Origin: an uncultured virus (IMG/VR IMGVR_UViG_3300035208_003016)
Taxonomy: Duplodnaviria > Heunggongvirae > Uroviricota > Caudoviricetes
IMG/VR virus record: IMGVR_UViG_3300035208_003016
Reading direction: 5' to 3' (one strand)
DNA length: 64,000 bases
The position numbers and the translations under genes were made by a program. Each line of letters begins with the position of its first letter. The stretch's first letter is position 1. Shown piece by piece: positions 1 through 64,000 of this stretch. A model generated the notes under the pieces. That model was not told where the DNA came from. It ran no database searches and saw nothing but the letters and a program-made list of their open reading frames with translations.

Positions 1-932
1 TGAGATGGAGGTATAGTTTGGTTTTCTAGAGATTTAACTAGTTTCTCTAACCACGCCGTACCTTTATATAAACCAATTATTGCTAAATATTCTTTATTCA
101 TCTTTATGTTTTTCTCTAATTATTGTATCTCTACATGTACGACAATATGGTTTTGCTTCATAAAAATAAGCATCTCTATATTTAATAGATATCTTATTTT
201 CACAAGTTGTACAATATGTAAAATAATCTTTGAATTTAATAACTGTAGTTTTCACTATGTATTTTATACCATTTCATTGAAAGATCATGTATGTTATTTA
301 ATAAGTTATTTATAATTTCTTCATCTTTAGTTGGATAATTTATATAATCAAAATCTTTAATAGCTTGTAATGTTTCTAGAATATCATTTAATTTATTTTT
401 ATTATATTTCATAAGTTATATATTGATATATTTAGTTTTTCATGCATTAATTTTTTATATTCTTCATAATATTTATCTGATTCAATATTAAGATACTCTA
501 TTGTAGTATCTTTAGCAAGATGTAATTCTTTTAATGGTTTAACCGTTCCATGTGGAGGTCCTAGATCCCAATGATCCTCATAATCTATAAAATTCGTAGT
601 AAATTTATGTCTACTTATAATAAACCAGAATTTTTTAGCATCAAAAATTCCTATATGAGCATTTCTAGCTGAGATTATATATAAATATCCATCTTTGCAA
701 TCTTCTAGTTTAATATAATTTTTAATATTTTTAGTTGCCATAATTATTCTTCTTTCAAATCTAATTTTTCACCACACCAAGGACAATATTTCCACATAGA
801 TGAATTATATTTTGGTGCTGCTATATGACATGAACAATAAATTATAATATCAGTTATTTGTTTATCACCAATTTTAAATTCTTCACAATCACATTTGTAT
901 TTATATGCCATAATATTTCTTTCTAAGTATAA

Positions 933-1016
933 GCTGGTAGAGAGATTTGAACTCCCGATTGTATTTCTACGATGGATTACAGATCCATTGCACTAGACCA
1001 ACTATGCGATACCAGC
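933..1016 (-). tRNA. atypical class II-like tRNA (anticodon ambiguous: TGT with C33, or a shifted Tyr-like GTA)
   Basis: Minus strand folds into acceptor GCTGGTA/TACCAGC, D arm GCATAGTTGGTCTAGTGC, anticodon stem ATGGA/TCCAT with loop TCTGTAA, long variable arm (CGTAGAAATAC) and T arm GGGAG-TTCAAAT-CTCTC; no encoded CCA. Confidence 0.75.
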
Positions 1017-1446
1017 ATTATTTACGTGTATCAATAAATTTAAATTCAAAATCTTTATTTCTATCATTAAGAAGTTCTTGTATTAAATTTTCTTCTCTTA
1101 AGAAACTATTTAATATTTTATAACAAGAATTATATTCATGGTTAATATTATAATATCTTATATAAATTCTATTAAATTCTGGTAATTTGTATTTTTTTAA
1201 AAACGATTGAAACATTTTATCATCAAAAATATTAATACTTTGTTTTCTACATATAATAGTTGTACAGTTATTTAATTTAGGTTCACAATAATATATTAAA
1301 TAATCATTCATATTTATAATTCATCAATTCATTAATTGTATTAATTGAATTTATCATTCCATTTTCAGGATCAAAATCTAGTATTATTTTATCTAATAAT
1401 ATTTTTGCTTTTTTAAGTTTTTCGAATTCTTCTATTGAAATATCAA

Positions 1447-2328
1447 TCATATATATCCTTTGAATAAATTAATAGCATTTGGTATTATTTCATCTTTAAA
1501 TTTATCTATAAGTTCAATTCCAGATAGTTGAAACCAAGGTTCATGATAAGCGCCACTATTTTGATTAGTAGTAACATTTATATCTAACATTTTGGCTTCT
1601 ATAAGTAATCTACTACATGTCTCAGGTATATCTGGGAAAAATATAAAATGTTTAAATTTAGCTAATGTTTTCCAAAAGTTTTCTTTAACGTTTATTCTAG
1701 GTATTGGAAAATAAGGTAATTTATTATCTAGACAATATCTAAGTGAACCTTGCTTATTTTTTATATTTTGACCCTGTCTTAAAGTCATTCCATTAGATAA
1801 TGTTATAAACTCAGCATCGTTGAAAAATGCATATTTATCTATTTTAAGCGTATTTAATCTTATAGAATTTATAAGTTCAAGATCTTCATGTAAATATAAA
1901 CTTCCATGTATATTAGTAGTATTAGTTATGTTATTTTTATTAAGTTGATCTTCATGCCATTGTGTCTGACATATTACTACTTTAGCATTATTATAAAATG
2001 CTCGATTAGTAAAATATATTTCTGGAACTATTCCAGATATGTTAACTTCTCCTGTAGGAAGTAAGAATGGATTACGAGTACTTATATATTTATGATCGTG
2101 TTCATATATTAAATAGTTTTTATATTTAATAAGTTGTTGTTTTGTATTTTCATTAAGATTAACAAAATTTGTAATTATATAAAAAGAATTGATGTCTATA
2201 ATATTTAATTTATGTGATTCAATAGTATTTGCGATGCCTAGATAATATAATAATACATCATTTGTTACCTCTGCACCACGACGAACCTCATTAGAGAAAT
2301 AGTCAGATACAAATATAATTTTAGACAT
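1447..2328 (-). CDS. putative glycosyltransferase (GT-B/GT4-like)
   Basis: N-terminal IIFVSDYF...GAE and C-terminal PETCSRLLIEAKML resembling the GT4 E-x7-E motif; adjacent to a second GT. Confidence 0.55.
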   Translation of the reverse strand: MSKIIFVSDYFSNEVRRGAEVTNDVLLYYLGIANTIESHKLNIIDINSFYIITNFVNLNENTKQQLIKYKNYLIYEHDHKYISTRNPFLLPTGEVNISGIVPEIYFTNRAFYNNAKVVICQTQWHEDQLNKNNITNTTNIHGSLYLHEDLELINSIRLNTLKIDKYAFFNDAEFITLSNGMTLRQGQNIKNKQGSLRYCLDNKLPYFPIPRINVKENFWKTLAKFKHFIFFPDIPETCSRLLIEAKMLDINVTTNQNSGAYHEPWFQLSGIELIDKFKDEIIPNAINLFKGYI

Positions 2329-3139
2329 ATTGTTCTAGTTGTTTGTTAAGATTTTCTAAGTCTTTTATATCATTTTTATTTGAAATTATAAAATCTTCAA
2401 TAGTACAAATATTACAAATATCATAATCTCCACTTTTATCTAATTCTATATAATGCCAATTATTTGGTTTTATATTATAAGTAGATATTTCATAACTTAT
2501 ATTTTTTTGTAATAATCTTCTCACTTTATGATTTAATTCTTTGATATATAAAATAATTCTATTTTTATCATTATCAATAGTTGTATATTTAAATTCTTCT
2601 TTAAATTGTTCAAATGAAATTAAATTAGCTTCATGTTCTTCAGCATTGGGTAAATCTTTATATTCTTTACCGTCTAATGTTATATATACAGTAACTTTTT
2701 CTTTTCCAGTTACTACAAGTTCTTTTTTATCTATTTCAATTTCTTTTGTTATCATAATTTATTTACCATGTTTCACTAGTTGTTATATCTTCTATTGTTC
2801 CACATTCTATACATCGTATTTCTATTGTTGCACCAATACCACCACCTGGTGTAATTATAAATTGTAATAAACCATTTCCTTTAGCACATTTTAAATGATT
2901 GTTATGAAATTTTTCTACAGAAGCTATTTCTTTGTCTCCCATATTTATACCACAATAAGATTTAATTTTAGACATTTGGTTTTTCTATCTGTGAACATTC
3001 AATTACTTCATAATTATAAGAATTACATTTAGGACACGACCAACTATACATTGGGTGATCTAATAATTCAGTTCTTTCATAACCGCAATGTGGACAAAAA
3101 TATAAGAATTTAGATCCTTCTTTAACTGGAATATACATA

Positions 3140-4863
<1,724 letters not shown>

Positions 4864-6249
4864 AGAAATCTCCCTTATTAATATTTCCTAAATAAGTTAT
4901 ATTATTTATAACTTTTGTAGTTGCCCAAAGTGGCTGTAAATTAGACCAATGGAAGCATAATTTTTGGTGATAACTACATTTAAGATTAAATACTGCACAT
5001 GGAACAATATGATCGATATGTATTTCACCATTCATTAATTTTTCCCAAGTCATTCCTTCTGTAAATTTTGATATTATATATTTTTTAAAATTTTCTATAG
5101 ATATTCCTAATAATTTTAACGCTGATGATTTTTTATATTCTTTTTTAACAAGTAACCATAATCTATGTCTTAATAAAGATTTAATTCTATAATTATCATT
5201 ATTTTTCCAATTAGTTTTATTTCGTTCTTTTATTTTTTCTTTATTAATTACTCTATAGGTTATCCATTTATCTTTATTGTTTTTACGATATGTAATTATT
5301 TTTTCTTGATTATTATCTCTATATTTTTTATTATGTTCTTTTTTAGTTGTTTGTTTATAATTATCATATTTTTCAGATTTTTTATATATAGTTTGTCTTT
5401 TATTAGCAGATTTCTTTCCTACTTCAGATTTTCGATATTTTTCTTCAGAAATTTTACCTTTTTCTGAATATTTATAAATAATTAAACTTAATCTTTGTAA
5501 TAAATAAGATAAATCTTTATCAGATTTTTCTTTAAGATTACTACATTTAGTATGAAAAGATAAATTATTTGGAATTTGTTTTAATTTATCTTCTATTCTA
5601 GTTATTTTATTTTTTCTAGATAGACTCATTTAATCGATTTTTTATTTTGTTTTTCTTTTCAGATTTCTTAATATCATTATCAATAAATGAATCAAATGTT
5701 TCTTTATCTAGAAAAACTTGAGTTGGTTTAAGTTCTTCTGATAATATCAAATTTTTAAAATTATCTATTGATTCTTTTTGAGATACTGTAGGTGGAGGAC
5801 ATGGTCGATTAGTAGCGTTTACGTTACGTTCTTTTATTTTTCTAAGTTCACTCATTTTCAGATTCCTTTATACTTTCTATAAAACTTCGGTATATCTTGC
5901 TAATACTACGTTGATTAAGTCCAAAGAAATCATTACTTTGAGATTTAAAATTTGTACCGTGTATTAGTCTAGAATATACTACTAATTTGCTTTTTAAAGG
6001 CAAATGTTTAAATTTATGATATACTAAATCTTGCAAATCTTTAGGAATCTGTACCTTGTCCACTTACAACATCCTTTAAACTAGACACTGCTTTGTTAAA
6101 GCTATCTTTAACAGAAACGTTAGAATAAACATCAGATAGTTTAACTTCTACTCCATCTATTACCAGAGTATCGTCTTTGTCTAAACTATCAGATATTCGT
6201 CCTATTCTTTTGCCTGAACGAGATACAATATCAATCATTTTAATTCTCC

Positions 6250-6909
6250 TTATAAAATACTATTTAGTCGATCTAGACCATTTATAAACATTGGTTTACA
6301 TGTATTTTTACATGAATGACAATGTTCTCCAGGTGTTCTGTTACGACTTTTTGTTACCACTTTAAGATAACCTCTATTCGTTATAGTATAAGCTATATCG
6401 TTGTTTTTTATAAGGTAGAAAGAATTTGATTGTACATTGAAAATCAGACAATCGTTGGTTTTATTTTTAAGGATATTATAAATATAGTTACATTGTGAGT
6501 AAAAGGCAAGTTCTTTCTGCATTTCTTGCAAAGATCTGAAACAAAAGTGAACATTTATATTTTTATTCTCTAAAATACCTCCAATATTACATTGAATACG
6601 ACTTTTATAAACGACGGTGTCGTAAATATTAGTTAATTTATTAGTTTCTAGAAACTTGTTTATATTAATAGCACAGGTAAGACAAGTATTTTTATAACTT
6701 TCACGATCTGCTTTATACACGTATCTTATACCTGTATAAGCAGTTGATGAAAAGTATTCAGTAAAAGACTTTAAAAAGTTATTAGAATGATTTTTAAGTA
6801 ACTTGGTAAATAATATATCTATATATTTAATATAATTATCGTTTTCTAGATAATAATAACATTTATATAATCTATTATATAACGTCTTACTAAGTACTTT
6901 GTCTGGCAA
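6250..6909 (-). CDS. hypothetical protein, possibly degenerate PD-(D/E)XK nuclease-like
   Basis: C-terminal PGEHCHSCKNTC Cys cluster resembling Cas4/RecB-like tails; catalytic motifs not evident. Confidence 0.3.
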   Translation of the reverse strand: MPDKVLSKTLYNRLYKCYYYLENDNYIKYIDILFTKLLKNHSNNFLKSFTEYFSSTAYTGIRYVYKADRESYKNTCLTCAININKFLETNKLTNIYDTVVYKSRIQCNIGGILENKNINVHFCFRSLQEMQKELAFYSQCNYIYNILKNKTNDCLIFNVQSNSFYLIKNNDIAYTITNRGYLKVVTKSRNRTPGEHCHSCKNTCKPMFINGLDRLNSIL

Positions 6910-7293
6910 CTTTCATTCTCTTTCTTCTTTTAATTTCTAATTGAATAACTTTAAGTGATAGTTTTTTATCTTGAACTAAATTTAAAAGTTTAATTCTTGT
7001 ATTTATTCCATCATATCTACGTTCATCAAATATTAGTCCTAGAGTTAACGGAACTATACTTTCTAGGTATAATTTCATTTGTTTGTCTAATTTAGATATA
7101 TTTTCATCAAGAAGTTTAGATTCTAAAGTATCGTTAATATGTACATAATCGCATCTAAGATTTAACATTTTACAAACTCTTTATGTCCACAATCTGGACA
7201 TTTTGATTTTTTATTTTTGAAAGGATTACTTCTTCCAGTAACTTTTAATGTAAAATTACACTTATTACATTTATATTCAATTTGTTTTTCCAT

Positions 7294-7841
7294 TTAATTC
7301 TCGTAATGTCTATCTTTTATATAGTTAATGTTATTTGGAAGAGTTTTAAGTTTTTCTATTACATCATCTAGACTATATGGTTTGAACTGGTTAGTATCAA
7401 CACCCACATCGAATGATTGTCCTTGTGATGGTAATGTATTATGGCTATGTCCGTATAACATAGGTGCATTAAAATGGCTACGATTCCATGTGCGCATAGC
7501 ATAATGGCATAAAGTGATATGCATATTATTTATTTTAATTTCAGACATTGTACTTACTGATGTAAATATATGATATTTTCTTGGTTTAATTCTTGAAATA
7601 TCGTGGTTCCCCAACAGAACGTGTATGTACTTATGGTTTAACTGATATAAGAATGGTTCTGGATCAGTCCAACTAAAATCACCAAGATGATATACTGTAT
7701 CTTGTTTAGATATACAACTGTTCCAATTTTTAATTAAAGTATCATTCATTTGTTCAACTGTATCAAATGGACGATTACAGTATTTAATTATATTTGTATG
7801 GTTAAAATAACCTAATGAGTATCAGCAGAGAACCAAATCAT
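7294..7841 (-). pseudogene. calcineurin-like metallophosphoesterase interrupted at motif I (stop codon plus frameshift)
   Basis: ATG at 7841 after GGAG encodes MIWFSADTH then TAG; FNHTNIIKYCNRPF continues in another frame into the ORF with HLGDF, GNHD, CHY and GHSH motifs. Confidence 0.7.
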
Positions 7842-7880
7842 TTTGATTCTCCTTTGATACTCTTTATTTTCTTTTCCATG

Positions 7881-10307
7881 TTAATTAATCCTATTTCCAG
7901 ATGTTAGTTTCTTATGACCAGCGTTTTGATCTTTAAGAGCTTTTATTGTAGCGTAACTATCTTCAGTTATTTGTAAGTTATAAGTATTTAATCTATATGC
8001 AAGTCCACCAGTTTTACCAGTATGTTTATTTTTAAATACATAAGCCTCTAGATATGGCATTGCTTTTGATCCTTCAGTTCCATATTGACCAGTCCATATA
8101 ATATTAGTATTTTCATTTACGTTTAAATCATTATGTATCATTATAATACTATCGGCGTCATATTCTAGTTGTACAGTGTCTTTAAGATCTGATGGATTAG
8201 GTCGACTATTATGATCCATTTTTCTAAGTTCAACAGTCATCATGATGTGTATATCATATATTCTTGAAAAATCTTTTACTTTTTCTGATAGATGAGATAC
8301 AGCATCAGTCTTTTGTTTATTTGGAGGCATTGTTAGTTTATGAAAGTTATCAAGTAAGAATATTTTTTTCTTGTTAGGAAATTCTTTAATGAACCATTCG
8401 ATGTGAGCTTCCATAGCATCTGGAGTAGTACCTTCAGTTGCATCAGCCATAATGAGTCTAGATGATAAACGATCATTCCAATGTTTAGCACTAAGTATGA
8501 TTTCTTGATCTTCTGACATAAGTTTAGAATATTGCTTAATCTTAGATGTAGAAAATCCAGTCTTTTTAGCTAATGCTTTTAATGTCATAAGATCAGTTGT
8601 ATCATCAATTGTCATGAAAAATATGGCTGCTTCTTCATTCTGTTCTACTATATCTACTGCTAATGATTGAAGCCATGAAGTTTTACCTACTGCAGGTTTA
8701 CCTCCGATAAGTGTAAGATTAGTTGTATATGGAACTCCATCATATAACTCTTCAAATTTCTTAAAATGTGGTGCATAAAGGCCATATTGATACTCACCAT
8801 TTTCAATCTTTTCCCAAAGAGTATTACGTTTATCTTCAAAAGTTGATCTGTTATCTAAAACATTATTATATTTAAGCTCAAGATTCTTAATTTTAACAAT
8901 GGCTTCTTCAAGAATACCTTTAGTGTCTTTTACTTTTCTTTTACCTAAAGCAGTCTGAACATATTTATTAACATCAGTAAGTTCTTCTATAAGTTTATCT
9001 GACTCTAGATTAACTTTAAGATCTACTTCTTTCTTTATGTCATCTTTAGATATTCCTGTGAACTTAGCAAGTTCTTTGATCATTTTAAGACGTTTAATAC
9101 TACTTTCTTCTGCAACAATATTTGGAATAATTTCTTCTACTGTTACAAGAGGATCATCTTGAAATGTTTTTTCTTTAAGTGACCATGAAAATGGAGATAA
9201 AGCTATGTCTGGATGAGCAAGCTTTTTAAGAGCATCTAAGCCATATTCGCGGACGTAACTATCTGGATCATATCCTTCTGGTAGTTCTATAATCTTAATT
9301 GATTTAAAGATCTGATAAGCAGTAATACGTTCTAATGCAAGCTTAGTACCTTTTTTTCCACCCTCATCACCATCCAATGTAAGACAAATATGCTTTACAT
9401 TATATCGAGCAAGTAAGTCTACATGTTGTTCAGTAAAAGCAGTGCTACCAAGAGCTACAACATTTTTAAGACCGCATTGATCTAGATATATTGCATCTAG
9501 ATATCCTTCTACTATCCATAATGGACCACCCGCTGGATCATAGTTATTAAAATTATATAATATCTCACTTTTATTATATATGTCAGAATTAACAGAGTTA
9601 CAGTATTTACGATCACCTTTTCCATTAGGAGCAAGATTAGTTGTACGTGTAACAAATCCTACTGCTCGATTTTTATCATCATATATTGGAAGAATGAAAC
9701 CTTCAGATGTGAATATATCCTTACGAGCAAGGTCTGCTGATAGAAGCCAATCGTTATCTGTATAACCAATTTTATTCATGGTCTCTAGATATTTATTATA
9801 TTCACTTACTACACCTATTTTATGCTTTCTGATGCTTTGTTCTGTAATTCCACGATCTAGAAGATGTTTTATACCAATGTGATCTTTATTAAGATCATTT
9901 CCAATATATGACATACCATGTGTAACATTTAAAGCATCTTTTACACCACGACGTTTTTGATAAATGTCTCTAGTTTTGTTGTCTATTTGTATTGGTTCAT
10001 AATCTACATTGTATTTTTTACATAGATAAGGTAATGTGTCCTCATAGAAGGCAATGCTGGAAATTGGATATCCCTCAAGGTAGTGAACAGCATTTAGTAT
10101 TGTACTATGTGTTCTACATGAAAAACAAAAACAAGCTGTATAAGCATGTTCACCACCATCAATAATATGCGTACTAGGATTTGCGTCTGCGTGACCTGGA
10201 ACTATACATCTGATAAATCCAGCATCATTAGGAACACGTCCATGTTCAGCAAGATACTCTAGAAAATGTTTATCTAATTCTTTAAATACATGAGAAAGAT
10301 CGTTCAT
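7881..10307 (-). CDS. DNA primase-helicase fusion (Zn-binding + TOPRIM + DnaB-like SF4 helicase)
   Basis: CIVPGH...CFSC zinc finger; IVEGYLD and LDGDEGG TOPRIM motifs; LPEGYDPD; Walker A GKPAVGKT; DLKDTVQLEYDAD; KNKHTG. Confidence 0.9.
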   Translation of the reverse strand: MNDLSHVFKELDKHFLEYLAEHGRVPNDAGFIRCIVPGHADANPSTHIIDGGEHAYTACFCFSCRTHSTILNAVHYLEGYPISSIAFYEDTLPYLCKKYNVDYEPIQIDNKTRDIYQKRRGVKDALNVTHGMSYIGNDLNKDHIGIKHLLDRGITEQSIRKHKIGVVSEYNKYLETMNKIGYTDNDWLLSADLARKDIFTSEGFILPIYDDKNRAVGFVTRTTNLAPNGKGDRKYCNSVNSDIYNKSEILYNFNNYDPAGGPLWIVEGYLDAIYLDQCGLKNVVALGSTAFTEQHVDLLARYNVKHICLTLDGDEGGKKGTKLALERITAYQIFKSIKIIELPEGYDPDSYVREYGLDALKKLAHPDIALSPFSWSLKEKTFQDDPLVTVEEIIPNIVAEESSIKRLKMIKELAKFTGISKDDIKKEVDLKVNLESDKLIEELTDVNKYVQTALGKRKVKDTKGILEEAIVKIKNLELKYNNVLDNRSTFEDKRNTLWEKIENGEYQYGLYAPHFKKFEELYDGVPYTTNLTLIGGKPAVGKTSWLQSLAVDIVEQNEEAAIFFMTIDDTTDLMTLKALAKKTGFSTSKIKQYSKLMSEDQEIILSAKHWNDRLSSRLIMADATEGTTPDAMEAHIEWFIKEFPNKKKIFLLDNFHKLTMPPNKQKTDAVSHLSEKVKDFSRIYDIHIMMTVELRKMDHNSRPNPSDLKDTVQLEYDADSIIMIHNDLNVNENTNIIWTGQYGTEGSKAMPYLEAYVFKNKHTGKTGGLAYRLNTYNLQITEDSYATIKALKDQNAGHKKLTSGNRIN

Positions 10308-10649
10308 ATCTGATTATTTTCTACTTTATTTAACATTATGTTTAGTTCATCTAAAATATCATAAGATGATGTTGGACTAAGAATATCGGTAGATTCAATA
10401 TATTTTAATTGTTGTTTATAAAATTCTATTCTATCTTTAATATAATCTATAACTTTTTGTTTGGTAACTCTTTGTATATTTGGTGGTGGTGTAGGTGTTG
10501 CTGGTCTATCATATTTAATACAATACTGACATTCTTTATTTTCTGATTTTAAACAGATTCTACAACCAAATAGAAAAGTTCTTTTAATATTTTTATTATT
10601 ACAAAATATACCATCATAGGCGAATGTACAATTTATATTTTTAGGCATT

Positions 10650-10868
10650 TTATATTTCTTCTACTACATGTATTTGAGTCACTCTTACTTTACCAGAACC
10701 TTTACAATATTTACACTTACTTGGTTTATTATCTTTTAATTGTATAATACTTCCTTCACCATAACACACTGAACATATTTCAATTTTAGAATATGATTCA
10801 TTTTCTATAACTTTTTCAGATTGTATTGTATAATTTAATTGATATTCTCTTGATATAGTTGTTTTCAT
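10650..10868 (-). CDS. small DnaJ-type zinc-finger protein
   Basis: CSVCYGEG and CKYCKGSG CxxCxGxG repeats. Confidence 0.6.
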   Translation of the reverse strand: MKTTISREYQLNYTIQSEKVIENESYSKIEICSVCYGEGSIIQLKDNKPSKCKYCKGSGKVRVTQIHVVEEI

Positions 10869-11395
10869 AATCTTTTTTCTAATAGTTCTGGATGATCTAA
10901 TTGAGATACTGTTTGTTTTATAAATTCAGGCCAATGTGGAAGTTTATGATGCTTACGTTGAATTATAATATTTGATAATGTTTTATAATTAAGACACCAT
11001 TCTCGTTTTTGCATCCAACCTTCTGGTATTATCTTTTTAACTTCTAAATAATTTTTAGAGTTTATACAAAAATTTATTATTTTTAATGTTTCTGGAAGTA
11101 CATATTTATCTTCAAAATTATTTACTGTTAATTCTTTTGATAGTACAGTTGTACTACTTTCACTTTGTTTACTTGACAACCGATAAGTGTCTGCGTCGAC
11201 CCAAAAATATCTTGGAGCGTCTATAAGTAACCATACATAGATATGTTCTAGAAACTTATTATGTCCATAATCTTTATCACTAAGATTATTTGCTACTGTA
11301 GACATTTTATCTATAGGTTGATTTTTATTAAGTGAAAGTCCAAGCATCGCTGCTTCATATCCAGCTTCTTCAAGTTTAGTTACTGTAATTTGCAT
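10865..11395 (-). CDS. ThyX-like (flavin-dependent thymidylate synthase fold) protein
   Basis: GHNKFLEHI, APRYFWVDADTYR, SES, LNYKTL..I..QRKHHKLPHW pattern typical of divergent phage ThyX-like proteins. Confidence 0.55.
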   Translation of the reverse strand: MQITVTKLEEAGYEAAMLGLSLNKNQPIDKMSTVANNLSDKDYGHNKFLEHIYVWLLIDAPRYFWVDADTYRLSSKQSESSTTVLSKELTVNNFEDKYVLPETLKIINFCINSKNYLEVKKIIPEGWMQKREWCLNYKTLSNIIIQRKHHKLPHWPEFIKQTVSQLDHPELLEKRL

Positions 11396-11398
11396 AAT

Positions 11399-11812
11399 TT
11401 ACCAAGATCTATGTTGTTCATGTATACTTTCTACACCATCATATTCATCTATTTCCCAAAGTACATCATCTGGAATTTCTCTTATTTCTAATTCTGCACA
11501 TTCTCCATTAGCTTTTTCTCCTAGATGTTCTATAGTTTTAATAAGATCTGGATCATTTCGTTCTATATCTCTACAATAAAAATGATAATTTTTCCAATCA
11601 TCTGAAGATAAAGTACATTCTTCTCCAAAATCTTTAGTAAAACAATTATTCCAACTACAAGTTAATGATGATTTAGTTTTATAAAAAGTTTTATCATTGT
11701 ATGCTTTTTGATAGTAAAAATGACATTCTTTACCTTTTAAATTTAAATAATATTTAACTGCTTCATCTGAAAGAGAAAATCCTCCATAACATCGGTTTAT
11801 TGCTATTTTCAT
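11399..11812 (-). CDS. conserved phage hypothetical protein
   Basis: MKIAINRCYGGFSLS...RNDPDLI...LGEKANG...WEIDEYDGVESI pattern common in large phages. Confidence 0.6.
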   Translation of the reverse strand: MKIAINRCYGGFSLSDEAVKYYLNLKGKECHFYYQKAYNDKTFYKTKSSLTCSWNNCFTKDFGEECTLSSDDWKNYHFYCRDIERNDPDLIKTIEHLGEKANGECAELEIREIPDDVLWEIDEYDGVESIHEQHRSW

Positions 11813-12156
11813 TAAAAATCTACTCCATGTTCAAAATGATCTTTTGTTTTAAATTTTGGTAATATAGTTTCACTAAAAATACATGATGCTCCATCATCTA
11901 ATGCATTTTCTTCTTCTTCTGATAAGTTTTCTATATTTGATGAAAAATTATCAAATGAATCAGCGTTTCCATCTGATCCAGAAATTATTTTTAGATTAAG
12001 ACCAAAAGCTTTTTCATCTATTGGATTTAAATGATCTATTATTTCTTTCTCTAATGGAGATAATTTTTTATAAACTTCTACATAGTCTTCTGCTTTAAGA
12101 CATATCATAAAGCTACTACTTGAACTGTTACTTACAAAACCATTTCTTATTTTTAT
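11812..12156 (-). CDS. GFVSNSSSSS-motif family protein with apparent ATA start
   Basis: In-frame extension upstream of the annotated ATG reads (I)KIRNGFVSNSSSSSFMICL; SD AAGGA lies just upstream of the ATA at 12156. Confidence 0.7.
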   Translation of the reverse strand: MKIRNGFVSNSSSSSFMICLKAEDYVEVYKKLSPLEKEIIDHLNPIDEKAFGLNLKIISGSDGNADSFDNFSSNIENLSEEEENALDDGASCIFSETILPKFKTKDHFEHGVDF

Positions 12157-12392
12157 AAAATTTCCTTAACTACACATATCTCTTGTATGTTTCCAACTGT
12201 TATTATATTCTTTATCTTTTTTAGCTTGTTGTTTAGCTTTATCTAAATCGTTTAAATATTTACATGCTAATCGGGCATCAGATCTAGACAATTTGGCTGT
12301 ATCATAATTATCAACAGTATAAGTTAATATTGTTCCATATTTATCATATACTGGTAAAACTATATATTTATTTTTCATATATTTTTCCTTAT

Positions 12393-12420
12393 AAAAAAAA
12401 GGCCAGTATTGCTACTGGCC
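12393..12420 (-). terminator. rho-independent terminator after tRNA-Asn
   Basis: GGCCAGTA-GCAA-TACTGGCC hairpin followed by T8 on the minus strand. Confidence 0.85.
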
Positions 12421-12423
12421 AAA

Positions 12424-12502
12424 TGGCTGACTCCCTGGGACTTGAACCCAGAACCTTTTGATTAACAATCAAATGCTTACTGCCAAATTGAGCTAGGAGT
12501 CA
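12424..12502 (-). tRNA. tRNA-Asn(GTT)
   Basis: Cloverleaf: TGACTCC/GGAGTCA acceptor, anticodon arm TTTGA-TTGTTAA-TCAAA, T arm CTGGG-TTCAAGT-CCCAG, encoded GCCA 3' end. Confidence 0.95.
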
Positions 12503-12508
12503 ATAAAA

Positions 12509-13237
12509 TTAAATTTTAGGGGGGATGCTATCTATAAAATCCATTAATGAAATAAGTTTCATATCTGTATTAAGATCAGCTAATTTATATTCAATCTTCT
12601 TAGCTTTATTATAGTCTGGTAGAAACTTAGTAAGACAATCTTTTCCAACAATGTCTTCTTTTTTCATTCCAGATATACGAGTTTTTACCGCTGCTGATAT
12701 TTCAGACTTTGATTCTTGTTTAACTTCTTGCTTTATATCTATATTTTTTGCTTTATTTGATAATTTATCGTTGATGTATTTAGTAATTTGAACTCCATCC
12801 CATAGAATGTTACCACTATCATCAACTGGATAATATTTGTTATTAGTGTGCTTTTTTGTTTTTAATTTTTGTATTTCTTTACTATAAAGAAAACGGCCAG
12901 CTCCCCACTGAATTCCAACTCTCTTACTAGCGTCAGATACTAAACTCTTCTCGGCCTCAGTTTGAGCCTCTGTACCAGTATCCATTTTATAGACCCACTC
13001 TGATTTTCCATCTTCTCTTTCGATATTAATACCCATTCTACAAAACATTTGATCTTTAACTACTATATATTCTGTAGACCAATTAGCTGGTCCAACAACA
13101 TCATCTAGAAGGTCAAATAAATCTCTAGCATCAATATATGCAACACATAATGCATTGTGTTCATTAGATGTTTGAACCTTCCACATAAAATTTATTTCAC
13201 GAGTTAGTTCTTTTAATTTAGATTCTTTTACTGACAT
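12509..13237 (-). CDS. Rad52/Rad22-family (Sak-like) single-strand annealing protein
   Basis: AYIDARDLFDLLDDVVGPANW...W.YK.D.G.E...EK...SDA.KR...WG.GRFLY. Confidence 0.8.
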   Translation of the reverse strand: MSVKESKLKELTREINFMWKVQTSNEHNALCVAYIDARDLFDLLDDVVGPANWSTEYIVVKDQMFCRMGINIEREDGKSEWVYKMDTGTEAQTEAEKSLVSDASKRVGIQWGAGRFLYSKEIQKLKTKKHTNNKYYPVDDSGNILWDGVQITKYINDKLSNKAKNIDIKQEVKQESKSEISAAVKTRISGMKKEDIVGKDCLTKFLPDYNKAKKIEYKLADLNTDMKLISLMDFIDSIPPKI

Positions 13238-14049
13238 AAATTAATTCCTTCATTTTTTGAAAATTCTTTTAATTTTTCAATTGTTTTAAAAGGTTTTATA
13301 TCTTTATAAAAACTTTTTGTATTAAATGCAGTTTGTACTGATTTAGTATTATAATTATTATCTCTACAGAAATTGGTTAATCCAAAAACTTCTTTAACTT
13401 TTCCACTATTATATAAAATATAATATATCTTTTTTAATTCATTAGCTCTTCTATTAAATTGATTATAATTTTTATAATTTTCTATTATTTTTAATTTTTC
13501 TTCTTTTGTTTTTAATTTCCATTTATCTCTATAAAAAACTATATAATTTTGCGATGAATTAAATTTTTCTCTCGCTACTGAATTAAGATCTTTATAATTT
13601 AAATTTCTTTTTTCCGCCCAAGATTTTAAACCATTCACTCTAAATATTTTACCTTCTTTATTTATAAGTATATATTTTTTACCAAAAATTTTTCTAAGTT
13701 TTTCTAGTTGTTCTATACTTAAAATTCTACATTTACATAAACCACCAGCTTCTTTTAATCTTTGAGTATTAACTAATTTTTTATTATCTTTAATATATAA
13801 TTTTATAAATTCTAATTCTTTTTGATATGCATCTTGTTCTAATTTTGTAGAATATAGAATCTTAATATTTGGTTTTTCATTTATATGTTTTCTAAACCAA
13901 TTTGCTCTATGATTCTTTTCTTGTTTTTTAGTAGCAGAGTATATATGATCAAACATTCTATGAGTCATATTATATGTTTTTCCAATATAATAAGAATCTG
14001 ATGTATCAAATGATAGTTCATATATAATAAATGTTTTATCTTTTTTCAT
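13228..14049 (-). CDS. GIY-YIG homing endonuclease
   Basis: FIIYEL...YYIGKT...R..DH...E..FIK...LVN, followed by repeated DNA-binding modules. Confidence 0.75.
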   Translation of the reverse strand: MKKDKTFIIYELSFDTSDSYYIGKTYNMTHRMFDHIYSATKKQEKNHRANWFRKHINEKPNIKILYSTKLEQDAYQKELEFIKLYIKDNKKLVNTQRLKEAGGLCKCRILSIEQLEKLRKIFGKKYILINKEGKIFRVNGLKSWAEKRNLNYKDLNSVAREKFNSSQNYIVFYRDKWKLKTKEEKLKIIENYKNYNQFNRRANELKKIYYILYNSGKVKEVFGLTNFCRDNNYNTKSVQTAFNTKSFYKDIKPFKTIEKLKEFSKNEGINLCQ

Positions 14050-14055
14050 CCTATA

Positions 14056-14084
14056 AATATAGTTTAATTTTAAGATAAAGTCAA
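14056..14084 (-). promoter_or_regulatory. sigma70-type promoter (leftward)
   Basis: TTGACT-N17-TATATT on the minus strand. Confidence 0.75.
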
Positions 14085-14092
14085 GTTATATA

Positions 14093-14121
14093 TTGACTTT
14101 AATTTGTTTTAAGAGTATATT
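14093..14121 (+). promoter_or_regulatory. sigma70-type promoter (rightward) for the Cas4-like gene
   Basis: TTGACT-N17-TATATT, then SD AAAGGA before ATG 14146. Confidence 0.75.
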
Positions 14122-14145
14122 TATGTATACTCGAAAGGAACTTTT

Positions 14146-15162
14146 ATGTCTATAAATTTACGTAGTGATGTTAATTTTATTACTGATGCTTTTAAGCAAG
14201 AAATGAATGAGATGCGTAGCTCTGAACGTGGAGCTTATGCTAGAACTCAAAATATCGCATGGCCGTCCGAAGCGGGATGTTCGCTTGGTAAGATCAGTGT
14301 AGGTGAATGTACCAGAAAAATGTATTATCGTATCTCTGGTGTAGCTCCTACAGAACCAATGAGTATTACTGGTAAAAATGTTTGTGATGCTGGTAATCTT
14401 TATGAAGACTATTTGATTAATAAGTTTAAAAAATATGGAATGTATAAAGATAGTCAGATTAAACTTGATTTTTTGATTCCAGATAGTAAACATAAAGTCC
14501 AGGTAAACGGTCGTATGGATTTATTAATAGAACATAATAAACAACGATCTGTTATTGAAATAAAATCTGTAAGTGAATTTAAAGCTGCTAAAATTATGAA
14601 CAGTGAGATACCACTTCCTTCATCATCTAATCTTATGCAAGCAATGCTTTATAAATACTATACAACCTCTACAGAGGCTGGTAAAGCTCTTAATGTAGAT
14701 AATGTATATCTTATGTATGTTAATCGTTCTATGGGATCTACGTTTTATTATAAAGTATGTATAGATGATAGCGGCTATGCAATACTTACATCTTATGATT
14801 TAGCTGGTCGTGAACTTGGAACTGTTAATCTTAAAGATGTTAAATCATTTGAAGATCTAGAACGTACTCCAGGTGTAAGTGAAAGTGATGAAGCTAGACT
14901 AGCTGAACTTAAAATTAATATCAAAGATATTTTTGATAAGTTTGATAAAATATATGATTATGCTAGAAGTAATACTTTACCTAAATGTGATTACAATATG
15001 ATTTATACTCAAGCGCAAGCTGAATATGAACATAATATTGGACGACTATCTAAAATGAAACTTAATAAAGTTAAAAAAGGTGAAGTAGTAGGCGATACTA
15101 AATGTCAGTATTGTGATTTTAGAACTAAATGTATGCAAGATAATGGAATAAGTTTTAAATAA
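14146..15162 (+). CDS. Cas4-like / PD-(D/E)XK exonuclease
   Basis: PSEAG...CTRKMYY, GRMD...IEIKS, QAMLY and C-terminal CQYCDFRTKC (4-Cys Fe-S pattern). Confidence 0.8.
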   Translation: MSINLRSDVNFITDAFKQEMNEMRSSERGAYARTQNIAWPSEAGCSLGKISVGECTRKMYYRISGVAPTEPMSITGKNVCDAGNLYEDYLINKFKKYGMYKDSQIKLDFLIPDSKHKVQVNGRMDLLIEHNKQRSVIEIKSVSEFKAAKIMNSEIPLPSSSNLMQAMLYKYYTTSTEAGKALNVDNVYLMYVNRSMGSTFYYKVCIDDSGYAILTSYDLAGRELGTVNLKDVKSFEDLERTPGVSESDEARLAELKINIKDIFDKFDKIYDYARSNTLPKCDYNMIYTQAQAEYEHNIGRLSKMKLNKVKKGEVVGDTKCQYCDFRTKCMQDNGISFK

Positions 15163-15628
15163 CGTTATTATCTTCTAACCAAGAAGTTATATATGTATTA
15201 AGTGTTTCATCTGGAATAGATGTATTTCTAAATATATTTCTTATTTCTTCTAATTTTGGAAACTCTATTGGTTTAGGGTTTCTAAATTCTCTATGATATA
15301 GTTCGTTATTATGATTAGATACAACTATGACGTGTTCGTTATCTGAATGATTTAATCCAACTGTTACACTATCGTTTTCATTTAGTTTTATAAGCATATT
15401 ATTTTACCTTATTATATTCTTCTCGTATATGAGTTATAAGTTCTTTTATTTCTTTTACCCAAATTAAAGCATCGTCATAAGCTTTTCCTTTATGAGTATT
15501 ATAACCATCATCATTTATGAAATCTTTTTCTAAATCATCTTGAGTTATATATAATCTATCACATAAATCTTTAGTTAATCTCATAGCTAACATTGATGGT
15601 AATTTTGCAAGATCTATTGTTATCATAT

Positions 15629-16117
15629 TTATATTTCTAGAATAATTGGTTTTACTTCAGTTTCAAGATCGGATATTTTAATAAGAGATATTTGATCTTT
15701 TTTACGAGTATATATACAATATAAAGCTTCGTTAATATCAGTTACAATTTTACTGAAATCAGTCTTTCTAAGACAAAATCCTAAAAGTTCATGTCGGTTA
15801 TATAATTTAAATTGATTAAAATATTTAAATGCAATATAATCAGACTTACCTTTTATCCATCCAGGTCCACCAAAAATATTTTTCCATTCAATCCAATACA
15901 TATCTCTAAGTCGTTCTGAACGTCTAGATAATCTTTTATGATCTTTAACGTCGACTTTATAAGTTTTATTATTAAATTTTACTGTAAAATCAAAATGGGA
16001 ACAAGTATTTTCATTCTCTGTAGAATTACTTACCAGTTCCCAATTATGTTTTTTAAGTGTTTCTATAAATAAATTTTCAGCAGTTTGACCTTCTTGTACT
16101 GAACTAAGATAAATCAT
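15629..16117 (-). CDS. PD-(D/E)XK nuclease-family protein
   Basis: G..AE..F, HFDF, VDVK, WIEWKN..G..GW. Confidence 0.6.
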   Translation of the reverse strand: MIYLSSVQEGQTAENLFIETLKKHNWELVSNSTENENTCSHFDFTVKFNNKTYKVDVKDHKRLSRRSERLRDMYWIEWKNIFGGPGWIKGKSDYIAFKYFNQFKLYNRHELLGFCLRKTDFSKIVTDINEALYCIYTRKKDQISLIKISDLETEVKPIILEI

Positions 16118-16931
16118 TAAGTTTTTCTATTTCTACGTCTGAAACGTTTAACATTATTTTAATTTCTTCTGGATTATGAGGAACTTCTGTTCCAATACCG
16201 TATCGAAGTTTAATAGCGTTTTTTAATATATCTGAATAATTTTCAATACATGACATGAGATGTATTTCCATATTTTTAAATAATTCAGTTTCTTCATCTG
16301 TTGTTATTTGATCTATATATTCACACACAAATGCATCTTCTGTTGTAGCTGAACTAAGCTCTAGAAGCAGTAAAACGCTTTCAATGAGTTTTTCACTTAG
16401 TTTAAAATCTTTAGATATTTTTAATTCTTTTTGTATTTCATTAAGTGTTGGTTCTCTTCCAAGACTTACAAGTAAATAATTATGAATTTCACTTACTGAT
16501 TTCATATTTCTAGCTATATCTCTTGGTGCTCTTATAAGTTTATTGTATTTAATAAAATCTATAAGTCTTTTTCGTACATGAAAATATGCATATGTTGTAA
16601 ATGAAGTATTTTTACTGAGATCAAATGTATCTATACTTTCAAGTAATCCAATAGTAGCTTCTTGAAAAAGTTCATTAACTGAAGTTGTATCATTGAGAAG
16701 ACTTATGTATCTAGATACATATTTCATTGCAAATCCACCATTAGATAACGCAATATTATTTCTTATATTATAATATTCTTCTGATTTATCTTTATCAGTA
16801 AGTATATATGGTTTAAGATCGTTTAATTGATTTAACCAGATGTTATTTTGATTTTTATTAGATGATGGATATTTTTTTACGTATGTATTAACACTTTTTT
16901 TAAGACTACCATATTCTTGTGAATTTTTCAT
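16104..16931 (-). CDS. sigma70-family RNA polymerase sigma factor
   Basis: ELFQEATIGLLESIDTFD...FTTYAY (region 2), LGREPT..EI (region 3), LRYGI (region 4). Confidence 0.85.
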   Translation of the reverse strand: MKNSQEYGSLKKSVNTYVKKYPSSNKNQNNIWLNQLNDLKPYILTDKDKSEEYYNIRNNIALSNGGFAMKYVSRYISLLNDTTSVNELFQEATIGLLESIDTFDLSKNTSFTTYAYFHVRKRLIDFIKYNKLIRAPRDIARNMKSVSEIHNYLLVSLGREPTLNEIQKELKISKDFKLSEKLIESVLLLLELSSATTEDAFVCEYIDQITTDEETELFKNMEIHLMSCIENYSDILKNAIKLRYGIGTEVPHNPEEIKIMLNVSDVEIEKLNDLS

Positions 16932-17475
16932 AGTTGATTTATACAGTTAGCTTCTATACCTTTGGATTTGAATCTGTCTACAAAACGTTGATCTGGATCA
17001 ATTATAAAATCAGCTTTGGAATATATAGATGAATCTTTCATCATATAATCTTTTATCCAATCATCTAATGTCCAAATTTTTCCTGGTTTAGTAGAAAGAT
17101 AAAAACTAAGTTTCTCAATAGGAACTTTAGTTATTTCTGATATTTCTTTGTATGGTTTTTTTTGGAGGCGTAATGTATGTATATCTTGGTGAGTTTTAAC
17201 TTCATCTGGATTATTATATTTAATGTTTAAACAATATAATCTCATTTTATATATATCTACGGTCTTAGACCATACATATATATAATTTTTTAAAGAAACT
17301 AAAGTTTCTAGTTCATCCTTTAATTTCTTTTTTTCGCTTTTTTCGATTATTGAAAAATCTACGAATACATTCATATTTACCATTTCTTAACGTTCTCCCA
17401 ACGAATAAACCATTTGTGAAACCTAATAGTAATGCTTTTTGATATATTTGTAACATAAAGCTCCTTTTAGTATAT

Positions 17476-17504
17476 AATATACTATCAGGAGCTTATAAAG
17501 TCAA
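17476..17504 (-). promoter_or_regulatory. sigma70-type promoter upstream of the sigma-factor operon
   Basis: TTGACT-N17-TATATT, hexamers identical to the pair at 14056-14121. Confidence 0.7.
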
Positions 17505-17516
17505 TATAATAATGTA

Positions 17517-17846
17517 TTAACAATAATAATCGTGATCTATCCATTCACAGGTTACTTGTTTATCTAGAAACTTAGAAATACTTTCTTCTACGTCTTTTTT
17601 AAATTGTCCCATAGTTTCATCATCTTTCATATATTGTGGATTTCTACCAAGAAATGTTTGCGCTGTATTTAATTCAAAATCTGTATGATAATGAGGACAA
17701 TCTTCAATTTCATCAAGATCGTAAGTACTATCTAAATTATATTTATCTTTACATATTTTTTTAAATTCATCATAATCTATTCGATATCCATATATCATGT
17801 AACTAGATGAACTACTATTTGATACAAAACCGTTTCTAATTTTCAT
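17517..17846 (-). CDS. GFVSNSSSSS-motif family protein
   Basis: N-terminus MKIRNGFVSNSSSSSY. Confidence 0.8.
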   Translation of the reverse strand: MKIRNGFVSNSSSSSYMIYGYRIDYDEFKKICKDKYNLDSTYDLDEIEDCPHYHTDFELNTAQTFLGRNPQYMKDDETMGQFKKDVEESISKFLDKQVTCEWIDHDYYC

Positions 17847-18197
17847 TTAACATTCTCCATCATCTATAATAAAACTATCTTTAGAAACCATTTCTTTAGT
17901 AAGTCTACAGCCATAAAGTCCAGCATATGGTTTATCATAGTCTTCACTTCCAGCACTAAACTTTTTTATTACATATCCTTGTTTTAGTAATTTAATAGCT
18001 TTTTTATAATCTTTACGATTGTTAAATTCTTCATCATTTAACCAATCATAATATTCTCTAAATTCAGCTTCGGTTCTTATAAATGTTATATCTTTTTTTG
18101 GAATAGTCATTATAATATTTAGATCTTCATCTTCTTTTTGTACTATCATAAAGCTGCTAGATGAACTATTACTTACGAATCCTGCTCTTATTTTCAT
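17847..18197 (-). CDS. GFVSNSSSSS-motif family protein
   Basis: N-terminus MKIRAGFVSNSSSSSF. Confidence 0.8.
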   Translation of the reverse strand: MKIRAGFVSNSSSSSFMIVQKEDEDLNIIMTIPKKDITFIRTEAEFREYYDWLNDEEFNNRKDYKKAIKLLKQGYVIKKFSAGSEDYDKPYAGLYGCRLTKEMVSKDSFIIDDGEC

Positions 18198-18206
18198 ACT
18201 TACTCC

Positions 18207-18623
18207 TTAATAATTATCATTACTTATATATTGTATATATGTTCTTAATTGTTTTGGATGTATATTATATTTAGCTAACTTTTCTTTAATTTGGTTATCA
18301 TCTAGTTCATCAAGTTCTACCACTACACCATCTAGTCCATCATTTTCATTTGAAATATCTATTCCAATGATAATTTCTCCAGCTTCTTCACCATCAAAAT
18401 AACTTCTAATTGTTTCAATTTCTAAACCATCTTTAGATAATTTACTATATAATCGATCTTGAACAAAAGCATCTTTATCTGTAGGTTTGTTTAAATTATA
18501 ACAATCTTCATCAGAAGTATCTATATTAAATAATTTAATACATTCATCTGTATTAACTTTTGTTCCTCGTATAACAAAACTGGAACTACTAGAATTACTA
18601 ACAAATCCATTTCTAATTTTCAT
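18207..18623 (-). CDS. GFVSNSSSSS-motif family protein
   Basis: N-terminus MKIRNGFVSNSSSSSF. Confidence 0.8.
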   Translation of the reverse strand: MKIRNGFVSNSSSSSFVIRGTKVNTDECIKLFNIDTSDEDCYNLNKPTDKDAFVQDRLYSKLSKDGLEIETIRSYFDGEEAGEIIIGIDISNENDGLDGVVVELDELDDNQIKEKLAKYNIHPKQLRTYIQYISNDNY

Positions 18624-18989
18624 TTAATAACCTCCTTCACCTTCAATTACGGTAATATTACTATTTGATAAATCTTTAATACCTCGATCAAGTAAAAATT
18701 GTTCAATTGGATCTTCATAGTTATCACTACTCATATTTAAAATTATAATATTACCATGAGTTTTTAAGTAATTATTAAGTTTAATAAATTCTTCTTTTTG
18801 GTTGTCATCATCATAATATCTATCTTTTATGAAATCCCAAAGTTCATCTTCAGATGTGATTGTTTGTTCTAGATATTTAGATAAATCTGCTTCTATTTCT
18901 ACTTTAACTTTTAATTTATTTTGATCGATAGCTGCTATAATAAAACTAGATGATGAACTATTTGATACAAATCCTGTTCTTAATTTCAT
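18624..18989 (-). CDS. GFVSNSSSSS-motif family protein
   Basis: N-terminus MKLRTGFVSNSSSSSF. Confidence 0.8.
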   Translation of the reverse strand: MKLRTGFVSNSSSSSFIIAAIDQNKLKVKVEIEADLSKYLEQTITSEDELWDFIKDRYYDDDNQKEEFIKLNNYLKTHGNIIILNMSSDNYEDPIEQFLLDRGIKDLSNSNITVIEGEGGY

Positions 18990-19291
18990 GAATAATGTTC
19001 TCCTGCATATACTTTTGCTTTATCTGTTAGATTAAATTCTTTTTGAAGTTCTTTTTCGTTTTCTAATATTGTTGATATATCTATACATCCATAATCATAT
19101 TCTGATACATAAGTGTATTTACCTATTCCAAATTTTTCATTGTTTGTATAATTACTTAAAACAACATAATCTGAATTTAAACAGTCGTTATTAATTTTTT
19201 CAACTAATTCTTCTGTTTCATCGCATTCTATTCCAACAATAATAAAACTAGATGAGCTAGAGTTACTTACAAATCCGCTACGTATCTTCAT
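18986..19291 (-). CDS. GFVSNSSSSS-motif family protein
   Basis: N-terminus MKIRSGFVSNSSSSSF. Confidence 0.8.
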   Translation of the reverse strand: MKIRSGFVSNSSSSSFIIVGIECDETEELVEKINNDCLNSDYVVLSNYTNNEKFGIGKYTYVSEYDYGCIDISTILENEKELQKEFNLTDKAKVYAGEHYS

Positions 19292-19723
19292 TTAACCGTT
19301 CCTTCCAGCTCCATAGGAGTATTGAAAACTTTGAACTCCAGTATTATGTCCTATTCCAAATATAGTTTGTCCTATAGGCTCAAAATCATCACAATCTATA
19401 TCGTAATTGGTATCACCATCTGGATCTTCTTGAATATCTTCTCCATAATTAACTTTAATATATTTATCTTCAAATTTAGTTGGATCTATTTTTATTGAAA
19501 CTTTATTACCATCAAAAGCTTCATTATAAAAACTTTTATCTTTTTCTCGATAACATCTATCCCAACCTGATTTTTCTATAATTTCTTTTACTGTAAGAAT
19601 TTCATAATCTATATGATTACTTTTACAATATTCGGTAAATTTAGTTTCATCTATAAGTTTTCCAATTCCTATAATATAACTAGAACTACTGCTATTACTT
19701 ACAAAGCCTTGTCTGATTTTCAT
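19292..19723 (-). CDS. GFVSNSSSSS-motif family protein
   Basis: N-terminus MKIRQGFVSNSSSSSY. Confidence 0.8.
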   Translation of the reverse strand: MKIRQGFVSNSSSSSYIIGIGKLIDETKFTEYCKSNHIDYEILTVKEIIEKSGWDRCYREKDKSFYNEAFDGNKVSIKIDPTKFEDKYIKVNYGEDIQEDPDGDTNYDIDCDDFEPIGQTIFGIGHNTGVQSFQYSYGAGRNG

Positions 19724-20180
19724 ATATAATATCCTTTACTAATTATTTCATTTTTAGGTATTTCTTCGTAACACTTTTTATTTTTAAAACTTTCATGTAT
19801 CCATTTACCTTGCATAAGATATAAATGACCTAAATTAACACAAACTGTTACATAATCTTGATCTTTATTATATATAAGAGTATATTGTCCATAATGACAA
19901 TCTGCTTGGAATGAGATATTATTATTTAATAAAAATTCTAATGGTTCGTCTTCATTACATAATATCCATAATTATAATTTTTATCTTTATTAGCTATTAT
20001 AGCATCTGAATTATTTTCTACTTGATCTGGATAATATGCATAAGTTTCATAGAATCCATAATCTTTTATCTTTTTAACGTCTTCATCTGATAAGATAGTA
20101 TCATCAAACGTCATTTTATGTTTAACTATAAAACTACTTGAAGATGAGTTACTTACAAAACCGTATCGTATTTTACTCAT
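19720..20180 (-). pseudogene. frameshifted GFVSNSSSSS-motif family gene
   Basis: MSKIRYGFVSNSSSSSF...YNYGYY stops at 19938; an alternative frame from about 19960 (CNEDEPLEFLLNNNISFQADCHYG...GYYI*) stays open to 19720 and abuts the next ATG. Confidence 0.6.
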
Positions 20181-20640
20181 TATCATTACCACCTTGTATA
20201 TATGATTTTTCATTAAATATAAAATTATTTAAAGTTTCTTTATCTTTGAATATAGATAAATCTCCAATACTTTGATGATCAATATAACCATCGATTATTT
20301 TTGTTCCATCATCATCTGAATGTAATATTATACATTTACACTTAGTTTTTTCTTTTATAAGATCTGATAACATTTTTACAAGATCGTGTCTTTTAGCATA
20401 TAAAGCTTGCATGTATGACCACATTATTTTATCTGTCCAAGCATGATATGTAGTGTTTTCCCATCCAAATTCATTATGTCCAAAATTAGAGTCAATAGTT
20501 ATAGTTCTTCCAGAACAATCTGGATAATAAAAATTGGTTTGTATATCATTTCGCAAATTAATAGTTTTATTATATTCTTTAGCTATAACTACAAAGTTGC
20601 TAGATGAGCTGTTACTCACAAATCCATTACGTACTTTCAT
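20173..20640 (-). CDS. GFVSNSSSS-motif family protein
   Basis: N-terminus MKVRNGFVSNSSSSNF; C-terminal GYIDHQS...GNDNE. Confidence 0.8.
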   Translation of the reverse strand: MKVRNGFVSNSSSSNFVVIAKEYNKTINLRNDIQTNFYYPDCSGRTITIDSNFGHNEFGWENTTYHAWTDKIMWSYMQALYAKRHDLVKMLSDLIKEKTKCKCIILHSDDDGTKIIDGYIDHQSIGDLSIFKDKETLNNFIFNEKSYIQGGNDNE

Positions 20641-20643
20641 GTT

Positions 20644-21057
20644 TTACTCCACTATAAATAATTCGAAAGAACTAAGTGCTTCTCCAACTTTAAATCTTTT
20701 ACCAATACACCAAATATGTAAAAGTTTACTTTTTTTAAGACAATCTATGTTCCAACTATATACTGGTCTACTTGTTGGTATACTTCCAGACCATTGGCCA
20801 TATCCACCAATTCCATTAAGATGTAATACATCACTACATCCACTAAGACGTTTAATTGGTAAATTATCTTTTACTGCAATAAAATCCATTGTTGTATAAC
20901 CACTATCATGAACGCGATTAGTTGGAATTATAATTAAACTATCAAAAATTCCTATATCTTCATTCCATTCACGTCTAGATATTTCTAGAAGTTCTTTTTT
21001 ACTCATCAAGTTTATACTTTTTACTTCTACTTTTGGTTCGCTTCGTAAATTGATCAT
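20644..21057 (-). CDS. hypothetical protein with N-terminal INLR motif
   Basis: 137-aa ORF starting MINLRSE, inserted within the paralogue array. Confidence 0.6.
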   Translation of the reverse strand: MINLRSEPKVEVKSINLMSKKELLEISRREWNEDIGIFDSLIIIPTNRVHDSGYTTMDFIAVKDNLPIKRLSGCSDVLHLNGIGGYGQWSGSIPTSRPVYSWNIDCLKKSKLLHIWCIGKRFKVGEALSSFELFIVE

Positions 21058-21658
21058 ATTTATCCTTAGAATCTTGATAACGTCGTATATTTAAGCCAGT
21101 ATATGCTTCAGGAGGTTTATTATTTATTTCAGTAAAAGTTTTACCAGTATAACATTGTGGACAACATATTGTATTTTTGTTAAATATATATTTTGGATAT
21201 TCAAAATGTTTATTACATAATTCCTGATTAGAATTATATGGTATGTTATAAACAATTATATCATTATTAAAATTCCAGAAACCAATATTTTCATTAAGAT
21301 CTAAGTCATCAGTATATATAAAATTATATTTATTAAGTTCGGATTTAGTGGTCCAATCTTCATTATTGCAAGTATCTATAAATATATTATTATTTTCTAC
21401 CCAAATATAAGTATCATAATTACAACTTGGAAATGTTATAGGAATTGAATTGGTTATAAAATCTTTATTTGATTTAACTAAGTTATTAAATTTCTTAAGT
21501 TGATCTTTTTTATATTGTATATATTGGCGATCGTCTGATAATCTAGAAGTAATCATTCCAGTAAGCATATCTCTTGTCAGTTGTATTGTATCAGTGTAAT
21601 CTTTTATTATAAAACTAGAAGAACTACTATTTGATACAAAACCAGATCTAATTTTCAT
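20999..21658 (-). CDS. GFVSNSSSSS-motif family protein with Cys/His cluster
   Basis: MKIRSGFVSNSSSSSF; CNKH...CCPQC. Confidence 0.8.
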   Translation of the reverse strand: MKIRSGFVSNSSSSSFIIKDYTDTIQLTRDMLTGMITSRLSDDRQYIQYKKDQLKKFNNLVKSNKDFITNSIPITFPSCNYDTYIWVENNNIFIDTCNNEDWTTKSELNKYNFIYTDDLDLNENIGFWNFNNDIIVYNIPYNSNQELCNKHFEYPKYIFNKNTICCPQCYTGKTFTEINNKPPEAYTGLNIRRYQDSKDKYDQFTKRTKSRSKKYKLDE

Positions 21659-21661
21659 TAA

Positions 21662-21943
21662 TTATCTCCATTCAACTTTATCTTGATCAATTCCAATTAA
21701 AGATAAATATTTATACATATCAAAATTATCCATAAACACATAACCTTCAACAAAATCATCTGTTACTGTAATATCCCATTGAAAATTAAGATCATCATCG
21801 TAACAACCACATTTATATCCAGCTTGTTTATCTATCTCAATATGATTCTGTATCTTTATAATTTGAGAGTTTGTTATATTAGAACGACCTATAATAAAGC
21901 TACTACTGCTACTATTACTAACGAAACCTATACGAGTCTTCAT
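21662..21943 (-). CDS. GFVSNSSSSS-motif family protein
   Basis: N-terminus MKTRIGFVSNSSSSSF. Confidence 0.8.
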   Translation of the reverse strand: MKTRIGFVSNSSSSSFIIGRSNITNSQIIKIQNHIEIDKQAGYKCGCYDDDLNFQWDITVTDDFVEGYVFMDNFDMYKYLSLIGIDQDKVEWR

Positions 21944-22512
21944 GTATCATTCCTTGAAATTATAGATATAACATTATTTTCTGCTAAATATATTATACAT
22001 TCTTCTATTGGTGTTTTCCAATGTTGATCTACTGTTATATATACAAGTTTATCTTCTTTTATATTTTTTAAAGTATCTAATTCTTTTTGTAATTCATTAA
22101 TTATATTATTATTATAATCAATATTATTTTTTATAGAAGTAAATAAATATTTAATTTCATCATGTTCAACGTCATGTATAATATAATCATAATCTAATTT
22201 TGAATTTTTGGTATTTTCTACCATTAATAATATTTCATTTATATTTGGAATTTTTAATAGTTCATTATATTTGTTTAATAAATTTTCATCTTTTTTAATT
22301 ACTTTTTTATATTCTTTTATTTTATTTTTTATTTCTTTAATTTTATCATTTTGATTTATAAAGATACTTTCTTTTTTATCTTTATTGTATATTTGACATA
22401 AATCAGTATATATTTTTATTAAATTTTCTTGTTCTTTAGGAATATTTGATGGAATTCCTAATATAAAAGATGAACTACTACTGTTACTTACAAAACCATG
22501 TCTAGTTTTCAT
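21940..22512 (-). CDS. GFVSNSSSSS-motif family protein, coiled-coil-like
   Basis: N-terminus MKTRHGFVSNSSSSSF. Confidence 0.8.
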   Translation of the reverse strand: MKTRHGFVSNSSSSSFILGIPSNIPKEQENLIKIYTDLCQIYNKDKKESIFINQNDKIKEIKNKIKEYKKVIKKDENLLNKYNELLKIPNINEILLMVENTKNSKLDYDYIIHDVEHDEIKYLFTSIKNNIDYNNNIINELQKELDTLKNIKEDKLVYITVDQHWKTPIEECIIYLAENNVISIISRNDT

Positions 22513-22891
22513 TTTTTCTTTTATTTTCTATTTCTTCAAATGATTTAGGTAATTTTTGTCCAAGATATATAGGAGTTAGTCTTAAAGTTCTTTTATAACT
22601 ATTGATGTGTTTTTGAGCATCTATAGTGTTTGGACAACTTTTACATGGAGTAAGAAATCCTACATTTGGAGCAAAACAATTATGAGAATTTTCTGAATCT
22701 GGATGTGTACATTTCATTTATACCTCAACATATAATACTTTATTTTTTATTTTATAAGAACGTTTTGATTCAACCCAATCTTTAGATTTAAGTTCAGCTG
22801 CTTCTTCATAAGATTCAGCTAATCTATAATTCCAAAATCTTTGTGGTATTTGTGCATTTCCAGATACAAATAACTGTTTAAAATCACTCAT

Positions 22892-23911
22892 TTAAACCTC
22901 ATATAGTGGACAATTACGGTTATTAGCTAAAAGTTTTTTTATTTTATCTTTATTAAAAATGGTTATTATCTTGCATATTTTTTTTAAGTATTTTTCAGAA
23001 AATCCTTGTTTTAATGCAATATTAATTTTTTTATGAATCCATTGTATATTACTTAATGTATATCCAATAGAATTATCAATTCTATCTAATGATGCTGTTG
23101 ATAGTTTTTTATATCCAAGTGTTATTGGTAATCCAGTTAAAGCGCAATATCCTTGTTGTTTCTCGAATTTTTTATATGCATCTTCTATTGTTATTGAAAA
23201 TTCTAAATTTCTTATTTTTGCTTTTTTTTCAATATCAGACCATTGTGTTTTATATAAATTTTTATATCCAGAAAACGATCGATTTTGTTTTATTACTGGT
23301 ATATTTGTTATTTTATTTTTAATTGGATTAATAATTAAATAGCAAAAATATAAAAATATATCATTAGATAGATTTAATTTCATTTTATTAATATCTTTAT
23401 GTATCCATCTAATATTATCTAGATTATATGATTTTGATGAATCTATTCTATCTAGTGATGCCGTTTTATTTTTATTTCTATAATCTCCAAGGTTTATTGG
23501 TAATCCTGATAGAATACATTTATGATTTTGTTTATATAATAAATCTACTGCTTGTTCTATAGATATGTTAAATTTTATTTTTCTTGTTTTTGCGTTATTT
23601 TTAATACCAATCCATGTTCTTGCTGATAATTCTTTATATCCTTTAAAACGATAATTATCTTTTCCTTTTTTATATTGATAGAATAAACATCCACAAGAAT
23701 AGGTGTGAAATAAATAAGAATATGGTTTTTTTAATAATTTTCCACATACGCAATTATATTCAACATACTCATTGAATTTATAATCTATTAGTTTAAATCC
23801 TGCTTCTTTAAATTTTAATTTGTATTTATTTAATGTTTTTAAATGTTGTTTTTTATTAGATTTATTCATATTATATACTCCTTTATTATAGTATAGGAAT
23901 ATATAACACAA
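22892..23911 (-). CDS. putative homing endonuclease with duplicated HNH-like domain
   Basis: Two copies of AK.R...F.I.IE...Q...C.L.GLPI.LG...TASLDRID.S..Y...NI.WIHK.IN; likely true start is the Met at 23869 after GGAG. Confidence 0.65.
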   Translation of the reverse strand: MCYIFLYYNKGVYNMNKSNKKQHLKTLNKYKLKFKEAGFKLIDYKFNEYVEYNCVCGKLLKKPYSYLFHTYSCGCLFYQYKKGKDNYRFKGYKELSARTWIGIKNNAKTRKIKFNISIEQAVDLLYKQNHKCILSGLPINLGDYRNKNKTASLDRIDSSKSYNLDNIRWIHKDINKMKLNLSNDIFLYFCYLIINPIKNKITNIPVIKQNRSFSGYKNLYKTQWSDIEKKAKIRNLEFSITIEDAYKKFEKQQGYCALTGLPITLGYKKLSTASLDRIDNSIGYTLSNIQWIHKKINIALKQGFSEKYLKKICKIITIFNKDKIKKLLANNRNCPLYEV

Positions 23912-23929
23912 ATAGCTTTTAAAAAAACA

Positions 23930-25012
23930 TTAATCAGGATCTATATCAAAAGTTATACATTTTCTACAGCCTGTGGAATAACATGAGTCTAGAGATAGTT
24001 TTCTATATTTATTTAGTTTTTCATTTAACCATACATCTTTTACAAAATTATTACAGTTTAATACATCTAATCCTGTTTCCCATTCACCTTCTCCTTCAGT
24101 GAATGAACATGGAAAATAAAAACCATCAACGTTAATATATGATGAAAATAATCCAAAACTTTCACAACTTTCAATAGATTCAGAAATTGTTTTAACTTTT
24201 TCTCTAGACATTTCTGATTGTTGTAGATAAAGTTCTAGATTTCTAGCATGACAGGAATCCATGCCTAGTGGAATATTATTACTTAAACAATATTCAAATA
24301 GTTTATTATAATCGTTTTGAGATAAATTTGTAAAGTGATCTTTAGCTTTACCGCGTGGTTTAAGTTTAAGTAGCACTACAGCATTAAGTTTTTCTAATCT
24401 TTTATCATTTTGAATATCTTTTAAAACTTCATATACAAAATTAATATTTTCATTCATTACTGTTAAATGTATATTTGTCTGTTTAATATCATTATTTATA
24501 AATTTTTGAACTGTGTTATAACACATATTTTTATCATATTCATAAGCTGATACAGCAACAGCACCTATATATTTACATGATTCTTTAATAATTTCATCAT
24601 CTGCATCAAATCCAGATAATGTAAAATTTGGTATAATCCCATGTTCTCTAGTATATTTTAAAATTTTTATAAAATCTGGATGACTTTTAATTCCTGTTAT
24701 ACCATAAGCTATTTGACATAAAATACTATTATCAAATTTATGAAATATTTTTTTAAACATTTCAAAATCTACTAATTTAATATCATCAACTTTTGAATCT
24801 TTATAACAAAATTTACATTTATTAGCATTAATACATCCATTTACGACCAGCTCCCAGTCCAAAATTTCTGGTCCGTAAAGAGAATATAAAGGATCATCTT
24901 CTTCAGTTTTACCCCAACGTTCAAAGTATCCAGTATGTTTATTAAAGTTAAAATTATAATCATCACTTCTAAATAATTTAAAATCTTTTGTATCTTTAAT
25001 CATTGGTCTCAT
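23930..25012 (-). CDS. radical SAM enzyme with C-terminal SPASM/twitch-like Cys cluster
   Basis: GCINANKCKFCY (Cx5Cx2C variant); C-terminal CES...YINVDG.YFPCSF...C...C..C. Confidence 0.8.
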   Translation of the reverse strand: MRPMIKDTKDFKLFRSDDYNFNFNKHTGYFERWGKTEEDDPLYSLYGPEILDWELVVNGCINANKCKFCYKDSKVDDIKLVDFEMFKKIFHKFDNSILCQIAYGITGIKSHPDFIKILKYTREHGIIPNFTLSGFDADDEIIKESCKYIGAVAVSAYEYDKNMCYNTVQKFINNDIKQTNIHLTVMNENINFVYEVLKDIQNDKRLEKLNAVVLLKLKPRGKAKDHFTNLSQNDYNKLFEYCLSNNIPLGMDSCHARNLELYLQQSEMSREKVKTISESIESCESFGLFSSYINVDGFYFPCSFTEGEGEWETGLDVLNCNNFVKDVWLNEKLNKYRKLSLDSCYSTGCRKCITFDIDPD

Positions 25013-25343
25013 AAGTTGATCCTTAAGTTAGGTTAAATACATCCACCACAACATCCATATCGTATATTATCGTTTACCAGTTCTAATGCTCTTTGTTTGA
25101 GATTTTCAGGAAAGTTACTTGGATAATTACTTATATTCCAAGATCCTTCATGAGAATTATAATCAGAATCTATATATCCGCCAGAAGATAAACTATATGC
25201 TTCAAAAGTATAAATAATATTATTTATTCTTAATACTAATGTTCCAGAACATAAGTTTGGATAACTCCCATCATAACTAATTACATCATCTGGTAATTGT
25301 TCTATTGGTTCTGCACGTTCTCTTAAATTAATCATAAACTTCC

Positions 25344-25843
25344 TTAATGATTAGAAATTCGTATATGTTCTATATTTTTAAATACATTACCATGTTCCAT
25401 TGTACAACCAGTATGATTATCATCAGCATATTCAACTATATAAATGAAATTCTTTTTATTATCTTTAATAAAAGCTTTAGCATCTAACGCACCAAGTTCT
25501 TTTTCTAAAATATTTTGTTGGTCCCAATATTTAAATGATTCTTTACGTTTATTTTCTAATTGTTTATATTCTTTATGATTTTCAAGATATTGTTTTTTAT
25601 TTTTTGACCAAGTATCATAAGTATCTATTTCTTTTTTTGTATATTTCTTTTTAGTAATGCTATTAATTCCATTAGAATAAGCATATTTTGGTTCTGGATT
25701 TTTTGTTTTCCATTCTCTTTCAATTTTCCATTGAGCTTCTTGAATTTTGTTAGATTCTATTTCATGTTCAATTACAAGATCTCGATATTTAAAAAGTAAT
25801 TCCTGATCAAGTCCCCAATATTTTGTATGTTGTTCATACCATT
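25344..25843 (-). CDS. partial hypothetical protein (5' end lost in the assembly gap)
   Basis: Open frame from the N run (WYEQHTKYWG...IVEYADDNHTGCTMEHGNVFKNIEHIRISNH*) absent from the ORF track. Confidence 0.6.
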
Positions 25844-26010
25844 NNNNNNNNNNACTGAGTCTTTTTTAATGCTTAATTGATCAAGTATATATTTTAATAA
25901 TTGATAATTTCCAGTATATTCATCATCAAATATTGTTCCAAATAGACCTATTGAATGAAATTTATCTTCAATTATTGCTTGAGATCTAAGTATGCCAACT
26001 TCATACTTGA

Positions 26011-26415
26011 TTAGCATTTTATATAATTTTTCTTCATGTTTAAGCATAAATATGTCTTTCCAGCAGCTTTATATTGTAAATACTTTTTATCTTTAATTTT
26101 AGACCAAGATACAATAGTTTTTTCAAGGAGTTTAGACTCTAGATGTAATTTATTTAATTGAGCAAGTTTGATAGCAGTTACGTGTGCTATATATTCACTA
26201 TAAGTGTTAGCTAATATATGTCCAACTTCATGTAAAAGTATACAATGTTGTTCAAGTTGTGTATATTTATTAAATAAAGTTTTATTTATTAAAATAACAT
26301 TATCTTGGGTAACAACAGCTGGTTTATCCCCAGCTGTTTTATATCCACAGAATTTAAATTTAAATCTTTGTTCTTCAGTTATTGATGATAAAAATCTATA
26401 TATTTTCTGCTTCAT
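26011..26415 (-). CDS. putative Zn-metallopeptidase-like protein
   Basis: ILLHEVGH (HExxH) followed by SE. Confidence 0.45.
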   Translation of the reverse strand: MKQKIYRFLSSITEEQRFKFKFCGYKTAGDKPAVVTQDNVILINKTLFNKYTQLEQHCILLHEVGHILANTYSEYIAHVTAIKLAQLNKLHLESKLLEKTIVSWSKIKDKKYLQYKAAGKTYLCLNMKKNYIKC

Positions 26416-27152
26416 TTTCTAATTGTTCTTTAACTAGTAGAAGTTCGTTTGCAAGAGTTTCAAGTTCGTCTAGAACTACTCTGATGTCTTTTACACCAGC
26501 AAGGACTTCTACTGGATCTTCTGATGCTTTACGTCCAACCATAAGCTGTGTACGCTCTTTAAGTACTGCTCTAAGATCGATTATTGATAGTTTCATACTT
26601 CTCCTTAAATAATTATTTAATATATAATAATTGGTAATTTACCAATCTATTTCAATACCATATTCACCAGCGTCTAATAAACCACGTTTATGTAAGTCAT
26701 TTACTATCATATCTAGATGTGGATAGAAATTTCTTTCCCACCATAAAGTTAAACCTAAATCATCTTTATCGTTTTCGTTTTCTAGTTCTTTTTTAGGATC
26801 TCGTTCTAACCATGCTTTAAAACTTACTCCCATATCTGGATGGTTAACTACTTCTGGTACTGTGTCATTTTCATAATCTTCTGGATTTTCTACTGGAACA
26901 CTAAAATATTCTGTTCCTCTATCTTTACAATCATCTTGTTGTTGAAAATTATAAGGTCTATTATATGTTTTGGATACAAGATCATCAAAATCAGAACAAT
27001 CGATTAATTTAATTTGTTTAGTTTTAATCATTTTTTATTACTCCCAGGTTTATGATATCCTTCTGGAATCCATTTAGATCCCCTTGGATTTTTCATTGAA
27101 AATTCATAATCTTTAATTCTAACTTCAAGTTTTTCTTTTTGTTTTTTAGCTT

Positions 27153-27452
27153 TCATAAAATCTCCTTTAAATAATATAAAATTTCATTAGAATTTATAAG
27201 TTTATATTCTAATATTTTACCTTCTGTTGATAGTTTCCATCCTAGAATTATAATAGAATTACTATTAAATTTTGAATGGATTCCTTTAAGTTCTTCTGGT
27301 ATATAAATACAAACGTGATGATTTGGACATAAAAATATTCTATTAAATTTTTTATTAGAACCAAACTTAGATTTAGGAATTATATGATGATAATTAATCT
27401 TAGATCGTATATCTGTTTTGTAATTACAATTTGGATATTCACAATAGTACAT
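27153..27452 (-). CDS. small HNH endonuclease
   Basis: HHIIPKSKFGSN...N...LCPNHH. Confidence 0.75.
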   Translation of the reverse strand: MYYCEYPNCNYKTDIRSKINYHHIIPKSKFGSNKKFNRIFLCPNHHVCIYIPEELKGIHSKFNSNSIIILGWKLSTEGKILEYKLINSNEILYYLKEIL

Positions 27453-27455
27453 AAT

Positions 27456-28079
27456 TCAATGTTTCAAAAATGCTACATTAAAAGTAAAGTCACACATACA
27501 AATATTGCAAGTTTTTCCGCATCCCGAACGGCAAATAATCCAAGTATTTACGTCTGGAATATCTTCTTCTTTAGATATTACTGTTGTAGTTCCATCAAGA
27601 CTTTCATGAGACCATCCAGAGCCTCGTACAACGAAGTCTCTTCGAGAAAAATCAAGGTCACGTCTGGCTGTATAACCATAGGTTGTGATGTTATGCTCTT
27701 CTTTAAAGTATTTCGCAATATCTGACAGCTTTGTAATGTCTGATTGATTGTGAAAATCCCCAGCTTCATTAAATCGTATATAATTAGTTTCTTTTCTTCT
27801 TGATTTAATTTTTTTACTAAATTCACATATGAGTTGATCGCTGCTTTTTGACTGCCACTCAGCTTCTTGAGCACGTCTACTTGGTAATACCGCTTTGTAT
27901 AATCCTTCGTCGCGTGTTGCATAACATTGTACCTTACTACCACAAATGTGTTTTAAAGTATATTGGTTATTATAAATAGGACATAGTCCTAATTTTTTAC
28001 TACTACAGTCTGTTGCTGAACTCATGTTAAAAACACCAATTGAGTCATTTAATTTATGATTTCCAAATTTTAATAACAT
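27456..28079 (-). CDS. phage Gp88-like Cys-rich protein
   Basis: GNHKL...C...CYA, RFNEAGDF, YGYT, C..CGKTC..C. Confidence 0.5.
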   Translation of the reverse strand: MLLKFGNHKLNDSIGVFNMSSATDCSSKKLGLCPIYNNQYTLKHICGSKVQCYATRDEGLYKAVLPSRRAQEAEWQSKSSDQLICEFSKKIKSRRKETNYIRFNEAGDFHNQSDITKLSDIAKYFKEEHNITTYGYTARRDLDFSRRDFVVRGSGWSHESLDGTTTVISKEEDIPDVNTWIICRSGCGKTCNICMCDFTFNVAFLKH

Positions 28080-28310
28080 TAACCTATCCTTAAATTTATA
28101 TTTCTTGCTTTATAATCTTTTGGTATGTCGAGCTTAATTGATGGAATACTATCTGAAAAAACGTCTGTATCTATGTCTAGATCTAATTTAAGGCAAATTT
28201 CATTCTTTTTAATTTCATTTTTATTTGAAGATATTCTTGCTGAGATAGATCCACTATATCTTTTAGTACTTTTACTTAAGTATAAATATTTAGTAACTTT
28301 TGTGTTCATT

Positions 28311-28571
28311 TTAATCCCTTAAATTAATATTTTTTCTTATTTTTAATTCTTTTGGTGTTAATTTAGTGATTTTAGTTTCTATTAATCTAGTTATATTTTT
28401 ATCTTTAATTTCTTTATTTGATGAAGTTATTAATAATCGACCATGTCCATTACAATTAGAACAAGTTATATCATATTCCCATTCATCTTCATCTTCATGT
28501 GTCGTTTTACCATAACCATGACAATTTTCACATATTATTATACCTTCATGATATAAATCATTAACTTTCAT
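28311..28571 (-). CDS. small DnaJ-type zinc-finger protein with C-terminal INLRD
   Basis: CENCHGYG and CSNCNGHG. Confidence 0.6.
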   Translation of the reverse strand: MKVNDLYHEGIIICENCHGYGKTTHEDEDEWEYDITCSNCNGHGRLLITSSNKEIKDKNITRLIETKITKLTPKELKIRKNINLRD

Positions 28572-28817
28572 AATCTCTTCTCAAGTTTATAGTTTTATAC
28601 TTTATTGGTGTTCTTTTTGGTGTTCTTTTTTTGATTGGTTCAGTGTATATTTCACAATCTGAAGCAAGTATATATCCACATCTTGATCTTTCAGGAATAA
28701 TAGCTTTATAGTTTAAACCATCTACAAAATTATAATCTTTATCTTCTACTTCAATTGTTTGATTAATATATGGATAATACCAATAATCTTCACTTGGAGA
28801 ATCAATTATTTTAACTT

Positions 28818-29009
28818 TCATATAAGTTCTATTTCTGAAATAGTTAGATCTTCAATATAAGTTTCTTCAGTTTCAGGATCTTCTGGACAAAATTCAATAC
28901 AGAATGCACAGTCGTTCCAGATTGATATAATAGTTCCATGTGTTCCTACTGGAATATTTTTATTAGATATAACTTTTGTAGTTTTAATTACATCATGTTC
29001 TTTGTACAT
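28818..29009 (-). CDS. DUF4926-like protein
   Basis: KEHDVI...IPVGTHGTII...IEF. Confidence 0.5.
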   Translation of the reverse strand: MYKEHDVIKTTKVISNKNIPVGTHGTIISIWNDCAFCIEFCPEDPETEETYIEDLTISEIELI

Positions 29010-31459
29010 TATAAATCTCCCATATATACAACGTCTAGTTTTTGTTTCTTATTTTTAATTGGTTTTTTAGATGGTTCTGGATTAAATAAATCGGTTTTAA
29101 TATAAGCAACTTTAGATATTCCAAATTTAGCCAAAGCTTTATCTATAAGTCCTTCATAATATTTAAGATCTATTTCACTAATGTCAGATACATAATTTAT
29201 ATATGTATAATTCTTTTCTGTTCTATAATATTGTTTAAACTCTAGATCATCTAATTGTTTCTTTGCTAGAACATAATTAATTTGAGCACCTTCAGTAAGT
29301 ATTTGACCAGTCTTTTTTTCTACTTGTTTAGCTAGAAACAGTGTCTTATTAAGTTTGTCTGAATAATCTATTTCTTCTTTGGTTAATTTAATACGTTCTA
29401 CGAAATCATCTAATGTAAGATCTTTAAAATTATAAGCTTCGTCTATAATTTCATCAATAGGTTTATTGTTAAATATATAATCTATTCCAAGTTTAATTGC
29501 TCTGTCTACTACGAATGCTTTTTGTGACGATTTAAATGAAGAACCATGAATTGTATATTTTCCTGGAGTTGTTTCAAGTATATAGTTTTTAGCAAGATAG
29601 AAATATGCTCTATCTCCTTTACTTTCTGATTCAAGTGTCATAAAGTTATCGATAATATTAAATTTCTTTTTTATTTCTACGTTAAGCCAAGCATTTTCTA
29701 TTGATGCATCTAGTGGATTTGTAAAAATTAGACCATCGGTATCAACTTCTATAAGTAAACTTTTATTACGTTGCATTATTTTAAGTGTACACCATCTACA
29801 TAATGATGTTACCATTACAGCACTTATCATATCACCATATATAGATGTTTTAAGTCCAAGACTGCCGTAAATACTATTGTTTATAATTTTTATTGCATTT
29901 TGTTGTGCTTGTAAAGATATTTTTTTATCATCATCTACATTTTTAATTTCGTCTCTTATTTTTTTACGTTCAGCTTTAAGTCTAGTAATTTCTTGCTTTA
30001 GAAATCCATTTTCATTGTTTTTTACACGAACAATGAAATCATATTTTAATTTACCTTTATCAAATTCTGTAGGAATTCTATACCAATTATATTTATCATC
30101 AGATTTACATTCATATCGTCCAGTATATTCTTCAACTTTAATAAGTTTAGTAGTATCAGGACCAAGATTAAAACTTTGTATAGCACTAGGATATTGTGCA
30201 CTAAAGTCTAATTTATAAACTGCAGGAAAATATCCATCTTGATATAATTCTGAAATAGCACCTTCAAATTTGAGTTCATCACTGAGTTTAGCTACTGTAC
30301 CAGTTTCTATGTTATATTTAGAAAAATTAGTTTCAGTATTTATAAGTCTACGTTGTTGCATGTTTCTAGCTAGAAGTAATTTAGGTACAAAACTACTATA
30401 CATACCCATAATGCTATCAAGTGAAGTATGCATCATCTCTGCGAGTGTTATACAGTTACGTATATATACATGACCAACGCCTTCTGTACGATAAATATCA
30501 TCATCTAGATATTGATATAATTTATTTTCATCATCTTTAAATAATTGTAAAAGATTTTCTATATGTTCTTTAAGTTCGATATCTTCCATTGGAGCTTCTA
30601 TCCAAACTGAATCTTTTAAAAATGTTTTCTTAATTTTATACCAACGACTAACTTCTTTAAGTCCTTTTGATTTAAGATTATATAAAGTCTGATCTTTTTG
30701 TACACCCGCATTAGATAAATAAATATCAAAATGAATACGTCCTGGAATTCTTATTTTATTATCTCCAGAACCTATTGTTGGTTCACGTCCACCACGACAT
30801 AACTTAGTAAGATCACAACTGCTCATTTGAGCACGTTCTACAAGATATGGCATGTCAAACTCACTTGAGTTAAAGCCAGCTATAATATCTGGATTCCATT
30901 TTTGTACACAGTCTAGAAAATTATCTATTACTATTTTATCATCTAACGTATCTGAATTAAATCCTTTGCATATTTCATGATGTACTTTTCTTTTTTTACC
31001 TTCATGATCGTATATCCAAATACTATAACCTACACAAAGTATTGGATTTGTATGTGCTTTTGGAAATAAACCATCACCTTTTGATGCTACTTCTATATCA
31101 AAGAACAGTACAACAAGATCTTTTGTATGAGGATATGCTAAGAAAAAGTCTTGATTAGAAATATAAACTTGTTCTATGTAATTATTAAATAAAAAACTAT
31201 TTGATTGTTTAACATGTCTTTTTTTAAAGTCTAAACTATCTTTTATAGTGTTAAATTCTAGACGTGTATATTCTGTAAGTTCATCTTCTGGAACTTTTCT
31301 CCATATTTCTTTAGGACCAAATACTGTAGAAAATTTACTTGTTTCTGCTAATACAAAAGGTTTAAATGGAAAAGGAGCTTTATCTATTTGATTATTTCTA
31401 TAAACTAAAATACCATCATCAACTGGATAAACTGAAATAGGAACTTTCATACAATCCAA
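29009..31459 (-). CDS. polB: family B DNA polymerase with 3'-5' exonuclease
   Basis: ExoI FDIE, ExoII GFNSSEFDMPYL, motif A LDFSAQYPS, motif B KIINNSIYG, motif C VDTDG. Confidence 0.92.
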   Translation of the reverse strand: MDCMKVPISVYPVDDGILVYRNNQIDKAPFPFKPFVLAETSKFSTVFGPKEIWRKVPEDELTEYTRLEFNTIKDSLDFKKRHVKQSNSFLFNNYIEQVYISNQDFFLAYPHTKDLVVLFFDIEVASKGDGLFPKAHTNPILCVGYSIWIYDHEGKKRKVHHEICKGFNSDTLDDKIVIDNFLDCVQKWNPDIIAGFNSSEFDMPYLVERAQMSSCDLTKLCRGGREPTIGSGDNKIRIPGRIHFDIYLSNAGVQKDQTLYNLKSKGLKEVSRWYKIKKTFLKDSVWIEAPMEDIELKEHIENLLQLFKDDENKLYQYLDDDIYRTEGVGHVYIRNCITLAEMMHTSLDSIMGMYSSFVPKLLLARNMQQRRLINTETNFSKYNIETGTVAKLSDELKFEGAISELYQDGYFPAVYKLDFSAQYPSAIQSFNLGPDTTKLIKVEEYTGRYECKSDDKYNWYRIPTEFDKGKLKYDFIVRVKNNENGFLKQEITRLKAERKKIRDEIKNVDDDKKISLQAQQNAIKIINNSIYGSLGLKTSIYGDMISAVMVTSLCRWCTLKIMQRNKSLLIEVDTDGLIFTNPLDASIENAWLNVEIKKKFNIIDNFMTLESESKGDRAYFYLAKNYILETTPGKYTIHGSSFKSSQKAFVVDRAIKLGIDYIFNNKPIDEIIDEAYNFKDLTLDDFVERIKLTKEEIDYSDKLNKTLFLAKQVEKKTGQILTEGAQINYVLAKKQLDDLEFKQYYRTEKNYTYINYVSDISEIDLKYYEGLIDKALAKFGISKVAYIKTDLFNPEPSKKPIKNKKQKLDVVYMGDL

Positions 31460-32403
31460 AACTCTCTAGCGTTATCTGAATAAATTATATCTAGTGATGT
31501 CTTAATATTAGTGAGTGTAGCATTACCAGAAGCATCTATATATTCACATTTATATATTTTATCTGTATATATACTTTTATAATTACATAAAAGTACAAAA
31601 TTAAAATCACTTATCATTATATGACCATTACGTCGTTCTGTATATATTTGTTTGTCTTTTCTTAAAGATAAAATTAACTTATGTCCTACAAGTTCATAAA
31701 ATACTCCATGACTAAGTTCATCACCATATGATGTTATTAGATAATTTTCTCTTACATTCCAGATCATAGGTCACTCACATTTAAAAGTTTTTCATGTACT
31801 AGTTTTTCTCTAAGACGATCTACAAGTTCACTAGTTATTGTATAGTTTTTATATATACTAAAACCTTTATCTATAAGAGAAGAAATAATTGTTTCTAGAT
31901 CTATACATACATTATGTGTTATTTCTTTAAGATTATTATTTTTAGATCCAGATAGATTAGATATATAACAACCTTTTGTTAAAAACCAATAAACGTATAA
32001 AATATATATAGATTTATCGATTCTTAAATTAATTTCTCCAGTTCCATCTAGTAAGACTGATTTAATAACTGAAGATCTTATATGACTTGGATTGTATTCT
32101 ACCAGAGTTTTTAATACTTTACCCTTATGTTTAAAAATAATTGGTAATATGCTATTATCTAATTGTAATATACGATATCGATTATCTATTGATTGTTTAC
32201 ATAATGCTTCTAGATTGTTATAAAAATTACTTTGCTCTGGAAGTCTAGAACTTTTCCATCTTAGTAGTTCGTATGTGTTTTTATATGTATCTATTATATG
32301 AAATGATCTTTTAAACATACTTCTAATAGGACGTGTTACTTGTAAGTCATCAATTGATATATTACAAGCTTTAATGTTATCAATAATCATTTCGTAATTC
32401 ACC

Positions 32404-32610
32404 TTATCCACCAATCAATTTATTTGTTACACATACTTTTTTGCATCTAGCTATCTCAGTTTCAGAGATCATATCTCCATTAAATAAACAGTTATCTAAC
32501 CAAATTGATCGACCGTTAGATAATTCTATATTTAATATATTAAGTGCTTCTGAAGTTTCATATTCTTTATCTTCATAACCTGTTTCAAGTGTTCGTTCTA
32601 TATTTATCAT
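32404..32610 (-). CDS. ubiquitin-like/ThiS-MoaD-like protein with C-terminal di-Gly
   Basis: 68 aa ending VCVTNKLIGG*; a ThiF/E1 gene lies about 2.7 kb upstream in the same gene run. Confidence 0.6.
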   Translation of the reverse strand: MINIERTLETGYEDKEYETSEALNILNIELSNGRSIWLDNCLFNGDMISETEIARCKKVCVTNKLIGG

Positions 32611-32803
32611 TAATCTCTCCGTAAATTTATTGTTTTATAATTATTTTCATTTATAAGTATACAATCACATTTTGGTATACAAGCTATAAGATGTTTAAGT
32701 TCATAATAACATTCATGAGTATTAATATTTTTTATTGGTGTAACATCATTTATATTATTTTTATACCAACTATCTTTATTAGAACATTTAATTATTTTAA
32801 CTT

Positions 32804-35131
32804 TCATAACTCTTCCTGAAGATTATATATTGTATGTGCAATACTACTATCGTTTTTAAGAGCAAGCATCTTGGCTATTACTGTATCGTAACTTATATTA
32901 GATTTTATATTACTCTGATCAATCATACAGATGTATTTACCTTCAGAATAATAATCTGTATCTGTTTTTATAGGATTCATAAATACATATGAGTCTTTAT
33001 TATTATAAGATATTATATATTCTTTTCCAGATAGTCCTGTAAGTTTAATACCATCCATAAGTTTATGTGTTTTCTTATTATGATATTTTACGTATTGAGC
33101 ATTAAGTTCACTTACTTTTTTATCTAGATATTCTTTACTCTTATCTTTAAATGCTTTATATGTACTATCAATAAGAGTCTTGTATTTAATATAATCTATA
33201 CATGATTCACTTCCATCAATAATACATTTTTGAATCTTATCATTAAGATCAGGAATTCGATCTTCGATAAAATTAGAATACAATAAAGAAATGATCTTTT
33301 TACCAGTGATTTTAATAGAAGTATCATCTAGAAGTAGTTCGTAGTTTGATCGACCTTTAAGTTTTTTAAATCTAAATAATTTATTATTTTCTTCATTAGA
33401 TTTTTTACTTAGATCGACTTCATATCCTGTAGATATACCTATATATACTGAAAGACCAAGACGACCAATATTTTCTATAAAATTATCAGCTTCTTGTTGA
33501 TTTTGATAACAGGTAATCTCTTTAAGGACCATTATAATTTCATTTTTATTAAATCTACGATCATTTATATAATAAAGCTGACTACTAGATATTACTTGAG
33601 ATTCGTCTTTTTCACCAGTTTCAGTCTTGGCACACCGTTTAGAAATTTTTCCAGTAATATTAATATTAATTTTTTCATTTATGTTTATAGGAATATTAAG
33701 ATCTTCTTTTTTAGTAAGAGTTAAACGACTGTCTAGTTCATTAAATATTTTTTCAATCAACTTATCTAGAATATCTTGTTCTGTAATTTCATTTCTATAA
33801 TAGCTTATTAAATAATTATTAAATAATGTATATAATTTTGATTTGATATATTCATCATTTATAGATATTGAAAAATCATTATATTTAATTTTTCCTTCAG
33901 TATGGTTATATTTTATATTTTCAGTTATTGTTACATCTTCTCCAAGTGCGCTATTCTTTTTTACAACATAATTAAATTCATCACTCATTATAGATAAAGC
34001 TTTAAGTTTTTTTCTTATACCAGTTAAATCTTTTGTATGATCAGTATATTCATATTGATCATACGTTGCTTTAGCTTTTAAATTTTTATCTTCAATATAA
34101 GTTCCATCAATATTAAAATTATCTTCACATTCCTCTTTAAGAAAACTTAATATATCTTGTTCTAGAATAAGTTTATAATTTTCATTAACTTTAGGATCTT
34201 GACTTGCAAAAATGTCCCAACTATGAGATTGAGTTGCTAAACCTATAAATAATCTACCTTTATCAATTAAATTATATGGAATTTTAATATAATCTATAAT
34301 ATTATATTCTCTATATACGTTTTTTGATCCTAATGAAAATATATTTTTATAAGGTCTACATTGTTCTGATGTTCCAGAACTTTTACTATTATGACATGTT
34401 CCACAATTACTATCTTGAAACCATTTTAATATATAATATCTTCTATCTCCAACTTCTTTTACTGAAGTAATTTCTCCAAAAAATATACTTAAATTCGAAT
34501 TAATATTAAATTTTGTATTTAATACTATATTTTTATCATTAATATTATTTTTTAATTTATTAATTATTTCATTTTGAATGTTTGTAAGATCAGATAATCT
34601 ATTTTTTATACTAACTAATTCTTTAAAATTTTCATTATATTTTATTAGATCATTATAAGTATTATTATTTCTAGATTCATCTTCTTTTTTATAATCTAGT
34701 AATGAATTTAACTGCGATTTATTAATACTATATCCAGTTAATGTAGGAACAACAATAGCTGATATTATTTCAGAAATATTAAAGTTATTACATCTATGTT
34801 GTTGAATTAAATTTGATAATTTATCATTGTTATTATTTTCATGTATGATTACATCAATTGATTTTTCAATCTCTTCAATAAGATTCCATTTAGCTATTAT
34901 ATAAGTTTGATTTTCTTTCAAGATAAAAATAAGTTGTCTTTGCTTATTTCGTATGATTGAAAACAAAATATTAGAATGCTCAACTTTTTTAAATTCATCT
35001 AAAAGCGTTCCAATTTTAGTAACAACTGTTTCATTAGCTAAAAATTCTTTAGAATTAAGTTCAAAGTTTAATAAATTATTTAAAACATTTGAAAGTCCAT
35101 ATTCTGTACTTATCTCTGGAGCAGTTTTCAT
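32804..35131 (-). CDS. large hypothetical protein (775 aa) between the Ubl and E1 genes
   Basis: Long intact ORF; no recognisable motif apart from a CxxC near the middle. Confidence 0.6.
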   Translation of the reverse strand: MKTAPEISTEYGLSNVLNNLLNFELNSKEFLANETVVTKIGTLLDEFKKVEHSNILFSIIRNKQRQLIFILKENQTYIIAKWNLIEEIEKSIDVIIHENNNNDKLSNLIQQHRCNNFNISEIISAIVVPTLTGYSINKSQLNSLLDYKKEDESRNNNTYNDLIKYNENFKELVSIKNRLSDLTNIQNEIINKLKNNINDKNIVLNTKFNINSNLSIFFGEITSVKEVGDRRYYILKWFQDSNCGTCHNSKSSGTSEQCRPYKNIFSLGSKNVYREYNIIDYIKIPYNLIDKGRLFIGLATQSHSWDIFASQDPKVNENYKLILEQDILSFLKEECEDNFNIDGTYIEDKNLKAKATYDQYEYTDHTKDLTGIRKKLKALSIMSDEFNYVVKKNSALGEDVTITENIKYNHTEGKIKYNDFSISINDEYIKSKLYTLFNNYLISYYRNEITEQDILDKLIEKIFNELDSRLTLTKKEDLNIPININEKININITGKISKRCAKTETGEKDESQVISSSQLYYINDRRFNKNEIIMVLKEITCYQNQQEADNFIENIGRLGLSVYIGISTGYEVDLSKKSNEENNKLFRFKKLKGRSNYELLLDDTSIKITGKKIISLLYSNFIEDRIPDLNDKIQKCIIDGSESCIDYIKYKTLIDSTYKAFKDKSKEYLDKKVSELNAQYVKYHNKKTHKLMDGIKLTGLSGKEYIISYNNKDSYVFMNPIKTDTDYYSEGKYICMIDQSNIKSNISYDTVIAKMLALKNDSSIAHTIYNLQEEL

Positions 35132-35361
35132 TAATCTTTCCTTAAATTTATTGTATGTTTACGATTTTCTTTTCTTTCAAATTCATATATTTTTTCAGTT
35201 TTATTATATATAAGTTTTGGCTTAAATTCAGATATAGATTTTTCAAGTCCTCTACGAAACTTACATACATGAGAATTATATTTTATATTATCTTTATATT
35301 GATAACAAAATTTTTGTGATATACAAGTTACACAATCTTTATTCATAATCCATTATAATAT

Positions 35362-35931
35362 CTATAACATAAGTTGAAGATCTACTGGTAGTTTATTTGA
35401 TCGACTATAATTTAAAATAATTTGAGCTAGAATAGAAGCTATCACAACGTTACCGTATTCAATTTCTTTACGTTCTATTTGAAATGGATTTTGACACGAT
35501 GAACTTTTAGTATCAGAAGATAATGTTTGTTCATAGTTCTTAGTGTCACTGCTAAATATACCTATGGCTCGTCCATTAGCTCGACTATCTATAAATGGAA
35601 TTCTATTATCTATCCAGTTACGATAAGCTTCATGACGTATCTTGTTATTATCAGCACAAAGTATTACAAGATCACATTGTTTAAGATCGTTATAATCTAA
35701 TCGTTTAATATTAAAATTAATATTAAAATATCTATAAGATAAAGCATCACTTTTATAACTATCGATATCTTTAGTAGTAAAATTCTGATAAAGTATATTT
35801 TTAAGTTCTACTTTATCATCGTCGTAGAATGTAAAATTCATATTTTTAATTTGTTTAAGTTCTATTAATCTATCTAGATGATGGACTGTATATCCGCCTA
35901 TTCCACCATTTCCGATTCCGATCACATTCAT
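35362..35931 (-). CDS. ThiF/MoeB/E1-family adenylyltransferase
   Basis: GNGGIG Rossmann loop, YDDDKVELKNILYQNF, K, CADN, IDSR; candidate catalytic Cys in SSCQ. Confidence 0.85.
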   Translation of the reverse strand: MNVIGIGNGGIGGYTVHHLDRLIELKQIKNMNFTFYDDDKVELKNILYQNFTTKDIDSYKSDALSYRYFNINFNIKRLDYNDLKQCDLVILCADNNKIRHEAYRNWIDNRIPFIDSRANGRAIGIFSSDTKNYEQTLSSDTKSSSCQNPFQIERKEIEYGNVVIASILAQIILNYSRSNKLPVDLQLML

Positions 35932-35940
35932 AATTAATCC

Positions 35941-36852
35941 TTATAATTTATTTTCTAATTTATATTTTTCATTATTAAATTCACATTTAAAATCCATACA
36001 ATATTTTTTACAAATAATATCATTATTAGAATTATGATTATTAAACCAATTTAGTCTATCTTGATAGATATTATTTTTTAATAATCCAATTGGATTTCCA
36101 TTTTCTCTAGCATATACTAAACAAGGATAATGATAATTACCAACAATAGATATATCATTTTTAACTAAATAACATTTTGAACTATCATTATATGATAAAC
36201 CTCTCATTGTTAAACCTTGTTTAAATCTATTAATTCTATAATTTAAAATAGGATATTTATTAAAATTTATATTACAAAACTTCGGAAACACTTCATCTTT
36301 AGTATTTATACTTAATTTAATATCATTTACTCCCATTGCTAATATATATGTAATTATATCATTAATTCTATTTACATTAATATTATCAATAACTAATCCA
36401 ATATTGACATAATTTATTTTTGATAATTTTATTATATTAGTAAAAATTTTGTAAATATTTTTGTAACCTCTAGTTTTGAGAATATCTATATCATAATCAT
36501 CTAATGAAATTGAAAACATATCTATATTTAAACTTTTATAAAATTCAAAATCAGCACTACCATTTGTTGATAATCCTAATTTTATATTTTGTTTTTTTAT
36601 AAAATCACATAATTGTTTTAATTTAGGATATAGTGTTGGTTCTCCACCAGTTAGTTGAATATGATGTAATGTATTTTTATTATTTAATATAAATTCACAA
36701 ATATTATTATAATTTATCTCTGATTTTAATTTATTACAATATGTACATGAAAAATTACAATTATATGTTACTGCTATTTCACAATACCAAAATCCATTAT
36801 CATTATAATTTAATCGTTCTTGTGTAATTTCACTAAAACCAGTATTTAACAT
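35941..36852 (-). CDS. radical SAM protein (MoaA-like N-terminus)
   Basis: CNFSCTYC, LTGGEPT, STNG, SISLD; C-terminal C...YPC...C...C...C. Confidence 0.85.
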   Translation of the reverse strand: MLNTGFSEITQERLNYNDNGFWYCEIAVTYNCNFSCTYCNKLKSEINYNNICEFILNNKNTLHHIQLTGGEPTLYPKLKQLCDFIKKQNIKLGLSTNGSADFEFYKSLNIDMFSISLDDYDIDILKTRGYKNIYKIFTNIIKLSKINYVNIGLVIDNINVNRINDIITYILAMGVNDIKLSINTKDEVFPKFCNINFNKYPILNYRINRFKQGLTMRGLSYNDSSKCYLVKNDISIVGNYHYPCLVYARENGNPIGLLKNNIYQDRLNWFNNHNSNNDIICKKYCMDFKCEFNNEKYKLENKL

Positions 36853-37120
36853 AGTTAATTCTCATAATTTATTTGTATTTGATCTAGATTACTATTAACT
36901 AGATATATACTATTTATTCTTTTATCTAATGGAATATCATTAAATACTATACAATTATCTGGATCAATAAATGTTTTTGATTTTTTACTCCAAGCCCATT
37001 TTGATTCTATTCTAACTTTAGCTTTAGTAATATCTATAACATAAGTTAAATATTTATATTCATTTGAACATATATGTAATACATAATCACCAATACGTAT
37101 TTCTCTTCCTAGAAAGTCTT

Positions 37121-37552
37121 TCATACGTCTCCTTTTATATAACTATCAAATTCAGAATTAGTCATATTTAATTTATCTTTAGTATCTTTAAGTTCTTTAA
37201 GTAATTTAATAAAATCAGAAAATTTAAGAGCACAATAATCTTCTGAATGATTACGAGAGAATATAAGTAATGGTGGATGTTTACGATTATCACTTTCAGC
37301 TTGTTTAAGAGCTGACCATATATTTAATTTCTCTTGATTTTTATTTTCTATACTAAATGGTATACATTCTCTAGCTTTTTCTGAAAGTTTAATGTCCTCG
37401 CCTGGAACACCACCTGGTGTGGGGTAAACACAATCTTCAGATAAGTTAAATGTTGTACGTATAAGTTCAGCTATTCGTTGAGATAAACGTCTTCCCTTCG
37501 ATTTTGATGCAGCAATGCTTATACGCTTCTTTTTCTTTATAATTTCAGTCAC
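37121..37552 (-). CDS. phage Holliday-junction-resolvase-like nuclease
   Basis: SKSKGRRL, G.D, IENKNQEKLNIWSALKQAE, P.LIF.RN. Confidence 0.65.
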   Translation of the reverse strand: MTEIIKKKKRISIAASKSKGRRLSQRIAELIRTTFNLSEDCVYPTPGGVPGEDIKLSEKARECIPFSIENKNQEKLNIWSALKQAESDNRKHPPLLIFSRNHSEDYCALKFSDFIKLLKELKDTKDKLNMTNSEFDSYIKGDV

Positions 37553-38551
37553 GTAAGTTAATTCCTTTTGATTTATTTTCGTTTATAAATTTTTCACATA
37601 TCCAGATGACATCTTTTTCTTTTCTATAACCTAAAAGATATCTTAAATGATCTTTCTGTCCTTGAGATGTATATTTAGGAGATGTTCGTATAATGCAATA
37701 ACCTCGTTGAGATGATAAATTCTTAAATCCAGCACATAAAAAATCATAAGATCTTAATAATGTATTAATAGAACTATAATTTTTAAGACCAAGTATAATA
37801 TGATAATGTCTATGTGAAGTTAAAACAACATCTATATCATTAATACTTGAATCCTGTATAAGTATATTACATTGAGATTGAATACAATCAAAATTTTCAC
37901 CATCAATGTCTAGAGGACATATTTTAGAATTATATATATCAAATATAAGACCATATGCATAATAGTCTATATTATTCAAATCTATAATACTATTAAATGG
38001 TTCTAAATATATTTCTGATGAGTGTTCATATTTAAGTGAATGAGTATATATAACTTTTTTATATGAATCTAGATATCTATCAGAATGGTATAAGGTCGTG
38101 ATATAATTTGAATAATTTATTTGTTGTATCATTACTTAAAACCTGATGTTCTATAATAGGTTTGTAAAATAATCCAGATGAATTAATTATAACTTCTTCT
38201 TTAATATCACAATCTAATATTGGTCGAAATATATCTATATCATGGCCAAATAATTCTATTTCATGTGATGATATACGCTTAAGACCTTTTAATCTTAAAA
38301 CTTCAGATCTAGATATTATTCTAATTGATCTTATAAAAGTATTATTCATTAATGTTGATTGTAATATATTAAGTTTTCGACCCATATAATAGAAACCATC
38401 TTTAGATTCTGTTATTATATAAAGCTTCCATGATGGTTCTTGAATGTCTGATCTTAAATTAATTTTAGTATGTTTAATTATATCTGTACAATATTCAAAT
38501 GAAAAATTATAGATATAAGCTAATTTTAATAATCTTTTAAGATATATAATA

Positions 38552-38770
38552 TCAGTCAGGGGGATAAAATGCTGCTTTGTTTCCTCCACCAAGGAGGTGT
38601 TGTGGTACTGTGGTTCCACTACTTGGTCTGAAGTTATATGTTGTTGCACTATATTTCCTCTGCATAGGTTCATTACATATTTTACACGTTACTATTTCAT
38701 CGTAACGTTTAACAACTACTTCATTTTCACTATTTCCACAATGTGTACAAAAAAAGTCTAATATTCTCAT
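38552..38770 (-). CDS. FmdB-like zinc-ribbon protein
   Basis: MRILDFFCTHCG...CKICNEPMQRKYS. Confidence 0.6.
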   Translation of the reverse strand: MRILDFFCTHCGNSENEVVVKRYDEIVTCKICNEPMQRKYSATTYNFRPSSGTTVPQHLLGGGNKAAFYPPD

Positions 38771-38942
38771 ACTATTTCTTCTATTGTTATTTTATATTTC
38801 TTATCTAATAACTTATCTACTTTAATAAAATTTTTAGAAGTATATTTTAATTCAAATTGTTGATCTTTATCTTTAAATTTAATAACACTTGGATTAATAT
38901 GAGATAAGAATGATTCTTCTATTATTGGATATAATTCATATT

Positions 38943-39533
38943 TCATTTAGATAGTTCCTCATATTTCTTTTTTATAGCATTCCAATCATTTAGCTTAATC
39001 TGTTCTTTATATACATAATTTTCTACTTTACTACGTTCTTCATAATATGAAGCTTTGTTTGTAGTAAATATAGGAATATTTTCATGAGTTCCAATTTGTT
39101 TACCATGAAAATCCTGAATTAAAAACTTACGTTTAAAGAAACAAAACTGAGGATGTTCATCAAAACATACAATAAGTTTAGGAGCGATAATATCAGTAAG
39201 CTTTCGAACAAAATAACTAAATGATTTAATATTTTTAGGATTAATATCTACGTTTGGTATAAGAAAGTCATAAGTAATAAAATACTTATCAATCTTAAGT
39301 TCAGTCATAAGATTAATTATAACTTTATCATCTGGAGAATCAAAAAACTTTGAACTTGGTGGATCTCCTATAAGAAGAACTCCAGATCCAAAGTTAGAAA
39401 CGTTGCCATAAAATAATTTAATCTTACTTTTTTTTACTTCTAAATTAAGATTCTTTTGATATGTTTGTATCTCAATTCTTAAATCATTAAGTTGTTCTTC
39501 AGTTGTTTTATTTATTGAAAATAAGTCTATCAT
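38943..39533 (-). CDS. uracil-DNA glycosylase-fold protein (degenerate)
   Basis: FYGN...VLLIGDPP, IIAPKLIVCF, IPIFTT resemble family-4 UDG but catalytic residues are altered. Confidence 0.45.
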   Translation of the reverse strand: MIDLFSINKTTEEQLNDLRIEIQTYQKNLNLEVKKSKIKLFYGNVSNFGSGVLLIGDPPSSKFFDSPDDKVIINLMTELKIDKYFITYDFLIPNVDINPKNIKSFSYFVRKLTDIIAPKLIVCFDEHPQFCFFKRKFLIQDFHGKQIGTHENIPIFTTNKASYYEERSKVENYVYKEQIKLNDWNAIKKKYEELSK

Positions 39534-39915
39534 TTATCCTGGTCCAAAATCTGTATATTTTCGAGCTGTAATAGTATTTAATCTAAGCATAGTCTTTTCT
39601 TGTTCTTTTTCTAACCAATTCATAGCTTTTTGATTTTCAGATAGTTCTATATAACTATCTCTAAGTTGTATATTTTTAGGTCTAGATACTTCTGTTTCAA
39701 TAGGATCCATTAAGATATCAGTACTAGATATAACTACTTTATCATCATGATAAGCTGTTCTATTAGTAGCAACTATCTTAGAACCACATTTAGGACATTC
39801 AAAAGTATCACCAGCGTATACATGACTTCCATCAAAACTATATCGTACTTTAGTTCCAGTATGAACACATTGCATTTCTTTAAGACATGACGTGCATATA
39901 TACATAGTTATTTTT

Positions 39916-40383
39916 CTAATGTTTAATGAAAGTTTTACCATTGTCATTAGTATATAATCGTTCTATTATCATAAAAAACATATTATCTTTAATTGTTACA
40001 TGTTTTTTAATTACTTTAAAATAATCTGATATAGAAGAATCATAACACATATAAATATTATTTTTTTTAAATCCTTCAAAATCGTTATCTGTATGATTTT
40101 CACAAATACATTCTTCATATGTATTAGGATCTATATAATATTTTTCATAGACAGATATTTCATTATCATCATAAGATTCATGAAATTTAACTAAGTATTG
40201 ATCTTTATCTAATTTATTTTTATAATCTAAATATTCTGATGTATTATATAGTAAATAATATTCATTTAAAGTATAATCTATAACTTTTTGTTTTTTAATA
40301 ATATTTTTTAAGTTAAATTTATTTGTTATTATAATAAAACTAGAGCTACTAGAATTACTTACGAATCCGTTACGAGTTTTCAT
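39916..40383 (-). CDS. GFVSNSSSSS-motif family protein (outside the array)
   Basis: N-terminus MKTRNGFVSNSSSSSF. Confidence 0.8.
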   Translation of the reverse strand: MKTRNGFVSNSSSSSFIIITNKFNLKNIIKKQKVIDYTLNEYYLLYNTSEYLDYKNKLDKDQYLVKFHESYDDNEISVYEKYYIDPNTYEECICENHTDNDFEGFKKNNIYMCYDSSISDYFKVIKKHVTIKDNMFFMIIERLYTNDNGKTFIKH

Positions 40384-40956
40384 TTCGTCCCCAATTTAGA
40401 AGTTATATATTTATCTATATAAGTATCAAATCCAAATAATTTAGTAAGATTACTCTTTTTAAGCATACAAGAAATATCTTCTTCAGATATATTATAACAG
40501 TTAGCTACATGAAGTTTAGTTCTACAATGAGTCATAAGACTATAAGGATAACTTCTTGTTGGTTGTCTTATTCTAGAACAACATGATTGTTCATCTGTTG
40601 GATACCAACGCTGTGCATTGTCAAATTGACCATCTGGATGGATCATTCGTTCTTTAAGCTTTATGTATTCTATTGTAGCTTTAACTATGTTTAGATCTAA
40701 GTTATCTGTTCTGAGATTAATCATAGGTTATAATAATCCTTAAATGATTCGATAGATTCATCTAATGTCTTTATACATTTATTTATATTTTCTTCATTTT
40801 CAGAACTTAATTTAAACTTAATATGTTGTTTTTTAAATATAATTCCAGTTTCTTCATAATCTAAATCAAGTTTAATATCATAATCAAAAGCTAATTCTTT
40901 TAAAAATGGTATAAACTTTGATGATTTTGGTATTATACAACTATATTTATAACTTA

Positions 40957-42618
40957 TCATATCTTCATCTCACGTAAGAATTTTGGTTTTTGTCCACTAT
41001 AACTTATATATAGTTTTTGTTCTGGACGTGTGATCGATACGTAATACAAACGACGTTCGCTTTCCAAATCATAATCTTTACCGTTTTGTGGATCAAATTG
41101 ATTACACCAAGGCATTATAATTATTCTCTTTTGTAAACCTTTAAAACTGTGAATCGTTGACAATTGCACTAAAGCATTATCTTCACCAAGATTACTTTCA
41201 CCATTAAGACCAAGATCATTACTTATATCTCTTATATCAGAAGTATTAATTAAATATTCTTTAGAGATATCTCTTATAAAACTTTTCATATCGTCTTGAT
41301 AATCAAATGAAGGTATAAAATATTTTTCTATAAACAAAGCTAGAAGTTCAAGATTACTATTTTTATTACTGTTAAAGAAACTTATAATGCTTATAATACT
41401 ATCATACTTTTTATGATTTTTAGGATCGTGGAACAAGTCTAGAAGGTATTCATTAAGCTTACGATTTTTAATGTTCTTTTTAATATACTCTACTGTTGTT
41501 TTACCAATGCCTCTGAGAGCTTTAGAAGCTATTTCTAGGTCATAAATGTCACCAGTCTGTCCTGCTAGCTTCATACAGGAGATCATCACTTTAATGGCAC
41601 TTCTGTCGCTTATCTCAAGACTATCATTAACCTTATACTTGATGTTAGCTTTTTTAAGCGCAAATTCTAGATGATTTTTATATAATCGATTACGATAAAG
41701 TATAGCTATCTCTTCGTTTTTATTTTGCTTACACTTGGTTATTATCCATTCTATTTCATCCATTGGATTTTTAGCTTCGAATGTAAGTATTACTCCATCT
41801 TCTTGATTAAAAGATTTTATTTCTTTTTTGATACGATCTTTGTTATGTTCAATGACTCTTACTGATGCTTCGACTATATTTTTACAAGATCTGAAATTTA
41901 TTCCCATATTTAAGATTTTACAATTAAATATCTTTATAAAATCTGTTACGTTTTCAGGTCTCGCTCCTCTAAATCTGTACAAAATCTGGTCATCATCGGC
42001 AACCCCAATCATATTACAATTTAATTTTAGTTGTAAAGCTTTAAGCATTTCTAACTGTGGAAAGTTGGAGTCCTGTAATTCATCTGTCAAGATGTGAGTG
42101 ATCTTAGGTAAAGTTAAATTAGGAATAAGTTCTATAATTTTATAGATCATATCATCAAAATCTATAAGATTATATTTATCTAGTTCATTATTATATTTAA
42201 TTATTTCTTCACTTTGTTCTAGGGGCCAATCTGATTTTGCTTTAGAAATTAGATCTGTTATTTCTTCAAGTTTGTTTTTATCTTTTTTACAATCAAATAC
42301 TTTTCTAATTATAAGACGTTTTTTACCCTCATCACATATATTCCAATGAATATTGTTTCTTCTTGCAAAAGTATTAGCAAGTCCATGAAAAGTTCCACCA
42401 ATAATTCTAGATTGATCTACTTTATTACATTTAGAAATTATGCTTTGACTTGCTTTATTGGTGAATGAAACTAAACATACATAATTATTAGGATCTTGAA
42501 GTATCTTTTCTGCTATAAATGATAGCATTGTACTTTTTCCTGAGCCAGGTGCGCTGCTAACGTATAGATTATTATGTGATTCGTTTAATATTATCTGTTG
42601 TTCTTCTGTAAGATTCAT
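40957..42618 (-). CDS. uvrD: UvrD/PcrA-family SF1 helicase
   Basis: APGSGKS, FTNKA, GTFH, DELQD, DDDQILYRFRGA, NFRS, AILYRN, STIHSFKGLQ, ERRLYYVSITR. Confidence 0.92.
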   Translation of the reverse strand: MNLTEEQQIILNESHNNLYVSSAPGSGKSTMLSFIAEKILQDPNNYVCLVSFTNKASQSIISKCNKVDQSRIIGGTFHGLANTFARRNNIHWNICDEGKKRLIIRKVFDCKKDKNKLEEITDLISKAKSDWPLEQSEEIIKYNNELDKYNLIDFDDMIYKIIELIPNLTLPKITHILTDELQDSNFPQLEMLKALQLKLNCNMIGVADDDQILYRFRGARPENVTDFIKIFNCKILNMGINFRSCKNIVEASVRVIEHNKDRIKKEIKSFNQEDGVILTFEAKNPMDEIEWIITKCKQNKNEEIAILYRNRLYKNHLEFALKKANIKYKVNDSLEISDRSAIKVMISCMKLAGQTGDIYDLEIASKALRGIGKTTVEYIKKNIKNRKLNEYLLDLFHDPKNHKKYDSIISIISFFNSNKNSNLELLALFIEKYFIPSFDYQDDMKSFIRDISKEYLINTSDIRDISNDLGLNGESNLGEDNALVQLSTIHSFKGLQKRIIIMPWCNQFDPQNGKDYDLESERRLYYVSITRPEQKLYISYSGQKPKFLREMKI

Positions 42619-43251
42619 CTATAAATATATCTCCAAATCTTCAGCACTAGCTTTTACTAAATTGGTTGAATCTACAAATACTTTAGTGTCTAGTTTTACT
42701 TTTTGTGGTGTAAAATCTTTTATCTTAACCACTTTAAGATGATTACCGTATTTTGTATGAACTATTCTAAAACAGATATCATCTATTTGAAGTTCTCGTT
42801 TAAAATAATCTTTCATTCATCTTCCTTTTCATCTAATCTATATGGACGATCTTCTGCGTAGTTCCAATGACGAATATCATCTAAACATATATAAAAATTT
42901 ATTTTAAATAATGTTAATTCAAAATTCCATCCAAAATGATCACCTTTATTATTATATTGTAATAAAATAGTAAAAGGAGAATATCGATCATTTATTATAC
43001 CTATTGAGAATCTTTTTAATTTAAATATTTTAGAATATCCTATATTTTTCATTAATAACTTTCTCCAAGTATAAAATGTTCATCATATGTTTTAAATACG
43101 TTTTGTGGATAAACATGATGTTTATCATCTAAAATTAAACGATCTTTATTAAAATGAGTTATTCTTCTTGGTACTAAACGTACATAATTTCTAGATGCTC
43201 GTATATGTACAACAATATCTCCAATATTTAATTCTGTTCCAAGTCTATCTT

Positions 43252-44382
43252 TCATAATGCACCGTCTTCTTCAATTTCTTCATCTTCGTTCGTTGGTATA
43301 TAGTTCATAACCAGTTTTGTATATGCATCCATTAGTTGAGGTTCTAGATATGCTATTAGATCATCTGGAGCTTTTTCAACACTTTCTTTAATACCTCTTG
43401 ATTTAAATTCTTTAGGTTCTCCATTTACTTCATAAGTAATATGTTTACCATCCCAAATTTCAAGATCTTTTGCAATACATAGGACGTTAAAGCGATGGTC
43501 AAATGCCCCATGATAGAAATATATTTTTATAGAATTTAAACGATATCGATCTTTTACCTTGCTTTTTAAAATAGTCAGTTTAACTGGAAAGCTATTTGGA
43601 GGAGCTTTTTCACCTTCTTTTACTGGAAATTGAGCATCACCCATTCTGGTCATTTTAACGTTTAAAACGTTATAATGTTTAAGAGCATTACCACCAGTTT
43701 CTTTTTCTTTATCACGAGCCATTGATGTAATATCAGTACGCACTTGAGAAGCTAGAATAAGTGTAAGCATGTCCATTGCTTTAGAAGTATACATTCGAAG
43801 GAATTGACTGTATAATCTAGGAAGTAAAGCCATAGTATCATCATTTGTAGAGCGTTCTGTATCACTAGGAGTTCCGTCTTTCTTCTTACCTTTATAAAGT
43901 TCTTTACCTGAAGCAAGAGCTTGTAAGGTATCAATAATAAGACAATCTACTCCACTTTCATCATCTGAACATTTCATAACGAAATCAAGGTTTTCTTCAG
44001 CAAGTCTAGGTTCATAGACAAGTGTAGCTTTTGGATTACAGCCTTGTTTAATTGCCCATTCACGATCAAAACTTTTTTCAGCTGGAATATATGCAGTAAC
44101 AAAGTCAGTAAAAATCTTTTGCCAATATGCAATAGATACAAGAAACTTAGTTGTTTTACCAACACTTTCACCACCTACAAGCTGATTAATTTTATTCTTG
44201 ACCCATCCTCCACCAGTAAGTACATCGAAACCGATTATACCTGTAGGAAGACGTTCTATTTTACCGATGTTCTCTTTTTCATCTAGAAATCCTATTTTAG
44301 TCTTATCTGGATCTAGTTTATTATCTTTAATGAAACTATCTATAAGCTTATTTAAAGCTTTCTTTTTTTCTTTGCTAATCAT
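43252..44382 (-). CDS. recA: RecA/UvsX-family recombinase
   Basis: LPTG..GFD.LTGGG, GGESVGKTT, IIDT, SQVR, TGGNALKHY. Confidence 0.88.
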   Translation of the reverse strand: MISKEKKKALNKLIDSFIKDNKLDPDKTKIGFLDEKENIGKIERLPTGIIGFDVLTGGGWVKNKINQLVGGESVGKTTKFLVSIAYWQKIFTDFVTAYIPAEKSFDREWAIKQGCNPKATLVYEPRLAEENLDFVMKCSDDESGVDCLIIDTLQALASGKELYKGKKKDGTPSDTERSTNDDTMALLPRLYSQFLRMYTSKAMDMLTLILASQVRTDITSMARDKEKETGGNALKHYNVLNVKMTRMGDAQFPVKEGEKAPPNSFPVKLTILKSKVKDRYRLNSIKIYFYHGAFDHRFNVLCIAKDLEIWDGKHITYEVNGEPKEFKSRGIKESVEKAPDDLIAYLEPQLMDAYTKLVMNYIPTNEDEEIEEDGAL

Positions 44383-44489
44383 TCTATGTCCTTAATCAAA
44401 AATTGATAATAATAGTGTTATTAACATTAATGGTATTTGAATTATATCATCTAATATATCTAAAAACCAATTATCTTTACGTTTTTCTT

Positions 44490-44786
44490 TCATTTTATAT
44501 ATAATTTTTCTATTTTAATAATTAAAATATTATTTTTATTTATTTTAACTTTACCTAATATTTCTACATAGTCATTTATTTTAACTAAACAAAAATTATC
44601 AAATAATATTTTATTTGTTTCTCTAACTTCAAATAATATTTTATTTCCATTATTATCAGAAATATATCCAAATAATAATTTATTAAATTTTTTTATTGTT
44701 GTAATATATCCACTAGTAGTAATAATTAAATCAATATCATCATTACTAATTTTATCAATTAACATATTATTTCTCAAATAAATCAC
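44490..44786 (-). CDS. small OB-fold protein
   Basis: SGYITTIK...FGYISD...INDYVEILGKV pattern. Confidence 0.4.
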   Translation of the reverse strand: MIYLRNNMLIDKISNDDIDLIITTSGYITTIKKFNKLLFGYISDNNGNKILFEVRETNKILFDNFCLVKINDYVEILGKVKINKNNILIIKIEKLYIK

Positions 44787-45291
44787 ACATAGTTAAATCA
44801 TCATATTTAACTTTTAGAGATTTACCTATACTTTCATATTTATTAGTTATTTTATTTTTTATATTGTTAAATAAATTAAGTAATTTGTTACTAAGCTTTG
44901 TACTATAAGTTATTTGATTAATATTAGATAATCTAGATATATCGTTTTCTAAACGAGCCATACCTTTTTTAACAGTTATATATTTTATAAAATCTTCTAC
45001 ATATTCAGAAGTGTTTTTATTTATAATTACCGATAAAATAGTTTCAGATTGGTTAGCTGTAACAAATAATGGAAATTTATCTTGAAGTTTACATGCATCA
45101 AGCAATCTCAATATATCTTTTTCGAGTAATCCATGATTTTTATGTTCAGTATATTTACACTGAGCTATTATGTTATTAGATATTATGTCTTCTTCTTTCT
45201 TAGCATTTCCACTACCTTTTGGTTTTACACTGTCATCACCTTTTAATAAATTTTCTACATAATCTTCAAGATCTTGCCAAGATTTCAACAT
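44767..45291 (-). CDS. PD-(D/E)XK / resolvase-like nuclease
   Basis: E..V...KGSGN...D.....QCKYT. Confidence 0.5.
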   Translation of the reverse strand: MLKSWQDLEDYVENLLKGDDSVKPKGSGNAKKEEDIISNNIIAQCKYTEHKNHGLLEKDILRLLDACKLQDKFPLFVTANQSETILSVIINKNTSEYVEDFIKYITVKKGMARLENDISRLSNINQITYSTKLSNKLLNLFNNIKNKITNKYESIGKSLKVKYDDLTMCDLFEK

Positions 45292-46968
45292 AATTTTGAC
45301 TTTCTAAATTTCACGGGAATTTTTTATAAATCTCTCGCGTGTAGCGATTAGAATTCTTCTTTATAAAATGGTTGTGGAGATAAATTTCTTAAAGATTGTT
45401 GACTTTCATAATTTTTTAACATAGTTTCTAATATTTGTTTTTGATCAGAAGTTAATGTTTTATCTTTTAAATTTCTTTTTGTAGTTTCAATAGCTCTTTC
45501 AAGTTGAGTCATAAATACTCCTTATAATACTTCAAATATTTTAAATATTTCATATATATTACAATAATACTCATTATTTTCTTTTTTAATAAGATTTTTA
45601 GTATCAATTAAAGTATCTTCGATTCCTTTTTTCTCAGAATCTGTAAGTAATTGATTAAGTCGTCTTTGAATTATTTGACGTGTTTGTATCTTAGCTTGTT
45701 CTATGTCTATTTGTTGTTCTAGAGATATAACCCTTGCAAGTTGTACAATGTTATTTTCAACTGCATCTATGAAATATTTAGAATTTACATTAATCGAAGA
45801 AGTCTGTTGCACTTACGCTCTCCTTTTTAACGTTAAACAACTCATCAGTTTTACGAGCTGTTTCTTTAAGAATTTCTATAAATTCTTTATGTTTTTCTGG
45901 ATCTTCTTTAGAATTCATTGTAAGTATCTGAAGACCACAAAGAGCTTTTAATAAATATTTAGTTTCATCATCTAGATTATGATAACTTTTAACGTGACAT
46001 TCACCTATTGTTTTTTCTTTTACATTAATATCCATACAGTATCCTAAAGTTCTATTGTATCATCACTAAGCTGTTGTTCTATAACTTTTGGCTTTTCTTT
46101 TTCTTTTTGTTTTTTAACTTCTTTCATAGATATTTTATTCTTTTTAAGATATTCTATAAGACCTCGATATATAATACTATTCTCTTCAAGTTTATCTTCT
46201 TGAAGCATTTTTGAAGCTTGTTCATAATATTTCTTATCAGCTTTTCCAAGTAAGTATTCAACATCAGCATGATTAGTAAGATCAAGCAAAGCTTCATCTA
46301 GATTAATATTTTCTAATTCTTTAAGTAAAATACTATCAGCAGTTATACCAATTGCCATCTTACTAAGACTATCTCTGAAGAGATCGCTCAACGTTTTAGG
46401 ATTAATATTTTCTGGAAGTTTCTTTGTATTTATAAGATATTTAATATCTTCAGATACGTCTACGTTATCAATGTGTTCTTTCATTATAAGTCTAAATGCT
46501 GGACTCATAGAGATAGCTTTAAGATAACTACCATAAGCAGCACTTTTTTTAAAGTTATTAAGATCATTGTTATCTTTTACTGAAAGACTATATCCTAGAC
46601 TAATCATTTGGATCTCCTTAGAAAAGCATCTTGTTCTTGATCGAGTCGATGTTGTTTAATTTTAGCAACCCAAGAGTTAAATTGTTCTACAGTTACTTCT
46701 ATAAAATACATCTTGAGTTGAGCGTAAAATTGATTAACTCCAACTATTGGTGATTCTTCAGCGTTAAAACCTACAAGAAAACATCTATCTGTAGAAGCAT
46801 CCATTGTAGGAACTATTTCATAACCGATTTCACTAGCATTCTTTTCAAATTCAGAGATACTTGAAGCTTCCCAGAATTCAGTTTCTTTATTACCAGATAG
46901 CTTACCTTTAAGTTCCTGTGCAAATATTTTTAAGATATTTGGCATATTTCCAGCACTTTTAATTTGTT

Positions 46969-47565
46969 TCATGTAATTATTTCTCCAGTTTTACTATCGA
47001 ATCGTACAAGATAACGTCTTAAGAATTGATTACCAATACGACAGTTTTCAAAGATATCTATATATCTAGATTTAAATAATTGTTCTTCTTCTGTTACATT
47101 TCTTATCCAGATGCTATATTTAAATAAATTATATTTTTTATTAAGTTCTTCTATAGGACTATATATATGACCGTTTTTTGTAGGATCTTGTCTTATTTGA
47201 GATGTTATAATTATATGACCTTTTAATGAAGATTTGATCATTGGTATAACATTTCGGGAGACCATTAAAGCATCTCCAGGATCTAAAATAAGATAATCTA
47301 TTTCGTAATTTATATACTCAAGAAAATTAATTAATAAACTTAAAGATTCTTTATGAAATATAACATTTTGATATACATCTTGATGGTATTTTTTAACAAA
47401 CTCTTGATCTATGTCTTTAGATGGATTATAATATAATATACTTTTATTTTGATGTAAAAGCAAATTAGATAAATATAATGTAAAAACAGTACTTCCATTA
47501 CCAGAAGGTGCTGTAATAATTATATTATTGTCTAAGACAAATTCGTTTATAAGTTCTTTCAACAT
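46969..47565 (-). CDS. degenerate RecA-fold P-loop protein
   Basis: APSGNGST (Walker A lacking Lys), LILD, TSQIR. Confidence 0.45.
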   Translation of the reverse strand: MLKELINEFVLDNNIIITAPSGNGSTVFTLYLSNLLLHQNKSILYYNPSKDIDQEFVKKYHQDVYQNVIFHKESLSLLINFLEYINYEIDYLILDPGDALMVSRNVIPMIKSSLKGHIIITSQIRQDPTKNGHIYSPIEELNKKYNLFKYSIWIRNVTEEEQLFKSRYIDIFENCRIGNQFLRRYLVRFDSKTGEIIT

Positions 47566-48258
47566 CTGGTTTTGCTAATTCTAAATTGTTATCTAATATT
47601 TTAACTATATTTTTATAATCACTGATAGCGCTATCATAGCTAAAATAATGATTTTCTTGATTTATATTAAATCTATCAAATCTTTGATTAATAAATATAG
47701 AAAATAATAATGGTACATGATTTGCTGTTAAAGTATATTTAAAATTTAAAGATATATTATAATTTATTGCATTAATATATTCTAATTCTAAAAATTGAGA
47801 CCAAGGAATAATTTTATTAAAACATTCTTCTTTTGAACATTCAACTGGAATTTTACCATCAAGATAGAAATATCTCATATTATTTACACAATACTCGTTT
47901 TAAATGTATTAAAAAATCTTCTATATCAAAAAATGGTTCTAATACTTGAATTTGTATTCCTTTTAAACTTTTATATAATATAAACCTATTATTATTCCAA
48001 CTTAATCCCCAAATAGCATATTTATAACCATTACTATTTTTATGGTATGTTGGTCTTGATTTAAAAAGTTCACTAAGTTTACTTATTTGTTTTTTAAAAT
48101 CACAATTAGCTTTAAGATTATGTGTATGATACCATCCTAATATTTCAAAAAATATAGAATGCAAAAAAACTCGTTTATTAGATTTTTGCATTAAATTTTC
48201 TATTCGAATAGTATCATACTCAAGTTGTTTAGTTTCATTTTTTGATAAAATAATCATA

Positions 48259-48456
48259 TTATCCTACATAATTTGGAACATAATCTGGTTGTAAATGCAA
48301 GTATCGTTCAGACTTATCTTCGGTGTGTGTTACCATTCCAAGTTGAGCTTCTAACTGACTGATAGCATCACACTGATCTCCAATAAATCCATCACATTCA
48401 GTAGTCATCTTACCAGTTTTTTTATTAATTTTTACAATTACTTTTTGCTGATTCAT
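48259..48456 (-). CDS. DUF2997-family protein
   Basis: I.KKTG....E.DGF.G..C.....LE..LG; next to DUF1257 and a Ycf46-like ATPase. Confidence 0.7.
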   Translation of the reverse strand: MNQQKVIVKINKKTGKMTTECDGFIGDQCDAISQLEAQLGMVTHTEDKSERYLHLQPDYVPNYVG

Positions 48457-48466
48457 AATATTCTCC

Positions 48467-48877
48467 TTAACCTACGTAACGTGTTAGTTCAAAACATATT
48501 TCATTATTGTTTTCTGTTCTAGTTCCTTCTTCAAGACTAAAGGATAGAGCAGCTAGACGTTCGATTACTTCTGCCTCTTTAGCGTGACTTGTAACCTCTT
48601 GAGACATGATCTCTGTATTATAACTCTTACCATTCTTATGAAGGCCGTAAAAGTCTCCTATAGCTTTATACGTACCATCAGACTGTTGTTTAAAACCAAC
48701 ACAACTATTGTTATCTGTTATAAGAATATCAACTTCTTCATGTACGCTATAATTACCTTTGGTTCTAAGAGTTTTTCCTTCTTCAGCTTCTAAGTATGAA
48801 AAGCCAAGACTGGTAAGACTTTTTAAAAGATATTCTTTATTGTTAAGCTCAAGCTTCACTTCTGATTTATGTGACAT
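48467..48877 (-). CDS. DUF1257/Ycf35-family protein
   Basis: MSH.S.V...L...L..LG, VGF....DGTY..IGD.Y. Confidence 0.7.
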   Translation of the reverse strand: MSHKSEVKLELNNKEYLLKSLTSLGFSYLEAEEGKTLRTKGNYSVHEEVDILITDNNSCVGFKQQSDGTYKAIGDFYGLHKNGKSYNTEIMSQEVTSHAKEAEVIERLAALSFSLEEGTRTENNNEICFELTRYVG

Positions 48878-48904
48878 TTTTGTAACTCCTTGATTTAATT
48901 AGAT

Positions 48905-50650
48905 TTAAATAACTATATCATCTGTTCTAAGATTGACTTTAGTTTTCTTTTGTTTAGTTTCTTTTGGTTTAATAATTCCTGAAGATACGTTATTAGCATT
49001 ATCTTCTGACCATTTTCTCATTGATGAGATTTTTTCTTTACCAACTTTTGTAATAGGTTTAATTTTTCTTAGTGTTTCTAAGATATCATCAGTTGTGATG
49101 TCATCTTTACCACCTATTTCAATTTCCTTTCCTTTTCCAAGAGCAAATTTGTTTCTAAGAGCATCTTTGATACTACTTTCTATTTCTGCTCCAGTAATAA
49201 CAAATTTAGTTCCATCTAGATCTTCATATTCATAACTTGCTAGTTTATTTATGTCAAACTTTGATGGATCTCTTTCTCGTTTAGAGATATGAATTTTAAA
49301 GATTTCTTTACGTTCTTCACTATTTGGAACATCAGAAAACCAAATTTCATCAAATCGACCTTTACGTAAAAGTGCTGGATGATTTGCTCTTATTGTACTA
49401 ATATCATTAGCTGTAGCTATAAGTAACATTCCAGGATGTTCTTCATTAAGCCAATTTAAGAATGTTCCAATGACTCTATTGGTTGTTCCGCCGTCTGTTT
49501 TGTCTGAACTTCCTGCTCCAGATAGTGCTTTATCAATTTCATCTATAACGACAACTCCACCAACAGCATCTGCAAGTGTAAGACCTTGTCTTGCTCTTTT
49601 CTCGCTTTCACCCATCAAAGATCCAAATACTTTACCAATGTCAAATTTAATAAGACTTGTCTTGAGTTCATGAGCAATTGCTTTAGCAATTAAAGTTTTA
49701 CCACTACCTTCAACTCCAATAAGCATAATTGCTTTTGGTGGTTCAGTTTTAAATTTGATTGCATTATCAGCATTTTGTATAACTGTTTTTTGTGTAGATA
49801 TCCAGTTTTTAATATTATTAAATCCACCGACTTGATTTAAATCATCTGTACTATTCCAGAATTCTAGAATATCAGATTTATTAATAATTGATTTCTTTTC
49901 TTCTATTATACTAGCAACATCAATCTTTTTTAATGTTACCATGCTGTATTGTAAAGTATTAATAATCTGATCTTCAGTAAGACCACAACATGCACGAGCT
50001 ATATCATCTTCAACGTATTCTGGATTAATTTTATCAGAAGCATTATATTTTTTATTATGATCAGCTATTTGGTTATTTGTATCTTTAAGAAGTAGTAAAA
50101 TCTCATCATAAGTGGGATAATTAAGTTTAATAAATACAGTATCTTTCTCAATTTCAGTTGGAACTGTGATACCGTATCCAGTTATAACTATTGTTGAATT
50201 AGCTGTAGAAGCTAGATAGACAAGATCTTTTAGCTTTCTAAGAATAACTGGATCTTTAAAGAATTTATCAAGATCTCTTAATACGTAGATATTTCGTTTT
50301 TCATTATTTACATCAGTAACAGTTTTTCCACGACAATCTTCTTCTATAACTGCAAATGCATATGCTGGATTCTGTCGAGTATCAAACTTTCCACCACTTC
50401 CAAGACGTGCTTGTGCACTTGGAAATTTATGTGGAAAGAATCTGTTTACATTGATTTTATTTCGATCAATTTCATGCAATCCTTGACCAATTGACCAAAA
50501 GTTTACTACATCGTCTGGATATTTCTTTAATATCTCACGAATAACTCTTGTTTCTTCTGGAGTATCTATAAAGATTAATCCAGCACTACAATCGATACGA
50601 TCAAAAACAGGCTTAAATGTTTCAATTACAGTAAGTTTCTTTTTGCTCAT
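48905..50650 (-). CDS. Ycf46-like AAA+ ATPase
   Basis: EETRV, VGG...IK.W, GVEGSGKT, GSLMGESE, IDEIDK, ATAN, LLRKGRFDEIWF, TGAEIE. Confidence 0.85.
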   Translation of the reverse strand: MSKKKLTVIETFKPVFDRIDCSAGLIFIDTPEETRVIREILKKYPDDVVNFWSIGQGLHEIDRNKINVNRFFPHKFPSAQARLGSGGKFDTRQNPAYAFAVIEEDCRGKTVTDVNNEKRNIYVLRDLDKFFKDPVILRKLKDLVYLASTANSTIVITGYGITVPTEIEKDTVFIKLNYPTYDEILLLLKDTNNQIADHNKKYNASDKINPEYVEDDIARACCGLTEDQIINTLQYSMVTLKKIDVASIIEEKKSIINKSDILEFWNSTDDLNQVGGFNNIKNWISTQKTVIQNADNAIKFKTEPPKAIMLIGVEGSGKTLIAKAIAHELKTSLIKFDIGKVFGSLMGESEKRARQGLTLADAVGGVVVIDEIDKALSGAGSSDKTDGGTTNRVIGTFLNWLNEEHPGMLLIATANDISTIRANHPALLRKGRFDEIWFSDVPNSEERKEIFKIHISKRERDPSKFDINKLASYEYEDLDGTKFVITGAEIESSIKDALRNKFALGKGKEIEIGGKDDITTDDILETLRKIKPITKVGKEKISSMRKWSEDNANNVSSGIIKPKETKQKKTKVNLRTDDIVI

Positions 50651-50691
50651 TATTACCTTCTTGTTTATATGAAAATATTATGTTAATCAAG

Positions 50692-51549
50692 TTAGATGAT
50701 GCCATAAATTTCAAGGTTAGGATTTAGTGGTAGGAATAAATTCTGGTAAGTCGCAGATTTTATCGGGACATAGCCCGCTTCTTCCGCGTATTCACTTTCA
50801 CACACTGGACTTGGATTTATTGCATATAATACTTTTTTAAATTTTCTTGATTTAATATCAAAATAACCATTTGCGTGTAAAAACATTTTATGAAAATGAC
50901 CAAAAATAAATATATCTACTCCTGGAAATGAACTTTGTTTCTTTCTAAAAGCTCTTAGTATAGCTTCAGGAGATCCAGCATCTGTTTTTGATGGTCTATG
51001 AGCGACGTATATTTTAAAAGTACGTTCCATATCTAGACGTTTATTATATATTGTAAGATCTACTATTGCTTGGATTCCTAGATATAATGTCTTTGATTGT
51101 TCACACATTTCTTTTGTAAGCCATTGTGCTGCTACTTTTCGTGTGCGATATTCATGATTACCATCTACGCTAACAGAAAGAACATTATTATAAATATTGT
51201 CTTTCTTTTTATTTATTGTTTTAAGATTATTTAACTTGGATTCACCATATAATGTTTTATTTGTATTTGTTAAAACATCGATCATATGAGTTTTTTGAAC
51301 TGATGGATCGGCTAGTTCAGCGTCATAATTATGACCTACTGATGTTTTAAGCTGATTTTCTATCAGATCACCAGTAAATATTCGAAAAATATTTCCATTA
51401 TGTTGTGTTGCTATTGTATTTAATTCTGTTTCAAGATAATCTTTAGAAACTCCATTAACTCCGTAATGAAAGTCTCCTGCTATGTTTAAAATCAGTTCTG
51501 ATCCCTCTATCTGATTTCGTATCTTGAACACTGGTACTGTGTCTGACAT
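50692..51549 (-). CDS. calcineurin-like metallophosphoesterase
   Basis: GDFHYG, TGDLIE, GNHE, AH, GHFH. Confidence 0.8.
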   Translation of the reverse strand: MSDTVPVFKIRNQIEGSELILNIAGDFHYGVNGVSKDYLETELNTIATQHNGNIFRIFTGDLIENQLKTSVGHNYDAELADPSVQKTHMIDVLTNTNKTLYGESKLNNLKTINKKKDNIYNNVLSVSVDGNHEYRTRKVAAQWLTKEMCEQSKTLYLGIQAIVDLTIYNKRLDMERTFKIYVAHRPSKTDAGSPEAILRAFRKKQSSFPGVDIFIFGHFHKMFLHANGYFDIKSRKFKKVLYAINPSPVCESEYAEEAGYVPIKSATYQNLFLPLNPNLEIYGII

Positions 51550-52288
51550 CTGTATCTCCTAACCATTGTGAATATATACACTTTGGTGTTAAGTTTGAAT
51601 CCATAAAGTTAACTATATCTGTTGTATTAAATGAAGGAATTTCATGTCCTTCTTTTTCATATGGACATTTTCTTACTGTTCCATCGTAATTTATATCTAT
51701 ATAATTATGTTCATATGGACAGTGTCCATTTAAAAGCCAACTAGATAAACAAGTATCTAAATTTTGTGAAAGATCAAAACGATTATAAAAAAGTTTAAGA
51801 AAAGTATATAATCCTGCTTTACCAATTTGTTCTAGATATTTAAGTTCAATGATAAAACAAAGTTTTCCAGTAAGTATGTTCATTAAACCTTCAGCGAATT
51901 TTAATGTATAATTATCTTTAATTAAAAATAACTTCTGATGATCTGGATATTCTGAACATATTTTATGAATATTATAATCATATACTGAAATCTGAATTTT
52001 ATTTGTGCAATCTTTTATCAATGATTCTGGAAAATCTTTAATAATTTCTGAAGAAATTGTTATATTATAATTTTTTAAAGCTTGAATACCGCGTATTTCA
52101 TTTCTATAACATATAGATTCATATACTTTAAAAGTATATATTAAGTTACTAATTTTTTCTTGACTTATACAATTATAATTAGCTGAAGGTTTTCGATTTA
52201 ATAAGTAACATATATTTTTATTAGTACATTCGTTTTGACATCTATGTAAATGAAATGAAACTATTTTATTTGAACAATCCTGTTCCAT
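51455..52288 (-). CDS. divergent radical SAM-like Fe-S protein
   Basis: CQNECTNKNICY near the N-terminus; C-terminal C...IDINYDGTVRKCPY (twitch-like). Confidence 0.4.
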   Translation of the reverse strand: MEQDCSNKIVSFHLHRCQNECTNKNICYLLNRKPSANYNCISQEKISNLIYTFKVYESICYRNEIRGIQALKNYNITISSEIIKDFPESLIKDCTNKIQISVYDYNIHKICSEYPDHQKLFLIKDNYTLKFAEGLMNILTGKLCFIIELKYLEQIGKAGLYTFLKLFYNRFDLSQNLDTCLSSWLLNGHCPYEHNYIDINYDGTVRKCPYEKEGHEIPSFNTTDIVNFMDSNLTPKCIYSQWLGDTDVRHSTSVQDTKSDRGIRTDFKHSRRLSLRS

Positions 52289-52729
52289 CTATATCTCCGA
52301 TATGAGGTGATGTTTTAAGATCTTTATCAAATGTACCATCTCTCATCTTTTTGGCTGCTTCAATGAAACTATTCCCATATATTTCTAGAGATTCAGCAAT
52401 ATGCTCATTACGTTCACTTTCGATAGGTTCTTCAACTACATGTACTATTTTCCAATCTTTATCCTTTTTAATACTTCTTACAAGCCATCCAAGAACAAAA
52501 CCATCTGATGTCCTTGGATCTGCTGTAAGAGCAAGACCAAGATTGTAAATTTCATCGCACAGTTCTTTCTTTTCTTCAAAAAGCTTAGTAGAAGTATCAA
52601 ACAAGTCTTTTAGATCAATTTGTTCTCCATTGTGATTAATTGAAACTTTATGAAGTTTTCCATCGATCCAATACCATTTGATTTCTTTAGTGTCCTTACT
52701 CTTAAACATTCTTGGCCTTTCGTTATATT

Positions 52730-53119
52730 TTAAAACGGCAATCGATCTTCTTGATTTGTAGTTTCAGTTACTTGAACTGGAGTAATTTCCAATACTCGTA
52801 TTTCTCTTGGATATACTTTTTTACCAGTTTTAGGATCATCGTATGCTGTTCCAACAGTTTCAGTACCTTTGCAATCAATGATATTTCCAAGTTGAAGGAT
52901 ATTTTTAATATCATTAACTTTTTCTTGATCTGCTGTCCAAAAATTACATTTTTCAAAAACAAATGGACTATTACTTACTCTATCATTTACTCGTGTTTTA
53001 ATCTGAAAATTAATAATCCATCCAGGTTTTTCACCTTTAGTTTGATTAATTCGAGTTGTTTCATTACTGTCTTTTTTAACTGGACATATTTCAGCATGTG
53101 TAAGTTCTACTTTTTTCAT
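52730..53119 (-). CDS. ssb: single-stranded DNA-binding protein-like
   Basis: OB-fold-like pattern (FEKCNFW, G.II..KG) and acidic C-terminal tail EDRLPF. Confidence 0.55.
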   Translation of the reverse strand: MKKVELTHAEICPVKKDSNETTRINQTKGEKPGWIINFQIKTRVNDRVSNSPFVFEKCNFWTADQEKVNDIKNILQLGNIIDCKGTETVGTAYDDPKTGKKVYPREIRVLEITPVQVTETTNQEDRLPF

Positions 53120-53140
53120 CTATTTCTCCTTATAAGATTA

Positions 53141-53220
53141 ATATGGTTCTCAACTACGTGTTTATCTGGCCGTGAGTTCACCCATAGAACCATATGGTAA
53201 CGCTTCTATCTCGCACGTAA
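53141..53220 (-). promoter_or_regulatory. candidate pseudoknotted RNA in the ssb 5' leader
   Basis: Crossing helices ATATGGTTCT/AGAACCATAT (10 bp) and TACGTG/CACGTA in a GC-enriched intergenic segment just upstream of the SD. Confidence 0.45.
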
Positions 53221-53341
53221 TATGAATATTAATCTTAATTTTTAGTTTCTATCTCGTGTAAGATTACCAAGCTTTGTAGCAATACTTCGGCTTGTATACG
53301 AGAGTAATCTAGATGTAGCGAATCGGCTACAATTAATATGA

Positions 53342-55447
53342 TCAGCAATCTGTCTTGCTGTCCAACCTTTTTGTCTTCCTGATAGAATCATTTGATTGAT
53401 TCTTTTTGGAAACTTTGACTTTGACATTACTTTTCTCCTTTGAGAGTGTTTGAAAAACTTGTCTTGGTATTTCTGAAGATAATTTAGATATAACATCATG
53501 ACCATTTTTAGAATCAGATGTTATTTGAGCTTTTAAAGATTTTGTATCAATCTTAATATTATACATATTAAGATAATAATCTAAGTTTTTATCATAAATA
53601 TTTGAAATATCATTTTCATTTAATTTATTAAACACAATGATTTCGTCACTTATATTTACAACATCTTCTCCGATTAATTCTTTTAACTTATCTTTAGAAA
53701 GTTCATTACTATCTTTTTTATCTTCGTTTATACTAAAACCCATTGTTTTTGTTTGTTTATTATATAGACTTTCTAGGTCTTTTTCTTCTAATGTTACTGA
53801 AAAAATTATTATTGTATTATTTAACTTAGCTTCACGTTCAGCACTATCTGTCATTTTACCAGTTCTACAACAATCAACTATGTAACTTTTTATAGTATCA
53901 TGTGCATGATTTATTCCTCTGAAATAAACGACACTTAAAGGATTTGTTCTTACTGCTTTTATAAGTCCTCCAGATTTGGCATAACCTACATATCCAGGAG
54001 GTGCACCTTTAAGTTCTGTAAGTGAAAATTCTTGTTTAAATCCACTCATATCATAATCAATAAAATAATTTTTAGATCCAAATAGATATTGTGAAAGTAA
54101 TTGTGCTGAAGTTTTTTTACCACAACCACTTGGACCGATATATAAAAGTATTGATATTGGACGTTCACGATCATATTTAACATTTTTAAATATATTAACA
54201 ATATTTGATAATTTATCTATTTGTTCATTCTGTCCAAATATATTAGATTTGAGTTCAGTAGAAATAAAATTATAGTCTAGACTATTTTCAATTTGATCAT
54301 AATCAACACCTGTTACTGAAGATATTGCTAAGTTAATATATTTATCTGTTAAAACTCGTTTACCTGCTATTGTAACTATACTTTCAAGTTCTTTTCTATT
54401 TTTATCTAAACTTAACAATTTATTATCTGATTGTAATATATTAACATCAGTTTGTTTAATTTCACGTTCATACATGATTGAACAAGCGATGTCTAGAATA
54501 TCTAATGATTTATCTGGATTCTTTCTTGTTCCTAAAAATCTACTTCCAGTTTCTACAAGTTTCTTACATATTTCATTTGGGATTATACATTTATGATGAT
54601 CTTCATATACACTTTTTGTACCGATTATCATCTTAATTGTTTCTTCAATATTTGGCTCATTAACTGGAATTACTGTAAATCTACGTTCTAGAGCACTATC
54701 CTCTGTTATAATAGAATGATATTCATTTATTGTTGTACTTCCTATAAAACGTATCTTTTCAGTAAGATAAGGTTTAAGAATGTCATTCATCTTATGACCA
54801 AGAAGTTGATGTACTTCATCTATAAATAGAATTACTTTATCATATTCAGAAGCTTTTTCAAGTATGTTTATAATAACTGTTATTGGATCGTCTTTATGTT
54901 TTGATAAGATATAAGGAACGTCCATATTGAGAATATAACAACCTTTAAGTTGTCTAGGAACTGTACGTTCAATAAGTCTAGCATTTACGGCGTTGACAAG
55001 TGCAGTTTTTCCCACGCCTGCTGGTCCGATAAGTATACAACCTCGTTTATTCTTTTTACTTAAAGTTAAAAGAATGCTTTCTATTTCTTTATCTCGACCT
55101 GTAATAATATTACCTTGTTGATATTTCATTATCTTACAAGGAGAAAGTTCTTTAAAATTTAAACTAAGTGGTGAATATGATAATGAATCAGTTTCTATAA
55201 TTTTTATAGATGTAGCTATAAGATTTTTAATGTCATTTATAGATGTATAAATACCATCAGGGAGTTGAGAAGACAGATTATCTATAAATATATTTTCAGT
55301 TATTTTATCTTTTATGTCATAACTTTTGACGATATTTAAAGCTTGAGATGTAAAAATATCTGTAATATTTTTAGAAACAAATAACTTAAATAAGTTTTCA
55401 ACTGATGGAGATAATTTAATCATATAAGTCCCTGTGTAAGATACCAT
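53342..55447 (-). CDS. ClpA/ClpC-like two-domain AAA+ unfoldase
   Basis: GRDKEI, GPAGVGKT, LFIDEVH, IGSTT..EY, D.ALERRF, PDKSLDILD, IFGQ, GPSGCGK, GAPPGYVGY; second Walker B degenerate. Confidence 0.88.
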   Translation of the reverse strand: MVSYTGTYMIKLSPSVENLFKLFVSKNITDIFTSQALNIVKSYDIKDKITENIFIDNLSSQLPDGIYTSINDIKNLIATSIKIIETDSLSYSPLSLNFKELSPCKIMKYQQGNIITGRDKEIESILLTLSKKNKRGCILIGPAGVGKTALVNAVNARLIERTVPRQLKGCYILNMDVPYILSKHKDDPITVIINILEKASEYDKVILFIDEVHQLLGHKMNDILKPYLTEKIRFIGSTTINEYHSIITEDSALERRFTVIPVNEPNIEETIKMIIGTKSVYEDHHKCIIPNEICKKLVETGSRFLGTRKNPDKSLDILDIACSIMYEREIKQTDVNILQSDNKLLSLDKNRKELESIVTIAGKRVLTDKYINLAISSVTGVDYDQIENSLDYNFISTELKSNIFGQNEQIDKLSNIVNIFKNVKYDRERPISILLYIGPSGCGKKTSAQLLSQYLFGSKNYFIDYDMSGFKQEFSLTELKGAPPGYVGYAKSGGLIKAVRTNPLSVVYFRGINHAHDTIKSYIVDCCRTGKMTDSAEREAKLNNTIIIFSVTLEEKDLESLYNKQTKTMGFSINEDKKDSNELSKDKLKELIGEDVVNISDEIIVFNKLNENDISNIYDKNLDYYLNMYNIKIDTKSLKAQITSDSKNGHDVISKLSSEIPRQVFQTLSKEKSNVKVKVSKKNQSNDSIRKTKRLDSKTDC

Positions 55448-55775
55448 TCAATAAATTGAGAATCGTTTATTCTTAGATCACTTTGGTAATCTACATAATT
55501 AATTATTCTTTTTTCAAGTGTTGGATAATTTTTAATATTTTTAGATGTTACTAAAATAGGCTTACACATAAAATTAAGTAATCCCATTTCTATAACTGTA
55601 ACTTCATTTATACTATTAATAACCGCCAATTTAATATTAGGAATCATTATAATATTTAATGAATCATTAAGTGTCCAAGTAGATAAATCTAATCCTAAAA
55701 GAATATCTAGATGTAATCTATCTTTTATTTTTGCTTTAATAACATCACAACAACTATCTGTATAAATCAGATTAT

Positions 55776-56327
55776 TTAACATAAAATCTCTTTTTTGTTA
55801 TAAGTTATTATCTTTGCTATAGGAAATAATTCTTTTTGACGATTAAATTTAATTTTAGCAGATTTAAACTCGTTTCCATTAAGATCTAAAATACTTTTTA
55901 ATGAAATAGGATTATTAATTATGTTAAATATTTCAGAAATTGAGGAATTATATTCCAATCCTGTAATTATATTTAAAATATTAATGTCTGTATTTAATAC
56001 TTTAATAAGCCATTCGTTATACTGTTTAGCTCCTTCACTAAGCCATATAGATGCTGTAAGATTTCTTGTGAAGTACTTATTATAATAAGAATTTTTAGAT
56101 AATAAAGTCTTTGTAGGAGATATAAGATAATATCCTAATTTACCTGTGTTTTCTAAAATACCAGAACGTTCAAATGATTTAAGAACGTTTCGTATAGTAA
56201 TATGTGATATTTCTAGATGTTCTGATAAAGTTTGTACTGATGGAATTTTTTGATTAATGATCCAAGTACCTCTAGAGATCATTTTTTTAACGTAAATACT
56301 ACATCGTTTGCTCGCTCTGTACTTCAT
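55776..56327 (-). CDS. GntR-type winged-HTH protein
   Basis: I.RG.W...KIPS...LSEHLEISH.TIR.VL...E.SG.L....LGYY. Confidence 0.65.
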   Translation of the reverse strand: MKYRASKRCSIYVKKMISRGTWIINQKIPSVQTLSEHLEISHITIRNVLKSFERSGILENTGKLGYYLISPTKTLLSKNSYYNKYFTRNLTASIWLSEGAKQYNEWLIKVLNTDINILNIITGLEYNSSISEIFNIINNPISLKSILDLNGNEFKSAKIKFNRQKELFPIAKIITYNKKEILC

Positions 56328-56640
56328 TTGGATACTCCAATTGTATGTAAAGTTCTATATAATGTTTAATTTTTTTCAGATCTTCAATACCATTTTTATC
56401 CATATATCTACATATATATTTAATTACATTACCTTGAAAGAAATTAAGCTTATTTTTAATTATAAATTCAACTGGTTGTATTACAAAATTTTTATAATGA
56501 TTTCCACCAATTTGAGTGCTAAGAGGATTATTATCACGACTAAAAATAGCTTTAGGTTTATCTTTAAAAGTATTTACTTTGTGAGTTCCAGGAGGATCTG
56601 GAACGTATTTAGTTTCAACAAATTTATCTTGAGTTTCCAT
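56299..56640 (-). CDS. DUF3310-family (T7 gp1.7-like) protein
   Basis: QIGGNHYK...IQPVEFI...F.QGNVIKY.CRY..KNGIEDLKK..HY. Confidence 0.8.
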   Translation of the reverse strand: METQDKFVETKYVPDPPGTHKVNTFKDKPKAIFSRDNNPLSTQIGGNHYKNFVIQPVEFIIKNKLNFFQGNVIKYICRYMDKNGIEDLKKIKHYIELYIQLEYPNEVQSEQTM

Positions 56641-57173
56641 TAGAAGTACCTATTTCTAGTATCAAAAGTAACTGTTACGCATTGTTTATATTTATTTTTT
56701 TGAATATTTTTATTTTTGATGAATATATTAAAATATCTTAAATGTTGTTCAACTTTTCTTATACATATACATAATGACTCTTTTGTAAATAATATATGAT
56801 TAATGTTTTGAAGATTTAAATTTAAATTAATATTACCTAAACAATATGTATGTCCTCTATAATTTAAATTAGTAGTAAAAATAGTAGCATTATCTTCAAT
56901 TATTATATATATATTTGTATTATGTTTTTGACAGATTGGAGTAAATATTTCTATAAGTTGTTTTTCAAGTTGTTCATTTTGAAAAGTAATATCATTTTCA
57001 ATTTCTTTTTTCTTTTTACAATACGATGTTCTCTTCTTGAATAGTTCTATTAAGTTTTCTATCGGTGAGTTCAGATCTTTTCTCAAGTTCATTAGATTTC
57101 TCCTTAAAGATATTATTCCAGTGTTCTTCAGTTACAAACATTCCTATTGGAAAATTTCCACGAGATTTACTAC

Positions 57174-57425
57174 TCATTGCACATCTCCATTAACTCTACA
57201 TTGTTCTTCTTCATAGGGTGCAAGAAATCTACGACGAATTTCAGCTCCACATTCTGTAAGTTCTGCAATAAAATTTCGATAATTTTGATAAGATGGAGAA
57301 ATAGTATCCTTACAAAACTTAAAAAGAAGATAATTAAGTCTGCCATCTGGTTGTACTACTTCTTTCATACTTTCAACTATTTTATCAATATGTATTCTAT
57401 CAATGTCTGATTTTATATATGGCAT
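57174..57425 (-). CDS. conserved phage protein (MPYI...G.LNY...YE...NGDV family)
   Basis: MPYIK, DGRLNY, E.RRR..APYE....NGDV. Confidence 0.6.
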   Translation of the reverse strand: MPYIKSDIDRIHIDKIVESMKEVVQPDGRLNYLLFKFCKDTISPSYQNYRNFIAELTECGAEIRRRFLAPYEEEQCRVNGDVQ

Positions 57426-57588
57426 TATTTATTCCTTTTATGACTGATATGATATTTCTTACAATATGGACATTTATAAGTATATAAATTTTTATAATGT
57501 TTAAGTCTTTTAATAGTTCTTAAAGCTACTTGTTCAGTTTTATATTGTTTTTTACTTGAACACATTAAAAATTCTGTATAATTCATAA

Positions 57589-58056
57589 TTAATAAGAAGA
57601 GTTAAAAGCTTTATAAAATGTATTAATAATTTTCTTTTCTAAGAGTTCTTCAACAGATGTAAAATAACAATTTACCATTGTAGATAAGAATGGATGTTGT
57701 TTATGCATATCATCAGTTGTAATCATAAGTATTGGTAATTTCGCTTCATATGCAAATGCAATCTCTAGAATGGTCCCTACGTTGACCCTGTCAGAACCAA
57801 AGTTATCCATATTAACGATAAAAAGATTACTTATTCTTATAGCATTATAATCTTTTATAAATATAGCTGATGGTGGTATATTTGAAGTTAATCCAGAGAT
57901 GTTATCTTCTCCATTAAGCGGATTAAGAAAACATACATCTCCATAATTTTTACCACTATTTTTCCAATTACTATAATGATCAATTATTTGAGATCTCCAT
58001 GCACGACAAAGATCTATTTCTTTTTCCGAGATAATTCCAGCAAGATAAATTTTCAT
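57589..58056 (-). CDS. nucleoside 2-deoxyribosyltransferase-like protein
   Basis: KIYLAG, WR, LNP, D...I, GT..EIAFA. Confidence 0.8.
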   Translation of the reverse strand: MKIYLAGIISEKEIDLCRAWRSQIIDHYSNWKNSGKNYGDVCFLNPLNGEDNISGLTSNIPPSAIFIKDYNAIRISNLFIVNMDNFGSDRVNVGTILEIAFAYEAKLPILMITTDDMHKQHPFLSTMVNCYFTSVEELLEKKIINTFYKAFNSSY

Positions 58057-58297
58057 AAGTTAGTTTCTATATGTTCATGACATTGTTTACTTGCATTAAG
58101 TAATGACCATTTTAGAAGGTATTCTACAGTTATTTTACTTAGATCTAAGTTACCATCTTCTTTTTTTGCAATGTCTATTGGTGTTTTACTAGATCTAGAA
58201 GCATTTTGTAAATCTTCTATAAGTTCAACTAGATTATCAAACATACGCTTATGAAGATCTAGATGACTCTCTTTCCAAAGACCTTGTATAATTGACA

Positions 58298-58564
58298 TTA
58301 TAACTCCAAATCTTTGTAACTAATTATTTTAACATCTCTTGCTTTAGCAACATTTATTTTAGTCATTCCAGGATCATTTCCAACTATAAGATAATCTGTA
58401 TAACTTCTAACTGTAGAATTATTTTTTACATAATATGTTTTATTTAAATATATTTCAAATTCTATTCTTGTATATCCTGGAATAGTTCCTGTTACACAAA
58501 TATTTTTATATTTAAGATCTATTTTTTGTTTTGGTTCTTGATCTCTACGTAAGTTTATACCCAT
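58298..58564 (-). CDS. stand-alone BRCT domain protein (DNA ligase C-terminal type)
   Basis: ICVTGTIPGYTR...VRSYTDYLIVG..PG.TK...A....V.II. Confidence 0.75.
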   Translation of the reverse strand: MGINLRRDQEPKQKIDLKYKNICVTGTIPGYTRIEFEIYLNKTYYVKNNSTVRSYTDYLIVGNDPGMTKINVAKARDVKIISYKDLEL

Positions 58565-58974
58565 TAATTACCACAGCATGATTTAGGTTGTTTAAGTAAT
58601 TCTTCAGTTTTAGTTTTATTAGTTTTAAAATTAACTATTAACTTATTTTTAAGTTCTTTAGCTATCTGACAATATTCAAGTTCAAGTCTTAGTAAATTTT
58701 TATTTTCTTCAGAAAAGTCTATTGGACAAGATATATTTAATATATAATCTTGATCTTTAAGTAAAACTATTTCTTCAAATATATTTACGTTTATATTGTT
58801 AATTCTACAGAATGAAATTATATGACCGCCGACACATAGACCGAGTGATGATAATAATAACTCTAGAGGTGTATGAAAATATAAATTACTTGATGTCTTT
58901 CCTCGTATAGGAACTTTTCCTACTGAAGTAATATTAATAATGTTATTTTTATCTCTCAGATTAACTGTTATCAT
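58564..58974 (-). CDS. OsmC-like protein
   Basis: TPLELLLSSLGLC...C.IA..L. Confidence 0.6.
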   Translation of the reverse strand: MITVNLRDKNNIINITSVGKVPIRGKTSSNLYFHTPLELLLSSLGLCVGGHIISFCRINNINVNIFEEIVLLKDQDYILNISCPIDFSEENKNLLRLELEYCQIAKELKNKLIVNFKTNKTKTEELLKQPKSCCGN

Positions 58975-59225
58975 TGTTCTATTTGTCCACTGCCATTTAA
59001 TTATAAATTATGACTTTTATCGATACTTGGATATAATTCTAACTTTCCGTAATAATTAATACTTAATATATTTCCAGCATTATATTCATAAGTTCCATCT
59101 TTATTAACTATTGATAAAACTACACGATTATTATCTCTAAATAGTCTTAAGTATATTGGTGGTTTATTTTCTAATTGTAATTCAACTATTTCTTTTTCAT
59201 CATAAGCTCGTAGATTAAGCATATT

Positions 59226-60200
59226 TTATCCTATTTCTTTAATATCATTTATAGTTGGACCATAACCAAACCATGATATTTTTGAGATGTTATTTAATCT
59301 AGAATAAAATTCATTACAATTATCTTTATTAAGATAATTAATAAAATTCATAAATACATTAGTTACACCATTCATTAAACAAGATTCTTTATATTGTTCA
59401 ATAGAAAAAGAAAATAATCTTCTTACTTTTTTACTAATAGTTGTTAATTCTGGTACTTGCTTAATATCATTCCAGGTTATTTCATGTTGGTCTTGATAAT
59501 ATGGTCCTGAATAACCAATCATATTACCTATATTATCAAAATGATTAGCAACTCTAATTGGATAAGTACGCATACAAGCTATAATTTTATCGACCCATTG
59601 AATAGGAATTCCTGCATCAGCTAATCCTTGTTGTGGACTTGTATTACGGCTAGTACAATAAGGATAAAATCCATGATTTAGTGATAATGAATGTCCTTGT
59701 GGTATTGCTAATTGAATATGTTTACATGATTTTAACAATTCAAACCAATTTCTTGCACTAATTGTAAATTCTGGTAATATTTTATTAGCAGTATTTATAT
59801 TTTTAGGATCTCTATTTATTTTTTGAATAATAGAAGTACTAGTACCTCTCATAGTAGATCCTATTTGTATTAAATTCTTTTCTTTTTCTATATTATTTTC
59901 AGTTATTATTGTTGCATTTTCATGAATTAGAATTTTTGCATCTTTAGGAAGAAGTGCTTGCTCTTTCCAAAAATCAGTTATATTAATGATTGATCCTGGT
60001 GATAATAAATGTAAACATGGTGCATTAGTAGCAAATGTTGTCCATTTATTACCATTTGAATCAAAACCTCCAGAATTTGGACCAAAATTACTTACAATTG
60101 TATCTGGATTATATTTATGAAAATAATATTCATTAAAAAGTCGTTTACCTTCACTACCATATTGTCCACCAAAAATTATATCTACCTTTGGATTATTCAT
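59226..60200 (-). CDS. purZ: PurZ-like N6-succino-2-amino-dAMP synthase (PurA paralogue)
   Basis: GQYGSEGK (Ser in place of PurA catalytic Asp13), PNSG, IGST, QG.SLSLNHGFYPYCTSR, RTYPIRVAN, SGP.Y.DQ.E, ELTTISKKVRR.F.FS, NFINY. Confidence 0.75.
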   Translation of the reverse strand: MNNPKVDIIFGGQYGSEGKRLFNEYYFHKYNPDTIVSNFGPNSGGFDSNGNKWTTFATNAPCLHLLSPGSIINITDFWKEQALLPKDAKILIHENATIITENNIEKEKNLIQIGSTMRGTSTSIIQKINRDPKNINTANKILPEFTISARNWFELLKSCKHIQLAIPQGHSLSLNHGFYPYCTSRNTSPQQGLADAGIPIQWVDKIIACMRTYPIRVANHFDNIGNMIGYSGPYYQDQHEITWNDIKQVPELTTISKKVRRLFSFSIEQYKESCLMNGVTNVFMNFINYLNKDNCNEFYSRLNNISKISWFGYGPTINDIKEIG

Positions 60201-60201
60201 A

Positions 60202-61695
60202 TTATCCTATATCATAATTTTCAATAGTTTTAACTAAATTATTTTCACCTTGTTCTACAACTGAAATATAATCAAGTACTTTATCACTCCATCCAGCTAT
60301 AAGATTGACGTTATTACCAATTACTTTTATACTTCCATGCCCAGCTAGATCTATTGAATGAATCCACATGTTTTTATTTTTAGTTTTGAGCTGAGATGCA
60401 TATCTTTGAGTATCTGAAGTTCTATAATCATAAGAGCTATCATTATAACATTGCATATCTGAAAATATAATAACTCTATCAATAGGTTCATTTAAACTGT
60501 TAAGTACTTTAAACGCTTCATGAAGATTAGTACTATGACCTACTCCAGAATGCTCTAGTTTAGAAATATTATCAAATATACTTGCTTTTGTTGAAAGATG
60601 TATAATTTTAGCAGTTTCTCCAAATGGAACAGCTATAGAGTTATCACAAAATTTAACTGCTGCTGATGCTAAAAGATTACCAATTTGTCTCATTTGAACA
60701 ATACTATCTTTTGAAATAGTACTATCCATACTACCACTTTCATCAGTTATAATAGCAGTAGTTCCAGATAATTTAGGAAGATTTTCAAATGAAATCAATA
60801 GTGCATCTTCAATAGTATCTAGAACTTTTGTACATCTAGTTTTACCAAGAGTTTCAACCATTTTATAAGCAGAGAAAAATCTAAATGGAAGTTGTTTAGA
60901 TTTACGTACTTCTTCTGGATTCTTAAGTATGTTGCATACTTTATCTAGATGAATGTCTGAAATATTATTTTCAAGCATATTTTTAAGATTACGTAAAAGC
61001 ATCATATATCCAGCTTTACTATCTATAATCTCTTCCCATACTTTTTTACTTTGACCTTTTTCTGAAAGTATTGTTTCTCTTGTTTTAGGAGTTTTAAGAC
61101 GATCTTCTATAAGACGTTTCCAAAGATCAGCTTGTTCCTGATCTTTAGGTTTTGGTCGACATAAAAGTAATGCGTCTTTAAGCTTTACAGTGCTTTTAGA
61201 GCCTTTGTATCGTGAGAGGCTATATTCATCAAACTTTGGAAATACATCTGCTATACCTCTTCGTAAGCTTCTAGGAATAGGATTAACTTGTCTTTTACCT
61301 AAAGATAGATGATAAGCTAAGATATTAGTAATATCATCAACTCGTTCAATGATTTTACTGATCATTTTACGAACAATTCTATTACCTTTAGCACCTTTTG
61401 CTACTTCTGCGGCAAGTACATGAGATACACTACGCATATGAAATTCATTACGTGCGTAACAAGCAAGTCGTGCTACAAATTCAGGATCTTCAGATATAAC
61501 TCTACGTGCTACTGAAATAAGTTCTGAAGTATTATCTCCATAAAATTTAGGTTCATTAATGAAACTGGTGAGTACTTCTGTTACGAGTTTTTCTTTATCT
61601 TTAAGATCATAAGCGAGTCCACCAGCTTTATTTATTGTTTTTCTAGTAGTAATTGTTGATCTACCAGTACTAACTGCTTTTGTATTTGCTTTCAT
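60202..61695 (-). CDS. rsr: Ro60/Rsr TROVE-vWA RNA-binding protein
   Basis: NKAGGLAY, E.KFY, YARNE..MRSV, FDEYSL..Y, LLRNL.N, SKQLPFRF.SAY, MIDAS DESGSM, IIFSDMQ, DLAG.G, IAGWSDK. Confidence 0.92.
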   Translation of the reverse strand: MKANTKAVSTGRSTITTRKTINKAGGLAYDLKDKEKLVTEVLTSFINEPKFYGDNTSELISVARRVISEDPEFVARLACYARNEFHMRSVSHVLAAEVAKGAKGNRIVRKMISKIIERVDDITNILAYHLSLGKRQVNPIPRSLRRGIADVFPKFDEYSLSRYKGSKSTVKLKDALLLCRPKPKDQEQADLWKRLIEDRLKTPKTRETILSEKGQSKKVWEEIIDSKAGYMMLLRNLKNMLENNISDIHLDKVCNILKNPEEVRKSKQLPFRFFSAYKMVETLGKTRCTKVLDTIEDALLISFENLPKLSGTTAIITDESGSMDSTISKDSIVQMRQIGNLLASAAVKFCDNSIAVPFGETAKIIHLSTKASIFDNISKLEHSGVGHSTNLHEAFKVLNSLNEPIDRVIIFSDMQCYNDSSYDYRTSDTQRYASQLKTKNKNMWIHSIDLAGHGSIKVIGNNVNLIAGWSDKVLDYISVVEQGENNLVKTIENYDIG

Positions 61696-61752
61696 GACAC
61701 CCTCCGTAAGAGATTATATTTTTAATAAAGGTTAATATATAACCAATATAGG

Positions 61753-61983
61753 TTAATTTATAAACATTAAAATTATCCAAGTAAATATTGCTAAAGGAAT
61801 TGATAATTGTCCTATTGCTGGACAGAAACCTATAAGCGAACCTTGCCACCAAACTATAGCATCTGGTTTTCCCATAAAATTTAACCAACTATTAATCGTA
61901 TAAGGCCAACATATTGCTCCAATAATAGCACTTATAAGTAATATAAAAATAAATCCACCACAACTGGTTTTAACTGAAGCCAT
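61753..61983 (-). CDS. small membrane protein
   Basis: ATG at 61983 after AAGGAG; two hydrophobic segments. Confidence 0.6.
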   Translation of the reverse strand: MASVKTSCGGFIFILLISAIIGAICWPYTINSWLNFMGKPDAIVWWQGSLIGFCPAIGQLSIPLAIFTWIILMFIN

Positions 61984-62012
61984 AAAATTCTCCTTTAAGT
62001 TAAAATAAAAAA

Positions 62013-62075
62013 TAGCGGAAAAATCGATAAATGTATTTTTTTCACACAAGAAGTAACATTTATCAGCATCCGCTA
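62013..62075 (-). ncRNA. Y-RNA-like element 1 (minimal; no tRNA domain)
   Basis: TAGCGGA/TCCGCTA stem, TG/TTTT internal loop, GATAAATGT/ACATTTATC stem, TACTTC motif. Confidence 0.65.
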
Positions 62076-62082
62076 AAGTTAT

Positions 62083-62189
62083 ACAATAGTAATAAGAATC
62101 GAACTTACCTTTACGATACGTCTATCGATTAGTCTTCCAATAGGACTAGTCCTCGTGAGACCATGTTCCCCAGATCATCATACTATTGT
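62083..62189 (-). ncRNA. tRNA-like RNA with extra hairpins
   Basis: ACAATAGTA/TACTATTGT closing stem, GG-containing D-like loop, TGGTC/GACTA hairpin, two additional hairpins, T arm GTAAG-TTCGATT-CTTAT. Confidence 0.5.
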
Positions 62190-62326
62190 TTGTTATAATA
62201 ATATAGCGTGTTATTACACCAAAAAACTACCATTCAGATTAGCTTTATTTCAGCCACTCGCTTTTCATTTACTCATTAAAGATGCTCTACTATTAAGGCT
62301 ACTACTATATTATTAAAGTTAAAAAA

Positions 62327-62453
62327 TAAACGGTAAAAGCATTTTTAGTATTTTACGTGCTCTAACCAACTGAGCTATCTATTAGAATCTAATAGAAAAG
62401 GACTCGAACCTTTGACATCGTCATATGAAGTAACTAAAAATAACAACCGTTTA
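62327..62453 (-). ncRNA. Y-RNA-like element 2 with circularly permuted tRNA mimic (YrlA-like architecture)
   Basis: Shared stem and TACTTC; T arm AAAGG-TTCGAGT-CCTTT, then closed acceptor TCTATTA/TAATAGA, then D arm TAGCTCAGTTGGTTAGAGC. Confidence 0.8.
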
Positions 62454-62462
62454 ATATATAAA

Positions 62463-62556
62463 AATGAGAAAATCTATTAAAGTTATGGCCCATGCCGTAT
62501 AAGAAAAATCTTATACTTAGAATCGAACTAAGAAGTAGCTCTAATATACACTCATT
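62463..62556 (-). ncRNA. Y-RNA-like element 3 with reduced permuted tRNA mimic
   Basis: AATGAG/CTCATT stem, TACTTC, T arm CTTAG-TTCGATT-CTAAG, closed acceptor TATAAGA/TCTTATA, short GG-containing D-like hairpin. Confidence 0.75.
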
Positions 62557-62569
62557 ATAATTTACAAAA

Positions 62570-62650
62570 AGTGGGAAAATTTAAAAGTCTTGGTAAGTTT
62601 CCTTACCTTCTGATATGTATAGTAGAAGTAAGACTTTTTAAACACCCACT
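62570..62650 (-). ncRNA. Y-RNA-like element 4 (GAAA-tetraloop hairpin domain)
   Basis: AGTGGG/CCCACT stem, AAAAGTCTT/AAGACTTTT stem, TACTTC, GGTAAG-GAAA-CTTACC. Confidence 0.65.
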
Positions 62651-62658
62651 AAATTAAA

Positions 62659-62794
62659 TAAGATCGACAAAAATTATAGCAGTCTTTTTATACGGTCGCC
62701 TTACCACTTGGCTATAGATAACAAGTTATCTAGTAAGATTCGAACTTACGGTAACTGTTCCAATGGAAGTATCTGCTAAAAACATCCGACCTTA
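62659..62794 (-). ncRNA. Y-RNA-like element 5 with circularly permuted tRNA mimic
   Basis: TAGCAG/CTGCTA stem, TACTTC, T arm GTAAG-TTCGAAT-CTTAC, closed acceptor TAGATAA/TTATCTA, D arm TAGCCAAGTGGTAAGGC. Confidence 0.8.
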
Positions 62795-62797
62795 AAG

Positions 62798-63202
62798 TTA
62801 CTGTTTTGATTTGAAATGCAATTCTCTATGACAATTTGCACATAAAATTATACATTTATCTATTTCTTCTAATATTTTTGTCTTTGAACATCTTCCCATC
62901 ATTGATACTTCAAAATCTTTATTAGCTGGATCTACATGATGAAAATCTAACACATACCATCTATCATCTCTGCAGTTTTTACAAGATAAAGTTTTCTTTA
63001 AGTCAATATACCACTCTCGTATTCCATTTTCGTATGTCTTTCTTGTATTTTTTTCTTCTATTTTATGATCTTGATAATATTTTAGTCTTCTTTTAGTTGA
63101 ACAGTCAATACAGTACGGTTGTAGTACTGTTTTGGTTTTTAATTTTCTTTTCCAAAATTTATCATCATCTAAATGTCTATTACATTTTTTGCAATATTTC
63201 AT
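62798..63202 (-). CDS. HNH endonuclease
   Basis: CKKC...CIDC, CKNC...LDFHHVDP..K...E..KC..LCANCHRELH. Confidence 0.85.
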   Translation of the reverse strand: MKYCKKCNRHLDDDKFWKRKLKTKTVLQPYCIDCSTKRRLKYYQDHKIEEKNTRKTYENGIREWYIDLKKTLSCKNCRDDRWYVLDFHHVDPANKDFEVSMMGRCSKTKILEEIDKCIILCANCHRELHFKSKQ

Positions 63203-63569
63203 AGTGACCTCCTATATTTAGTATAGGCTGTCATTTATATTTTTGATTGACAATCAAGTGCATTAACCAACTATGCTAATATATCATTAAAGTATCCGTT
63301 TTCAAAATCATTCAATAAATGTACACCATTAGTAAAATTATATTTAAAATCTGTAGATTTTACATATTCAAGAAAAAGTGGTTGTTCAGTAACAGAAAAA
63401 CCATCATAACTACCATTTTTAAATATAACGCTTATTGCAGTACCAAGTCCATCAAAGTCTGGATATTCGTCATAAACGTATCCTAGAGTATTTATTGGAT
63501 TTGCTAGACAAAGTACTTTAAGTTTTACTATATCTCCAATTTTCATAAAAATCCTTAAATAAATTATAA

Positions 63570-63690
63570 TATAATGAAAAAAGCTAGAACAGAGATTGTC
63601 GGCTATACGACTTTAAGTATTACTTAAAGCTCTGAATTTCACGTTTATACAAATTATAAAAGAAGTAACTGTTCTAAAACATCCATTATA
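63570..63690 (-). ncRNA. Y-RNA-like element 6
   Basis: TATAATG/CATTATA stem, TAGAACAG/CTGTTCTA stem, TACTTC, internal hairpins CTTTAAGT/ACTTAAAG. Confidence 0.65.
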
Positions 63691-63715
63691 TCATAAAAAT
63701 TAAAAATAAATTAAG

Positions 63716-64000
63716 CTATGTAATATTTATCTTTTCCCATAAAAATGGTATATAAGTTGCTCTTATTCCAACATTACCTAGAACATTAAGCATTGCTGCT
63801 GCTCCAATATTATTAGCAGTATGAATAAATATCTTGTCTGGAGCATGTTCTGGATTATTTGCTATCCAATTAGCAACTTCATATCCAGTACCTTCACCAG
63901 GTACATCAAAAGTATCACCAAGATCATGATCTAACATGAGATAATCATACTTATTATTTTTAAGAAGATCTATTGCTTCTTTAGGTATGTCTGTAAAAGT
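63716..64000 (-). CDS. cyclic-phosphate-processing receiver-domain protein (5' end outside the window)
   Basis: Frame open to the window edge: YDYLMLDHDLG...GTGYEVANWI...IHTAN.IGA..M. Confidence 0.7.
   Translation of the reverse strand, partial: TFTDIPKEAIDLLKNNKYDYLMLDHDLGDTFDVPGEGTGYEVANWIANNPEHAPDKIFIHTANNIGAAAMLNVLGNVGIRATYIPFLWEKINIT

What the first reader, a model, noticed from the sequence alone, without database searches (positions are those of the whole stretch)
6890..59222. A shared [IVLM]NLRx(D) peptide tag on about 19 unrelated proteins, mostly at their termini
Seen at N-termini: 7168 MLNLRCD, 14146 MSINLRSD (Cas4-like), 21057 MINLRSE, 25335 MINLRER, 40724 MINLRTD, 57092 MNLRKD, 58564 MGINLRRD (BRCT), 58974 MITVNLRD (OsmC-like), 59222 MLNLRAYD. 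Seen at C-termini of ORFs ending at 28079 INLRIG, 28311 INLRD, 28561 INLRRDYES, 32610 INLRRD, 35131 INLRKD, 37545 INLRD, 48905 VNLRTDDIVI (AAA ATPase). Seen internally in ORFs 20173, 31764 and 38080. Codons vary synonymously (AAT TTA CGT; AAT CTT AGA; AAT TTA CGA; AAT CTC AGA; AAC TTA CGT), so conservation is at the protein level rather than a DNA repeat, and the tag is appended outside recognisable domains. Inference: an undescribed phage short linear motif acting as a sorting or docking signal, e.g. for capsid or compartment import, a hub protein, or the encoded Clp/Ycf46 AAA+ or Ubl machinery. Caveat: some C-terminal copies overlap the next gene's SD (TTA AGG), but that cannot explain the N-terminal copies.
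Basis: partly seen in the sequence, partly recalled or inferred. Interest (0 to 1): 0.85.

Follow-up and report, generated by a model that had tools for sequence, protein, structure and literature searches.

The report
Shared end-tag on phage proteins
About sixteen unrelated proteins of this uncultured giant phage carry the same four-residue peptide (hydrophobic-Asn-Leu-Arg) at one of their ends, and sister phages keep it, so it looks like an address label read by one still unidentified partner.

Summary
In 115 called proteins of the window, [IVLM]NLR occurs 19 times against 1.3 expected, and 16 copies lie within 8 residues of an end against 0.15 expected (0 of 2000 shuffles reach either). NLR is the most end-enriched tripeptide in this contig and in three sister phages of 213-230 kb.

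It is a peptide, not a DNA repeat. Leu uses six codons and Arg five, with almost no non-synonymous near-misses. Orthologues keep it. In three families (Cas4-like nuclease, vWA protein, Cdc48-like ATPase) close relatives carry it and distant ones lack it.

In 5 of the 7 C-terminal copies in the window, the Arg codon is also the next gene's Shine-Dalgarno sequence, and three non-coding look-alikes exist.

The reader of the tag is unknown. My leading guess, about 0.3, is the phage's own ClpC/A-like unfoldase with ClpP. This scan has noted comparable lineage-specific end-tags on other large phages (unchecked).

The parts
7154..7165 (-). N-terminal tag MLNLRCD of ORF 6890-7168 (92 aa, no family)
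   Evidence: No orthologue in the 3 sister phages.
14152..14163 (+). N-terminal tag MSINLRSD of the Cas4-like PD-(D/E)XK nuclease, ORF 14146-15162
   Evidence: The tag is kept in 3 of 3 orthologues. 30 of 56 homologues carry it and 21 distant ones start directly at the NFI helix. In the AF2 model, residues 1-10 have pLDDT 59 against 93 overall.
21043..21054 (-). N-terminal tag MINLRSE of ORF 20644-21057 (137 aa)
25321..25332 (-). N-terminal tag MINLRER of ORF 25033-25335 (100 aa)
28088..28099 (-). C-terminal tag INLRIG of ORF 28079-28309. Its AGG also serves as the SD of the next gene.
   Evidence: The G062 orthologue ends in TINLRMS.
28317..28328 (-). C-terminal tag INLRD of ORF 28311-28571 (zinc-finger-like). 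Its AGG also serves as the SD.
28579..28590 (-). C-terminal tag INLRRDYES of ORF 28561-28821
   Evidence: Paralogue of ORF 32610.
32619..32630 (-). C-terminal tag INLRRD of ORF 32610-32807. The codons TTA CGG AGA place the SD (GGAGA) two bases further on.
35140..35151 (-). C-terminal tag INLRKD of ORF 35131-35346
   Evidence: The same 21-mer recurs at contig position 135,137-135,157, outside the window.
37551..37562 (-). C-terminal tag INLRD of ORF 37545-38132
   Evidence: Orthologues in G061 and G062 lack it.
40710..40721 (-). N-terminal tag MINLRTD of ORF 40380-40724
48926..48937 (-). Tag VNLRTDDIVI in the C-terminal tail of the Cdc48/Ycf46-like AAA ATPase (ORF 48905-50650). It lies 48 nt from the next start, so it is not an SD.
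   Evidence: Tail motif in 63 of 95 clade homologues (relaxed pattern) and in 0 of 25 distant ones.
57081..57092 (-). N-terminal tag MNLRKD of ORF 56640-57092
   Evidence: Orthologues carry MNLR or LNLR behind a probably mis-called start.
58547..58558 (-). N-terminal tag MGINLRRD of the BRCT-domain protein, ORF 58298-58564
   Evidence: LNLR in 3 of 3 orthologues.
59208..59219 (-). N-terminal tag MLNLRAYD of ORF 59001-59222
58954..58965 (-). MITVNLRD of the OsmC-like ORF 58564-58974. Doubtful as a tag.
   Evidence: Orthologues read MIEVHIRD and MIEISIKD.
20551..20562 (-). Internal KTINLRND in ORF 20173-20640. Probably a structural coincidence.
   Evidence: Paralogue alignment.
38452..38463 (-). 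Internal KINLRSDIQEP in ORF 38080-38673. Status open.
32022..32033 (-). Internal EINLRID in ORF 31764-32414. Not conserved.
   Evidence: 0 of 3 orthologues have it.
25021..25029 (-). Non-coding look-alike AAC TTA AGG, just after the stop of ORF 25033-25335 and at the SD position of ORF 23930-25012
53342..55447 (-). ClpC/A-like double-AAA unfoldase and candidate reader. It has a lineage-specific N-terminal region of about 110 aa, no Clp_N domain and no M-domain, and an invariant MGF loop.
   Evidence: ClpP partner at contig 48,822-49,418, outside the window.
48259..48877 (-). DUF2997 and DUF1257-like genes immediately downstream of the AAA ATPase

Best explanation
hydrophobic-Asn-Leu-Arg, usually followed within two residues by Asp or Glu, is a portable peptide tag. 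It sits on a flexible N-terminal stub (Met plus 0-8 residues) or on a Lys/Arg-rich C-terminal tail. About 16 otherwise unrelated proteins of the early and replication gene block carry it.

Shown: selection acts on the peptide, the tag lies outside the folded domain, and it is gained and lost protein by protein within one clade of uncultured 210-230 kb phages.

Inferred: all copies are read by one common partner that needs a free, unstructured end. My preferred reader is the phage's own ClpC/A-like unfoldase working with the phage ClpP. The tag would then be a degron or delivery handle that times the removal of early proteins.

The C-terminal copies are dual-coded. TTA-AGG, read as Leu-Arg, is also the UAAGGA Shine-Dalgarno sequence of the next gene, which probably made this tag easy to evolve at gene ends.

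The confidence given for this entry (0.4) is for the statement as a whole.
For: Enrichment and end bias:
- Window: 19 copies against 1.27 expected, 16 terminal against 0.15 expected, 0 of 2000 shuffles reach.
- Terminal copies, observed against expected: contig 19 vs 0.35; G062 10 vs 0.42; G064 10 vs 0.42; G061 9 vs 0.37.
- NLR is the top end-enriched tripeptide in all four genomes, p from 2e-14 to 1e-5.

Selection on the peptide:
- Six Leu codons and five Arg codons are used, roughly in line with genome codon usage.
- Only 2 four-of-five matches that break the N-L-R core occur at protein ends.

The tag is an add-on to the domain:
- Cas4-like family: 30 of 56 homologues carry M-x(0-3)-[ILM]N[LIF]R, and 21 distant ones start directly at the conserved NFI helix. 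AF2 gives pLDDT 59 for residues 1-10 against 93 overall.
- vWA family: 9 of 10 homologues start MN[LM]R, and the most distant one does not.
- AAA tail: 63 of 95 clade homologues carry the motif, 0 of 25 distant ones do.

Orthologues keep the tag: Cas4-like 3 of 3, vWA 3 of 3, BRCT 3 of 3, AAA 2 of 3.

Candidate reader is present:
- The ClpC/A-like protein has an invariant MGF loop where ClpC1 has LGF, and an N-terminal region found only in this clade.
- ClpP is present in all four genomes, with catalytic Ser and His aligned to a solved ClpP.
- That AAA+ unfoldases accept degrons at either terminus is recalled (Flynn et al. 2003), not read here.
Against: - No reader has been identified by any test.
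- The link between the tags and the ClpC-like and ClpP genes rests on a single clade, so it is not independent evidence.
- 5 of 7 C-terminal copies in the window sit exactly at the next gene's SD.
- Three non-coding look-alikes occur at SD positions.
- The excess of Asn codons before in-frame TTAAGG is modest: 6 of 14 against 4 of 28.
- Tagged proteins include conserved enzymes (nuclease, vWA protein, AAA ATPase) that one would not obviously expect to be destroyed.
- Sister phages also tag a few proteins in the structural and late block.
- The AAA tail varies (INLK, LNMR) without matching changes in neighbouring tags.
Confidence: 0.4

Rival explanations
1. The tag is a docking motif for a hub that does not degrade proteins. 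Candidates are the N-terminal region of the Cdc48-like AAA ATPase, by analogy with p97 cofactor motifs; a replication or recombination factor; or a host protein. The tag would recruit accessory proteins rather than destroy them.
For: - Several tagged proteins act on DNA or look like cofactors: the Cas4-like nuclease, the BRCT protein, the vWA protein and small zinc-finger proteins.
- The AAA ATPase is Cdc48/VAT-like.
- Its tail is the most widely conserved copy of the tag.
- That p97 binds many cofactors through short motifs is recalled, not read here.
Against: - No sliding clamp or SSB was recognised by Pfam or PHROGs, either in the window or among the G062 proteins sent to Pfam (150 of its 210 called proteins of 100 aa or more; 71 of these also went to PHROGs).
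- The family B DNA polymerase carries no tag.
- A strict preference for free ends is less expected of a general docking motif.
Confidence: 0.3
2. The motif is a by-product of the translation-initiation region. An AT-rich stretch followed by UUAAGGA, placed 7-8 nt before start codons, happens to read Asn-Leu-Arg in the fixed frame that overlapping stop/start junctions impose.
For: - 5 of 7 C-terminal copies in the window, and 6 of 8 in the contig, have the Arg codon 7-8 nt before the next start.
- AGG makes up 4 of 19 tag Arg codons against 67 of 1421 genome-wide.
- Non-coding copies occur at the same position.
- TTAAGG is the common SD context in this phage.
Against: - It cannot explain the N-terminal copies: 9 in the window and 29 across the four genomes.
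- It cannot explain the AAA tail, which is 48 nt from the next start.
- It cannot explain copies that use CGT, CGA or CTN codons.
- It cannot explain conservation of the peptide through codon changes in orthologues.
Confidence: 0.08
3. The motif is a processing or packaging signal: either a protease cleavage site, or a capsid-targeting sequence like that of the T4 internal proteins.
For: - T4 internal proteins are unrelated proteins that share only a short targeting sequence (PMC3012670, passages read).
- The phage encodes a SprT/M48-like metallopeptidase at 26011-26415.
- A few tags in the sister phages lie next to the portal and terminase genes.
Against: - The tag works at either end, and a cut there would remove only 1-10 residues.
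- Most tagged genes lie in the early and replication block, not among the head genes.
Confidence: 0.07

Closest known systems
Terminal degrons of Clp AAA+ proteases (ssrA tag; N- and C-terminal ClpX recognition motifs of lambda O and MuA). Recalled: Flynn et al. 2003, not read here.
   Same: A short peptide on an exposed N- or C-terminus of unrelated proteins. An unfoldase and ClpP are encoded alongside.
   Different: The sequence differs. The tag is confined to one clade of phages. The phage unfoldase has its own N-terminal region. No degradation has been shown.
Capsid targeting sequence of T4 internal proteins (PMC3012670, passages read)
   Same: Diverse, fast-evolving phage proteins that share only a short conserved address peptide.
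   Different: The T4 sequence is N-terminal only, is removed by the prohead protease, and marks packaged proteins (these three points are recalled, not in the passages read). Here the tag occurs at both ends and mostly in the early and replication block.
Docking motifs of Cdc48/p97 cofactors, and HbYX tails of proteasome activators (recalled)
   Same: A Cdc48-like ATPase whose conserved C-terminal tail shares a motif with other proteins.
   Different: The motif has no aromatic residue, copies also occur at N-termini, and no partner peptidase has been identified.
Clamp-binding peptides (PIP box, bacterial QL[SD]LF, T4 gp45-binding tails) (recalled)
   Same: A terminal short motif on replication and repair proteins.
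   Different: The consensus is unrelated. No clamp was recognised in the proteins scanned. The polymerase is untagged.
Lineage-specific end-tags noted earlier in this scan on other large phages (AI notes, unchecked)
   Same: Many unrelated small early proteins share one terminal peptide. One case includes a Cdc48-like ATPase, and in another the tail doubles as a ribosome-binding site.
   Different: Each lineage uses a different peptide. This is the only one of those notes, as listed, in which the same tag is used at both termini.

Membership tests
AAA+ protease degron | Lies on an exposed, unstructured terminus | tested here: met
   16 of 19 copies lie within 8 residues of an end. Cas4-like residues 1-10 have pLDDT 59. 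C-terminal copies follow Lys/Arg-rich linkers.
AAA+ protease degron | A cognate unfoldase with a ClpP-docking loop, and a ClpP with catalytic residues, are encoded | tested here: met
   MGF loop invariant in 8 of 8 aligned sequences. ClpP present in 4 of 4 genomes; Ser and His aligned to a solved ClpP for the G062 copy. This shows presence only.
AAA+ protease degron | The tag is necessary and sufficient for degradation | not testable with these tools
   Needs a stability assay.
T4-type capsid targeting sequence | N-terminal only, on proteins packaged in the head | tested here: not met
   7 C-terminal copies in the window. The tagged genes lie in the replication and early block.
Clamp-binding motif | A clamp gene is present and the polymerase carries the motif | tested here: not met
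   No clamp family found or 50 among the proteins searched. The PolB C-terminus VVYMGDL is untagged.
Shine-Dalgarno / initiation-region DNA motif | Fixed distance upstream of a start codon, independent of reading frame and of coding | tested here: inconclusive
   Met for 5 of 7 C-terminal copies, and 3 non-coding copies exist. Not met for the 9 N-terminal copies or for the AAA tail.
DNA repeat / mobile element | Conserved at the nucleotide level, with variation not confined to synonymous sites | tested here: not met
   Variation falls at wobble positions and at Leu/Arg first positions only. Only one identical 21-mer pair was found.

The most novel reading that the evidence does not exclude
A clade of uncultured 210-230 kb phages runs its own proteome-addressing system. 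A four-residue tag works at either protein end and is easily born at gene ends, because it overlaps the ribosome-binding site of the next gene. The tag hands accessory and early proteins to a phage-encoded ClpC-like/ClpP machine, or to another phage hub, for timed removal or recruitment. This would be one instance of a wider, undescribed habit of large phages to use lineage-specific end-tags.
Probability: 0.25. Interest if true: 0.8.

Novelty: new variant of a known kind. Interest (0 to 1): 0.65.

Why it matters
If one partner reads this tag, then a single peptide identifies a whole set of otherwise unannotatable phage proteins as clients of one machine. It would also give a handle to find that machine, by peptide pull-down or by stability assays on tagged reporters.

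It would be a phage-encoded counterpart of cellular degron or cofactor-motif systems.

The overlap with the next gene's ribosome-binding site suggests a simple route by which new genes acquire the tag.

My full-text searches found no description of this motif or of proteome-wide end-tags in phages. Subscription journals are not covered by those searches.

Tried and rejected
- Chance or composition. Rejected by residue shuffles and by the unbiased tripeptide scan.
- Paralogy. Rejected: only one tagged pair is related.
- -1 frameshift slippery site (A AAT TTA). Considered from the sequence and rejected, because most copies use other codons.
- Host-genome feature. The motif is not enriched on the other contigs of the bin. 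No relative of the polymerase was found in 60 related genomes searched.
- Cultured relatives. There are none close: the best polymerase match is 24% identity. A single-protein scan of IMG/VR found nothing; an alignment-based scan was needed.
- Co-variation between the AAA tail variant and neighbouring tags. None was seen.
- Fold of the ClpC-like N-terminal region. The AF2 model was too poor to search with: pLDDT 62, pTM 0.29, from 6 sequences.
- Predicted complex of the ClpC-like N-terminal region (residues 1-118, 8-row alignment) with the AAA tail (residues 540-581, 36 rows). Verdict: no answer. Score 0.00 against a mark of 0.32, and the controls were not run. This is no evidence either way.
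- DUF2997/DUF1257 literature. Only listings in cyanobacterial gene clusters were found.
- searched with the whole ClpC-like protein rather than its N-terminal region. It still showed that only five cluster representatives (at 50% identity) matched across that region.
Full report
**What the window is.** The window is bases 62,001-126,000 of a 135,678-bp contig with 26.6% G+C. The contig sits in a 2.36-Mb, 194-contig bin whose other contigs have different composition. Its genes are those of a large tailed phage's early and replication block:
- family B DNA polymerase, DnaG-DnaB primase-helicase, RecA, UvrD, Rad52-like protein, a sigma factor;
- a ClpC/A-like double-AAA ATPase;
- a Cdc48/Ycf46-like AAA ATPase followed by DUF1257-like and DUF2997 genes;
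- ThiF, radical SAM, TROVE and PurA-like proteins.

The same phage occurs as a 228,384-bp metagenome contig. Cultured phages offer no close relative; the best polymerase match is 24% identity. IMG/VR holds sister genomes of 213-230 kb, two of them with terminal repeats. I fetched three of them whole.

- [IVLM]NLR occurs 19 times against 1.27 expected from within-protein shuffles.
- 16 copies lie within 8 residues of an end against 0.15 expected.
- None of 2000 shuffles reaches either number.
- Every in-frame NLR is preceded by I, V, L or M.

An unbiased scan of all tripeptides puts NLR first for end-enrichment in this contig (19 terminal, 7 interior, p = 2e-14). It is also first, independently, in each of the three sister genomes (p = 2.5e-7, 1.4e-7 and 1.3e-5). 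Whole-genome counts of terminal copies against expectation are 19 vs 0.35, 10 vs 0.42, 10 vs 0.42 and 9 vs 0.37. Other contigs of the bin show no enrichment. Only one tagged pair is paralogous.

**Peptide or DNA?** Among the copies, Leu uses TTA, TTG, CTT, CTC, CTA and CTG. Arg uses AGA, AGG, CGT, CGA and CGG, roughly in proportion to genome codon usage. Relaxing the pattern to four matches out of five at protein ends adds only two sequences that break the N-L-R core.

Orthologues keep the peptide while the codons change:
- Cas4-like nuclease, 3 of 3;
- vWA protein, 3 of 3;
- BRCT protein, 3 of 3;
- AAA ATPase, 2 of 3;
- the small protein 28079, 1 of 1.

Thirteen of the 23 tagged proteins of the contig have no detectable orthologue in the three sisters, so the tag also rides on lineage-specific small genes.

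**The tag is an add-on outside the domain.** Three families show this.
- *Cas4-like nuclease.* 30 of 56 homologues begin M-x(0-3)-[ILM]N[LIF]R before the conserved NFIxxIF helix. Two more read IKLR and three are shorter at the N-terminus. The 21 most distant begin directly at the helix. In a confident AF2 model (pLDDT 93.4, pTM 0.91), the first ten residues average pLDDT 59 and the first helix starts at residue 11.
- *vWA (YegL-like) protein.* 9 of 10 homologues start MN[LM]R, followed by a short basic linker and the first strand with the DxSGS motif. The most distant one does not.
- *Cdc48-like ATPase.* A Lys-rich linker followed by [IVLMF]N[LMIVF][RK] lies in the last 30 residues of 63 of 95 clade homologues (22 with strict [IVLM]NLR). 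It is in 0 of 25 distant homologues, which instead end in RLEL or KLEI.

**The Shine-Dalgarno complication.** For 5 of the 7 C-terminal copies in the window (6 of 8 in the contig), the Arg codon ends 7-8 nt before the next gene's start codon. TTA-AGG-A is the UAAGGA core of the ribosome-binding site that this phage uses generally. AGG is over-used in tags: 4 of 19 against 67 of 1421 Arg codons.

Three look-alikes lie in non-coding DNA at that same position, each just after a stop codon. They are at window 25021-25029, at contig 133,822, and one in G061.

Where TTAAGG sits at an SD position, an Asn codon precedes it in 6 of 14 cases read in frame by an upstream gene, against 4 of 28 otherwise. 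That excess is modest.

So the C-terminal class is dual-coded, and I cannot fully separate peptide selection from ribosome-binding-site selection there. Several things are not explained by a ribosome-binding site: the N-terminal copies, the AAA tail (48 nt from the next start), the copies that use CGN or CTN codons, and the family-level conservation.

**Copies I would drop.**
- The OsmC-like N-terminus at 58974: orthologues read VHIR and ISIK.
- The internal copy in 20173: it lies in a segment that the 12 paralogues conserve as xxIxLxxD.
- The internal copy in 31764: absent from 3 of 3 orthologues.
- The internal copy in 38080 stays open.

**What reads it?** This is inferred, not shown. A motif that works at either free end, on flexible stubs, is what AAA+ unfoldases recognise (recalled knowledge of ClpX and ClpA degrons). 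The phage has the matching machinery:
- The 701-residue ATPase is closest to ClpC and ClpA.
- It lacks Clp_N and the M-domain.
- It has an invariant Met-Gly-Phe at the place of the ClpP-docking LGF loop of the best-matching solved chain.
- Its first ~110 residues matched only five cluster representatives (at 50% identity) out of 1.84 billion proteins.
- A ClpP is present in all four genomes, and the G062 copy aligns its catalytic Ser and His with a solved ClpP.

Against this reading, the co-occurrence rests on a single clade, and tagged proteins include conserved enzymes. The Cdc48-like ATPase, with its own conserved tagged tail, is an alternative hub. No clamp or SSB family was recognised among the proteins scanned.

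**Comparison with what is known and novelty.** The nearest known things are Clp degrons, the T4 capsid targeting sequence (PMC3012670, passages read), p97 and proteasome docking motifs, and clamp-binding peptides. None matches in sequence, and the capsid-targeting and clamp models fail a defining feature.

My full-text searches found no description of this motif or of such tags. The jumbo-phage survey PMC7824862 (passages read) mentions phage ClpP, ClpS, ClpA and ClpX but, in those passages, no client tags.

Earlier notes of this scan report analogous lineage-specific end-tags in other large phages. These are unchecked AI notes. I treat them as a lead that the phenomenon may be general, not as support.

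**Verdict.** This is a real, conserved, protein-level end-tag, partly entangled with ribosome-binding sites at gene ends. Its reader and function are unknown. The best guess is a degradation or delivery handle for the phage Clp machine.

Noticed in passing
window 17517-22512 and 39916-40383: Twelve paralogous small genes all begin MK[ILVT]R-x-GFVSNSSSSS[FY] and then diverge completely. Only a weak PHROG match of unknown function was found.
   Followed up: partly
window 25021-25029; contig C121 near 133,822; G061 upstream of 202,504-203,157: Tag-like (P)(I)NLR codons lie in frame immediately after a stop codon, at the SD position of the next gene. They could be truncated former tags, readthrough extensions, or plain ribosome-binding sites.
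   Followed up: partly
window 35131-35151 and contig C121 135,137-135,157: An identical 21-mer, ATAAATTTAAGGAAAGATTAA, ends two unrelated genes. This hints at occasional DNA-level copying of the tag together with the ribosome-binding site.
   Followed up: no
window 59226-60200: A short (324 aa) adenylosuccinate-synthetase-like gene lies near a nucleoside deoxyribosyltransferase-like gene (57589-58056). Whether it is a PurZ-type enzyme for a modified base was not tested.
   Followed up: no
window 60202-61695 and 63716-63937; G062 (L083, L085): A TROVE/Ro60-like protein and a cREC_REC domain protein are present. The sister phage adds RtcB and an RNA ligase, which suggests an RNA-repair module.
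   Followed up: no
homologues P0011, P0022, P0053-P0057 (AAA) and P0121, P0123 (ClpC-like): Some relatives of both ATPases are about 350 residues longer. Most of the longer AAA relatives carry a LAGLIDADG-type Pfam hit, so these are probably inteins.
   Followed up: no
window 25844-25853: A run of 10 N, either an assembly gap or masking.
   Followed up: no
window 932-1016 and 12424-12502: tRNA-Thr(TGT) and tRNA-Asn(GTT) genes on the minus strand.
   Followed up: no
AAA ATPase tail, window 48905-48925: Beyond the tag, the extreme C-terminus ([DE]-V/I-[DE]-I/L in the clade; RLEL or KLEI in distant homologues) is conserved across the whole family. It may be a second, older docking element.
   Followed up: partly
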